In this document: piece by piece, positions 1 through 46,947 of the stretch
Layout of the letters: every line of letters begins with the position of its first letter
Position numbering within the stretch: position 1 is the first letter of the stretch
IMG/VR virus record: IMGVR_UViG_3300046115_000130
Coordinates: 1 to 46,947 of that record
Source of the DNA: a virus
Taxonomy: Duplodnaviria > Caudoviricetes
DNA length: 46,947 nt
Strand: one strand, 5' to 3'
Notes under the pieces: generated by a model
The model's input: the letters and a program-made list of their open reading frames with translations, nothing else
Told to the model about the DNA's origin: nothing
Database searches by the model: none
Program-made: the position numbers and the translations under genes

Positions 1-166
1 CGACCTGCACGGCGCCAACCTGCACGGCGCCGACCTGAGCGACGCCGACCTGCGCGACGCCGACCTGCACGGCGCCAACCTGCACGGCGCCGACCTGCGC
101 GACGCCGACCTGCGCGACGCCGACCTGCGCGACGCCGACCTGCGCGACGCCGACCTGCGCGACGCC
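1..166 (+). repeat. Same 15-bp minisatellite, about 11 units
   Basis: Directly visible. Confidence 0.95.
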
Positions 167-184
167 ATTGGATACACGCCATGA
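2..184 (+). CDS. Pentapeptide-repeat protein, 3' part
   Basis: Frame 2 reads [19 protein letters not shown]...[11 protein letters not shown] then TGA at 182-184; same repeat unit as the window end. Confidence 0.85.
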
Positions 185-327
185 ACACACACCTAGCCAT
201 TCATCTTCTTTCGGAGCTTGCCACGATCCTTGCGCGAACGGCGCGCGGGCGCCAGGGATTGCGCGACTTGCTCTCTCACACTACCCACCCAGCTACGCGA
301 GCCATCATTCTGGAAGCGTTGAAATGA
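181..327 (+). CDS. Small hypothetical protein (48 aa, [17 protein letters not shown]...)
   Basis: Below ORF-track cutoff; ATGA overlaps with both neighbours. Confidence 0.65.
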
Positions 328-539
328 AATACATTGTAGTCATCAAGGGACAAGGCTCTCACACCATCGGATCCATCGGATCCATCGGATCCATCGGATC
401 CATCGGATCCATCGGGCCATTCACTGACCGAGAAATAGCGGAGGAAGCCCTTGCCTACGTTGCTGGAACAATCGGCGAGAAGGTAGGGAATTTCAACGTA
501 TCGGGAGCAGTGCTTGAAGAAATGGACGACGAACAATGA
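324..539 (+). CDS. Hypothetical early protein with IGS tripeptide repeat
   Basis: ATG 324 chosen over TTG 168 because of the ATGA overlap; MKYIVVIKG... Confidence 0.7.
   Translation: MKYIVVIKGQGSHTIGSIGSIGSIGSIGSIGPFTDREIAEEALAYVAGTIGEKVGNFNVSGAVLEEMDDEQ
364..415 (+). repeat. 9-bp tandem repeat CCATCGGAT x5 plus 7 bp
   Basis: Directly visible; in frame, encodes IGS repeats. Confidence 0.95.
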
Positions 540-808
540 AAGCCATATTCACGAAGTTCCTGCCAGCAACGAATTACAAAGGCGCGAGGATTGTCGCCCA
601 CGATATGGACGGGAACCGCAAGACCATCGGTTACGAATACGGGGTTTCCTCGGACGATGCACACGACCTTGCGGTAATCGCTCTGTGCGCAAAAATGAAG
701 TGGACCGGGAAACTTGTGCGCGGCGGGTGCAAGCACGGGAATGTCTACTTGTGGCTTGAAGGTAGCAAGCCGTCGCTTGTCATCATGCCAGAAAGAGTCA
801 AGGCATGA
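536..808 (+). CDS. Phage hypothetical protein (TKFLPATNYKGARI motif)
   Basis: ATGA coupling on both sides; motif resembles recurrent phage early hypotheticals. Confidence 0.75.
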   Translation: MKAIFTKFLPATNYKGARIVAHDMDGNRKTIGYEYGVSSDDAHDLAVIALCAKMKWTGKLVRGGCKHGNVYLWLEGSKPSLVIMPERVKA

Positions 809-954
809 GCGCTCCAAATGAATGGGATACGCGCACGTTCACATGCGTTGACTACGCAACGCTTGACGAAGCCAAGAGAGCGCAGGACCGGACAGATTCG
901 GCCGGCGTGATTACTTCACTCTCGATTCAACGTATGGAACTACGGCAATGGTAG
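805..954 (+). CDS. Small hypothetical protein (49 aa, MSAPNEWDTR...)
   Basis: ATGA overlap; read by hand. Confidence 0.55.
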   Translation: MSAPNEWDTRTFTCVDYATLDEAKRAQDRTDSAGVITSLSIQRMELRQW

Positions 955-961
955 TGGAACC

Positions 962-1117
962 ATGAAGAAGCCATCACTGACTCAGCGCATGAAGGACTTA
1001 GGCTTTGACAAGACAGAGCCAATACCTTTCAAGGAAGGCGTGCGTATTGGATGCTCGCAATGTGCAGCGCTCTGCATTAACGGAGTCCCAACACATGAGC
1101 GTGGTTGCCAGAACTAA
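962..1117 (+). CDS. Small Cys/His zinc-binding protein (51 aa, CSQCAALCINGVPTHERGC)
   Basis: Read by hand; GGAACC before ATG; CxxC...HxxGC ligand pattern. Confidence 0.75.
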   Translation: MKKPSLTQRMKDLGFDKTEPIPFKEGVRIGCSQCAALCINGVPTHERGCQN

Positions 1118-1192
1118 CCGCGGAGGGAATTCGGGGAAGATGGCTCGTGGGGCGGACGTTGACAGCTTGTCCACCCGACGCGCGCGCAGAGC

Positions 1193-1648
1193 CTAGGCTA
1201 GCGCCATCAGCAAGCAATCGCGCAGAAAGCCCCGCGTCCTTCGCAGCACCAACGAAACCCACGCGGGGCTTCTATTGAATCGCTTCGCTACCTCTTGCTT
1301 CGCGTAGCCGTTCGCAATCAACCACCACACGGAACGATCGCGCTTGCTCAATCGCGCCAAGGCTACGGCGACCGCTTCCGACCGATCCATTGCCCCCACC
1401 CAGTCCGGGCTATGAACTCCAAGGCCGCTGCGCAACGATACCGGCCGCTTCGCACTCCTTGTATTCCACTTGCGTATCTCGTCGATGATTACATACTCAA
1501 GCGGACGCTTGCTATCGGGATACATGAGCAACTCAGATAGCCCGATAGATACACAATCTTCAAACGTGAATGGACAACTAGGACGCCACACTCTCTTCGC
1601 GCAATAGACCGCAAGGGCGAGCGGGTTGCGACTTTTTCCATCCCTCAC
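1193..1648 (-). CDS. Sigma-70/ECF-like factor (region 4 HTH)
   Basis: C-terminal ALARLSKRDRSVWWLIANGYAKQEVAKRFNRSPAWVSLVLRR fits sigma region 4; IIDEIRK resembles the end of region 2. Confidence 0.75.
   Translation of the reverse strand: MRDGKSRNPLALAVYCAKRVWRPSCPFTFEDCVSIGLSELLMYPDSKRPLEYVIIDEIRKWNTRSAKRPVSLRSGLGVHSPDWVGAMDRSEAVAVALARLSKRDRSVWWLIANGYAKQEVAKRFNRSPAWVSLVLRRTRGFLRDCLLMALA
1227..1275 (+). terminator. Possible terminator hairpin where early transcription meets the convergent sigma-like gene
   Basis: 11-bp inverted repeat AAGCCCCGCGT (1227-1237) / ACGCGGGGCTT (1261-1271); weak T tail. Confidence 0.35.
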
Positions 1649-2142
1649 GGCGTGAACGCGACAACGTTGGTGACGGCCAGCGGGAACGTCCAGTCAACCA
1701 GGATCGGTGAGAACGCTTGCGCGCGCAGTTCGAAACCGCGCAGTTCATCGGGCACGTTCTCCACACGTTTCCAAGGATTGCCGAACGAGCGCAACCCCGT
1801 TTCCAGCATGAGGAACGGGGCGCCGACCAAGAGATTTCCACAAGCCAAGTCGGGCGATGGGATGTTGTCCACCCAGGGGGAAAGGACCAAGATCATCGGT
1901 TCAGTCTGGGGGCGCTGGAGCCCGGCGCCCGGGTCCATCCGCCACCGGAACCACCCGCGGTCTTGCTCGACGACCAGAACCGAGGGTGAGCACGGCACCC
2001 ACTCCTGGGCCACCGCGCGCGCGCTCACCCGCCCGAGCGGGGGCAGCGCTTCCATCAGGACCGCAAGCGAATTGACCGGGGGCCGGGTGCGGCTCTGACA
2101 GCCACCCAGCACCACCACAAAGAGAAAGGCTAGGCGCAACAT
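1645..2142 (-). CDS. Predicted lipoprotein
   Basis: Signal peptide MLRLAFLFVVVLGG-C (lipobox-like); GTGA overlap with the downstream gene. Confidence 0.7.
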   Translation of the reverse strand: MLRLAFLFVVVLGGCQSRTRPPVNSLAVLMEALPPLGRVSARAVAQEWVPCSPSVLVVEQDRGWFRWRMDPGAGLQRPQTEPMILVLSPWVDNIPSPDLACGNLLVGAPFLMLETGLRSFGNPWKRVENVPDELRGFELRAQAFSPILVDWTFPLAVTNVVAFTP

Positions 2143-2203
2143 GCACCTAGCCTATCCCCAGGACCACGCTCCCCCGACGGCGAAGTAGGGGAATCGCGGT
2201 CCG

Positions 2204-2476
2204 TTACAACCTCTTCAGCGCTCGTCGTCCGTCCATCGTCAGATGGTATACAGACCAGGACTTTCGCGTTGTGCTCTTGGAAACCGCTACCAAGTTCTTC
2301 CGAACAAGCGCCGCAATCACTCCGTAGAACGTTGGCCCATAGAATGAGCCATCGACTGCTTGCACCTGGAACCACAAGGAATGAGAATCCGATTCTCCTT
2401 TCATCGTGGCTAGCACCTTCAAGACCAGCGCTTGGCGAACAAGGCGCTTGAATTTGAGATCAAGTATCGCAGTCAT
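2204..2476 (-). CDS. PadR-like winged-helix regulator (90 aa)
   Basis: ATG 2476 overlaps the upstream TGA; LVLKVL...GPTFYGVIAALVRKNLV...VYHLTMDGRRAL matches the PadR pattern. Confidence 0.8.
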   Translation of the reverse strand: MTAILDLKFKRLVRQALVLKVLATMKGESDSHSLWFQVQAVDGSFYGPTFYGVIAALVRKNLVAVSKSTTRKSWSVYHLTMDGRRALKRL

Positions 2477-3627
2477 TGGCATTCCTGCAACATCTCGCCC
2501 GCCCACGATTCGATGTCGAGCCGCTCTCCCGCGTGCGGAAGTTCTTGTGCGGCCCGAGTGATCCCGCACACCACGCCCCAGTAGCTTGAGCGATCGGTTC
2601 CGTGGATCTCCTCGCGATGCTCCGCGTGGGTGTCCGATGCATCGATCAAGTGGACTGGGAAACCCTTGGCCCGCAGTTTCCGCTCCCGCTCGTCGGGCTT
2701 GTTCCGATCGTAGAACGGAGTCTTGCTTGCCATGAGAATCTTGTCGAGTTCTTCTTCGGGCTGGACTGCGGCCCACGTCTCAAGAATTCTCTCGATTTCC
2801 AGGACGCCACGGTCGACGCTCTTCTTTCCGATGTGGCGGAATGCAACGGTTTGAATCTTCTCGCTTGCGCCCCAAATAATGTGGTTGGCACAGATGGAAT
2901 CGAACGCGAAGAACCACGCGAAGCACTTCCGCTCCCCCGTCTCTGAGTTCCCGATGATGGTCCCTCGGTAGAGAAGTTGGTCCCCGCCATCCGGGCCGGG
3001 AAGCGGGGTGGGGTTGACCATAAACGCGAACGTGTTCCGATCGGATGAGTAGATACCACTCCGCTCGCGCACGCCCGCACTCCACTGCCCACCCTGGCCG
3101 GCCCCGCCGTCTGCACTCCCGCGGCCAGCGATGGTCCCGGCCGGCTTGAGAATGTCTCCCACCGTGCGCTTCACGCGGGAGAACAGGTCGGTATCCCACA
3201 CGCGTTCGTAGCGGGGTGTGAGGATCGCCCGGATTTCCGGCTGCCCGCCGAATGGCGGTTCAGTGATGAGAGCGCGCACCATCGGCGCTTCCTTCTCCTC
3301 ACCCGCGCGCCGCGCCTGCCGCTCGCGCAAGACCCGTTGAATCGTGTCCGGATTCAACTGGCGCACGAAGTCTGCAGGCGCAGAGAGGCGGGCGCACAAC
3401 TGCGAGAATGCCCAGGGAGTGAGTGGATATCCGGCGAAGCGGATGGGCGAAGTCTCTCCGGCTTCTCGGATTGTTGCGCCGCACAAGTCAAGTTCCTTCA
3501 CTTCGGAACGATCGCGGCGGCGCTTCGTTTCGGAAATCAGGTTGTCCAAGTCGCAGAACTCTTCGTCCGCGGGACGGTTGAAGTATTCGCGGGAAGCCGC
3601 GTGAGAATCGAACGTGGTGGTTGTCAT
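2473..3627 (-). CDS. DUF932/DUF945-like phage/plasmid protein
   Basis: SREYFNRPADEEF N-terminus; LTPWAFSQLC, IRAILTPRYERVWD, IIGNSETG and ICANHIIWG motifs; start placed at MTTTTFDS (3648 also possible). Confidence 0.75.
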   Translation of the reverse strand: MTTTTFDSHAASREYFNRPADEEFCDLDNLISETKRRRDRSEVKELDLCGATIREAGETSPIRFAGYPLTPWAFSQLCARLSAPADFVRQLNPDTIQRVLRERQARRAGEEKEAPMVRALITEPPFGGQPEIRAILTPRYERVWDTDLFSRVKRTVGDILKPAGTIAGRGSADGGAGQGGQWSAGVRERSGIYSSDRNTFAFMVNPTPLPGPDGGDQLLYRGTIIGNSETGERKCFAWFFAFDSICANHIIWGASEKIQTVAFRHIGKKSVDRGVLEIERILETWAAVQPEEELDKILMASKTPFYDRNKPDERERKLRAKGFPVHLIDASDTHAEHREEIHGTDRSSYWGVVCGITRAAQELPHAGERLDIESWAGEMLQECQ

Positions 3628-3654
3628 GGTTCCGGAAGCATACCACATGATTTC

Positions 3655-3694
3655 AAAAAAGTAGGGCGGACCAAGTTTTTTTGGCCCGCCCTAC
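3655..3694 (-). terminator. Intrinsic terminator on the minus strand upstream of the DUF932-like gene
   Basis: 14-bp stem 3661-3674/3681-3694 (one G-U on the minus strand) immediately followed by U6. Confidence 0.8.
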
Positions 3695-3801
3695 AGCCAC
3701 CCTCTGCTACACACCGCCCGGAAGAAGCGGGGAGCAGCGTTCACTTCTCATCTCCCAGAACGTGCGGACCGTGGTTCCATGCCACCACGGCGGCACAAGA
3801 A
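3655..3801 (-). ncRNA. Putative ~145-nt structured small RNA or attenuator leader
   Basis: Bracketed by a sigma70-like promoter and an intrinsic terminator; internal stems CCGUGGU/ACCACGG, CGUUC/GAACG, CUGCU/AGCAG. Confidence 0.5.
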
Positions 3802-3807
3802 GATGGA

Positions 3808-3836
3808 AGCTTGCAGCCATCACAAGTTTTTGTCAA
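3808..3836 (-). promoter_or_regulatory. Leftward sigma70-like promoter
   Basis: TTGACA (3836-3831), 17 nt, CAAGCT (3813-3808). Confidence 0.6.
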
Positions 3837-3842
3837 GGGGGG

Positions 3843-3871
3843 TTGACGTTTTTTGTGGCTTCTGGTATCCA
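3843..3871 (+). promoter_or_regulatory. Rightward sigma70-like promoter
   Basis: TTGACG, 17 nt, TATCCA with TGn extension; back to back with the leftward -35 across G6. Confidence 0.65.
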
Positions 3872-3950
3872 GGGCTCTCGTTCCGCCACCCACCGACCGC
3901 GGACACCTTCGCCCGTTGCCCGGGTGGTTCACTCAAGTTCTCGGTGCTTC

Positions 3951-4361
3951 ATGCTTCGATTGCTTGCGTTCTTTCTCCTCTGTCTCTGTGCTCGCGCACA
4001 GGAAGCCATTCCTCTCTCCTCGGTCGTCGCTTTCGTGCCCAACGCCGACGGCTACTGGACGCTGGTGACGACCCACCCAGCCCCGCCTTCAACCGCGACC
4101 GCGCCCCTGACTGAGTTCTGGGTGGACACCCAAGCTGGGCTAGTGTGGGTAGGGACCGCGGGATCAGCGATGGCCCTGGCTCAACAGGGAAGCCGGCCGG
4201 CCCCACCGCAGAACATCCTGGAGGCAACCTGGGTGTGTCAGGACGGAACCCAGCAGCGGGTAGTGACCCCTTGCTCTTTGTTCCAGGATCTCTACTCTTG
4301 CGTTTTCCGGCACCGAGAGATGGTGCTGATGATGCAGGGATTCTTTCCTCCCAGGACATGA
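3951..4361 (+). CDS. Predicted secreted protein (136 aa)
   Basis: ATG 3951 gives signal peptide MLRLLAFFLLCLCARA-Q; lies just downstream of the promoter. Confidence 0.7.
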   Translation: MLRLLAFFLLCLCARAQEAIPLSSVVAFVPNADGYWTLVTTHPAPPSTATAPLTEFWVDTQAGLVWVGTAGSAMALAQQGSRPAPPQNILEATWVCQDGTQQRVVTPCSLFQDLYSCVFRHREMVLMMQGFFPPRT

Positions 4362-4366
4362 CATCT

Positions 4367-4470
4367 TGTGGGCGCCCCCGCAAGCGCAGCAACTTCCTGA
4401 CGCTCCGCAGCGTTAGGTCCTCCTCTCCTGTAGTGGTTGCTGTTGCTCCCGGGGCGCCCACATTTTATTT
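4367..4470 (+). promoter_or_regulatory. Structured leader or terminator before the SNF2 gene
   Basis: 12-bp perfect outer stem 4367-4378/4451-4462, nested stems with G-U pairs on the plus strand, then TTTTATTT. Confidence 0.6.
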
Positions 4471-4472
4471 CC

Positions 4473-6176
4473 ATGATTGACTACCTCGTTGCTGAGCATT
4501 GTTTCACTTGCGACGCCCCACGCTTTGCTTCTTCGTTCCTGGAGAAACTTCCAGGAGTCAAGTGGAACAAGGGAATCGCATACATTCCTGCGTCCATCTA
4601 CAACGCGCAAGTTCTGAGCAAGGAAATCGCTCCTGGAGGGTGGAGTGGTCCAGCCAGTTCTATGTGCGATGCGCTCCTGTGCGATGCGCAGAAGATCTAC
4701 ATGGCGGTGCATGGGAATTCACTGCCGCTAAACCACGAAAATCTGCCTTCTCCGTTTCCTCTCTTTGCTCACCAAGTCCAAGCAGTCTTCGGGCTTGCCT
4801 CAATGGAGCATCGTGGCATCCTGGCAGATGAAATGGGCCTTGGGAAAACCCAGGTTGCCATCACCTGTTATCGATGCTGCGTGGAACAACCATTGCTCGT
4901 TGTGTGCCCAGCAAGCATCAAGTGGAAGTGGCAGAATGATCTCAAGGCTAACGGGATTGAGAGCTTCGTTGTCGATAGTGGATCAAGCTATACCGACAAC
5001 GATAGATCGGTTCACACTGCTGCACGCATCGTCAACTACGACCTTCTCTCTCGCCGCCCAGAACTTGTGCTAGATCTAGCCAAGTTCGTGAAGGGCGGCT
5101 TCCTCATTCTGGACGAATCCCACTATGTCAAAGATTCGGGCAGCAAGCGGACGAAAGCGTGCCAGAAATTCAAAGCGAGACACACCATACTCCTCACTGG
5201 GACTCCCATTCGAAATACAATCGTCGATCTATTTTCTCAAGTCTCTCTTGTTCGACCTGGGATATGGAGGAACAGGTGGGAGTTCGAAGACCGATATCAA
5301 ATTCGGAAGGAAATGTTTGTTGGACCTCGCAAATTCCTTAAGCCTGTTGGAACCAGAAACGAAGCCGAACTTGCATCGATCCTTGAAACCATCCAAATCC
5401 GCAGGCTCAAAAAAGACGTGATGAATCTTCCGGACAAGGTTCACTCCGTCATTCCTCTGGACTTCGACAAGAGAAGCAGGGAAGTCTACGAGAAGATGGC
5501 GAAGAAGTGGCTCTACGATTTCTCGGACCTGGGTGGAGAGATGCCGATACTCGACAATCGAGCCAAGACCGCGATGGAAGCCGCGATGCGCCTGGAACAA
5601 ATTTGCCAGGGCTTCCTTTCTCCCGTCCCTCTGACCCTGACCGACAAGCTAGCTCTGTCCGCACCCAGCCCGCACGAAGTCATCGCTGGGGGGTGGATAT
5701 TCCGTGAGAACCCGAAGTTTGCGTGGCTGGAAGAGCTACTTGAGAACCTGGAGAAGAAGAAGGTCGTGGCGTTCTTCCGGTTCAATGCGAGCCTGGAAGC
5801 AGCATGGGGAAGATTCGCGGACCACTCTCCATTGCAGATGATTGGCGATACGCCAGTCTCGGAGCGAGGCAATCGGATCACCAAATTCCAGACGGATGAT
5901 ACTCGCCTGTTCTTGATTCAAGTCAAGATCGCCGAAGGTTTCGACCTGACGGCTGCCCAGGACGTTGTGTTATGGGGGCGTGACTGGAGCCCCGCCGTGA
6001 ATTCGCAAGCAGAGGATCGAGTTCACCGCATTGGCCAGACTGGAACAGTGAATGTCTACCTTCCGATCATCAAAGACTCGATTGAAGAGAAACTTCACGA
6101 GCGTCTTTGTGAGAAGGAAGGAGTGGCGAAGATGGTTCTTGGCGATTTCAGAAAAGCAATTGAGGCGACGGTATGA
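4473..6176 (+). CDS. SNF2-family (SF2) helicase
   Basis: ILADEMGLGKT, VVCPAS, ILDESH, LLTGTP, EGFDLT, QAEDRVHRIGQ motifs. Confidence 0.95.
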   Translation: MIDYLVAEHCFTCDAPRFASSFLEKLPGVKWNKGIAYIPASIYNAQVLSKEIAPGGWSGPASSMCDALLCDAQKIYMAVHGNSLPLNHENLPSPFPLFAHQVQAVFGLASMEHRGILADEMGLGKTQVAITCYRCCVEQPLLVVCPASIKWKWQNDLKANGIESFVVDSGSSYTDNDRSVHTAARIVNYDLLSRRPELVLDLAKFVKGGFLILDESHYVKDSGSKRTKACQKFKARHTILLTGTPIRNTIVDLFSQVSLVRPGIWRNRWEFEDRYQIRKEMFVGPRKFLKPVGTRNEAELASILETIQIRRLKKDVMNLPDKVHSVIPLDFDKRSREVYEKMAKKWLYDFSDLGGEMPILDNRAKTAMEAAMRLEQICQGFLSPVPLTLTDKLALSAPSPHEVIAGGWIFRENPKFAWLEELLENLEKKKVVAFFRFNASLEAAWGRFADHSPLQMIGDTPVSERGNRITKFQTDDTRLFLIQVKIAEGFDLTAAQDVVLWGRDWSPAVNSQAEDRVHRIGQTGTVNVYLPIIKDSIEEKLHERLCEKEGVAKMVLGDFRKAIEATV

Positions 6177-6406
6177 GCGAAACAATAGAAGTGAAGCTGT
6201 TCGAATTGAGGGACAAGGGAACGTTCATCCCGCTTATGTGCGTGAAGGTTCCAGGTGGAAGAATGTTCTGTTTCCCCACTCGAATGCGTCATAGTGGCAT
6301 CTCCTTCAATGCACATCAATTCATAGAGAAGAATTGGAATGAACTTCCAAATGGAGCCTTGATTGATGTGCGACATAATTCTTGGAGAAACAGACTCTCC
6401 ATGTGA
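6173..6406 (+). CDS. Hypothetical phage protein
   Basis: ATGA overlap; ELRDKGTFIP motif. Confidence 0.7.
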   Translation: MSETIEVKLFELRDKGTFIPLMCVKVPGGRMFCFPTRMRHSGISFNAHQFIEKNWNELPNGALIDVRHNSWRNRLSM

Positions 6407-6418
6407 AACGGAGATGTA

Positions 6419-6859
6419 ATGACAACCATTCAACAACTTCGCGAGGAATACATCCGCATTCGCGCACTGAAGGATGGGCTTGCGGATGCAGTCAAGGAGA
6501 ACAACGCGCAGCTTGCGAAAGCGGAGCGAGCCTTGATTGAAGGGATGATGGAAGCGGAGATCACTAGCCAGAAGACGCAATGCGGCGCCACGTTCGCTGT
6601 CACCCCAAGGCTGCATTTCAGCCTGACTCTTGGCAACACCGAGGAAGTTCTCGGTTGGCTACAGCGCGAGGGTTACGAGCCCGCTGATCTAGTCAGGCAA
6701 GAACTCATCCCAACTCGCGTGCGAGAGATCGTCCGCGACATCTACAACAAAAAGGGCAAGATGCATGTCCCGGAATGCCTCAGGCTCGACGACTCCCCGG
6801 GAATCACTGTGACAAATTGGGAAGCAGCGAAAGCGGCTCCCTCAGCGCAGGAAGACTAG
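6419..6859 (+). CDS. Coiled-coil phage protein of the replication module
   Basis: GGAG RBS; N-terminal coiled coil; typical position before SSB. Confidence 0.75.
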   Translation: MTTIQQLREEYIRIRALKDGLADAVKENNAQLAKAERALIEGMMEAEITSQKTQCGATFAVTPRLHFSLTLGNTEEVLGWLQREGYEPADLVRQELIPTRVREIVRDIYNKKGKMHVPECLRLDDSPGITVTNWEAAKAAPSAQED

Positions 6860-6861
6860 CT

Positions 6862-7590
6862 ATGTCACCTGAACAAAAGTTCCCTCTCATGCCAGTTCCG
6901 CAAGACAACGCACTGCAGAAGTCGGAGGCATACGTAGACGATACGATGGTGGAAGCCACCGATCTCTACGTTCCAACGCTTAAAGTCCTGCAGGGAATGT
7001 CGGACGAAGTGAAAGCCGGCAAGGCAATGCCTGGGAAGTTCTGGAATCCATACACGAACAAGGCCCTGGAAAGCCCACAACACGTAGTGATCGTCTTCCA
7101 TCAGAAGACTCGCGCGATGATGGAATCTGGGCCGATGGATGCAGAGAAGCGTGAGCGCTGCATGTCCTTCGATCTCGTGAACGGAACCGTTTACGGTGAC
7201 TGCGAATCGTGCCAATACGCACAATGGAACAAGAAGACTCCACCGCTCTGCAGCATGTCACACGTCTTCATTGCTGCCACCCAGGACGGACCGCTAGCAG
7301 TTCGCTTCCGGAAAGCGAGCGAGAAGGATGCACGCCAGTTTCTCACAAGCAAGCAATCACAGCATGTGAACTGGTGGCAATACACGACGGTCGTGGAGAT
7401 CAAGAAGCGGGTGGGGATCGACGCGACCGGCCGTCCGGCGGAATACTACGCGCCCGCGATCGCGTGGGACAAGACCCTGCCCGTGAGCGAGGAACTGCGC
7501 ACCCAGGCCCGAGCCTTCAACGAGATGCTGCAGGCCGCGCAAGCCGCTGGCAAGCTGAAGCAGGACGCGGTAGAAGAGGGCGAAGCCTAA
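6862..7590 (+). CDS. Putative phage ssDNA-binding protein
   Basis: DLYVPTLKVLQGMSDEV motif, C...CxxC...C cluster, acidic tail (DAVEEGEA), between helicase and primase. Confidence 0.6.
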   Translation: MSPEQKFPLMPVPQDNALQKSEAYVDDTMVEATDLYVPTLKVLQGMSDEVKAGKAMPGKFWNPYTNKALESPQHVVIVFHQKTRAMMESGPMDAEKRERCMSFDLVNGTVYGDCESCQYAQWNKKTPPLCSMSHVFIAATQDGPLAVRFRKASEKDARQFLTSKQSQHVNWWQYTTVVEIKKRVGIDATGRPAEYYAPAIAWDKTLPVSEELRTQARAFNEMLQAAQAAGKLKQDAVEEGEA

Positions 7591-7686
7591 CGCCCCGGCC
7601 AGGGCCACGGCACTGGCTCTGTGGCCCCGAGGAGCCGACAGCGGTGGATCGGGGCGACCTTCCTTGCCCACCGTCCGGAGGAGTCA

Positions 7687-10600
7687 ATGTTCTCCCGCGT
7701 CCGCGATGTCTTCGCTTCGCAGTTCCGTCCGACCATGGAACGCTTGGAAGTGGAAGTTCTGCAGGAGCGCGATGACGGGTGGTGCAGCATCAAATGCCCA
7801 CTCTGCACTGACAAATCAGGCAGCGCTGGAATCCATAGTCGAACAGGTTTCCTGAAGTGTCATCAATGCGGATTCGCTGGAGAGCTATTCAATTGGCTAC
7901 AGAGGAAGAAGAACCTAGGAACGCCGTGGGAAGCGTGCATGTTCCTTGTGGAGTTCTATTCACTTGAGAAGCCAAATGTAAAGGATGGGAAAAGAGAAGA
8001 GAAAAACCTGTCAGATGAGATGGTTGATGAGTTCGAAGTCAACCTGTGGGGTTCAAAAAACTTCTATGTCGGAGAACTTGCCGCTCGCGGATTTGGCCCA
8101 GAAGAGCTTTCTCAATTTCGCATTGGAAGAACTAAAAACGGGCTTATTTTCCCTTGCTGGAACGCTGCCGGAGTGCTGCTTCCGCGCGCTCATATCTGGC
8201 GCGGACCTAAAGTGGAACCTCGCTGGCAGTGGTGGCCTATAGCGTCCAAGGATTCACCAACTGGAAGTCCGATTTGTTTGTGGCCAGCATGGATTCCGCC
8301 AGAGAGCAATCAGGAACTTTGGCTCATGGAGGGAGAGTGGGACTGCTTGGTCGCTCGAACCAAATTCGGACTAGCGGCCTACACCTGGACTGGAGGAGCC
8401 GGGTCCCCGCTGATAGCCGATCGACTCCCTGGGTGGTTCGCTGACCGGAAGGTGCAGATCGTCTATGACCTTGATGTCTACCACGGAAAAGACAGCCTGG
8501 ACGAGAAGAACAAGAACCAACAGAACTTGTTCAACAAAGTCATCCCAGCGCTGATTGACAGGAAGTGCGAAGTATTCGTTCGCTGGGTTCCACTAGATCC
8601 AGCGAAGCACCCAAAAGGGGACTTCCGAGATTGGTGGAGCAATGGCGGCAGAGATTTAACGGAACTAAAGGTTGAGAGCAATGAACTACTGCAAACCAGA
8701 GAAGCCAAGAAAAGATTCCACCACGAAGCCACCGTATCTTCTCTTGGAAACTGTGTTGGAAAAGCTGTCAGATTCGTCGCTTCGGTCGCTGGTGTCCAAT
8801 TTGACACGCGCATTGTCTACGACAAATTGTCCATTCGATGTGATATCGGTAATCACAGAGCCTGCGACACATGCAGGCTTTCACGAGATCATGGTGACGG
8901 TCAGATTAATCTCAAGGACTCGCCAGGACTCACAGCCAGATTGTTCCTTGCCGGAGATATCTACAAATCCGTCAAGCAGTGGCTCCACCCAGGCCCAGGC
9001 TGTCCCGGTTTTGAGATACAAGAACTGGAAGAACAGAGTCCGGCACAGCCAAGATGGCTCTGGACTGCAGGACCGCCCACCGACTCAGATGACCCCTACG
9101 TTGAAGTGACGGTGCTGTCTCCCACCCAGCCGGCCGCAGCGAAGGACCACTTGGTGGAGGGCTGGGTGGCGCCTGAGTTGACGGAAGCGCGCCCGATCGT
9201 GGAAGCCACCAAGGTTGTGCCTGCGGAAAGGATGCCGTTCAACATCAGCCCGTTCGTCGATTCGCTGCGATCCATCACTCCCTGGAACGCGGAGCGGCCG
9301 GAAGACGTGCTTGGTTACCTGGACGCTCGCGAAGCACAGATTGCTGAGCACTCCACGGAAATCGTGGGGATGCCATGGGCTCGTGCAATCGAGATCGCTG
9401 CGCATTCCGCGCTGATGATGCCACGAGCAAGCGGGCGAACAGAGCGCGGCTGGGTGGATTGCTGTTTGGTGGGATACACTAGAACTGGAAAAACAACAAC
9501 GGCGCGAAGGTTGCTGGAACTGTATGGGCTCGGTAGGTATGCTTCGGCTCAAAGTTCAGTATCTAAGGCGGGAATTACTGTCACTTTGGAGCGAACTGGA
9601 GTCGGAAGCTCTGGCGGATGGCGCGCTAAGCCAGGACTCTTTCCCCGCCTTGATGGCCAGCTACTTATCCTTGATGAACTCCATGGCCTCGTCGATACAC
9701 ACAATAAGACGAATCAAGTCATGCAGGAGCTACAAAGCGCCCGTGACATCGGAACTCTTGAAGTTGTGAAGGCTGTCAACATCAAGTATCAGGCGCGCGT
9801 TCGATTCGTGACGATGGCGAATCCCCCACAGAAACTAGGGTTTGCTCACTACGCATACCCGTGCGAAGTCATCAAGGATCTCTACATAACCGACGAATCC
9901 ATCGCGCGCACAGACTTCATGTGCGTGGGAATGGCTATGTCAACGTCTCCTATGTTGGCGACGAAGAAGACACAGAATCAATGGACACATCCGCTAGCGA
10001 ACGCTCTGGTGCGAAGGGCTTGGGACATGCCACCCGAACGCATCCACATCCACCCAGAGGCGGAAACCAAGGCGGAAGAAATCGTGGAAACGTGGGCCAC
10101 CGCCTACAGCCAGGATCTTCCGCTATTCACGGTGGCGGAGAAGGCGCGAAGCGTCCTTCGCATCGGGATTGCCGTGGCGAACCTGTGCTTCAGCCACGAC
10201 GTGGACCCAAACCAGTGCGTGGTTCGGCAGTGCCACGTGGAGGTTGCCAAGGCGTTCCTGGAGGAGACGTGGGCGCAGTCGGGCTATGATTCCTGGAGCG
10301 CCAACAGGATCAAGAAGGCGCCGCCACAGCCTCTCATCATTGAACGGATGTTGTGGCACGCAATCGAGCGCTCAGAAGACGTGAACAAGTTCGAGCACCT
10401 TGCGGGCGAATGTGGTCGAAACATCTACGCTGAAATTGTCGGCTTGACAAACGACATGAACAGTATCAGGGTGGAGACATGGATAAGCAGGATGATCGGT
10501 GCGAAAGGTCTGCAGGTTTCCCGCCCTGGGCTCTATGTCCTCACGGACATCGGAAGGGCCACTGTGAGCGCTGTCGCCTTGTTCATCAAGAACTCGCCAG

Positions 10601-10695
10601 ATACCTGGAAGGGTCGAATCCTGGCCCTAGACGCCTGGTTCGGTCGGACGATTCCTGGGGCCCCAGAGCCACAGTCGCTACTTGCGTTGTGCTAG
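7687..10695 (+). CDS. DnaG-type primase (Zn finger + TOPRIM) fused to MCM-family AAA+ helicase
   Basis: CPLC...CHQC; EGEWD, YDLD, KGDFRDW; MCM motifs LVGYTRTGKT, SKAGIT, WRAKPG...LILDEL, ARVRFVTMANP, IARTD; GGAGGAG RBS before ATG 7687. Confidence 0.9.
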   Translation: MFSRVRDVFASQFRPTMERLEVEVLQERDDGWCSIKCPLCTDKSGSAGIHSRTGFLKCHQCGFAGELFNWLQRKKNLGTPWEACMFLVEFYSLEKPNVKDGKREEKNLSDEMVDEFEVNLWGSKNFYVGELAARGFGPEELSQFRIGRTKNGLIFPCWNAAGVLLPRAHIWRGPKVEPRWQWWPIASKDSPTGSPICLWPAWIPPESNQELWLMEGEWDCLVARTKFGLAAYTWTGGAGSPLIADRLPGWFADRKVQIVYDLDVYHGKDSLDEKNKNQQNLFNKVIPALIDRKCEVFVRWVPLDPAKHPKGDFRDWWSNGGRDLTELKVESNELLQTREAKKRFHHEATVSSLGNCVGKAVRFVASVAGVQFDTRIVYDKLSIRCDIGNHRACDTCRLSRDHGDGQINLKDSPGLTARLFLAGDIYKSVKQWLHPGPGCPGFEIQELEEQSPAQPRWLWTAGPPTDSDDPYVEVTVLSPTQPAAAKDHLVEGWVAPELTEARPIVEATKVVPAERMPFNISPFVDSLRSITPWNAERPEDVLGYLDAREAQIAEHSTEIVGMPWARAIEIAAHSALMMPRASGRTERGWVDCCLVGYTRTGKTTTARRLLELYGLGRYASAQSSVSKAGITVTLERTGVGSSGGWRAKPGLFPRLDGQLLILDELHGLVDTHNKTNQVMQELQSARDIGTLEVVKAVNIKYQARVRFVTMANPPQKLGFAHYAYPCEVIKDLYITDESIARTDFMCVGMAMSTSPMLATKKTQNQWTHPLANALVRRAWDMPPERIHIHPEAETKAEEIVETWATAYSQDLPLFTVAEKARSVLRIGIAVANLCFSHDVDPNQCVVRQCHVEVAKAFLEETWAQSGYDSWSANRIKKAPPQPLIIERMLWHAIERSEDVNKFEHLAGECGRNIYAEIVGLTNDMNSIRVETWISRMIGAKGLQVSRPGLYVLTDIGRATVSAVALFIKNSPDTWKGRILALDAWFGRTIPGAPEPQSLLALC

Positions 10696-10756
10696 CAGCG
10701 GCGGCTGGGTGGTGGATTCTCGTCATCGTTTACGACATCTTCATGCTGGCAATCAA

Positions 10757-10939
10757 ATGAAAACATTCCTTCTCATCCTTCTTATCTGCCAGGACCGGAT
10801 GCAGCTTCTTGAAGCTGCGGCTCGCGGCAAATTTCAGGCGCAGGACGCGCAACGTTCCTGGCTCCTGAATCTCATCGACCATGGCAACGCACATCAGGTG
10901 GATGTGCTGCGCAGCGGAGTGGGACCGCTCCTGCGTTGA
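10757..10939 (+). CDS. Small hypothetical protein with hydrophobic N-terminus
   Basis: MKTFLLILLIC; overlaps the next start. Confidence 0.5.
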   Translation: MKTFLLILLICQDRMQLLEAAARGKFQAQDAQRSWLLNLIDHGNAHQVDVLRSGVGPLLR

Positions 10940-11220
10940 AGTGCGTCTGCGGCCATCTAGACTGGAACCACTGGTGGATGCAGTGGAAATGCGAAGAACA
11001 AGGATGCGAGTGTGCTGAGTTCGTAGATAAAAAATCCTTCGAAAATGCGGTATTCGAAGGATTGGAAAACGAGATTAAAGGAAGGAAGAAAGAACTTGAA
11101 CGCTTCATCAAGAACTCAATAGCCAATCCTCATGTTCACCAATATGCAACCATGTATCCAAGCATGAGGCTTAAATGTGTTGACTGTGGATGCTATCTAG
11201 ATGAAATCAACACAAATTAG
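10936..11220 (+). CDS. Cys/His-rich hypothetical protein
   Basis: CxCGH...H...C...CxC and CxxC motifs. Confidence 0.65.
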   Translation: MKCVCGHLDWNHWWMQWKCEEQGCECAEFVDKKSFENAVFEGLENEIKGRKKELERFIKNSIANPHVHQYATMYPSMRLKCVDCGCYLDEINTN

Positions 11221-11515
11221 CCAGTGGACATCTATAGTCAATCCACTCCTGACAGCGTTTGATCGGAAGTGGTTCGACAGGGTTCCAACGTTCTGGGAGT
11301 CTTGCTACGAACTGTTCCGGAAAGAATACAATCGACTTTCAGAACTGGAGCAGGAAGCTTGGAAATCCTACCAAGATGGCAACTCGATGATGATTGTCCG
11401 CGTTAAGGTGAACGCTTACTTCGATCTACTCAACAAGCTTGCGGAGAAAACACATGAAGCCCGGCGGGAAACTGGAAGCACTGGTGTCCAAGACAGCAAC
11501 TCACCTAGCGCGTGA
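11201..11515 (+). CDS. Hypothetical protein
   Basis: ORF in operon context. Confidence 0.6.
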   Translation: MKSTQISQWTSIVNPLLTAFDRKWFDRVPTFWESCYELFRKEYNRLSELEQEAWKSYQDGNSMMIVRVKVNAYFDLLNKLAEKTHEARRETGSTGVQDSNSPSA

Positions 11516-11939
11516 AGGAATCGCGCGCATCTGGAAGTGGCCAGAGCCTGTGTTCCTCCAGAAGCGGCTGATCCACTGCCCAACCTGTGGCACCCAGCAA
11601 GAAGTTCTGGAGGGCTCCCACTCCGCGAAGACCGGCTTCGACTTCTTCGGCTACACGTCGTCGGGCAGGGTGGTAGCCATCGAATGCAAGGAGGGCTACC
11701 AGAAGCCAACAATCCGGATTCCTGAGCACCAAGCTATGGCGCTCAAGGAGGTATTGCGGGTCGGCGGCTTTGCTTTTCTCATCTGGTCCAAGGGCACCGA
11801 AGAGAAGCTTTTCTTCGCCAACCAGCTTGAACCTGCTCGCTGGGTGGAAGGCCAGTCGCTCACGCGCAAGGACTGGATCCTGGAGCTTGCGTTCCTGTTC
11901 ACTCCCGCGACGGATTCGAAACTGACGCCTTCGGCGTGA
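11454..11939 (+). CDS. recU: RecU-like Holliday junction resolvase (PD-(D/E)xK)
   Basis: KTGFDFFG...VAIECKE...IPEHQ...L...GGFAF pattern; CPTC insertion. Confidence 0.8.
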   Translation: MKPGGKLEALVSKTATHLAREGIARIWKWPEPVFLQKRLIHCPTCGTQQEVLEGSHSAKTGFDFFGYTSSGRVVAIECKEGYQKPTIRIPEHQAMALKEVLRVGGFAFLIWSKGTEEKLFFANQLEPARWVEGQSLTRKDWILELAFLFTPATDSKLTPSA

Positions 11940-12183
11940 CGTAGGTTTCCATCACCACTTGGAAGAGCGGAATCCCGCTCTCCAGCGCGAGTTGCTGCGC
12001 AGTTACTCCAGACTCGTAGGCTGCCTTGTTCCTGGCCAGGATGCGCTGCACGGCAGGGATCCCACTGTCGCGGATCTCCCGGAAGTCTGCCGCGTTGTCT
12101 GCCATCCTCGTGGGATCTGGGGTAACTCCAGCGCAGGAAGCGAAGAGAAAAATCGTAAGAAACGCCAAGATTGTTCTTGCCAT
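11899..12183 (-). CDS. Predicted lipoprotein (94 aa)
   Basis: MARTILAFLTIFLFAS-C lipobox. Confidence 0.7.
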   Translation of the reverse strand: MARTILAFLTIFLFASCAGVTPDPTRMADNAADFREIRDSGIPAVQRILARNKAAYESGVTAQQLALESGIPLFQVVMETYVTPKASVSNPSRE

Positions 12184-12214
12184 AGTGGTTCCAGGGTAGC
12201 AGACTTCCTCCACT

Positions 12215-12520
12215 ATGGCTAGCAAGAACAAGAGTGGCGGACCCAAGAGGGCTCGCCGGTCCCCTCAGGAAGTGATCGCGGAATACGAGCGCCGGCTCAA
12301 CCGGGCGAAGGCCCGCATGGAGCACAGGGAACTGCTCGGTTCTCCCACGATGAAGGCGCTTGGCGTCGCTCGAAGCTCCGTGCGCCGGCTCATCAACGTG
12401 GACGATCCGGATGATGTCATCACTGGGGAGATCCGCAAGGCTGCCGCGGCGGTCCTGGCACTCATGGACGAACTCGCCCTGAAGTTCGGTGGCCACATCC
12501 GCAAGGAGAAGGCTGCCTGA
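12215..12520 (+). CDS. Basic helical hypothetical protein, possibly nucleic-acid binding
   Basis: K/R-rich N-terminus RARRSPQEVIAEYERRL; GC-rich third codon positions. Confidence 0.75.
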   Translation: MASKNKSGGPKRARRSPQEVIAEYERRLNRAKARMEHRELLGSPTMKALGVARSSVRRLINVDDPDDVITGEIRKAAAAVLALMDELALKFGGHIRKEKAA

Positions 12521-12595
12521 TCGAATCAAGATGCCCCGTCGGCGCTGCAGCGCCTGAACATCTCACGGCGGAAAGTGGGGCTCTCCGACCCGTGC

Positions 12596-12680
12596 CTGAT
12601 CCTGGCAGAGTTGAGGAGGGACGGCTACCTTTCAAATCCAGGACCCCCGTGACAGGCCGGAGAGACGGCCGCTGAATCAG
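12596..12680 (+). ncRNA. C4 antisense RNA-like structured RNA
   Basis: GTGACAG-GCC-GGAGAGAC-GGC (12649-12669) matches the hallmark I recall for C4-family RNAs; flanking stems TCCTGG/CCAGGA and CTGAT/ATCAG; intergenic. Confidence 0.5.
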
Positions 12681-12688
12681 TTGTGCTG

Positions 12689-12766
12689 GTAGGCTAGCTT
12701 TCGATCACTCTTCTCTTTGTGTGCTGCTGAGAAGGGAGTCGGCGACAAGGCTAGCCTACTTTTCTT
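12689..12766. terminator. Long hairpin at the convergence of rightward and late transcription
   Basis: GTAGGCTAGC (12689-12698) / GCTAGCCTAC (12750-12759), inner stem, followed by TTTTCTT. Confidence 0.6.
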
Positions 12767-15700
12767 CCTCAACCTCTTCGAGCAATCCCATTTCCCTGAG
12801 CGCTGCGATCTTCTGCTGATCGTTCAGCGAGTGGAAGCGAGCGGACACCGATCCAGGCATCTTGTTCCAAATGTCACGACGCCACTTGTTTTGCAGCGCA
12901 TTCCAGAATCGGTTCGCAAGATGAAGCTTCGTGTATCCGAGTGGTGCGAGATCGTCTGCCTGATCGTTCCATACATCTTCGATAAGGCTTCTAGCCTTAT
13001 CCCAATTGCCAGATTTGATCGCATTGTCTATCTTCCGAAGATTGAGCTTAACTTCCAGATTAAGCTGAGCCTCGTGTCTCTGCTGTCTTCCCGCGTAGAA
13101 CTCAAAGACGCGCTTGTCTGCTGGCACACCTTCCGTAAGTTCTACGAACTTTCCAAACGGCATGAAGTCAGTGACCTTCTGAGCGATGCTTCTGCGATCG
13201 TCAAAGAGCCTTGTCACGTCTGCGATCGGCCGAGCAGCGGTGAGAGCCTTCTCGGCCTGGGTGCCGGCTAGCTCGCCCGGCATCACGAACTTGGAGCGGA
13301 AGCCCATCCACCCGCCGGCAGCCCGGAACCACGGCGCCATCCAGTCCTGGGCGAACTTGCCGCCCGTGAGCGCGGACTCCTCCATCCCGCCCGTCGCAAG
13401 GTCGCGCCACAGGATGTCCGCGTCCCCGTGCCCCCACAGGTAGTCGCCAAGCTTGCTGCCGGCGCCACCCAGCCCGAAGAATCTGGCCGTCATGTCCGTT
13501 GGCATTTCCCATGAAACCATCATCGGGTTGCCCTCGGAATCTCTGACCCACGGAAGCCAGAAGTGTGGCGTCTGCGCTCCTCGGTGGCCAAGCTGGATGA
13601 ACTTGCTTTCCTCGTCTTCCGCCATCATGTAGTTCCAGGCCATCAGCGCAGCCTGGATCGTCCCATACTTCGCTGCCATGGAGCCTGGACGACGCAAGCC
13701 TTCTGCTACGGTAGATGTTACCTGATGGCGGATCCAAGTGTAGAACGGGAACGCAAGCGTATTCAGAACGTTCGCTTCGAGCGGAGTGTTGTGGTTGTAG
13801 TTGACGAGGATTCGACCTGTCTCCAGGTGCGCAGCGCGAGCCGCTGATTCCGCATCGATGCCTTCACGGATGAGCTTGCTTCGCTCTGCAAGCCACACGG
13901 CAGCGCGGAAGATGTTTTCGCTGTAGGTGTCTACGGTTCGCACCCACTTGTAGTCGCCCTGGTAGTGCTTCTTGAGATTCCACCAGTTGTCCCAGTCGCC
14001 GTAGATCTTCTTGAAGACTGGGTGGTCCTTGACTGCGCCACCCGGCCCGAGCGCTTCGAACGTTTCTCCACCAGAGATGGTTCCGTGAATCTGCATCTCT
14101 TGCTTGAGGCTTTGCTCTGTTGGAGTAAGGTTCTTCTTTCCCCACTCAGGATCCGTTAATGATCTGATTATCCTGTGAGACTCTGGAAGCTTCCTGTGGA
14201 TAGCGATTGCTTCCCTGATTGTCTTCTTGAAGAGGATCGCTCCTTCATCGGAGATGAGATTACGGCCCTGGCGCGGGATGGTCTTGAGGCCCAGGATTCC
14301 GCGGAGCGCAGGAGCCTTGAACCACTGGCCCACCTGCCTGCGGATCGCGTTCAGTGTTGGGGAGTTGATGAGGCTTTTCTTGGGTGCGCGAATGTCGCTC
14401 CAAAGTTCGGCCACTTCCTTTGGAACCAGATAGACCTGTTTTTCCGCGTTTGGCTTGATGTTTCTTCCAACTTCGAGAATGTCCGGCATAGACATCTCGC
14501 CGCGGTCAGAGAACTCACGATAGATCGTCTGCGCGACTGGATCCTGCGCAAGATTGCGACGACCAAGATCGCCAACGCGAGAATCGTAAACAACCATGCC
14601 TTTATCATGGAGATCTTGCCTCGCTTGCTTCCACTCCTCTGGCTTCATGTCTGCCCAGTCAGTTCGGATGCCTGCGTCGTCGAGAGCATCCATCATCCGC
14701 TTGTGAACTGCTTCACCGTTGCGAACGATGAAGTCATGTACAGCGTTGTCCTTCTGCACCTGCGTCAAGTAGGCAACCACCGCTTCAGGATCCGTGTCGA
14801 TCATCCTCTCGCTTCCCTTGCGAGCCTTCATGTAGCCACGGAACGCTTCACGAAGCTTGCCAACCGTTCTTCCTGGAGTGAAGGAAGAGAACGCATCGAA
14901 GAAGTCTGCCACCCGGTGGGGCATGTAGTCAGGCTTCAGGTGCTCACGGGAGATGACTCCACGAGCCACCAGTTGCTCCCCGGCTTGGTCGAGCAGGGCG
15001 CGCACGTTCGCTGCGGCCTGCAGGACTTCCTGGGTGGGCCGGAGCGCGTCCAGGCGGGCCTTGACTTCCCCGGGCTCGATCCCCAGGGGCAGCGTCTCCC
15101 CACGTTCCGCGGACGCTGCAAAGTCCTTCAGGTAAAGGAGTTCCATCAAATCGTCCGCAGATCGCTTGCGGAGGGCCTGTGCGGCTCCTGGGTCCTTTGA
15201 CCCCTCCGCGATCGATCCTAGGGGCGCCAGCGCATCGAAAAATCTCCCACCTGCCGTCCGCTCTGCGTTTCCGACTTCCACCCCCAGCCGGTCCACTTCG
15301 GCCACGAAGCGGTCCTCGAACTCGCCCAGCTGCCGGAATCGAGCCCGGTAGCCCAGCTTCTCGATCGCCTCTGCCGCACCCAGCCGGCCCGCCCGCACGT
15401 CCGCCATGAGGCTGCGCCGGCCGTGGAACACGTCCTTGATGTAGGCGCGGGTCGCCTGCATCCCCGAGCGCAGGGCGCCCAGGACACCACCGCCGGGCTG
15501 GGTGGTGCGGTCGCGGTGGAAGAGGGCCTGCAGCTTGCTCGGACCGGGCTGCGGCAGCTTGCCCTTGAGCGGTGACTCCCTGGGCACGCCAGGGGCGCGG
15601 GCCTCGCTGGGTGGATGGGGAAGCTCGGGCTCGGCGTGGTAGGTGCCTTCCTTGGCGCCAACCAGTTCCGGCCTGGGCACCCCCAGTTCCTCGCTCGCGC

Positions 15701-18674
15701 GCATGGTCCCGGCCTGGGTGGGTGGAAGCTCCTGGCCGGTGATTTCGCTGGCTGTGCGGCGGAAGCCTTCGGCGTCTGGTTCCCGCATAAGTTCTTGCTT
15801 CTCAACCGGAGAAACGACGGTGCGGCGCATCTTCTCTGGACGGAACGCGCCCACGTCAGGATAGATCCCACCAAGCGAGCGCTTCGCTCCGACCGCTTCC
15901 GGGCTAACTTCCCATGCGTTGCCGTCAAGATAGTGGCGCCACAAAGAATAGAACTCGGATGGAGTGTATGTATTCATCTCCAATCCAACCTTATTCCATA
16001 TTTCTGGACTTGTCGTGGCTCCAAGTTCAGCCCTGTCAATCGTTAGCTTTGCTGCCGTATCGAAGTCTTTGCCGTATTCTATCTTTTCTCCTGCTGATTC
16101 CCTCTCTTTTATCATGCGATGCATCTCTTGATGCTTCAGCGTCAGAGCTTGCGTCCTCGCAGCCTTGAAAGCCTTCGCGATATCTGCTTCGGAAGCAAGC
16201 GGACTTCCAGGAATCTTTGTTCCAACGAGGAAGCTTCCTGTGCCAGCGACGATAAATGGGATTCTAGTCTCAGAAGAGCCTTGCTGTTGAGCTTTTTCTC
16301 CATGCACCTTAACTATGTCCCTAAAGATGCCAAGGTCTGCATCGACTCCAGAAAAGAAAGAATTGTTGTCATGTGAATGGATAAATGCCGCTCTCTTGCC
16401 AGCATTTACGTCTGCCCATAGCTCTCCAACGTGTAGCCTTCCAAGCTCACCATGCTTTGCGCGAAGCGGCTTGACTTCGTGCTTTCCTGCATCTTCGCCA
16501 AGGATTACGTATCCACCAAACTCTCTGCCCTTGAACGCTCCTCCTGCAGCATTCCTGCGCTTGTTCCATTCCAGAATGCGCATGGGGAAGTCGCGAGCCA
16601 TCGGGCGACCTTCGATTCCCTTTGGCGCAATCAGTTGCTCGGTAGCGAGCCCTGTCTTTGCCTCGATCTCCTGCTCCTGGAGCCCGCGGCGCCCCATGGC
16701 CCTGACCCGCTCCTCATAGGCTTCGCGCTCGGTCTTCTTTGGGAGCAGCATCTCCATGATGGATGGCTGGTTGTGCTCCTTGGCGACACCCTCCTGAGCC
16801 TGCTCGAACGAGGCGCGAACGATCTGGCGAGACTGCTTCTCTTCCGCCGCCTTTCTCTGTAGTTCTGGAAGATCGGAGAAGATGTCAACACCATGTTCCT
16901 TCAGGATCTTGTCGCGCATCTGTTGTTGCGGGCTGCTGTGAACCATGTGGAACAGGCCCATAGCCATGGCGTTCGCGCCAACGTGAATCATGTATTTGTC
17001 GAAGTTATCCTTTGTTGGATTGCGCATCAGGTTCCACGTCAAGGAATCCTTGCCATGCTGCAAGTCTTCCATGTGCGCAAATCCTACTCCCTCAAAAATG
17101 CCTCCCACAGCTTTCGCAAGCCACGTTGGAGCTTGCGCGCGAAGGAGAAGATCCCCAGCCTTTCCGCCCATCTTGCCAGCGAGAACATACAGTGGTCCTG
17201 TTGCAAAGCCAGTTGCGAAATTACTGAGCGTTGACTTCTCGTATTCTCTTACTCCTTCGTCGTTCAGTTCCCCCTTGGATCCTTCGTGGATCGCAGCGCT
17301 GAGCCCGCTGAAGGCAGAGATGCCGGCCGTTGCTCCGAGGAGCGCAGCGAGCTTCGGATACTGCTTGGCGACCTGGGAGCCGAAGATCCAGCCGATCCCC
17401 TTGGTGGCTGCCGTGGCTCCAGCCCGTCCCGCTGCTGCCATGGTCGAGCCACCCAGGATCGGGTTCGCCACGAAGCCAGCCACGTGACTAAAGATGGATG
17501 TTCCCTGCAACCAGATCGACTCATTGACGCGATCCTCAAGTTGCTTCTGGTTGATGAGCATTCCACTTTCGTTGTCCCACGGAACAGAACCAAGGCCCAT
17601 CTCCTGAGAGATGACAGCCGCAAGCGCCATGGAGCCTGGGTGGTAGTTGTTCTCGATCCACTCCGGGAGCGGTGCTCCTGGTGCAAAAAGCGCTCGCGTG
17701 AGCTTGGCTGCAGCGTAGAATGAGTCCATTCCAACGCTGGTGTTGAAGTCGTGGATCCTGATTGCCGCGAGCCCAGCGCCTTCCGTGACTCCTACCCCAA
17801 GCTTGTGCCACAATGGAGCATCGTCGAACGAGTGCGGTAGTTGCAGCGAGGCAAGTTTTCTTGCATGTTCACCAACGAGTTGTCCTTGGTATAAGGATCC
17901 TTTTGGATTCACCCCAGTATGGTATGCCTCGTTCAGCCTATTCAGGATCCTTCCAATTTCCTGCTGTGCTGCTACTTGGCGATCCGTTCGACTCACGGCT
18001 GTATCGACTTCACTGGCATAAGTCGGAGCCTTTTCAAACCTGCCTCCAGGATTAGCATTCAACCATTCCTGAAGCTGTCCCCACTCCTGAAGATCCATGA
18101 TGGAGGATTCATTGTTCCTCTGCTTCTTGAAGTTGCGGAAGATCCGATCCGCCATCAAGCCTTCGAACTCTGGAGGCTGGCCAGGAAGAAAGCTTTGTGT
18201 GATCGGGTCGTTTCCTAGATGATCCTGCAGGATCTCGTCCGACATGGACAAGGCAAGGAACTCCTCTGCCAGCGGAGTGAAGTTCTCTCCTTTCCTCTTT
18301 GCCTCTGCGTAGCGCTCCATCAACTGGGAGTGCTCGTCGCGCAGGATCTCTCCTGCAGGAGAATTGGGCTGCTCTTGCTGCAGCTTCTCGTCTGGCCCGG
18401 CATACTCATGGAACCGAAGGAAGCCCTTCAGGTCCGAGTCTTCCAGCGCCTCGATCTCGTTCAGGCGACCACCCAGCGCGTCTGCCTTGGCCCTGCCTTG
18501 CCCGAGTTGATCCCAGATCCAGGAGCCGCTCCTGGACTGCGCCTCCTGACCGATGCCGCCCCCAGGCGCCGGCTGGGTGGAGGACGAGCTACCGCCCGCG
18601 GGGGATGGAGATGCCGGATCCGCCTGGGCGGGTTCCTGGCTGGGACGAAGGCTGAGATCCTGGTTGTTGGGCAC
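12756..18674 (-). CDS. Giant internal virion/ejection protein (1972 aa) with JAB/MPN-like domain
   Basis: Last gene of the virion operon; G/A-rich hydrophobic segment; no Cys seen; REFGGYV...FIHSHDNNSFFSGVD; C-terminal AFPFYTW-type helical region. Confidence 0.8.
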   Translation of the reverse strand: MPNNQDLSLRPSQEPAQADPASPSPAGGSSSSTQPAPGGGIGQEAQSRSGSWIWDQLGQGRAKADALGGRLNEIEALEDSDLKGFLRFHEYAGPDEKLQQEQPNSPAGEILRDEHSQLMERYAEAKRKGENFTPLAEEFLALSMSDEILQDHLGNDPITQSFLPGQPPEFEGLMADRIFRNFKKQRNNESSIMDLQEWGQLQEWLNANPGGRFEKAPTYASEVDTAVSRTDRQVAAQQEIGRILNRLNEAYHTGVNPKGSLYQGQLVGEHARKLASLQLPHSFDDAPLWHKLGVGVTEGAGLAAIRIHDFNTSVGMDSFYAAAKLTRALFAPGAPLPEWIENNYHPGSMALAAVISQEMGLGSVPWDNESGMLINQKQLEDRVNESIWLQGTSIFSHVAGFVANPILGGSTMAAAGRAGATAATKGIGWIFGSQVAKQYPKLAALLGATAGISAFSGLSAAIHEGSKGELNDEGVREYEKSTLSNFATGFATGPLYVLAGKMGGKAGDLLLRAQAPTWLAKAVGGIFEGVGFAHMEDLQHGKDSLTWNLMRNPTKDNFDKYMIHVGANAMAMGLFHMVHSSPQQQMRDKILKEHGVDIFSDLPELQRKAAEEKQSRQIVRASFEQAQEGVAKEHNQPSIMEMLLPKKTEREAYEERVRAMGRRGLQEQEIEAKTGLATEQLIAPKGIEGRPMARDFPMRILEWNKRRNAAGGAFKGREFGGYVILGEDAGKHEVKPLRAKHGELGRLHVGELWADVNAGKRAAFIHSHDNNSFFSGVDADLGIFRDIVKVHGEKAQQQGSSETRIPFIVAGTGSFLVGTKIPGSPLASEADIAKAFKAARTQALTLKHQEMHRMIKERESAGEKIEYGKDFDTAAKLTIDRAELGATTSPEIWNKVGLEMNTYTPSEFYSLWRHYLDGNAWEVSPEAVGAKRSLGGIYPDVGAFRPEKMRRTVVSPVEKQELMREPDAEGFRRTASEITGQELPPTQAGTMRASEELGVPRPELVGAKEGTYHAEPELPHPPSEARAPGVPRESPLKGKLPQPGPSKLQALFHRDRTTQPGGGVLGALRSGMQATRAYIKDVFHGRRSLMADVRAGRLGAAEAIEKLGYRARFRQLGEFEDRFVAEVDRLGVEVGNAERTAGGRFFDALAPLGSIAEGSKDPGAAQALRKRSADDLMELLYLKDFAASAERGETLPLGIEPGEVKARLDALRPTQEVLQAAANVRALLDQAGEQLVARGVISREHLKPDYMPHRVADFFDAFSSFTPGRTVGKLREAFRGYMKARKGSERMIDTDPEAVVAYLTQVQKDNAVHDFIVRNGEAVHKRMMDALDDAGIRTDWADMKPEEWKQARQDLHDKGMVVYDSRVGDLGRRNLAQDPVAQTIYREFSDRGEMSMPDILEVGRNIKPNAEKQVYLVPKEVAELWSDIRAPKKSLINSPTLNAIRRQVGQWFKAPALRGILGLKTIPRQGRNLISDEGAILFKKTIREAIAIHRKLPESHRIIRSLTDPEWGKKNLTPTEQSLKQEMQIHGTISGGETFEALGPGGAVKDHPVFKKIYGDWDNWWNLKKHYQGDYKWVRTVDTYSENIFRAAVWLAERSKLIREGIDAESAARAAHLETGRILVNYNHNTPLEANVLNTLAFPFYTWIRHQVTSTVAEGLRRPGSMAAKYGTIQAALMAWNYMMAEDEESKFIQLGHRGAQTPHFWLPWVRDSEGNPMMVSWEMPTDMTARFFGLGGAGSKLGDYLWGHGDADILWRDLATGGMEESALTGGKFAQDWMAPWFRAAGGWMGFRSKFVMPGELAGTQAEKALTAARPIADVTRLFDDRRSIAQKVTDFMPFGKFVELTEGVPADKRVFEFYAGRQQRHEAQLNLEVKLNLRKIDNAIKSGNWDKARSLIEDVWNDQADDLAPLGYTKLHLANRFWNALQNKWRRDIWNKMPGSVSARFHSLNDQQKIAALREMGLLEEVEEEK

Positions 18675-19773
18675 CTGGGGCTCCTTGCGACTGCTGCTCT
18701 CCCCCCATGGTAGCGCCGGACTGCATCGATCGCGCCGCTGCGGCTGCGATGTCTGGGTCCGCCAGTTCCATGATGGTGAGTTGGGCAGCTAGCCGGTTAA
18801 TCATCTTGCCGGCAAACTGTGGCCCTTTTTCCATGGCCATCTGCTGCATGATCGGATTACTCTGCAGGTAGTTTCTGACCTGAGGAATCCAGCGATTCGT
18901 CATAATCATCTGTTCCTTGCTTCCAGGAACGATGTAGCTTGTGTCTCCTGTCTTGGCTGCAAGCTGGAAAGCCTGTGCGTTGCGAGCAGTCTTCATCTGC
19001 TCTGCGAACTGCTGCATCTGCTCTGGGCCTTGCTGTCCACCGCTGAAGCCCATCTTCTTGGCATCTTCAGGAGAGAGCCCCATGGCAAGCGGATTGTCTC
19101 CACCGCCACGCATGGCAGAAGAACGAGCCTTGTGCTCAAGATCGGCAAGCTTCTCGATACTTCCGATCATTGACTGCTTTGCTTTCTCCTCAAGCTCCGC
19201 CGCCTCTGTGCCAGACTTCATTCTGGCTTCCGCCATGTTCATATCGAACTTCTGGCGGTTCTGCGAAATCTCAGAAAGAATGGACGTGCGCTTCGCATTC
19301 AGGAGGTTGTGCTCTGCCACCCTGGTCTGCTTCGCCATCTCCGTGGGCTGGTAGGTTCCGGTCGCCTTGTCGAACGTCACCTTGCCTTCGGTTGCGGCCT
19401 GGAACTGACGCTCCTGCTCACGCTCCTTGGATCTTGCATCCAACTCCATCTTGAGTTTCTGTTGGCGCTGCTGCCCTTCTTGTTGCTGCAGGGAAGACTG
19501 ATCCTGGAACTTCTCGCCCTGCATCTCGCGCTCGAACTGCTGCTGCGAGCCCATCTTGTCCATCTCGAACTGACTTGCTCGCTTCTCTCCTGCGCGCTTT
19601 TCGATGTATTCCGTCGCTTGATTGACTGGGCCAGTAATCATCTCGCCAGTCGCAGCGATCTTGTCTGCCTCTGCAGCGCCCTTCGCTTGCATTGCCTGGA
19701 TGACTCCAGGTCCGCCACGCTGAACGATGTCGGCTTCGGATTGCTGCCCACGCTTTCCACCGTATTCAGGCAT
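18589..19773 (-). CDS. Internal virion/ejection protein (Q/M-rich coiled coil)
   Basis: Position, composition, no Cys. Confidence 0.7.
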   Translation of the reverse strand: MPEYGGKRGQQSEADIVQRGGPGVIQAMQAKGAAEADKIAATGEMITGPVNQATEYIEKRAGEKRASQFEMDKMGSQQQFEREMQGEKFQDQSSLQQQEGQQRQQKLKMELDARSKEREQERQFQAATEGKVTFDKATGTYQPTEMAKQTRVAEHNLLNAKRTSILSEISQNRQKFDMNMAEARMKSGTEAAELEEKAKQSMIGSIEKLADLEHKARSSAMRGGGDNPLAMGLSPEDAKKMGFSGGQQGPEQMQQFAEQMKTARNAQAFQLAAKTGDTSYIVPGSKEQMIMTNRWIPQVRNYLQSNPIMQQMAMEKGPQFAGKMINRLAAQLTIMELADPDIAAAAARSMQSGATMGGEQQSQGAPGAQQPGSQPSSQPGTRPGGSGISIPRGR

Positions 19774-20579
19774 TAGAACATCCCCGATTCACCGGCGCCT
19801 TGTGCAGTCAACGCAAGGCTGGCTCCGCCGGTGAATGCGGCTCCAGCGATACCAAGTCCCATCTTGATGTAGCCACCAATGGCACGACGCTTCGCAGCTT
19901 TCTTCTGCTGCCTCATCTGCTCGCGAATGAGTGCTTCTTGTTTGTCTTGGAACTCTTTGGCAATCCAATAGGAAAAGTCAGAAGGATTGACTTGACGGCT
20001 TGCGTATAGCTGTGCCATCTGTCCATACGTTCCAGATGTGTAAGCAGCAAGAGAACCCCTGCCGCCTCGCTGCAAAAGCCCTTGCTGCTGCTGAAGAGCC
20101 GATTCAGCCTTCTTCTCATATCCTCGCATTTTTTCATCTGCAAGGCGTTGTGAAATGAGATTGAAGGCAGCCGCTTCATCAGCATTTCTCGGAGTGCGAA
20201 GCGCTGTTCCTTCTTCATCGAACAAGCCCGATCCACCAATGTCGATGCCATACATCCTCCCAAGGTAGTTTCCGAGTTCAGAGATAGACGTGGTGCCCGG
20301 CATACTGGGTGGAGGAGAACCAACCTGAGCCGCGGCCGGCTGCGGAACCCTGCCCATGGCGCCCATGGACAGGAAGGACTGGTTCCCAGCCGGCGCCTGC
20401 CCACCCCCAGCCGCGCCACCCCCACCACCCTGCGGGCCGGGCGCCTGCTGCCCAGCCCCCGGCTGCATCCCCGCTGCCTGGGTGAGAGAAGACAGCCCGG
20501 TCTGCGCGCTGCGCCCGGTATACCGGGACGTGGCTGCCTGACCGGACACTGCCTGGATTTGCTCGGAGCCGTAGGGCAT
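19773..20579 (-). CDS. Internal virion/pilot protein
   Basis: G/A/Q-rich, C-terminal GLGIAGAAFTGGASL hydrophobic segment, no Cys. Confidence 0.7.
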   Translation of the reverse strand: MPYGSEQIQAVSGQAATSRYTGRSAQTGLSSLTQAAGMQPGAGQQAPGPQGGGGGAAGGGQAPAGNQSFLSMGAMGRVPQPAAAQVGSPPPSMPGTTSISELGNYLGRMYGIDIGGSGLFDEEGTALRTPRNADEAAAFNLISQRLADEKMRGYEKKAESALQQQQGLLQRGGRGSLAAYTSGTYGQMAQLYASRQVNPSDFSYWIAKEFQDKQEALIREQMRQQKKAAKRRAIGGYIKMGLGIAGAAFTGGASLALTAQGAGESGMF

Positions 20580-20582
20580 GGG

Positions 20583-20846
20583 TCACTTCTTTGGTTTCTT
20601 CTCTGCACCTGTAGCGTCAGCGCTTGGGTTTGCAAGTGCGTATTCTATGAACACTTCAAGGACTTCGTAAAGAAGGTTTCCTTGCTTAGCTGCATCCGAC
20701 GGATCCGCTGCGGCAACGTCGATTGCGACACGAACTCGCTCCGATTGTTCAGTCGTGAAGCCTCTAGCAGCTTCGTCGAGCAACTGAGCCATGGCCTGAA
20801 CTGGTCCTGCGCCAAGTGGAGTTAGATGGTCATTCGTCGCGAACAT
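20583..20846 (-). CDS. Hypothetical protein (possible spike chaperone)
   Basis: Directly after the spike gene; GAGG RBS. Confidence 0.6.
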   Translation of the reverse strand: MFATNDHLTPLGAGPVQAMAQLLDEAARGFTTEQSERVRVAIDVAAADPSDAAKQGNLLYEVLEVFIEYALANPSADATGAEKKPKK

Positions 20847-20858
20847 GTTTTGCCTCAG

Positions 20859-22199
20859 TTAACGGGAAATTCCAACGTTGTTTCGGTAGTAAGCTGAATC
20901 GAAGTGAACACGCATGTTGCCGGCAGCCGCTCCGCCGGTTCCGATGTCGCCAAGAAGCTGCAGGATAGGGCCACACTGCCTACCAGCACCGGTAGGAATG
21001 TTGGATCCAATCGTTCCAACAGAAGTTCCATTGATGAAGAATTCAACAGACGTTGCGCCTGAGTTGACAACCGCCCTCAGTCGATACCAAGTATTGCTCG
21101 CAATAGCTGTCCCAGTGTTCGTTACGGTTGCAGATGAATTACTGGATGTCTTGATTCTCCAGTTTGTAGACTGGACAGGATCTGCTTCGAAGTAGACACC
21201 ATCAACAAAGTCTGCAGTAAGGACATCTCCAAATCCAACCCTTACAACGATGAAGAAGTTGGTTGTGTTAGTTTCGAAGAATGGGATCCTTATGACCCAA
21301 TCGAATATCCATCCACCTTCAATCAAGACAGAATCTAGATCTTGGTATATGTCGCAACGCGGAGAGGATGCAGGAGTCTCTGTAGCTGCTGCTGCTTGTA
21401 GATACTTGATACCTGGATGATCGTTCTCCCCTGGAATGGTTCCTATGGCAACCGTTGCTCCTACGCTGTCGGTATCAAGCAATACATACCAGTTCTCATT
21501 TCCAACATTGTTTACAGACCCGCCCAGAGGAGTAAAGTCTACGTCTCCTCCAAGGAACTCATCGAAGAACTCTGTCATCGTGGCTGGAGCGAAATCGTAG
21601 CTTACCGTTATGTCGCTTTGAAGGTTGCTTGACGCTCCACCATTTATCCTGATTGGACTAGTTCCGCTGATGAGGCGGTTGCTGCCAACTGCTTCCCCTG
21701 CACCAACCGGATTTATAACGAGCGCAAGTAGAACCTGATCTCCAAGTGTCAAGCCAAGAAGTGGTGACAGTGGAGCAAGCGCTCGGAAGTTTAGAATGGT
21801 CCCAGTCTTGTCCCTGAATACAAGTCCGACTCCTGCTCCACCAGTCCCAACGTTTGATCCGTTGGTTACTGTTCCAGTTAGCCCTGGAACAGAGATCGTA
21901 AGGTCGAATTCATCGTTCGGACCATCTTCGTTCAACTGTATAGTTACGTTGGATCCTTCGATGAAGTTAAGATTCGGCCTTGGTCCGATTCTTGGTCCAC
22001 TGTTGAGGCTCGTGAGGAGGGATGCCCCACCTTCGATCAATTGATCGATTCTGTCATTTGTGCAATTAATCGAATTACGATGCTTCTCGAATCCTCCAAG
22101 AATCAGATTGATTGCCGTCTGGATAGGCTCAGACTGAGGAGGATCTTTCTGTGTGAATGGGATGATTACTGGTCCAGGAACGCAAATTGAGCCACTCAT
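20859..22199 (-). CDS. Tail spike/fibre with C-terminal beta-sandwich (lectin-like) domain
   Basis: G/T/N-rich shaft; FFDEF...DGVYF...NTWYRLR...VEFFING pattern. Confidence 0.7.
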   Translation of the reverse strand: MSGSICVPGPVIIPFTQKDPPQSEPIQTAINLILGGFEKHRNSINCTNDRIDQLIEGGASLLTSLNSGPRIGPRPNLNFIEGSNVTIQLNEDGPNDEFDLTISVPGLTGTVTNGSNVGTGGAGVGLVFRDKTGTILNFRALAPLSPLLGLTLGDQVLLALVINPVGAGEAVGSNRLISGTSPIRINGGASSNLQSDITVSYDFAPATMTEFFDEFLGGDVDFTPLGGSVNNVGNENWYVLLDTDSVGATVAIGTIPGENDHPGIKYLQAAAATETPASSPRCDIYQDLDSVLIEGGWIFDWVIRIPFFETNTTNFFIVVRVGFGDVLTADFVDGVYFEADPVQSTNWRIKTSSNSSATVTNTGTAIASNTWYRLRAVVNSGATSVEFFINGTSVGTIGSNIPTGAGRQCGPILQLLGDIGTGGAAAGNMRVHFDSAYYRNNVGISR

Positions 22200-25100
22200 T
22201 CTTCCATCTCCTCAAACGTTGGAACAACATTGAGGACCCTGATCGGCTGTTCTGGAGCGAAGTTCGACAGCTTGTATCCCATGTATGCGTGCTTAATGCG
22301 ACCAATGGATACGTTCTGTCTTCCCTTTGGACTCGACATCAACATAGTCCTGTCTCCAGGAATACCAGTGTCGTCCGAAGAGATTGCCCCTGCTCTCTCA
22401 TCCACTGCAGCGAAGTCAGGAAGGAACTCAATCTTGAGAAGACTGTCAAACTCTTCTGGAACGTGAACTAGGAATAGATCAATCGTTCTCTTCTGTGTAG
22501 AATCTTTTCCAAGGTTCGAAGGCTTCAGCGTTGCATACCAGTTGATCGGACCAAGCATGTATTCAGTTCCAATATCCAGTGGCGCCGCGCTGGGTGGAGT
22601 GTAGTAGACGCGCTGCTTGGTCGAAGCCCAAACGGTCCGCTGATCCCACTTGCTGCCGTCTGCAGCCGTGAAGGAGCCGGCTGCGTCGCGGAAGTAGACG
22701 CACGCGCCAGCCATCCCTAGCGGCTGCTCGTCCAAGAACGGCGACAGCCCTGCCGCGCCTGACAGCCCACCCAGCCCCGGGATCCCGCCCTCCACGAAGG
22801 TCGCCGAGGAGTCGGAGAAGCTGAAGGTGTCTGAAGCGGAAGTAATGAAGCCGCGCACGGACCCCGTGTTCCCTGGAGTCCCAACCCCGTCCGTGTGGCC
22901 AGTGTCAGCAACCCAGACGAAACCTTTGTCATCTCCAAGGTATACTTTCGGATTTCCTTCTGAATCCTTGGCGACGATCATGCTGAGGAACTGGTTGCAG
23001 AACTCGTAGAGAGTTACTGTGTCTTCCTTGTAGTCCCAGACGATGATGCAGTCGAACCCACGATTGCTTCGGATCGTTGGGATCCCTAGCCAGACTTGTT
23101 GTCGGACTGGGTAATTGACAGCAACCGCCTCAGGAACGAGTCCGTTACGGTTTCTTCGCATGTAGCGTGGACTGTCAGGATCAATGAAGATGTCGGAGAT
23201 CCCATCCGAAACAGGGAGATGTTGCACCCCTCTACCATCAAATAGAGCGATCCCTCGGTCAGCAAGCCAAAGTGACCAATTCTCAACTTGAGTAAATGTT
23301 CTTGACCCAACGCATCCAATGTCTGGTGAAATTCTGGCCGGATCGACAATTTCAGTAGCCGGGATTTCTCGGTAATCAGCCACGTAAGTTTTTGTTCGCT
23401 TTGCAATGATGATTCTGTCATAGGAACTCCCAAGCATTGTGATGAAGTCGCCGTCTCCTGGCTCCACTGGGAACTGGTTGACGATGGGCCAGTATTCTGG
23501 CTCCTCAGGCTCCGAGTAGTATACCGTGTTCGCGTCTCCGCAGATGGTGTAGAGGCGCCCGGCGGCGGACGGTCCTTCATACTCCTCGTAGAGCCGAAGG
23601 CCGTTGATCGCTGGGGAAGTTCCCACGCTGGGTGGGAGGATGAACTGGATTTGATACTTCCGGCAGTCCCCCTGGACTTGGATGTAGCGCCCCTCAAGAC
23701 AGCGGTCCCACTGCACATCAAAGTCGCCAATTACATCCTTGCTTCCGTTCTGGACTGAAACTGTGCCAGCCGGATTGGTGAGTGGTATATCACCTGCACC
23801 GAAGATTCTCCTCTTGTGAGAGATTAAATATGGAACGCAAGGAGGAGGATTGTTCAGTTGAGACAGGAAATCGTTGATGAAGTCCAACTGGTTGTCGGAC
23901 AGCATGTCAACGAACGTTGTGGTAACGTCTGGATTGAAGCATCCTACCTTTGCAAGATTCGGGAACGCTCCATTTGCAACAGTCCTGTAGATACAGATTT
24001 CACAAATCTGAGAGTCGCTAGGAATCATCATTCCAGCAAATCCAAGAGTTACCTTAGCTGCTGGAACTGCTCCGACCGTTGAAACGGTAAATGGAACGGA
24101 CGGATTGCTTTCTTTTCCAGTGCAACAGTTTTTGAATGTATAGGCGTATGTGTAGACAGCGCCAGCCGTCAGCCCAAGTCCGCCTGGAGATGGATTGTGG
24201 TTGTCAACAATTCTGTTTGCTGGAGACGGTGCGTGATTTACAAAAGGCTGCGGAAGCCCAGCATCCTGTATGACCCCAGCCTGTGGATCAAACTTCTTCG
24301 GAATGGCAGCTCCATTGCCAATCAGAAGGATGCCGGGCGTTCCGCCGCCGGCTGCGGTAGAGACACAGCCTATTGGATCAAAGTCGCCAACCGCAAAGAG
24401 GTTCCCTAGGCTGGGTGCGAGTCCAGTCGGAACGTCGAACGAGATGGCAAGGAAGACACCCGAGAGCCCACTGTCAGATGCACCGCCACCGCCATATGCC
24501 CCAAGCGCCTTGAAGTAGAACGACCTGTCTCCAATGCAACCATTCGGAAGAGCAAGAGATGAAGCTGCATCCAGGTTGATCTCAACGAGAGAGTGTGTGG
24601 GCCCTCCGCTCCCGATGAGAAGAGCAGGTGAAGCATCAAAGTTGCAGGTTCTTGCAGATTCGAACTTGTCTTCATCTCTACTTCGTAGCTGGATATTGAC
24701 ACCGGAGCCGGTGTCTGAGCGCATCATGGCCCATGCTCTCATGGGTCTCACAAGGTTCGCTACGTTTGCGAAGTAGAGAGGAGCAAAGAGATCTCCTCCT
24801 CCAACCGCAGTGTTGATTGGAACTGTGGTGGCGTATCCACTATTCGCCTGTCGAGCAGTGTAGACTGTGGTTGTCCTTGAGAATCCAGACTGCTGCTCCA
24901 CTTCAAGAACGATGTAGAGACACCTTCCTGGTGAGGAGAGAGCCCAGTATGCAGCGCTGCTCGGGTTGACAGAGACGTTGTAGACTTCGTTGTCGGTAAG
25001 CAGCGCCTTCAGGTCTGTGCTCCTGAAAGCTACCATACCCATGACTTGACCAACGTTAAATACTGAAGATCCAATTGTGCATGTCTGGCTGAAGACATCT

Positions 25101-25885
25101 GATCCAGCATTGTTCTTCAGCTTAAACACTACGCTTCCAGTTGGCGATCCAACGTCAAGCTGAACGAAAGCAACAATTCTGACTGCAGTTACGTTCTCAA
25201 ACTCAGACGCCTTCCACCTGAATCGGCGCCTCCTGGCGATTGCATCGATCGCGGATCCCTCGTAATCCGCTCCAGTGGCAGTGGTTCCGTCATTCGTATC
25301 CCACATAGGGATTTGCGTGACGGTTCTATTCACCGTATCTGGAGCCTGGACAACGCTGATTCCAGCGCTTCCAAGAACAAGATCTCCAGCGCTAGCGTCT
25401 GTTCTCTGTGCTCCAAACTGCAACATGAGATACTGATTCTCTGTCGCATTGTTCCAGATATCTCGGAACGATTGGGCTGTGAGGGCATCGAATAAAGGAA
25501 CAGAAGACAAATATTCAACCAACGATGATTGGCTTACTGACTGTCCACTAACTAGAATGTCTGCAGTGTTGACAGCAAAATTGTTGTATTGAAACCCTGT
25601 TCCACTCCCAGGTGTCGGAGCTACCGATGTGACTGGTAGTCCTGGCCCGGTTCCGGTCCTGGCAACCCACAATTTCCCATTCCAAACCGCCCCTATTGTA
25701 TTTGGAGCCCGCCCTTCCACCCAGGGCCACACCTGTTGAACGTTGCTGTAGGCGCGCGGTCTAACGAACGCCACGTGCCTTGCGTCTGCTGTGGCTGGGC
25801 CAACCGCTACGGTTGACACTTCATTTGCATGGGATCTGCAAATCTTTGGATATCTAACGTTCAGAGTTGTGTTCTGAACAGGCAT
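22196..25885 (-). CDS. Tail nozzle/stabilisation protein (P22 gp10 / T7 gp12-like) with large N-terminal extra domain
   Basis: YTYAYTF...ESNPS; VYYSEPEEPEYWP...GDFITML...IIAKRTKTY...ISPDIGCVG beta-propeller motifs. Confidence 0.8.
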   Translation of the reverse strand: MPVQNTTLNVRYPKICRSHANEVSTVAVGPATADARHVAFVRPRAYSNVQQVWPWVEGRAPNTIGAVWNGKLWVARTGTGPGLPVTSVAPTPGSGTGFQYNNFAVNTADILVSGQSVSQSSLVEYLSSVPLFDALTAQSFRDIWNNATENQYLMLQFGAQRTDASAGDLVLGSAGISVVQAPDTVNRTVTQIPMWDTNDGTTATGADYEGSAIDAIARRRRFRWKASEFENVTAVRIVAFVQLDVGSPTGSVVFKLKNNAGSDVFSQTCTIGSSVFNVGQVMGMVAFRSTDLKALLTDNEVYNVSVNPSSAAYWALSSPGRCLYIVLEVEQQSGFSRTTTVYTARQANSGYATTVPINTAVGGGDLFAPLYFANVANLVRPMRAWAMMRSDTGSGVNIQLRSRDEDKFESARTCNFDASPALLIGSGGPTHSLVEINLDAASSLALPNGCIGDRSFYFKALGAYGGGGASDSGLSGVFLAISFDVPTGLAPSLGNLFAVGDFDPIGCVSTAAGGGTPGILLIGNGAAIPKKFDPQAGVIQDAGLPQPFVNHAPSPANRIVDNHNPSPGGLGLTAGAVYTYAYTFKNCCTGKESNPSVPFTVSTVGAVPAAKVTLGFAGMMIPSDSQICEICIYRTVANGAFPNLAKVGCFNPDVTTTFVDMLSDNQLDFINDFLSQLNNPPPCVPYLISHKRRIFGAGDIPLTNPAGTVSVQNGSKDVIGDFDVQWDRCLEGRYIQVQGDCRKYQIQFILPPSVGTSPAINGLRLYEEYEGPSAAGRLYTICGDANTVYYSEPEEPEYWPIVNQFPVEPGDGDFITMLGSSYDRIIIAKRTKTYVADYREIPATEIVDPARISPDIGCVGSRTFTQVENWSLWLADRGIALFDGRGVQHLPVSDGISDIFIDPDSPRYMRRNRNGLVPEAVAVNYPVRQQVWLGIPTIRSNRGFDCIIVWDYKEDTVTLYEFCNQFLSMIVAKDSEGNPKVYLGDDKGFVWVADTGHTDGVGTPGNTGSVRGFITSASDTFSFSDSSATFVEGGIPGLGGLSGAAGLSPFLDEQPLGMAGACVYFRDAAGSFTAADGSKWDQRTVWASTKQRVYYTPPSAAPLDIGTEYMLGPINWYATLKPSNLGKDSTQKRTIDLFLVHVPEEFDSLLKIEFLPDFAAVDERAGAISSDDTGIPGDRTMLMSSPKGRQNVSIGRIKHAYMGYKLSNFAPEQPIRVLNVVPTFEEMEE

Positions 25886-26847
25886 TACGATCCCTCTCCC
25901 TGGATATCATCCAACCCAAAGCTGGGTGGAGCCAGCGAGGACGGACGAAGCTGACCGCCAGGCGACCCAATGAAGAAGACAGAGAAGCCGGTCGCTAGCC
26001 CGAACTCTGCGTTGTTGAGTCCATTGAAGGGGAAAGACGAGGAGGCGGGCGAGCCAACGTCTGGGGTGAATGTGATCGTCGCCACGAGGGACGCTTCGTC
26101 ATAGGCGATGGTTCCGACTCCATTCCCATCTGAGAATGGTCCGATGGTGGCAACCTCTCTGACTGCGCGAGTCCCGTCAACGTGCATGATCCTTCCGAAT
26201 GTCAGGTTTGATCTTCGGAAGAAATCGCCCATGATGAATGCACCAGACTGAAATCCGCGCTGTGCTCCCCTGATGATCGCAGCGACGTGAGGCTCAAGCG
26301 ATGAGTCCGGAATATCCAGATTCAACTCGACTTGATAGCTCGACTTGCAAGCGTCCTTGAACCATGAAGCTGTGTAGCTGTCGATTACTGACTCAACGTC
26401 GAAGTTGGCGAAAGATCTCGCAGTCGCCTTCAGCCCGCAGACGTTTCCATTGATTCCTAAATGTGTCCCAATAAACTTCCAGTCATCTCCATTCAGCGCT
26501 TGCAGTCCTGTTCCGGCAAACTCGTCAAACGGATAGCAGTCCGCAATCTGGAAAGTTGTCTGCGTGAATGGCTGCCGAATGTTGATTCCGTCAGACGTGG
26601 CAACGAGAAGCCATTCGTTCTGGCAAAAATCGGAGTATGCGAACAGTCCGCAGATAGGATTGTCGAAGAACTCGTCCAGTCCGCGGATGATACCCCTGCG
26701 CTTCATCAAGAGATCCGTCAGGATCTCGACGTTGCTACAGTCCGACATCTCACCCGGACGCTGGGTGGTGACACGCCCGCGCTTGCTCCTGAGCCCAGGC
26801 CAGGGCTGGCCGTGCGGGCGAACCGGGAATTCAGTCGGGTCCGGCAA
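25885..26847 (-). CDS. Virion protein with nozzle-like N-terminus plus beta-sandwich domain
   Basis: PGL...GEMSDCSNVEILTDLLMKRRG...ICGLFAY resembles the start of nozzle proteins; TTG start. Confidence 0.6.
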   Translation of the reverse strand: MPDPTEFPVRPHGQPWPGLRSKRGRVTTQRPGEMSDCSNVEILTDLLMKRRGIIRGLDEFFDNPICGLFAYSDFCQNEWLLVATSDGINIRQPFTQTTFQIADCYPFDEFAGTGLQALNGDDWKFIGTHLGINGNVCGLKATARSFANFDVESVIDSYTASWFKDACKSSYQVELNLDIPDSSLEPHVAAIIRGAQRGFQSGAFIMGDFFRRSNLTFGRIMHVDGTRAVREVATIGPFSDGNGVGTIAYDEASLVATITFTPDVGSPASSSFPFNGLNNAEFGLATGFSVFFIGSPGGQLRPSSLAPPSFGLDDIQGEGS

Positions 26848-26850
26848 GCG

Positions 26851-28527
26851 TCACCGGAGGAAGAAGTTCTGTGACAGTTGAGCAGCCCTGGTGAGTGGGA
26901 ACAGGCTCGTCAGCGAAGGATCCGGAGTATCAAGGACGTGGCGCATGATCGTCCGCCGGTTCATCTTCCGGTTGTTCCTGCGAACCATGTCTTGAAGCTT
27001 CTTCTGATACAGCGCTTCCCACTGGACAACCTTCTGCGATGCAGTTGCAAATGGTCCAGCGTGAGAAGCTGCTCCGTAGATCAACACGTCCATGTCTTCC
27101 TGCGGGATGAGAGGGATCTCCCTGTCAGGCTCAGACGGATTGATCCACCGTGCATAGTAGTCGAAGACGATCTCTACCCCGTCTGCGTCCGAGCTTGGAG
27201 TATTCGCAAGCCTCACAAGGGGACGATTGTTCGGTCCCTCTCCGTATACAACGGTAATTTGAGGGATTGACCCCGTTTGTGCTGGGTTCGGAACAAACTC
27301 TCGGAATTCTTTCTGAAGAACAGTTGGAAGTGGACGTGTCGGGCTTGTAAGCCTCTGGAATCCGTAGATCATCGACACGTTTTCTGGAAGCTCGTATTCT
27401 GCCTGATTTCCCACCAAGAAGAAGCTTCCAGTCCTTTCCAGGAACTTCCAATACCCCTCCTTGCGAAGAATCTCCTGCTCACACTCTCTGACGAAATCAA
27501 GATATACAGCCAACCTTGCATTCGTCTTTGGAGTTGCTGTGAAGATCGTATCTCCGTCCTTCTCTGCCAGAAGGGCAACCCTCTGGGCCACGCGAGTATA
27601 CGTGTAGAAGTTCTCTGGGGTGGTGACCGATGGACTTGCGAAGTCCTTGATCGTCTCCACTTCGAACTTGTGGCACGCCATGAGCGGGATGCCACGAAGC
27701 GACCATGGTGAAGTCCCTACAGGCTGGGTGACAAGCGTGGCCTGAAGGAACTCGAACCCTGAAAGTCCGATGACTCCCCACAACGGATTCTGCCTGTCGG
27801 TGAACGTCAAAACCGGAACATTCTGGTTTCGATCGTTGATGTAGGCTTCCAGGATGACTTGATCGTCTGCTCTCCTAATCCTGAATCGAATCACCTGAAC
27901 GAGCCCACGATAAGTTGTAACGTCTCCAGCAGTCTCGCATTGCAGATGGTTTGCAGTGAGAGTGAACGAAGCAAGGACTCTTGCCTTGTCAACCTCTGTC
28001 AATGTCTGCGGACCTGACACTCCTGGGCCAATTACTGGCGGAGCGAACTTGATGATCTTGAGAATTGGGGCCGATCCATTGCGATGGCATGTGACTCTAA
28101 GCCCATACCCCTGATCGTAGCATTCCGGATCGAATTCATACGACCTTGCAGAACCACCAATCCTTGATCTCTCAAGATCCAGGATCAATGGATCCTTGGT
28201 CATTCTTGCAAGGATCGTAAATGAAGGATCCAGGTTTGCCTGGATGAGAAGCTGAGAGATTGGCTGGATTCCAGGCAGTTCCTTCAGGTGTGAGAAAACT
28301 GCCCTGGCGGCGTAGTTGGCCCCATCCATCGTGGAGCCAGTGACGAGAGCCTGGACCTTCTGGCGGGACGAATTGGAGATTATGTCTGGCGACGTGGTTG
28401 GGATGACTTCAACTGGCCAAATAGTCTCGTCAAGAAGTTCGACATCTCCGCAGACAACTGTATAATTGTCTCCTATTTCACCGTCTGCTCTATCAAACAT
28501 GTCAACGAATCTTGCAGTTGCAGCCAT
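26851..28527 (-). CDS. Head-tail adaptor (tail tubular A-like) with N-terminal extra domain
   Basis: C-terminal WKFLER...GNQAEYELP...VRLANTPS...YYARW...IPLIPQEDMDVLIYGA...YQKKL; N-terminal FDRADG domain. Confidence 0.75.
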   Translation of the reverse strand: MAATARFVDMFDRADGEIGDNYTVVCGDVELLDETIWPVEVIPTTSPDIISNSSRQKVQALVTGSTMDGANYAARAVFSHLKELPGIQPISQLLIQANLDPSFTILARMTKDPLILDLERSRIGGSARSYEFDPECYDQGYGLRVTCHRNGSAPILKIIKFAPPVIGPGVSGPQTLTEVDKARVLASFTLTANHLQCETAGDVTTYRGLVQVIRFRIRRADDQVILEAYINDRNQNVPVLTFTDRQNPLWGVIGLSGFEFLQATLVTQPVGTSPWSLRGIPLMACHKFEVETIKDFASPSVTTPENFYTYTRVAQRVALLAEKDGDTIFTATPKTNARLAVYLDFVRECEQEILRKEGYWKFLERTGSFFLVGNQAEYELPENVSMIYGFQRLTSPTRPLPTVLQKEFREFVPNPAQTGSIPQITVVYGEGPNNRPLVRLANTPSSDADGVEIVFDYYARWINPSEPDREIPLIPQEDMDVLIYGAASHAGPFATASQKVVQWEALYQKKLQDMVRRNNRKMNRRTIMRHVLDTPDPSLTSLFPLTRAAQLSQNFFLR

Positions 28528-28530
28528 TTG

Positions 28531-28953
28531 TCACTCCGGCATCTTCCCGCCTGAGGCATCCCTCTTCTTTTGATCATTCCAAAAATTCTTGTCTCCAGTC
28601 TCCTTGATCTTTCCGTAGTAGAGTTCCGATGGAATGGAATGCGTCAGCTTCCATCCGCCGCTCGTCTTCTTCTGTCCACCCTGGGACTTGATCGCCTTGC
28701 GCATGTTGTCCAGGTTCTTCTGGTGTGCGCGCTCACGGTTGCTGGCTTCCTGCTCCCCGATGCCGTGCAGGGTGGCGCTGCCAACGGGGATCGGCTTTCC
28801 GTCCTTGACCCCACCACCAGTGTCCGCGCAGACGCGGTGCCTTGGGTCGATGTCAGTGAAGGACTTCCCCTTGCGATCGCCGTGGACGATCATGCCAGGG
28901 GCCTCGCCCGTCTCCAGGATCTCTTTCAGCCCACCGTGCTTGCGAAGAGCCAC
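28531..28953 (-). CDS. Hypothetical virion-region protein
   Basis: GWKLTHSIPSELY motif; position after capsid. Confidence 0.7.
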   Translation of the reverse strand: MALRKHGGLKEILETGEAPGMIVHGDRKGKSFTDIDPRHRVCADTGGGVKDGKPIPVGSATLHGIGEQEASNRERAHQKNLDNMRKAIKSQGGQKKTSGGWKLTHSIPSELYYGKIKETGDKNFWNDQKKRDASGGKMPE

Positions 28954-28956
28954 GGC

Positions 28957-29214
28957 CTAGCCTCGCGTCTTGAGCATCGTGGACCAGCGCTGGTTCCTGC
29001 GATATGTGGTCCATCTTGTGGAGCGAAGAACGAATCGAATAGCTAGCCCGGTGAGTAGAGTTCCGTTGTTTCCAAAGGAAACACCATTCACAACTGGATT
29101 GTTGGTGTCGGTTCGGACAGCTTGAATCAACCCGCTTGGATTGATGTCTGCCCACCGTTGCGATCGCGGAACGAAGTTTGGATTCGTCCACCGATTTCCA
29201 TTGCTTGCAGCCAT
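28957..29214 (-). CDS. Hypothetical basic protein
   Basis: AGGAG RBS; operon context. Confidence 0.65.
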   Translation of the reverse strand: MAASNGNRWTNPNFVPRSQRWADINPSGLIQAVRTDTNNPVVNGVSFGNNGTLLTGLAIRFVLRSTRWTTYRRNQRWSTMLKTRG

Positions 29215-29243
29215 CTAGATTCTCCTTGTCTTGAACTTTCTCT

Positions 29244-29366
29244 TCAATCTGTCAGACCTGGCGATGAATATTGCTTCCGGGCCATTCCATCTCTTGTGGC
29301 TTGCTGATTGACCGATCTGGACCGGAATCTCTGAAACTTCAGAGGAGTGGCAATTCCTTCAACCAT
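29244..29366 (-). CDS. Small hypothetical protein (40 aa, MVEGIATPLKFQR...)
   Basis: Read by hand; overlaps the upstream stop. Confidence 0.4.
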   Translation of the reverse strand: MVEGIATPLKFQRFRSRSVNQQATRDGMARKQYSSPGLTD

Positions 29367-29499
29367 GCCCCTTGTGGACATACTGAAGGACCGTGTGCTG
29401 CGTGAAACCACACTCAGTGTTCTGACATGTCCACAGCCGGGTCATCCTCTGAAGCTCTCTTCGCTCCATCGGCGACCCGCACTGTGGACACGGCCGCAC
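29359..29499 (-). CDS. Zinc-ribbon miniprotein (46 aa, MRPCPQCGSPM...WTCQNTECGF)
   Basis: Read by hand; GTG just after the capsid double stop; CxxC...CxxxxC. Confidence 0.7.
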   Translation of the reverse strand: MRPCPQCGSPMERRELQRMTRLWTCQNTECGFTQHTVLQYVHKGHG

Positions 29500-29504
29500 G
29501 GCTA

Positions 29505-30533
29505 CTACCTGCAGTCAGGAGGAGTCGTGCAGAGATTGTCGATGAACCCCGTCGAATTCGGAGCAAGACACTCCAGCGTGCCTTCCCACTCGATCATACC
29601 CTTGCTGGAAGACCCCAGCTTGGCAAGCTCTACCATGAGCACTGGGCGCAACACGGCAATGCGCAGCATGTTCATTTCTGCCACATACACCGTGTCATCC
29701 GGCTGGTAGCGATGCAGCTTGACGACAATCGTTCCGAAGTCGCTCTGGAAGTAGTCCACCGTCTGGACCACCGACTTCTCGTTGACAGGAATCGTGTAGC
29801 GAACCTGGGAGTTCGGATTGAGCACGAAGCCAGAGAACGCACGCTTCTGCGCCGCCGGAACCAGCGCAGTGTTGAACATGGCGCCCTTGCGCCACATCTC
29901 CTGCAAGTGGTTGTTCAGGATGCACTCGTCCAGGCAGTTGGACGGTGAGGTTCCCGTGGCAACCGTGCGCGTTCCCTGCTCGTCCGTCGTGAGCCCCAAC
30001 GTGGTCCCGCAAGTCGGCGACCCTGGCGTCGCGAACTGCAGGATCCCGTCCATGCGGCGTGGCGTCACCACAGCGCTGTTGCCCTGGACGAACTGCTCCT
30101 GCCGGGTGGAATGCACGAGAGCGAACTCGATGAATCGAGCAAGCTCCTTCGTCGCCTTCGCGCCCTGGTAGGCGTATTCGTCCCGGATGCCGGCAGTGTT
30201 GATGTCACGCTGGGTATCCGAAACGTCGAACGTCCTGCGAAGGATGTGCGTGAAGTTGCACAGACGCTTGCGCGGCGTCAGTGTGGCGAAGTTGGCGTCC
30301 GATCCTTCGGCAAACGCCTGGACATCTGCGACTCCAAGATTCGGATTACCGAATGCGGCAAGGATGTCCGTCAGCCACTCGTGAATGATGTTGCTCGCAA
30401 CGGTCTTCTGCAGCCCAGACAGAAGAATCGTGTCCATTGGGCTGATGTTGGTGATGATGTCGAGAAGATCTTCGCGGTTTCCACCACGAACATCGAACGA
30501 GTTGAGAACTCCGGTCGAACCGACAAAAGGCAC
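29505..30533 (-). CDS. Major capsid protein (SU10/DUF5309-like HK97 fold)
   Basis: GNREDLLDIITNISPMDT, HEWLTD, NFTHILRR, SDFG and ELAKLGSS motifs; GGAGGAG RBS before GTG 30533. Confidence 0.92.
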   Translation of the reverse strand: MPFVGSTGVLNSFDVRGGNREDLLDIITNISPMDTILLSGLQKTVASNIIHEWLTDILAAFGNPNLGVADVQAFAEGSDANFATLTPRKRLCNFTHILRRTFDVSDTQRDINTAGIRDEYAYQGAKATKELARFIEFALVHSTRQEQFVQGNSAVVTPRRMDGILQFATPGSPTCGTTLGLTTDEQGTRTVATGTSPSNCLDECILNNHLQEMWRKGAMFNTALVPAAQKRAFSGFVLNPNSQVRYTIPVNEKSVVQTVDYFQSDFGTIVVKLHRYQPDDTVYVAEMNMLRIAVLRPVLMVELAKLGSSSKGMIEWEGTLECLAPNSTGFIDNLCTTPPDCR

Positions 30534-30566
30534 GGGGAAAACTCCTCCGCGCACTTCGAACGAGGA

Positions 30567-31577
30567 TTATCTCCTCGGATTACCGAAGCCGCGTTGGTCC
30601 CACCGCCGGCTGTAGCGGTCCCGAATGCTCTCCGCTGCTGTTCCAAGAACAGAATGCTGCTCCGCGCCGGGTGCGGACGCTACATCACGAAGGCGTTGAG
30701 CGCCCTGCTGGAGATGTTGCTCCTCTTTTTCCTCGGACGAAGACGCATCCATTCTCTGACCAACTGGAGATCCAGGCACTACAACCGGAGGGGGAACCCT
30801 GCGCGCGGTTCGACCGTTCACGGCCAACTCATGATCTTCAGCGACGGCTCGAAAAGCGTGCTCGACAGAGCAAGCGGGGTTCTGCTCCCTGAACGTTTGG
30901 ATCAAGGGCATGTGAACGTCGAAATCGAATGCTGGATATTTTCCAGCAACTCTCTCGACTTCCCGTTGTAGCCGATCTTCCTGCACTGTGCGAAAGATTG
31001 GGCCAAACCTCTCAACCAAGCGCTGCTCTGCAGCCTGAATACCTCGTTCCACTTCTGAACGAGCCATCACGGCCGCACGCTCCTCCGGAGGGAGAGTTTC
31101 GAACTGTTGTTCGAGAAGTCTTTGCCTTTCGGCTTTCAACTGCTCGGCTTCTTGTCTTGCCTTCGCAAGATCCAAGTCGCGTTCTTCTCTCTCTTTACGA
31201 AGTTGCTCAAGCTCACGCTTGTAAGCGGTCTTTTCTCTCGATACCTCTGCAAACCTGTTGTAGATCGGATGATCCTTGAACGGAACTGATCCATCTTCGC
31301 CTTGCTGAACTTCTCCTTCTTTATCTGGCTGGTTGGAGGGCGCGACGCCTCCGTTGTCGCTTGATGGCTCCTCGGTTTCGACGGTGTTTCGTCCCATCGA
31401 AGGCCGTGGTTGGGCCATTTGTGCCTGCCGATCTTTCTGGAGTTGTTCTGCGTAGCTTCCGGGCACTGGTGCCCGTTGGGGTGGACCGTCAGGAACGAGG
31501 GTGGAAGGAAGACCCATCTGGGTCTTCATTGCCCTCATTGCCTCATCTGCTCGCGCGTTGAAATTGCTATCTGACAC
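30567..31577 (-). CDS. Capsid scaffolding protein
   Basis: Acidic/low-complexity N-terminus, RFAEV coiled coil, directly upstream of the capsid gene. Confidence 0.8.
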   Translation of the reverse strand: MSDSNFNARADEAMRAMKTQMGLPSTLVPDGPPQRAPVPGSYAEQLQKDRQAQMAQPRPSMGRNTVETEEPSSDNGGVAPSNQPDKEGEVQQGEDGSVPFKDHPIYNRFAEVSREKTAYKRELEQLRKEREERDLDLAKARQEAEQLKAERQRLLEQQFETLPPEERAAVMARSEVERGIQAAEQRLVERFGPIFRTVQEDRLQREVERVAGKYPAFDFDVHMPLIQTFREQNPACSVEHAFRAVAEDHELAVNGRTARRVPPPVVVPGSPVGQRMDASSSEEKEEQHLQQGAQRLRDVASAPGAEQHSVLGTAAESIRDRYSRRWDQRGFGNPRR

Positions 31578-31690
31578 GGTGAGCTACTCCGTAACGTCTT
31601 CGCTCTGAAGTTTGCACGAATGTCGCTTCGTGCAGCGAAATGGACCTGGATTCGTTTGTTTACGGCACTCACCCAGGAAGAGCCGTCGTG
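31575..31690 (-). promoter_or_regulatory. Structured 5' leader of the scaffold gene
   Basis: Stems TGCACGAA/TTCGTGCA (31613-31634), TTCGCT/AGCGAA, ACGGC/GCCGT. Confidence 0.45.
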
Positions 31691-31694
31691 AGTT

Positions 31695-31925
31695 CTACGG
31701 ATACGTCCCGCGCTCAGGATCCCCGCGGTTGACGCTGCCACCCCACCCGTTCATCGGGTCCTTGTAGTGGTAGTTGCCACCCTCGGTGGAGTGGTAGGGG
31801 CTGCGGGTCTTGGACGCCACGAACTCGGCAGTGTCCGCGTCACCTGCCTTGCGGTTCAGAGGGCGCGCGTTCGCAGAAGTCGCCGTGGCTCCTGCGCCAG
31901 AAGGAACGTTGTTCGAATGCTCCAT
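31695..31925 (-). CDS. Hypothetical protein
   Basis: AGGTGA SD; operon context. Confidence 0.65.
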   Translation of the reverse strand: MEHSNNVPSGAGATATSANARPLNRKAGDADTAEFVASKTRSPYHSTEGGNYHYKDPMNGWGGSVNRGDPERGTYP

Positions 31926-31928
31926 GGG

Positions 31929-32243
31929 TCACCTGATTCCACCGATCGGATCTTTGTTCACGTCGCCACCAGAAAGTCTCTGAAGTTCGGATTGGATTCG
32001 AGAAACTTGCTCTTCGACTGACATCATCAAGTCCGCGATCGAAACCAATCCGTTGCAGTAGCCAGCTACATAGTCCCTGTTCTTCTCGTCTGCGTCAAGC
32101 GCCTTCTCAATCCAGTGCTCCCGCTCTGCCACGACATGCTTGACAAACTCATCCCACCCGGCCGACGCCTTGAGCGTCACCACCGCCTTGCCGATTCGCA
32201 ACCTTCGCTCCAGAGAAGCGATGCGATCTTCCAGTTGGCTCAC
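31929..32243 (-). CDS. Small post-portal helical protein
   Basis: LKASAGWDEF...YVAGYCNGL pattern; ATGA-type overlap with portal. Confidence 0.75.
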   Translation of the reverse strand: MSQLEDRIASLERRLRIGKAVVTLKASAGWDEFVKHVVAEREHWIEKALDADEKNRDYVAGYCNGLVSIADLMMSVEEQVSRIQSELQRLSGGDVNKDPIGGIR

Positions 32244-34591
32244 TGGGCACCCTCATTCGGAGCCTGCTGGGTAGCCTCTGACTGAACCTCGTCGCCCTTG
32301 GCGGGGCCGCGGAACTTCGGCGAGCCGGGAGCTTGCCCTGGTTCGGCAAAGCCCCTGCCGCCTGCCTCGCCCCCCTGGGTGGGACCGGCAAGAGCCTGCT
32401 GCTGCATAGCGACCATCATCGCAGCCTCTTGCTGCTCCTGAAGCTTCGCCATCTCGCGCATGGTGTCCTGGACGTGCGCGACGACCTTCGCGTAGATGTC
32501 CGGAGCCCGCTCCAGGAGCCACTTCGCCTTTTCCCCACGAAGCCACATGGAGTGTGACTGGATGTGGCGAACAAGATTCTCTCCCTTTCGAACAGGAGGA
32601 ACCTCTCCGTGCATCCAGAGTTCTTCCTCTTCCAGTGCCGAAGGAAGGCCCATCCTTTCCGTATCCATGTTGATGATGTCGGATGCGTCCTTGAATCCGA
32701 ATCCATCTCGTAACACACGGAATAGAAGTTCGTCGATCCTGATGAGTCCAGGCTGAAGCTGGTTGATGACTGGAGCGCGATCGAGAAGGTTGACAAGCTG
32801 CTGAGTCATCACTCGATGTTGATTCAGGCGGAATCCAGCCAGTGCCATAACCCTAAACTTCCCGGTAATGGATTCTGGGCGAACAACCATCTCTGTTGGC
32901 CACTTCAGTCCAGTGCTTCCGATTTCTCGTATCACCATAGGAACCGAAGTGAATTGCTGATTGTTCCAAATCCACATATCGAGAAGTGGAACAATTCCAT
33001 CAATCTCGATATTGGTGATCGTTCCCCTGATTCTCACCGATCCCTCATCAAGCTTCCTAGATACCGCAGTCGCCGTTTCGCTGCCTGACGCGGCGTCCGA
33101 TCCACCTTGCATCGTCGTGGACGCGCCTGTCGTTTCACGGATGTCCTGCTTGATGCGCTCCGCTCCCTTGATCGCTGCGTCGCTAACGTCAGGAATGATG
33201 AGCGGCTTGATGTCGTCCGTCGATCCAGCACGAAGAACGAGCCCTGGTTGAATGACAAGCTGCTCGTCAGGAACGTTAGCACCATCCCCAACGATAAGCG
33301 CAGGATTTGAAGAAAGATTCTGCGCTGCAAGCTCAAGTTGGCGCTTCTCGTCCAGCTCAAGTGAAAGCTTTGCGATTGGTTCGATGACTCCGATTCCGAA
33401 GAGTTCATTATCCAACCTTGTATATCTCGGGAGGACGTATGGCTTTCTTCCATGCCAATACGGATTCTTGCTCACCCTGACAATGACGCATCTTCCACGT
33501 GGCTGGATTGCGACTATCTGACACGGAACGGGATCATTCGTTCCGTCAATATCAAACAATCCCCATCGTTCGAACACTTCGTAGTGTCCAACATAATTCG
33601 ACTGAAGCTCTGCGCTTGGAGTCCAGACTCCGATCGAATACGAGCGACGCTGCTTGAATTCATCATCGAAGTTTGCACTGTCTTGCCCAGAAAGATCCGC
33701 AAGCTCGTCCGCGTTGTCCCACATCCCAGACTTTATCTGAGACTTCATCTTGTCCACAGTATACAGAGTTCTGTGCCCGCACCATTCTGCAACCTGGACA
33801 TCACTCGCAAGAGGAGGACCGTAAAAGTCGTAGATGTCAAGTGGGCTAAATTCGTTCGTGTCGGCAACGAACTCTTCCTGAGACACTTCCTCAAGCTGAA
33901 TCATTGAGCTTCCAGGAAGTCTCGGATTCGGCATTCTCCTTGGACGCCTATAGTTCACTTCACGGAACTCTTGCTTCCAGTGAACGTAGAGTGGCTTGCT
34001 TCCGTAGATGCAGATATCTCTGATGATTGGCTCAAACCTACGAACGAAGTCTACTTCCCTCGCTTGATGGGAAACGTAGGCTTCCATCATCTGGGCAGCC
34101 ATATCATCGCTCATCTTCTCACCAATAAACTTGAACCATGGCTCGTTCTCAAACAACGCTGCCATGATTCTCGGAACTATCGTCTCCACCGCCTTGTATG
34201 GCTCTGGAGCATGAAAGTTCGATTGGCGATAGAAGAATCTGCTAAGCGATTCTCCTCGATACAACCTGTAGAGAATCAGCCACTTGTTTCGCAGGTATTC
34301 GAGAGTTGTTTTCGTTGCTCCGAGTTCGTTCCTGATTACCTGCTTCGCCCTTGCTGATACTTCTGGATTCTTCGCTTCATTTTTGAATCCAAGTCGGTCT
34401 GAGATCCACTGGCCATGTTGTTCTGGATCTCCAAGAGACTCCGGACCTTCATCGAACGAATGCGTTCCTGCAGATTTCGGGGCTTTTCTCTTCGAAACGT
34501 GACCAAGAGCAAGCTTAATGTTCGGAAGAGACGATCCTCCTTTTCCGTCTGCTCTTTCGATGATCGGATTAAATCCCCGATCGATTGTCAT
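32240..34591 (-). CDS. Portal protein (P22-like)
   Basis: 783 aa; YKAVETIVPR, LFGIGVIEPI, SETATAVS motifs; Q-rich C-terminus; position. Confidence 0.9.
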   Translation of the reverse strand: MTIDRGFNPIIERADGKGGSSLPNIKLALGHVSKRKAPKSAGTHSFDEGPESLGDPEQHGQWISDRLGFKNEAKNPEVSARAKQVIRNELGATKTTLEYLRNKWLILYRLYRGESLSRFFYRQSNFHAPEPYKAVETIVPRIMAALFENEPWFKFIGEKMSDDMAAQMMEAYVSHQAREVDFVRRFEPIIRDICIYGSKPLYVHWKQEFREVNYRRPRRMPNPRLPGSSMIQLEEVSQEEFVADTNEFSPLDIYDFYGPPLASDVQVAEWCGHRTLYTVDKMKSQIKSGMWDNADELADLSGQDSANFDDEFKQRRSYSIGVWTPSAELQSNYVGHYEVFERWGLFDIDGTNDPVPCQIVAIQPRGRCVIVRVSKNPYWHGRKPYVLPRYTRLDNELFGIGVIEPIAKLSLELDEKRQLELAAQNLSSNPALIVGDGANVPDEQLVIQPGLVLRAGSTDDIKPLIIPDVSDAAIKGAERIKQDIRETTGASTTMQGGSDAASGSETATAVSRKLDEGSVRIRGTITNIEIDGIVPLLDMWIWNNQQFTSVPMVIREIGSTGLKWPTEMVVRPESITGKFRVMALAGFRLNQHRVMTQQLVNLLDRAPVINQLQPGLIRIDELLFRVLRDGFGFKDASDIINMDTERMGLPSALEEEELWMHGEVPPVRKGENLVRHIQSHSMWLRGEKAKWLLERAPDIYAKVVAHVQDTMREMAKLQEQQEAAMMVAMQQQALAGPTQGGEAGGRGFAEPGQAPGSPKFRGPAKGDEVQSEATQQAPNEGAQ

Positions 34592-34719
34592 TTCTTCCCC
34601 TTCATCATCCTGCTTCTTGTCTTGCGAGGAGTGTGCTCAATCATCTTCTTCGCCCACTTCTTCCCCTTGGAAGCTTCTGCGTAGGCTTTCTTGAGTTGCC
34701 GCTTTGATTTAGCCGGCAT
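34588..34719 (-). CDS. Small basic protein (43 aa, MPAKSKRQLKKAYAEA...)
   Basis: GAGG RBS; ATGA overlap with portal. Confidence 0.65.
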   Translation of the reverse strand: MPAKSKRQLKKAYAEASKGKKWAKKMIEHTPRKTRSRMMKGKK

Positions 34720-34975
34720 GTTCTTTCCTCTCAGCTTCCGCAGTGTTGCTGTGGACTCGAATCCCCATCGTCCCCTGATGCTCCATCTTCTCGTAGGCTG
34801 GAGTTTCCGTCGCCTCGTGCTCCGCGCTCTCCTCCCCGCCCTTGTAGTCAGAAAGCCTGTGCATGTGGCACGGAGAAGTGTCGAAGCCATGCGCGATGTG
34901 ATCGCTACCCTTCCCTGGCCAGTGAACCTCGATCTCAGGAACGCGCCGCTTCTTGCTGTCTTCGTGCCTGCCCAT
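34709..34975 (-). CDS. His/Glu-rich hypothetical protein
   Basis: EHEATETPAYEKMEH motif; GGTGA SD. Confidence 0.65.
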   Translation of the reverse strand: MGRHEDSKKRRVPEIEVHWPGKGSDHIAHGFDTSPCHMHRLSDYKGGEESAEHEATETPAYEKMEHQGTMGIRVHSNTAEAERKEHAG

Positions 34976-34978
34976 GGG

Positions 34979-35812
34979 TCACCAAGGAACCTTCGGTGTT
35001 TGATGCGCCTCGCTCACGGCCCTGGAAGGTGAGGCGCCAAGTTGAGAAAACGCCGCCGCAAGCGAGGTTCGCGGGAGAAGATCGTAGAGAGGACCATCCC
35101 ATCCGTCCACTACCTTCGCCCACCCTGGTTTCCTGGCTTCCAGCGCCCGCACAAAACCCAAGGCGCGGTCCACTTCATAGATTCCGGAATGGCGTGTGGG
35201 TTTCTGGCCTTCCGGCATGAAGAAGTAGCCGCTGCCAGATCGAAGGGTAAATCCCATGAGGATAGCGCTCGACGCGCCCATAATCTCTGCCCACTGCAAG
35301 GCATAGCAAACAGAATTTCCGCCGAAGTAGAACGGCTGGGTGGGATCTGAGACAAAGAACGGCTCCGACATCGGGCGGTGGAAGAAGCCCGTCTTCGGAT
35401 CGCGATACCCTCCCTCCTGCATTTTGATCCGGAAGTAGCACTGATGCGGCTTCTGTTTCCCCAACTCTCTTGCGACCTGAGGAGACTTCGCAGAGTAGAT
35501 CGATCCCTTCCCAAAGATTGAAGTTGTGCAAATTACAATCGACGAACTTGTTGTGATCCGTTCGGCTTGGTGGTTCCAGACGTTGGCGTCAACAATCTGG
35601 AGGTAGGTTGGGTCGCAGAGTTCGAGTGTCCAGTTGGTTCCGATGACGACGTTTCCGGTGAGCTTTGAAAGCTCTGGGTGTGAGTCCAGTCCCCTTGCAG
35701 CCCCAAGGATGATGATAGGCTTTCCGGAATGGATTCCCACAAGCCAACTCGGAGAAGGATCTCCGCGCATCGGTGCTTGTATGTGTGACGGGACAATATC
35801 AGGTCGCAGCAT
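34979..35812 (-). CDS. Maf/DUF115-like (nonulosonate transferase-like) protein
   Basis: GKPIIILG...VIGTN...YLQIVD...GGNSVCYALQWAEIMGASSAILMGF. Confidence 0.7.
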   Translation of the reverse strand: MLRPDIVPSHIQAPMRGDPSPSWLVGIHSGKPIIILGAARGLDSHPELSKLTGNVVIGTNWTLELCDPTYLQIVDANVWNHQAERITTSSSIVICTTSIFGKGSIYSAKSPQVARELGKQKPHQCYFRIKMQEGGYRDPKTGFFHRPMSEPFFVSDPTQPFYFGGNSVCYALQWAEIMGASSAILMGFTLRSGSGYFFMPEGQKPTRHSGIYEVDRALGFVRALEARKPGWAKVVDGWDGPLYDLLPRTSLAAAFSQLGASPSRAVSEAHQTPKVPW

Positions 35813-36867
35813 TGCTTTGCCCTTTCTTCTCTTTCTTCAGGATGGTCCAGGAAGTAGAAGAACTTCTCTACGAACTCTTCTGGATTCGATGCAACGACTG
35901 AATCAGGAAAAAGTCTTGCAAGTTCAGACCTGTTCGAATCGCTGATCTGAAAAACGCCAAGGGCGCCAGTCTCGAAGAATCGCGGATTGATGTGGCTCGC
36001 TGGAAGATCAAGGTCATTCCAGAATCCAGTTCCCCATTCCTTCGGTTCTTTTGAACAGAACTTGAATCCTTCCGGAAGAACAGTCCTTGCGTTTCTTCCA
36101 CTCATCACACGTCTTTTGTAGCAATCCTCGGTGATGCTAGGGGACCTGTGAACGTTGAGCCCAATCTTCGCTGAAGACAGGAGGGCTGGATACTTGTCAA
36201 GACCTATCCATCCTGGATGCTGCTTGTTGACAGTGTTCCAGTAGTAGATTCCAAGAGACGCCTTGCCATTCGTCGCTGATTCAAGATGCCTGAAGAACCA
36301 AGGACGAGGAACTAGGGAAGCATTTCCTAGGAATACGCCATCCGGTCCGTATCCTCTCTGATGCTTTCCAGGAGAAAATCTGTCTGTGTTTACCCCAGGA
36401 AGTAGGTAAAAAACGCTATCGTTTCCCCTCATACCCTTGTGCAACGGAATCGTGCAATGATCCATCGTGAAGACGTGAGTGTATCTTGGAGCATACAGCA
36501 TCGTCTCTCCAGTTTCATACGGCTCATCGCACAGATAGCAAGCGATCGGAACTCCTGCCTCTTGGATGTATTGGCTAATGTGGATTCCATATCTCCCATG
36601 GTGAACCCACACCAAGTCAGGTTTCCATTCTAGGATCTGCCTAGCGAATCCACGAGGAAGATCTCCCCAATTCCTAGCTGAGTAGATTGTGTTTCTTGAA
36701 AGTGGAATATTGTGAAGTGGAGTAATGTCCCATTCCCTCACTTCGCATCCAATCTTCTCGAATCCCCACTTCCAGCCATCAAGATAGTCGTCGCTGTAGA
36801 CGAGCCCTCCTTGTTGCGCAAGCGCAATTCTTGGTGGCCTTCCGCTAACGACTCTGCTCATAAGCAA
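35533..36867 (-). CDS. GT-B glycosyltransferase (CgeB/Glyco_trans_1_2-like)
   Basis: KPDLVWV, LPGVNTDRF, VFLGN, AKIGLNVH, INPRFFETGALGVFQISD, HTYKHR. Confidence 0.85.
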   Translation of the reverse strand: MLMSRVVSGRPPRIALAQQGGLVYSDDYLDGWKWGFEKIGCEVREWDITPLHNIPLSRNTIYSARNWGDLPRGFARQILEWKPDLVWVHHGRYGIHISQYIQEAGVPIACYLCDEPYETGETMLYAPRYTHVFTMDHCTIPLHKGMRGNDSVFYLLPGVNTDRFSPGKHQRGYGPDGVFLGNASLVPRPWFFRHLESATNGKASLGIYYWNTVNKQHPGWIGLDKYPALLSSAKIGLNVHRSPSITEDCYKRRVMSGRNARTVLPEGFKFCSKEPKEWGTGFWNDLDLPASHINPRFFETGALGVFQISDSNRSELARLFPDSVVASNPEEFVEKFFYFLDHPEEREERAKQCCDLILSRHTYKHRCAEILLRVGLWESIPESLSSSLGLQGDWTHTQSFQSSPETSSSEPTGHSNSATQPTSRLLTPTSGTTKPNGSQQVRRL

Positions 36868-37622
36868 CCTTCGAACTTGAATGGCGGTTCTACCTTATCG
36901 TAAGAGTATCCGTGAATGAAGTCCTTTCCATTGAATGGATGAGAGTATTCCTCCTCGACAAGTCTCACCCAATCCCTTTGATGTCTGTGGCTCCAGCATC
37001 GCGCCTTGGTTAGAAGTCGCTCCTTGGGTCCAATCCAAGAGAAGTGATGGATCAGTGGAAGGCTGTAGTCACTGCTAAATGCTCCCCCAGAAAACAACAT
37101 GATCCTTCCAAGAACTTCTCGCTCCAATCCTGGCGTCCTTAGCAATCCAGGGGTGAACGAAGTTGAACGAGCGATGATCGTATTCGCTTCTATCGCCCTT
37201 GCCCTATTGGTTGAATCCCTGAAATACCAATATTGAGTAAGGCCGCCGCCATTGAACTTTCCAGGTCCACCACAATGCCACCATTGCCCAAAACTTTCTG
37301 TGTCGATAATCTCATCAAGGTCTAGAAACAATACGAATCTATCATCGCTTTTTTTGCAAAGAGCCAATTCTGCACCAAGTGCCCTCTGCTCATTTCCAGG
37401 AATCACTCCAACTGGAACTGCATTATAGTGAGCGGTTGCCCAACAAACTTTTGGATTAGAAAAGTCTTTGGCGAATTTAGACAGGTCCTCTTCTTCCCCG
37501 TTCCACTTTCTATCCATGGCAACGACGAATATCTCATCGCAGAACTTAGCGGCCTGCTCAACGCACACATTCAGAAACATGTGATCGTGTGAAGAATAGT
37601 TGATGACTGCAGAAAGTTTCAT
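36858..37622 (-). CDS. GT-A glycosyltransferase-like protein
   Basis: FCDEIFVV, VLFLDLDEII (DxD), IHHFSW. Confidence 0.75.
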   Translation of the reverse strand: MKLSAVINYSSHDHMFLNVCVEQAAKFCDEIFVVAMDRKWNGEEEDLSKFAKDFSNPKVCWATAHYNAVPVGVIPGNEQRALGAELALCKKSDDRFVLFLDLDEIIDTESFGQWWHCGGPGKFNGGGLTQYWYFRDSTNRARAIEANTIIARSTSFTPGLLRTPGLEREVLGRIMLFSGGAFSSDYSLPLIHHFSWIGPKERLLTKARCWSHRHQRDWVRLVEEEYSHPFNGKDFIHGYSYDKVEPPFKFEGCL

Positions 37623-38176
37623 TTCAACTTCCTAACTCCAATCTGCCAGCCACGAAGAAGCTCTTCGTATCTTCCACCGTAGCAAGTGAGGAAGGCATCA
37701 ATCGCCATCTTCGGCCCAGGTCCCCAGCCGTAGTCATCCCAAAGAAGAATCCCTCCAGTCTTCAGTAGGTGCCAAGCAAGAACCGAGTCTTCCAAGACGT
37801 TATGGCATTCGTGAGATCCATCGACATAGATGAAGTCAAACTGGAACTGAACGTCAATCCTTCTTAGCTCAATCCTGGACTCTCCATGCCTTACGAATAC
37901 TCTTCCTCTAAACTCATCTACATTGTGAAGGAACCTTGATTTTTGTCCCCCAACCTGAGGAATCTCTGGAGATCCAAAAAACGTGTCAACTACAGTGACA
38001 ATGCACTTTGGATTCTGCTCAAGTAGCCATCTCGTGGTCTGTCCTTCCCAGCATCCTATTTCGAGATAGTCAACTTCCTTCCCACTATGCTCCGCAAGTA
38101 GCTTTGCCATGCTTGGCCACTGCTGCTCCGAGTAGTTCGTGTTCGGTGTGTAAACAGGAACTGTCATTGGCTCCAC
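37619..38176 (-). CDS. Class I SAM-dependent methyltransferase (Methyltransf_24-like)
   Basis: YLEIGCWEG, VDTF, FDFIYVDGSH, LKTGGILLWDDY. Confidence 0.9.
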   Translation of the reverse strand: MEPMTVPVYTPNTNYSEQQWPSMAKLLAEHSGKEVDYLEIGCWEGQTTRWLLEQNPKCIVTVVDTFFGSPEIPQVGGQKSRFLHNVDEFRGRVFVRHGESRIELRRIDVQFQFDFIYVDGSHECHNVLEDSVLAWHLLKTGGILLWDDYGWGPGPKMAIDAFLTCYGGRYEELLRGWQIGVRKLK

Positions 38177-38721
38177 CGAAGTTTGTTGTAGTAGACGTTG
38201 AAGTCATCAAGCATTATTTCACTGCCATGCTTCATAAATATATCATTTATCCAGTGGCCATCTGCAGTTTCTTTACCAAGAACGAACCTGTCATTGCCTA
38301 TGATACTTCTATGGAACACTGCTTGGCAAATGTCAACTTGCCCTGGAATGACAGAGGCAACCATGAACCTGTTTTCCCACTGCTGCCCGAAAATCACTCC
38401 CTTGAATCCATCAATCATTCTATGAAGAAGTTTGTCCCAAAACCCTTCACGAATCAGGTTGTCATCGTCCAACCAAGCAACGAGTCCATCCGTAATCCAT
38501 TCAAGAGCCATGTTTCTTGCTGGATAACCCCACCCTCCATCATGTTCGTAGACCCTGCTGTCTACTTTCACGACACTTGAAGATGGGGAATTTGACGGGC
38601 TCGAATGTTTGATGTTGTGCCAAATCTGCCACGTAACTTCGAACAACGTCGTCTCAATTCCAGGAAGCATAAGCTTCAAGTTCTCTGGCCTGGAACATGG
38701 GGTGACAACGGTGACTAGCAC
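38164..38721 (-). CDS. GT2 glycosyltransferase
   Basis: VTVVTPCSRPENL, RNMALE, VAWLDDDN, ADGHW. Confidence 0.85.
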   Translation of the reverse strand: MLVTVVTPCSRPENLKLMLPGIETTLFEVTWQIWHNIKHSSPSNSPSSSVVKVDSRVYEHDGGWGYPARNMALEWITDGLVAWLDDDNLIREGFWDKLLHRMIDGFKGVIFGQQWENRFMVASVIPGQVDICQAVFHRSIIGNDRFVLGKETADGHWINDIFMKHGSEIMLDDFNVYYNKLRWSQ

Positions 38722-39431
38722 TTGTCCACCAAGACTGCTGGAGGAGTCGATCGAGCCAGGGCTACATGCTCAAGCCTCGTGGGCATGGCTGCAAGATTGC
38801 GCCCCCAGGAAGCTCCACCGGCTGGGTGGGAGTCACCGCCGTGACGGTGGCGCAAGTTGGTGGCGATGAAGGTCCGGAAGCCGTGCTTCCGCCAACGCTC
38901 GCTCCACTCGTCATCGCTGCGAATGTGGATGTTGTCCTGGTTCGATTCATCGAGCAGTCCAACCAATGGAAAATTGCTACTGTTGAAAAACCAGAAATGC
39001 CCCTGAACCTTCTGCCACGTCTCCTGGAAAAGTTCCTGACCTATCGTGTTGTCAGGACAGCCAATCAGCCCACACTTGTGATTGCTGTTGTGGATGTGAA
39101 TTAGCTTCTCAAGCCACTCGTTGTCCAGTATTTGGACATCGCTGTTGACTACGAGAACCCATTCGCTCTGGATATACTTTAAGCATCTGTTCACAGACGT
39201 TGTGAACCAGCACTGATGCTCTGATCTGGCGAGAAGAATTGGAGCGCTACAGTGTTCCGCAAATGTTCTTACCAGTGTGGCATTCTCATCATCGCTTGCA
39301 TCATCATGGATAACTAAACGAATCTTCGCACTTGTGTTGATATATAGAGAGTTAATGCACTTGAGAACATAGTCAAATGCATTGTGCATGGGAATGCACA
39401 CGTCTACCAATGTGTCAGTCACGGAGTCCAC
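38715..39431 (-). CDS. GT2 glycosyltransferase
   Basis: VCIPMHN, IHDDASDD, VNRCL, VVNSDV, SDDEWSER, HGG. Confidence 0.9.
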   Translation of the reverse strand: MDSVTDTLVDVCIPMHNAFDYVLKCINSLYINTSAKIRLVIHDDASDDENATLVRTFAEHCSAPILLARSEHQCWFTTSVNRCLKYIQSEWVLVVNSDVQILDNEWLEKLIHIHNSNHKCGLIGCPDNTIGQELFQETWQKVQGHFWFFNSSNFPLVGLLDESNQDNIHIRSDDEWSERWRKHGFRTFIATNLRHRHGGDSHPAGGASWGRNLAAMPTRLEHVALARSTPPAVLVDKC

Positions 39432-40263
39432 CTCTCCAGTGCGCCCAGATGTCCGTGACTCGGCAGTGCGCAGGATTCACCTTCGCGATCCTGTAATGAG
39501 GGAATCCAGAATAACTCACCCAGCTTTCTGCGATTCCTTCGCAGTAGATACAGAAAACAGGAACTCTAAGTCCTGCAGCAATGTGCGTGATTCCGTTGTC
39601 TACCCCTGCGTAGATCCCTCCATTCTGGCACGCATCATAAATGAATCGAACTGCCTGCTCTAGCGGAAGCCTATGCACCTGAATCGGAATTGGAGGGTGC
39701 GGATCATCTGGGCCGAGAAGAATAACTGCGCGATTCACCCTTCCTTCTTTGCGGAACATCTCATACAGGCGAAACCACGTCGTCCATGGAGCGACCTTGT
39801 TCCCTGAAAAGCCATCGCCCTTCTTGTCATTGCTAGCAGAGTTCGGAGAAATGACCATGGTGTCAGGTTCCGGAACCAGCCATCCAATTCCACTATCCGG
39901 AACCTTGACTTTAGGAAGAATGTCGTGTGGAGCAATCGATACTCCAACCATGTCAGCATACGCCTGAGATATGTGACAATTCTTCTTGTGTCCAATCTCG
40001 AATGCTTCGTTGCACGACATGACGTAATGCGTCACGTTCGAACCAAAATGTGTTCCCTTGCGAAGACTTTCCCAATCTGGAGTTGCTAAAACTTCATCAC
40101 ACACGTCACCACTAAGTCCAAGCATATAGCTCATCATCGGCGACTCTTGCATCACCCACGTGACGTGCTTTCCTTGATTCCTACGCTTAAACTCACGGAT
40201 GGCTGGAGACTGTGTGATTGTGTCTCCAATAAGATTCACGCTACAGAACGCAACTCGATTCAT
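39415..40263 (-). CDS. GT9 (heptosyltransferase-like) glycosyltransferase
   Basis: IGDTITQSPAIREFK; YAGVDNGITHIAAGLRVPVFCIY. Confidence 0.85.
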   Translation of the reverse strand: MNRVAFCSVNLIGDTITQSPAIREFKRRNQGKHVTWVMQESPMMSYMLGLSGDVCDEVLATPDWESLRKGTHFGSNVTHYVMSCNEAFEIGHKKNCHISQAYADMVGVSIAPHDILPKVKVPDSGIGWLVPEPDTMVISPNSASNDKKGDGFSGNKVAPWTTWFRLYEMFRKEGRVNRAVILLGPDDPHPPIPIQVHRLPLEQAVRFIYDACQNGGIYAGVDNGITHIAAGLRVPVFCIYCEGIAESWVSYSGFPHYRIAKVNPAHCRVTDIWAHWRGGLRD

Positions 40264-40484
40264 CTTGGAAGATCCTCAACATCCATTCCAAGATTCTCTG
40301 CATGGAGCTTCACTGCCGCACGCTTCTCCTTTTCTCCGACTTCTCTGATGTAGTCTCGCTGGCAAGCCGACGAACAGAACAGAACGCAAGAACCATCAGC
40401 TAGCCGAGGAAGAACCTTCGCTTGCCCGCGAGTGATCCTTGTAGCCTTGTGGCATCGCAAGCACGGAACGCTGGCAACGTTCAT
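40260..40484 (-). CDS. Small zinc-finger protein (TRASH/MYM-like)
   Basis: CLRC...FCSSAC. Confidence 0.7.
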   Translation of the reverse strand: MNVASVPCLRCHKATRITRGQAKVLPRLADGSCVLFCSSACQRDYIREVGEKEKRAAVKLHAENLGMDVEDLPR

Positions 40485-40485
40485 G

Positions 40486-40866
40486 TCAGTAGGGCAGACG
40501 CGGCTTGCGCGGCTGGGTGGGATTCACTGGAACGGGGCCGGGCGCTGGATTGCTCGGCCTGGGCATCTCGCGCGCTGCCTCGCTGCTACGTTGCGGCCGG
40601 ATCCTGGTGGCGTCGTGGCCCTGGGTGGCTTCGATCTCCTCCGCGGTCCTGGCGGGAAAGTTGTAGTTGAGCGGCCCGGCGACCCTGGTTCCGGTGGCTG
40701 CTTCAATGTGCGCGGTGAGAAGCTTGTCGATTCCGAACATGCACGCGCACCAGCGATTCTCGTCAGGGATGATCTGTCGGATGAGATCCTGAATCTGGAC
40801 AGTTATCCGCCTCGCTTCCAGATGGATCCCTGATTCGGAGAATTGTTCCCAACGTCTTGCGACCAT
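40486..40866 (-). CDS. Hypothetical protein
   Basis: Overlaps the TerL end; operon context. Confidence 0.6.
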   Translation of the reverse strand: MVARRWEQFSESGIHLEARRITVQIQDLIRQIIPDENRWCACMFGIDKLLTAHIEAATGTRVAGPLNYNFPARTAEEIEATQGHDATRIRPQRSSEAAREMPRPSNPAPGPVPVNPTQPRKPRLPY

Positions 40867-42428
40867 ATGTCATCCTTTTCTCGCGTGTGATGTTTAACCA
40901 TCTCGCGCCAATCGACTTCGCGAGTGGAATTATACTGTCCGTCAACGACGGAAGGTTTCCATTGCCTAGCACCAATGATACGAGCAGGGTTGAATCCGAC
41001 AGGCGGCGATGGAACATAGAAGCCACCTTCCTCACGATGCTTGTCGAGATCCGAGAGTGCGTCAGGAATGTCGTCATGTTGTGAAAACGGGAATTCGCAG
41101 AACTCGCGAACCATGGTGTCCCAAAGGTCAGGATCGAACAGTCGGATCTTGTCCGACCAATACAACCTTCCACCGTCAGCGAATCGTGGTTGTAGCGCCT
41201 GGATTCTCTGAACCTTGGTTTCCTGTGATCTTCCGCCAATCTCGATGATGACTGGCCTGATCCCGAACTGCTCAGCCAGCCTACGAAGAGAAGCCTTCCC
41301 CCATTCGGAGTGGCTTGTCTTCTCCATCGTCATTCCTTTAACGAAGTATGGCTGCCATTTTTGGTAAAGGAGGAGAGCTTGCGTGATTGCTTCGTCAGGC
41401 AACCAACGGCCAATCCTAACCTCACGGATGAAAGCGTCACGATGAGGATTAAGAGAAACAACAAACAAAGCCGTTCTGTCGTTTCGCTTGTTCTCACCAG
41501 AAGCAAAATCAGTAAGAATGCAAGTGTAACAATTTCTAGGAATCTCGTGATCGCCGATAACATGGAACTGATCCTGCCTAAAGAGGGCGGTTTCGTCGGA
41601 CTGGGGGGCGTTTAGGTAGAACGCGCTCCACAACTTTACTCCAAGTAGCGCTTTCTGCGCTTGAACGTATTCCTCAGACAATCTCTGTGGGAAAAGTAGA
41701 GTTCCATCCACGTTCTTGTAACTGTGGACGATGCAATGAAACTGCGCGCGGATTGCCTTGTCGGTCAGAATCTTCCCGTGCTGATCGTGGAAGTGGTGCC
41801 GTGTGCCTGGCTGCAGCCACATGGCGCCAGGATCCAACTGAGCCAGTGTCTCGCCGACCCAGTTCGCTGTGCCCTGGATTGCTTCCGGAGTCTTGGTGTT
41901 TTCCTGCGAAACGAAGTCATCCCCGATCACTAGATCATAGTGCATTCCAGTTCGCACTTGATCCGTCCCGGTCGCGGTTACCGTCGGTTCCTTGAGTTGC
42001 GCCGTTCTTTGCGCGCTCGTGAACTCATGATCGCTGAATCCAACTTGCTTGTCATGTCTTCCGAAGACTTCGATGTGCTTCGCGCTTTCAAGAAGTTGGC
42101 GAGACAGGCGAGTGAACGTGACAGCCTGCTTGAAAGTTTCCGAGGCAACAAGAATTCGAATGTTCGGATTCCTGACGATGAGCCAGCACGAAAGACCTAC
42201 GTTAAACACATGGCTTTTGAAAGATCCACGTGGAAGCAGTAGTAGAACCTTCCTTTTGCCACGGAGAAGGTTATTGAGAACTTCCTTAGCAACTCTTCCG
42301 TGAAGCTCGTCTGTCGCATCAGGCGCAGCCCCGAAGTCCCGAACGTAGTCAAGGAATCCATCTTCGGTGAGGTAATACTTCCTCTCAAGATCAAGCCGGT
42401 GTTGTCTCAGTTGTTCCGGCGTCGCCAC
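40803..42428 (-). CDS. terL: Terminase large subunit
   Basis: LPRGSFKS Walker A, HYDLVIGDD Walker B, GTRHH, nuclease TDFAS and HDDIPDALS. Confidence 0.95.
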   Translation of the reverse strand: MATPEQLRQHRLDLERKYYLTEDGFLDYVRDFGAAPDATDELHGRVAKEVLNNLLRGKRKVLLLLPRGSFKSHVFNVGLSCWLIVRNPNIRILVASETFKQAVTFTRLSRQLLESAKHIEVFGRHDKQVGFSDHEFTSAQRTAQLKEPTVTATGTDQVRTGMHYDLVIGDDFVSQENTKTPEAIQGTANWVGETLAQLDPGAMWLQPGTRHHFHDQHGKILTDKAIRAQFHCIVHSYKNVDGTLLFPQRLSEEYVQAQKALLGVKLWSAFYLNAPQSDETALFRQDQFHVIGDHEIPRNCYTCILTDFASGENKRNDRTALFVVSLNPHRDAFIREVRIGRWLPDEAITQALLLYQKWQPYFVKGMTMEKTSHSEWGKASLRRLAEQFGIRPVIIEIGGRSQETKVQRIQALQPRFADGGRLYWSDKIRLFDPDLWDTMVREFCEFPFSQHDDIPDALSDLDKHREEGGFYVPSPPVGFNPARIIGARQWKPSVVDGQYNSTREVDWREMVKHHTREKDDIWSQDVGNNSPNQGSIWKRGG

Positions 42429-43074
42429 TTTCCACCCTGCCCTTCAGCTTCTTTTGTAGCTCGACAATCCGATGCGCTTCCTTCTCTACCTCTTCCTGTG
42501 CTCCTTCTGTGAGCGAATGTTCCACCTTGACTGGTGCGCGATACACAACGCCAAGCTGCTGCATTGTGTTGATGTATTTGAACAGGATGTCCGCAGCCAC
42601 CTTCGGTCCACCCTTCTCCTCCTGAAGTGCTCGATGGTAGAGATCTTCCACGCGCAGGGTGAGCATTCCGACGAAGGATTCAAACCGAACCTGGAGAACG
42701 TCTTCCCCGATGAGTTGTGCGTATCGGTTGTAGACTCGGATGACTTCTTCCACGGGAAGCCAGAATCTACTCGCAACGCTGTGCGCCGCTGATCCCTCGT
42801 GGATCAAATGCAGAATCACCGCATGTTGCTGCGCGGGAATCAGATTCCGGAAGAATTCTGGCTCGTCGCCCCCTTCCTTGATCTGGGAAAGGATTGCGCG
42901 CCCAACCTCTTCGCGAGGCAGGCGCATGATCTCCAGGGGGCTCTTGGTCTTGCCAAGGTAGCCACCGTCCAGGAGCGCGACTGCTAGCTCTTCAAGGCTT
43001 TTGGCCCCGATCTGCGTCGCAGCCTTCTGCAGTCGGGACTTGAGCCCTGGGTCCAGAATCAGATTGTTCGCCAT
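42391..43074 (-). CDS. Probable terminase small subunit
   Basis: Immediately upstream of TerL; HTH-like segment; C-terminal KVEHS. Confidence 0.55.
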   Translation of the reverse strand: MANNLILDPGLKSRLQKAATQIGAKSLEELAVALLDGGYLGKTKSPLEIMRLPREEVGRAILSQIKEGGDEPEFFRNLIPAQQHAVILHLIHEGSAAHSVASRFWLPVEEVIRVYNRYAQLIGEDVLQVRFESFVGMLTLRVEDLYHRALQEEKGGPKVAADILFKYINTMQQLGVVYRAPVKVEHSLTEGAQEEVEKEAHRIVELQKKLKGRVESGDAGTTETTPA

Positions 43075-43213
43075 GTGGATCGGTTCTCTGGAAGAGCGCG
43101 TTTCCCTTCATGTCGTAGCACGTTGTCACCTTTCCAAACATTGGATTTTCCACAACTTGGATGATGACTTGTTCCACGCTGGGTGGGTGGATGATGGCTT
43201 GCCGTTGCGTCAT
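42992..43213 (-). CDS. Hypothetical protein
   Basis: ATGA overlap with the upstream gene. Confidence 0.5.
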   Translation of the reverse strand: MTQRQAIIHPPSVEQVIIQVVENPMFGKVTTCYDMKGNALFQRTDPHGEQSDSGPRAQVPTAEGCDADRGQKP

Positions 43214-43554
43214 GGCTGATCCACGATCTTCTGTCGCTTCATATGATCCTCGTATTGCTTCTCGGCGAAGATTGCAGCCTCGCTGTCTACAGGATCTTTG
43301 GTAAGCTCTGCGATCCTACGAAGAGCAATCGAGCTAACTTTCAACTGAATCCCCATGTTTGAATTGACAAGCCAGTGTATTGAATCCACCGTCTTGATTG
43401 ATCTTACTGTTCCAATCAATTGAATCAATTGCGCGCAGATGAGGACTGCGAAACCGATGACCTGGGTGGCGTTGCTTCCGGAGAAAGCTACAGCAACAAC
43501 GGTTGCTACGGCTAGAAAGCAGACTGCCAGGATCGAGATGGTTTGCTGGCTCAT
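43210..43554 (-). CDS. Two-TM membrane protein, holin-like
   Basis: Two hydrophobic segments then IHWLVNSNM; ATG 43554 overlaps the upstream TGA. Confidence 0.6.
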   Translation of the reverse strand: MSQQTISILAVCFLAVATVVAVAFSGSNATQVIGFAVLICAQLIQLIGTVRSIKTVDSIHWLVNSNMGIQLKVSSIALRRIAELTKDPVDSEAAIFAEKQYEDHMKRQKIVDQP

Positions 43555-43655
43555 CCTATTGCTCTCCCAACCGCCCACGCTGTGATGACGGCAACTATCG
43601 CCATCAAAATCGACAATCGTTCCATTTCCGTTAGCTTACGGTGATGAAACTTCAT
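43551..43655 (-). CDS. Single-TM miniprotein (34 aa, MKFHHRKLTEMERLSILMAIVAVITAWAVGRAIG)
   Basis: Read by hand; ATGA overlaps on both sides. Confidence 0.6.
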   Translation of the reverse strand: MKFHHRKLTEMERLSILMAIVAVITAWAVGRAIG

Positions 43656-44077
43656 GCCGTTTCTCGGCCTTCCTCTTTCTCAACCGAAACGTCCACCTTC
43701 AGTGTGCGAGAAGTCTTGGGTTCCGCAAGCATTCGCTTCTTCTCCGTGAGCGAAACCTTGACTTTCTCCTCCGCTTCCACAACGAAAAGCCTTCGGATTT
43801 CCGCGATGATGATGGTTTGTCCTGCGAAATCCTTCAACGTTTCTGCACGCAAGTAGCCCTTCGCCTCTTCCACGTTGTGGAACTGCAGCGCCACGCTGTC
43901 CCCCGCCTCATCCGTCCGGGCCAGTGGTTCCAGGGAGCCATCGTCCGGCCGTTTCCGGTAGATGAACACATCCCCGTCGGGGAAGAGCTTGTAGCGCCGG
44001 CCGCGGGCGCCGGGTGGGAGGACGCTTGATCTTGCTTTCACCCAGGCGACCCTACCAATTTCGCGATCCTTTGCCAA
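43652..44077 (-). CDS. Hypothetical protein
   Basis: ORF track; start uncertain. Confidence 0.7.
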   Translation of the reverse strand: MAKDREIGRVAWVKARSSVLPPGARGRRYKLFPDGDVFIYRKRPDDGSLEPLARTDEAGDSVALQFHNVEEAKGYLRAETLKDFAGQTIIIAEIRRLFVVEAEEKVKVSLTEKKRMLAEPKTSRTLKVDVSVEKEEGRETA

Positions 44078-44640
44078 TCGAAGACCGCAAAAAACTCAGA
44101 TTCCGGAATCGTGGGTGGCAAAACCTTCGGCCACAGGGTGGGGTGAGGCTGCTTCGCAAGTTCGAAGTAGCGCAAAAGGATCGCATCTCGCAGCGCGGAA
44201 CCTTGCGGATAGGCGAACGCGCCAGGATGCCCCAGGATCGATCCGGATGGGGGGGTGCCGTCTCCTGAGCCGTTCGAAGGCGCGATCGTGGCGGGGCGGG
44301 CCGGTTCCTGAAGCCCTGGGTCAAGCCTGTCGGGGAGTCCCAACCAGGAATCCCAGGTTGCTGGAATCACCATCCCGGGCATGTCGAACAGATTCACAAG
44401 CTCCAGGCGCTTCGTTTTGCCGCGCGCAACCGACTTTCCGCTCAAGCCATCAGGGTTCGCACGCACCAAGCGCCACTGGGTTGGATCGGAAAGGCTCCAC
44501 ACGAAGTGCCAGCGGCGCACAAAGAACGCACCGAACACGTGGCGCAGATTCGTCAGGGCTTTCGCCAGCGGGGAACGGCTCCAGTGCTCCGGGCTGGAAT
44601 GCCAGCGGCGGATGTCGTGGGAGACGAAGGTATTTTCCAT
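44038..44640 (-). CDS. Hypothetical protein (first gene of the late unit)
   Basis: ATG 44640 (MENTFVSH...); no recognisable motif. Confidence 0.5.
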   Translation of the reverse strand: MENTFVSHDIRRWHSSPEHWSRSPLAKALTNLRHVFGAFFVRRWHFVWSLSDPTQWRLVRANPDGLSGKSVARGKTKRLELVNLFDMPGMVIPATWDSWLGLPDRLDPGLQEPARPATIAPSNGSGDGTPPSGSILGHPGAFAYPQGSALRDAILLRYFELAKQPHPTLWPKVLPPTIPESEFFAVFDWQRIAKLVGSPG

Positions 44641-44744
44641 GAAGGAAGTATTCACGTGTTTATGGAAAATGCAATGGGAGATCCCTCTACTGATCACTCT
44701 CACCGTATGCGTTTGTGTGCGCGCGATGTGCCCGCGCTGGGTGC

Positions 44745-45330
44745 GCAAACACGAGCGTATCGTATGGCGTGTGCATGATGATGATGATGATTCTTGTTTG
44801 TATGAGAGATAGATAGAGAGAGGATAGGGATGAAATTAAGAGAAGAAGGTGGGGGGGGTGCGTCTGGGAATGCTCGCTCCAATGTGAGTGGGCTATGAGG
44901 ACCCTTCGGGTCCCTCGCGCGACGCCCGCCCGCGTCTCGCGCGCGTGTTCGGCCGCATCTTGTGTCCACCACCCAGCTTGCACGTGGCCAGCGCACCATA
45001 ATTGAGGTTATCAGAACCAAACAACGCGCGTGCCAGATGCACGAGTTAGAGCGGACGTGAGCAATTGGCACGGAAATGGCAGGGGGGATAGCTCTAAAAA
45101 GACCGGGCGGCGAAAACCCTATGTTTTTACACCCTACAAAAATCAAAAACCTACGTAAGGGTTTCCCGTGAACTTTTACCCCTTTTATCCGATGCTACCA
45201 TATACGGTTATTCCATATACTTTCAAAAAGTAGTCATAACAACTATTTGATTTCCAAACAGAAGCTTCTACACTGGCACGCTTTTTGTCACCATATCCCA
45301 TCATCTCATTACCATCGCCACATCACAAAA
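44745..45330. other. Large non-coding divergence region; candidate physical genome end / control region
   Basis: Transcription diverges here; (GAT)n, GA-rich and G8 tracts, hairpin GGACCC-TTC-GGGTCC, AT-rich right half; octamer polarity switches here. Confidence 0.55.
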
Positions 45331-45332
45331 AC

Positions 45333-45361
45333 TTGCATCTTGGCCTCAAGTCTCGTATGTT
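45333..45361 (+). promoter_or_regulatory. Sigma70-like early promoter
   Basis: TTGCAT, 17 nt, TATGTT with an A-tract upstream; ~70 nt before the first early gene. Confidence 0.6.
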
Positions 45362-45433
45362 TTTGGACGATACACCTTGCGTTGAAGCGAACAGCAAAGG
45401 ACAGAACCCACCCAGCAAACCGAAAGGGAAGCA

Positions 45434-45667
45434 ATGGACAACACGGAAGACATTAGAAGGAACATGATCGAGAACGGAAAACCGTTGGAAGACTTTGCGA
45501 AGGACAAGAAGCGCAAGTGGACAACGGATGAACTGACCCAGGAATTCGAAGTCCTTGGATTCGCGGCACCTTTCGTCGTGGTCCGGCGCAAGTCGGATGG
45601 AGTGAAGGGAAGCATGGAGTTCATGCATTCGCCACGGGTTTACTTCGATTTCCGGGCCGATAGGTGA
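45434..45667 (+). CDS. Hypothetical protein (WTTDEL...FEVLGFAAPFVVVRRKSDGVKGS motif)
   Basis: Clean ORF with a purine-rich RBS; motif resembles a recurrent hypothetical family (from memory). Confidence 0.85.
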   Translation: MDNTEDIRRNMIENGKPLEDFAKDKKRKWTTDELTQEFEVLGFAAPFVVVRRKSDGVKGSMEFMHSPRVYFDFRADR

Positions 45668-45670
45668 GCC

Positions 45671-45916
45671 ATGTATCATCTCTCACTCACTGAGGCAGAC
45701 TTCGAAGCTATCTGCTTCGTTGGCTATCGCTACGGATGGTCCAACGTTCTCTACAAGCATGGAGTAGGGGAACACGACATTCCGGAGCACGAAGCATGGG
45801 CAATCAAGGAAGCTTGCGATTCCGATACGGAAGGCGGACATTGCTACTTCCCGATGCTGGACATGCGCTCAGAGCTTGCCAGCAAGCTCTTCAAGTTCCT
45901 GGATTCCATCGTGTGA
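45671..45916 (+). CDS. Hypothetical early protein
   Basis: AGGTGA SD; tight packing. Confidence 0.8.
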   Translation: MYHLSLTEADFEAICFVGYRYGWSNVLYKHGVGEHDIPEHEAWAIKEACDSDTEGGHCYFPMLDMRSELASKLFKFLDSIV

Positions 45917-45919
45917 CAC

Positions 45920-46135
45920 ATGACCAACCCAGACATACTCCCGCGCTTCAAGACAGAGAACGAAGCGCGTGATTACGCAAAGCGTGAGAGCGCGAGAAGT
46001 GAAGAACTGTTCATCATCAAGTCACACTGCCCTGAGTATCCAGATGCTCCTTACTGTGTGGACAATGATGCATTCTGCCGCAACTGGGAGTGGATCATTG
46101 CCAGATACCAGAACGGAAGAGAGATCAAGAATTAA
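45920..46135 (+). CDS. Hypothetical early protein
   Basis: Tight packing. Confidence 0.75.
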   Translation: MTNPDILPRFKTENEARDYAKRESARSEELFIIKSHCPEYPDAPYCVDNDAFCRNWEWIIARYQNGREIKN

Positions 46136-46167
46136 AGTTTCAAGGGAAGAATGCCGATAGGTGAAGT

Positions 46168-46401
46168 ATGAACTACAAATTCAAGATCTACACTGGGCCA
46201 ACAACGGTTAAAGAAGTAGCGGAAGCGCTCCGTAGCTCTGGAGTCTACGTGTATCTGGAAGGAACGGAACACGTCTACATCGCTTCGCCGTGTGAGGAAA
46301 TTTACGATACTAACGTTTACGTTCAAACCCGATTGCTTGAGACGCACGGAAAGAGATTCGGAATCCTACATAGTGACTTCTCATTCTTGGGTGAAGCATG
46401 A
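46168..46401 (+). CDS. Hypothetical early protein
   Basis: AGGTGA SD; ATGA overlap with the next gene. Confidence 0.75.
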
Positions 46402-46947
46402 ACATCATCACTAGAGAAGAACTAAAAGAAAAGGAAGCCTGCATCGAAGGGCTTGCGCTTTTCGATAAGCTAGCAATCGACGGTAAGCTTGAACTGTCAA
46501 CCACCCAGAACGCGGAGCACGTTCTCCGAAACGGTGGGCATGTCTACTGGGAGTGGTTGCGTGAAAATTTCGCGACGCCGTCGTTGTACCACGCCAACCT
46601 GCGCGGCGCCAACCTGAGCGGCGCCGACCTGCGCGGCGCCGACCTGAGCGACGCCAACCTGCGCGACGCCGACCTGAGCGGCGCCAACCTGCGCGACGCC
46701 AACCTGCGCGACGCCGACCTGAGCGACGCCGACCTGCGCGACGCCGACCTGCACGGCGCCAACCTGCACGGCGCCGACCTGAGCGACGCCGACCTGCGCG
46801 ACGCCGACCTGAGCGGCGCCAACCTGCACGGCGCCGACCTGCACGGCGCCGACCTGAGCGACGCCGACCTGCGCGACGCCGACCTGCGCGACGCCGACCT
46901 GCACGGCGCCAACCTGCACGGCGCCAACCTGCACGGCGCCAACCTGA
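46398..46947 (+). CDS. Pentapeptide-repeat protein, 5' part (runs off the window end and probably continues at position 2)
   Basis: Not in ORF track. ATG 46398 overlaps the previous [22 protein letters not shown]...YH followed by A(N/D)L(R/S/H)(G/D) repeats from 46593 with no in-frame stop. Confidence 0.9.
46593..46947 (+). repeat. 15-bp minisatellite GCC-RAC-CTG-(CGC/AGC/CAC)-GRC, about 23-24 units
   Basis: Directly visible tandem array; 46745-46811 is identical to 1-67. Confidence 0.95.

What the first reader, a model, noticed from the sequence alone, without database searches (positions are those of the whole stretch)
285..46508. Genome-wide, polarised Chi-like octamer CTGGGTGG: a candidate phage DNA end-protection code
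Seen: 43 exact copies (26 on +, 17 on -) plus about 14 more CTGGGTG 7-mers. A base-composition estimate (GC roughly 55-56%, estimated by eye) predicts only about 2 octamers on both strands. The motif occurs in all three reading frames of one gene (DHP at 14018, PPS at 15607, PTQ at 15714) and in non-coding DNA (44969, 45408), so it is not a codon-pair effect. Orientation is ordered: 8 consecutive copies from 44969 across the junction to 4073 are CCACCCAG, 9 consecutive copies from 25922 to 43462 are CTGGGTGG, and the middle is mixed. Copies at 1396, 1869 and 2102 keep the polarity although their genes run on the opposite strand. Established: E. coli Chi is GCTGGTGG and stops RecBCD only when approached from its 3' side; the common flanked form here, GCTGGGTGG, differs by one inserted G. 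Inference: if the virion DNA ends near 44.8-44.95 kb, every end-proximal octamer points its 3' side at the nearer end, the geometry needed to attenuate a RecBCD/AddAB-type nuclease. That would reveal the Chi site of an uncharacterised host. Alternatives: a priming signal for the phage primase-MCM (T7 primase uses 5'-GGGTC to make pppACCC; here GGGTG, spaced about 1 kb on average), or binding sites for an injected or packaging protein.
Basis: partly seen in the sequence, partly recalled or inferred. Interest (0 to 1): 0.92.

Follow-up and report, generated by a model that had tools for sequence, protein, structure and literature searches.

The report
End-pointing octamer beside phage dif site
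An uncultured sediment phage carries the eight-letter word CTGGGTGG about twenty times more often than chance, with nearby copies pointing from both sides at its likely genome ends, where a sequence shaped like a bacterial chromosome-unlinking (dif) site lies; the word is most likely a host DNA-repair signal of the Chi kind, but the host and the protein that reads it are still unknown.

Summary
Confirmed: 43 copies (26 +, 17 -) against about 2 expected; 33 in genes against 3.1 after synonymous shuffling. The window is an SU10-like podophage genome; I found no recombinase of its own. Contig depth and an independent contig end mark a probable 214-bp terminal repeat at 44896-45109, where the word's orientation flips: 14 of 16 copies within 10 kb point at it. 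A relative at 70-75% DNA identity keeps the word and the flip, with most copies at other places. A distant relative uses a different word (CAACGGG) with the same geometry. New here: the repeat holds a 28-bp Xer/dif-type site whose left arm matches real chromosomal dif sites, and both word-bearing lineages have one. Best reading (0.45): a host Chi-like signal, as in phages LLS, P1 and MD8, with dif resolving the joined genomes. Main rival (0.27): an atypical KOPS steering host FtsK-XerCD to the phage's own dif. No host was found; in the chromosomes I could test the word is neither strongly enriched nor the KOPS.

The parts
25922..43469 (+). Nine consecutive CTGGGTGG copies on the late arm, all with the 3' side towards the right genome end and the XerD-type arm of the dif-like site
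44969..46508 (-). Three copies on the minus strand (44969 inside the probable repeat, 45408, 46501), the start of an eight-copy run
285..4080 (-). Five further minus-strand copies (285, 1396, 1869, 2102, 4073); three lie in minus-strand genes and keep the positional polarity
4118..25724 (.). Middle of the genome: 26 copies of mixed orientation (17 +, 9 -)
44896..45109 (.). Probable 214-bp direct terminal repeat (inferred)
   Evidence: separate contig with depth 35.9 against 10.2 and 11.9 on its flanks in run X2; raised bin in X3; X1 and X8 uninformative; contig L009 begins at 45109
44991..45018 (-). Xer/dif-type site, 11+6+11: GGTTCTGATAA CCTCAA TTATGGTGCGC read on the minus strand; XerD-type arm degenerate in its outer half and facing the late arm
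   Evidence: same left arm in the chromosomal site of G418
44896..44917 (+). Short inverted repeat starting at the left edge of the repeat, conserved in L211; partly in G161 and L218
   Evidence: folding z-scores not significant (-0.35 to -1.77)
40803..42428 (-). Terminase large subunit
   Evidence: phrog_38 E 3e-66
29505..34591 (-). SU10-type major capsid (29505-30554) and portal (32240-34591) genes; region poor in the word
   Evidence: PF17236, PF23899
4473..6176 (+). SNF2-type helicase
   Evidence: PF00176, phrog_62
6419..6859 (+). Pam3 gp33-like coiled-coil protein, function open
   Evidence: PF23984; model pLDDT 89, only generic coiled-coil matches, Z at most 6.0
6862..7590 (+). Pam3 gp34-like protein, predicted OB-fold single-stranded-DNA-binding protein
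   Evidence: model pLDDT 90; best match phiC31 RDF chain 9teh_I, Z 8.6, rmsd 4.7, 160 aligned; then SSB/RPA/gp32 folds
7687..10695 (+). DnaG-type primase fused to an MCM-like helicase
   Evidence: phrog_47, PF00493, TIGR01391, all weak
11439..11939 (+). RecU-like Holliday junction resolvase
   Evidence: PF03838 E 1e-8

Best explanation
CTGGGTGG is a sharply defined, roughly 20-fold enriched word whose end-proximal copies face the phage's probable genome ends, and it is most likely the Chi-type signal of the unknown host's RecBCD/AddAB enzyme, which would slow that enzyme as it enters from either end and would hand the DNA to host RecA. Shown: enrichment, frame independence, positional polarity, and retention with turnover of individual copies in a relative. 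On this reading word and dif site are two parts of one reliance on host recombination.
For: Geometry matches Chi: the G-rich strand's 3' side faces the end in 14 of 16 copies, 12 of 15 in L211 and 15 of 17 for CAACGGG in G161. The word shares its last five letters with E. coli Chi GCTGGTGG, which is absent from the window. Density (1 per 1.1 kb) is of the order seen in LLS (1 per 1.86 kb), P1 (1 per 1.9 kb) and MD8 (32 sites), where Chi is the commonest octamer and is end-biased (PMC12315714 sections 6, 15, 18). No RecA, annealase or exonuclease family was hit among the proteins scanned (58 ORFs), and the gp34-like protein folds like an SSB. Published Chi words differ widely between hosts, which fits two words in two terL clades. 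Recognition of about 20% per site (PMC5443536) would favour dense arrays. Copies recur in non-homologous DNA of L211; only 3 of its 15 align to a window copy, plus one by protein homology.
Against: No host genome was found. In 151 + 61 + 121 genomes of two phyla (sets overlap) the word reached at most about 7 times its reversed control, and in six of the densest genomes it was 0.7-2.9 times the order-2 expectation. Density is lowest on the right arm (0.47 per kb against 1.15 in the middle), unlike the end clustering in LLS and P1. Almost all facing copies lie inside the terminal repeat's inner edge, the first 1.6 kb from the right end, so they could not shield a 214-bp repeat or drive P1-type circularisation. 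One L211 copy about 80 bp outside the homologous repeat edge points the wrong way. The G161 word has a strong pyrimidine-rich 3' flank, longer than known Chi cores. The gp33-like protein could be an end-binding inhibitor; this was not excluded. Twenty related records with the same replication genes carry 0-6 copies, so lack of a recombinase does not by itself predict the word.
Confidence: 0.45

Rival explanations
1. The word is an atypical KOPS: host FtsK loads on it and runs towards the dif-type site in each terminal repeat, where it switches on XerCD to join the two repeats into a circle or to cut multimers into monomers. Copies in the middle could point either way because both directions end at a dif copy.
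For: The words converge on a 28-bp site of dif architecture. Its left arm is identical to the chromosomal site of G418. Eight chosen chromosomal hits of the same pattern show GC skew falling across them (8 of 8; sign change in 5) and GGGNAGGG pointing at them 67 to 21. Both word-bearing lineages have a site with a 6-bp centre. Of 26 related records covering the junction, 6 score 20 or more of 22 as Xer sites and 3 of these carry a word; none of the other 20 showed one. The two lineages are separated by fully supported branches in a quick terL tree. Facing copies lie interior to the site, and the longest run is on the XerD side. Centres differ in all four 6-bp sites, which fits self-by-self recombination rather than integration. 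KOPS words can differ between families (PMC3384302 abstract).
Against: Where I could test chromosomes with such dif arms, the KOPS is the canonical GGGNAGGG: 114 to 32 around the dif of complete genome G041, against 41 to 29 for CTGGGTGG, and 13 to 7 in the eight other genomes. L218 keeps a 6-bp-centre site but has 1 CAACGGG in 8 kb where G161 has 6. L018, L023 and G169 have Xer-type sites without a word. In the window and L211 the copy nearest the site on the XerD side points away from it. KOPS are not enriched in virulent coliphages (PMC3603311 passage). The scoring letter sets were chosen after seeing the phage sites.
Confidence: 0.27
2. The word is read by a phage protein, such as the primase-MCM, the SNF2 translocase or an injected protein, and marks the lagging-strand template or loading direction of forks that run from the interior to the ends.
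For: The same geometry is expected for priming sites. The word turns over fast (absent from L214 at 55% terL identity; CAACGGG largely absent from L216-L221 at about 80% DNA identity to G161), which suits a phage-encoded reader. The G161 consensus spans 12-13 bases. G161 has the closest primase of the relatives searched (35%). No bacterial genome reached shows the word as a chromosomal signal.
Against: Twenty related records, 17 of them holding the same primase-MCM, show no comparably enriched non-palindromic word except G161. Gaps of 5.6 kb (window) and 9.1 kb (G161) are long for obligatory priming. GGGTG outside CTGGGTG occurs 76 times against about 65 expected (my subtraction). Orientation is mixed over 21 kb. 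Known primase sites are 3-5 bases (recalled).
Confidence: 0.2
3. The word is spread by a mutational or methylation-linked drive, or marks sites of a host methyltransferase or defence system, and the polarity is a by-product of divergent transcription from the ends.
For: Near the ends most genes point away from the junction, so sense-strand preference would mimic convergence; 23 of 33 coding copies read CCACCCAG on the sense strand. The genome shows strong restriction-type avoidance, for example GTAC 4 against 182 expected.
Against: Seven of 8 copies in opposite-strand early genes keep the positional polarity. No other frequent 8-mer outside the pentapeptide repeats is as biased around the ends. 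Phages usually lose, not gain, restriction sites (recalled).
Confidence: 0.08

Closest known systems
Chi-rich phages LLS, P1 and MD8 (Zheng et al. 2025, PMC12315714; Subramaniam and Smith preprint 10.1101/2021.07.08.451572)
   Same: One octamer is the commonest dispersed word of the phage genome, at 1 per 1-2 kb, oriented towards a DNA end, in a phage without a recognisable recombination module.
   Different: The word is not a published Chi as far as my searches went. The phage is an SU10-like podophage, not lambdoid or P1-like. Both ends are faced. The probable terminal repeat is about 214 bp, against 5-10 kb in P1. Copies are not concentrated at the right end. A dif-type site lies at the convergence point.
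XerCD/dif with FtsK and KOPS (PMC5357621, PMC3025954, PMC3384302)
   Same: A 28-bp 11+6+11 site with ATAA/TTAT inner arms, and a G-rich polar word converging on it from both sides.
   Different: It lies in a 47-kb phage genome. The word is not GGGNAGGG (2+/5- in the window). Density is about ten times the 1 per 13 kb quoted for E. coli. The middle is unpolarised.
IMEX (CTXphi, VGJphi, TLCphi, GGI; PMC5357621, PMC6744903)
   Same: A phage-borne dif-like site with a conserved XerC arm and a degenerate XerD arm, and no integrase hit in the genome.
   Different: Tailed dsDNA phage with the site in a probable terminal repeat. The centre varies between close relatives and differs from the chromosomal centres seen, which argues against integration. 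No XafT-like factor was identified. No integrated copy was seen.
T7-type primase recognition sites (recalled)
   Same: Polar short word in a phage with a primase-helicase fusion.
   Different: Eight informative bases, 20-fold enrichment, long gaps, and absent from relatives with the same primase.

Membership tests
Chi site of RecBCD/AddAB | Short asymmetric word over-represented beyond codon usage | tested here: met
   33 copies against 3.1 (max 10) in 500 synonymous shuffles
Chi site of RecBCD/AddAB | 3' side faces the DNA end where the enzyme enters | tested here: met
   14 of 16 within 10 kb of the inferred ends; the ends themselves are inferred from contigs
Chi site of RecBCD/AddAB | Enriched and leading-strand skewed in the host chromosome | tested here: inconclusive
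   Host unknown; only weak skew in non-host genomes
Chi site of RecBCD/AddAB | Orientation-dependent change of nuclease activity and recombination hotspot activity | not testable with these tools
   needs enzyme or cells
Chi-rich, Rec-module-less phage (LLS class) | No annealase, exonuclease or RecBCD inhibitor | tested here: inconclusive
   No such family hit; gp34-like is SSB-like; gp33-like and many small ORFs are unassigned
Xer/dif recombination site | 28 bp, two 11-bp arms with ATAA/TTAT inner ends around a 6-bp centre | tested here: met
   44991-45018; arms conserved and centre variable in four phages; 0 such hits in 150 Markov genomes, with letter sets chosen post hoc
Xer/dif recombination site | Arms match real chromosomal dif arms | tested here: met
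   Left arm identical to G418's site; a related pattern hits 44 of 61 genomes of that order, 41 of them once, control 0. The right arm matches only in its inner part in the window, fully in G161
Xer/dif recombination site | Bound and recombined by XerC/XerD | not testable with these tools
   needs the host enzymes
KOPS (FtsK-orienting polar sequence) | Polar word converging on a dif site | tested here: met
   14 to 3 (window, counting the copy in the repeat), 12 to 3 (L211), 15 to 2 (G161) within 10 kb
KOPS (FtsK-orienting polar sequence) | Same word converges on the host chromosome's dif | tested here: inconclusive
   Not so in nine genomes of one phylum, where GGGNAGGG does; the real host is unknown
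KOPS (FtsK-orienting polar sequence) | Bound by FtsK gamma | not testable with these tools
   needs the host protein
IMEX | Found integrated at the host dif | tested here: inconclusive
   No integrated copy among 2 genome hits; window and relatives look free; variable centres argue against it
Phage primase recognition site | 3-5-base core enriched evenly on the lagging template | tested here: not met
   GGGTG not enriched apart from the 7-mer; gaps of 5.6-9.1 kb; the definition is recalled

The most novel reading that the evidence does not exclude
A tailed phage with short terminal repeats hijacks the host's chromosome-unlinking machine: it carries a dif site in each repeat and has written the host's FtsK signposts (an unknown KOPS, CTGGGTGG; CAACGGG in a second lineage) through its genome, so that FtsK-XerCD circularises or monomerises the phage DNA without any phage recombinase.
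Probability: 0.27. Interest if true: 0.92.

Novelty: new variant of a known kind. Interest (0 to 1): 0.77.

Why it matters
If the word is Chi, a phage genome has revealed the recombination signal of an uncultured host, and a second lineage gives a second candidate; both are short and can be tested as soon as the host clade is named. Whichever protein reads the word, a dif-type site in the terminal region of tailed phages, present in several branches of this family and gained or lost between close relatives, suggests a way for short-repeat linear genomes to circularise or resolve multimers with host XerCD. My searches did not find this described. If the word is a KOPS, it would be a phage steering FtsK to its own site.

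Tried and rejected
Nucleotide search of 25 kb of the window against annotated phages: no match; protein matches are 22-30% identical and give no host. A scan of IMG/VR for pairs of the word returned 120 of about 430 stretches; none approached this density. Two MAGs holding distant terL relatives (G001, G002) are not enriched: 371 against 272 and 101 against 125 control. Two viral scans for the dif pattern (119 of about 290 stretches; 12 of 12) found no other phage with the word. The dif-like site had no plasmid match and only chance phage matches. Gene 43652-44077 first looked linked to the dif site but is family-wide by HMM. The gp33-like model matched only generic coiled coils, so it is neither shown nor excluded as a Gam-like protein. 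Three same-strand spacings of 107-109 bp were noticed, not tested. The tRNA call at 21-110 lies in pentapeptide repeats and is taken as spurious. Runs X1 and X8 cross the junction in one contig and say nothing on ends. Literature searches for the words themselves gave nothing relevant; the library lacks most subscription papers. The terL tree is the quick version; the careful search did not finish.


Full report
THE OBSERVATION. The window holds 43 exact copies of CTGGGTGG (26 +, 17 -) and 57 of CTGGGTG, against 1.95 expected from an order-2 and 3.8 from an order-3 Markov model; the reversed word occurs once. In 45 called genes there are 33 copies; 500 synonymous-codon shuffles give a mean of 3.1 and at most 10, and all six frame/strand classes are used. 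The 24 single-base neighbours occur 0-10 times each; CAGGGTGG (10) is the commonest but is not polarised like the main word. E. coli Chi is absent. The run of 9 '+' followed by 8 '-' across the junction has P = 0.003 by permutation (post hoc), while the total number of orientation changes is ordinary (P = 0.25).

THE GENOME. It is a phage with SU10-type portal, capsid and adaptor, a terminase, a glycosyltransferase cluster, an SNF2 helicase, a primase-MCM fusion and a RecU-like resolvase. No polymerase, integrase, RecA, annealase or exonuclease family was hit; many small ORFs have no family. The gp34-like protein gives a confident model (pLDDT 90, 73 sequences) whose best match is the phiC31 RDF chain (Z 8.6, rmsd 4.7, 160 aligned), followed by SSB, RPA and gp32 folds; I read it as an SSB. 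The gp33-like protein stays unassigned. Early and late genes diverge from a non-coding region at about 44.1-45.4 kb. Loose ends in runs X2 and X8 continue from 46790 into sequence like that near position 166, so the assembly closes through the pentapeptide-repeat gene. Near-identical DNA is in 24 listed runs from sediment and soil.

THE ENDS. I laid 4 of the 24 runs, all kept as contigs. In X2 a separate 214-bp contig, 44896-45109, has depth 35.9, against 10.2 to its left and 11.9 to its right. In X3 the same bin is 11.5 against 3.5 and 7.6. X1 (possibly the source) and X8 cross the region in one contig and cannot show it. Contig L009, 99.3% identical, begins exactly at 45109; L212 begins at 44911. 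A short inverted repeat starting at 44896 is conserved in L211 while the bases before it are not. I infer a short direct terminal repeat; contigs are indirect evidence and raw reads are needed. With these ends, 14 of 16 copies within 10 kb face the nearer end (P = 0.002), and no frequent 8-mer outside the pentapeptide repeats is as biased. Density is 1.45 per kb in the first 6.2 kb, 1.15 in the middle and 0.47 in the last 19 kb.

RELATIVES. L211 (terL 87% identical, 69-75% DNA identity in the main aligned blocks) spans the junction and has 15 copies in 13.7 kb against 0.5 expected; 12 point at the junction site and 3 away. Three align to window copies, one more is homologous by protein (a Leu-Gly-Gly lipobox-like stretch), two window copies are lost, and most lie in unalignable DNA. 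In opposite-strand early genes 3 of 3 (window) and 4 of 5 (L211) copies keep the positional polarity, so it does not simply follow transcription. L214 (terL 55%) has none in 10.8 kb. Seventy-eight terL loci at 24-46% have 0-3 copies, and 20 longer related records with the same gene order have 0-6. One of these 20, G161, has its own word: CAACGGG, 37 copies against 8.1, 35 in long ORFs against a shuffle mean of 9.0 and maximum of 18. It converges on the homologous junction, 14 of 16 within 9 kb, and has a pyrimidine-rich 3' flank that the window's word lacks. A quick terL tree (51 rows) puts window/L211 and G161 in clades separated by branches with 100% SH-aLRT support.

A DIF-TYPE SITE AT THE CONVERGENCE POINT. 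Inside the probable repeat, 44991-45018 reads GGTTCTGATAA CCTCAA TTATGGTGCGC on the minus strand. L211, G161 and L218 have the same architecture with conserved arms and four different centres. The pattern TTCTGATAA-N6-TTATG hits 17 of 401 genomes of G001's phylum (control 5). I chose 8 of the 17 that looked dif-like or lay on long contigs: GC skew falls across all 8 (changing sign in 5), and GGGNAGGG points at them 67 to 21. G418's site has the same left arm as the phage, and a related pattern hits 44 of 61 genomes of its order, control 0. Rows of Kono et al.'s table show similar arms in Solibacter, Syntrophobacter and Rhodobacter, and that paper notes degenerate XerD arms in phage dif-like sites. 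That the phylum is Acidobacteriota is my recalled reading of three 16S genes. Among 34 distinct related records, 26 have at least 800 bases upstream of the first late gene; 6 of these score 20 or more of 22 as Xer sites (window lineage, L211, G161, L218 with 6-bp centres; L023 with 7; L018 with 8), one scores 18 (G169), and the rest score 17 or less. The letter sets were chosen after seeing the phage sites. L018 has the site and its near-twin by terL, L039, does not. Three of the 6 carry a word and none of the other 20 showed one; by hand this is P of about 0.01 by record and 0.03 by lineage, and some records were tested only over their fetched locus. Against a tight link, L218 keeps the site but has 1 CAACGGG where G161 has 6.

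HOST. Not found. The word reached at most about 7 times its reversed control in 151, 61 and 121 genomes, and 0.7-2.9 times expectation in samples of six of the densest. In complete genome G041, 15 sampled 20-kb segments on either side of its dif give GGGNAGGG 114 toward and 32 away, but CTGGGTGG 41 and 29. Only two phyla could be reached. The phage nearly lacks GTAC (4 against 182) and lacks CTCGAG, GACGTC, GAGCTC, GCATGC and GTGCAC, unlike most relatives, which points to a different, restriction-rich host.

HOW IT MOST LIKELY WORKS. Chi and KOPS predict the same polarity, so geometry cannot separate them. I favour Chi (0.45). The word resembles E. coli Chi at its 3' end. Its density matches Chi-rich phages. 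Chi words vary between hosts, whereas every chromosome I tested with such dif arms used GGGNAGGG. Xer sites occur in this family without a word. In this reading the word attenuates host RecBCD/AddAB at the ends and at internal cuts and feeds RecA, and the dif site circularises the genome or resolves multimers. Its weak points are the sparse right arm and that facing copies lie inside the repeat's inner edge and cannot shield it. The KOPS reading (0.27) explains that interior placing, the long run on the XerD side and the free middle, but needs a host with an unusual KOPS. A phage-encoded reader (0.2) fits the fast turnover and the long G161 consensus. Shown steps: enrichment, polarity, conservation with turnover, dif architecture. 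Inferred steps: ends, reader, use of the dif site.

WHAT IS KNOWN. Chi-rich phages are published (PMC12315714: abstract and sections 6, 15, 18; preprint 10.1101/2021.07.08.451572: passages). For Chi context and efficiency I saw PMC5041463 (abstract) and PMC5443536 (passages). For Xer, KOPS and IMEX I saw PMC5357621 (passages), PMC3025954 (passages and searched rows of supplement 2), PMC3384302 (abstract), PMC3603311 (passages) and PMC6744903 (abstract and start of text). Searches for the words and for a tailed phage with a dif site in terminal repeats or with KOPS found nothing of the kind; I saw those results as listings only, and subscription papers are mostly absent. Earlier scan notes describe polar words in other phages and dif/KOPS in bacteria; none concerns this genome, and I did not check them.

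VERDICT. A real, selected, end-facing word: a new variant of the Chi-rich phage pattern, with an unexpected Xer/dif-type site at the point it faces. Interest 0.77.

Noticed in passing
L018 about 1 kb and L023 about 0.5 kb upstream of the first late gene; G169 near 30,060: Xer-type sites with 8-, 7- and 6-bp centres at the terminal junction in other branches of the family, without an enriched word; present in L018 but not in its near-twin L039.
   Followed up: partly
G161 (L283-L285), whole genome: A second polar word, CAACGGG with a pyrimidine-rich tail, 37 copies, converging on a canonical dif-type site at 17220-17247.
   Followed up: yes
window 44775-44860; L211 6445-6385; G161 17500-17570: Low-complexity tracts of GAT, GATA or ATA repeats just outside the left edge of the probable repeat in several relatives; function unexplained.
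   Followed up: no
whole window: Near-complete avoidance of GTAC and of CTCGAG, GACGTC, GAGCTC, GCATGC, GTGCAC, while many relatives are rich in CGAGCTC or CTCGAG. Could help to name the host from methylomes.
   Followed up: partly
window 34979-40263: Cluster of glycosyltransferase and methyltransferase genes between terminase and portal, variable between strains; perhaps virion glycosylation.
   Followed up: no
window 1193-1648 and 1645-2142: Sigma-70-like HTH gene (weak, below cut-off) and a predicted lipoprotein gene on the minus strand in the early arm.
   Followed up: partly
window 46398-46947 and 1-180: Pentapeptide-repeat gene at which the assembly breaks; repeat number differs between runs, so the true genome length is uncertain.
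   Followed up: partly
window 15498, 15607, 15714 and 40513, 40621: Three same-strand spacings of 107-109 bp between copies; the last pair is conserved in L211 with 111 bp.
   Followed up: no
window 12756-18674: A 1972-residue virion-module protein with no family hit, 21-36% identical pieces in relatives.
   Followed up: no
G041 C1 1,650,069: dif site of a complete chromosome with canonical GGGNAGGG converging on it.
   Followed up: yes
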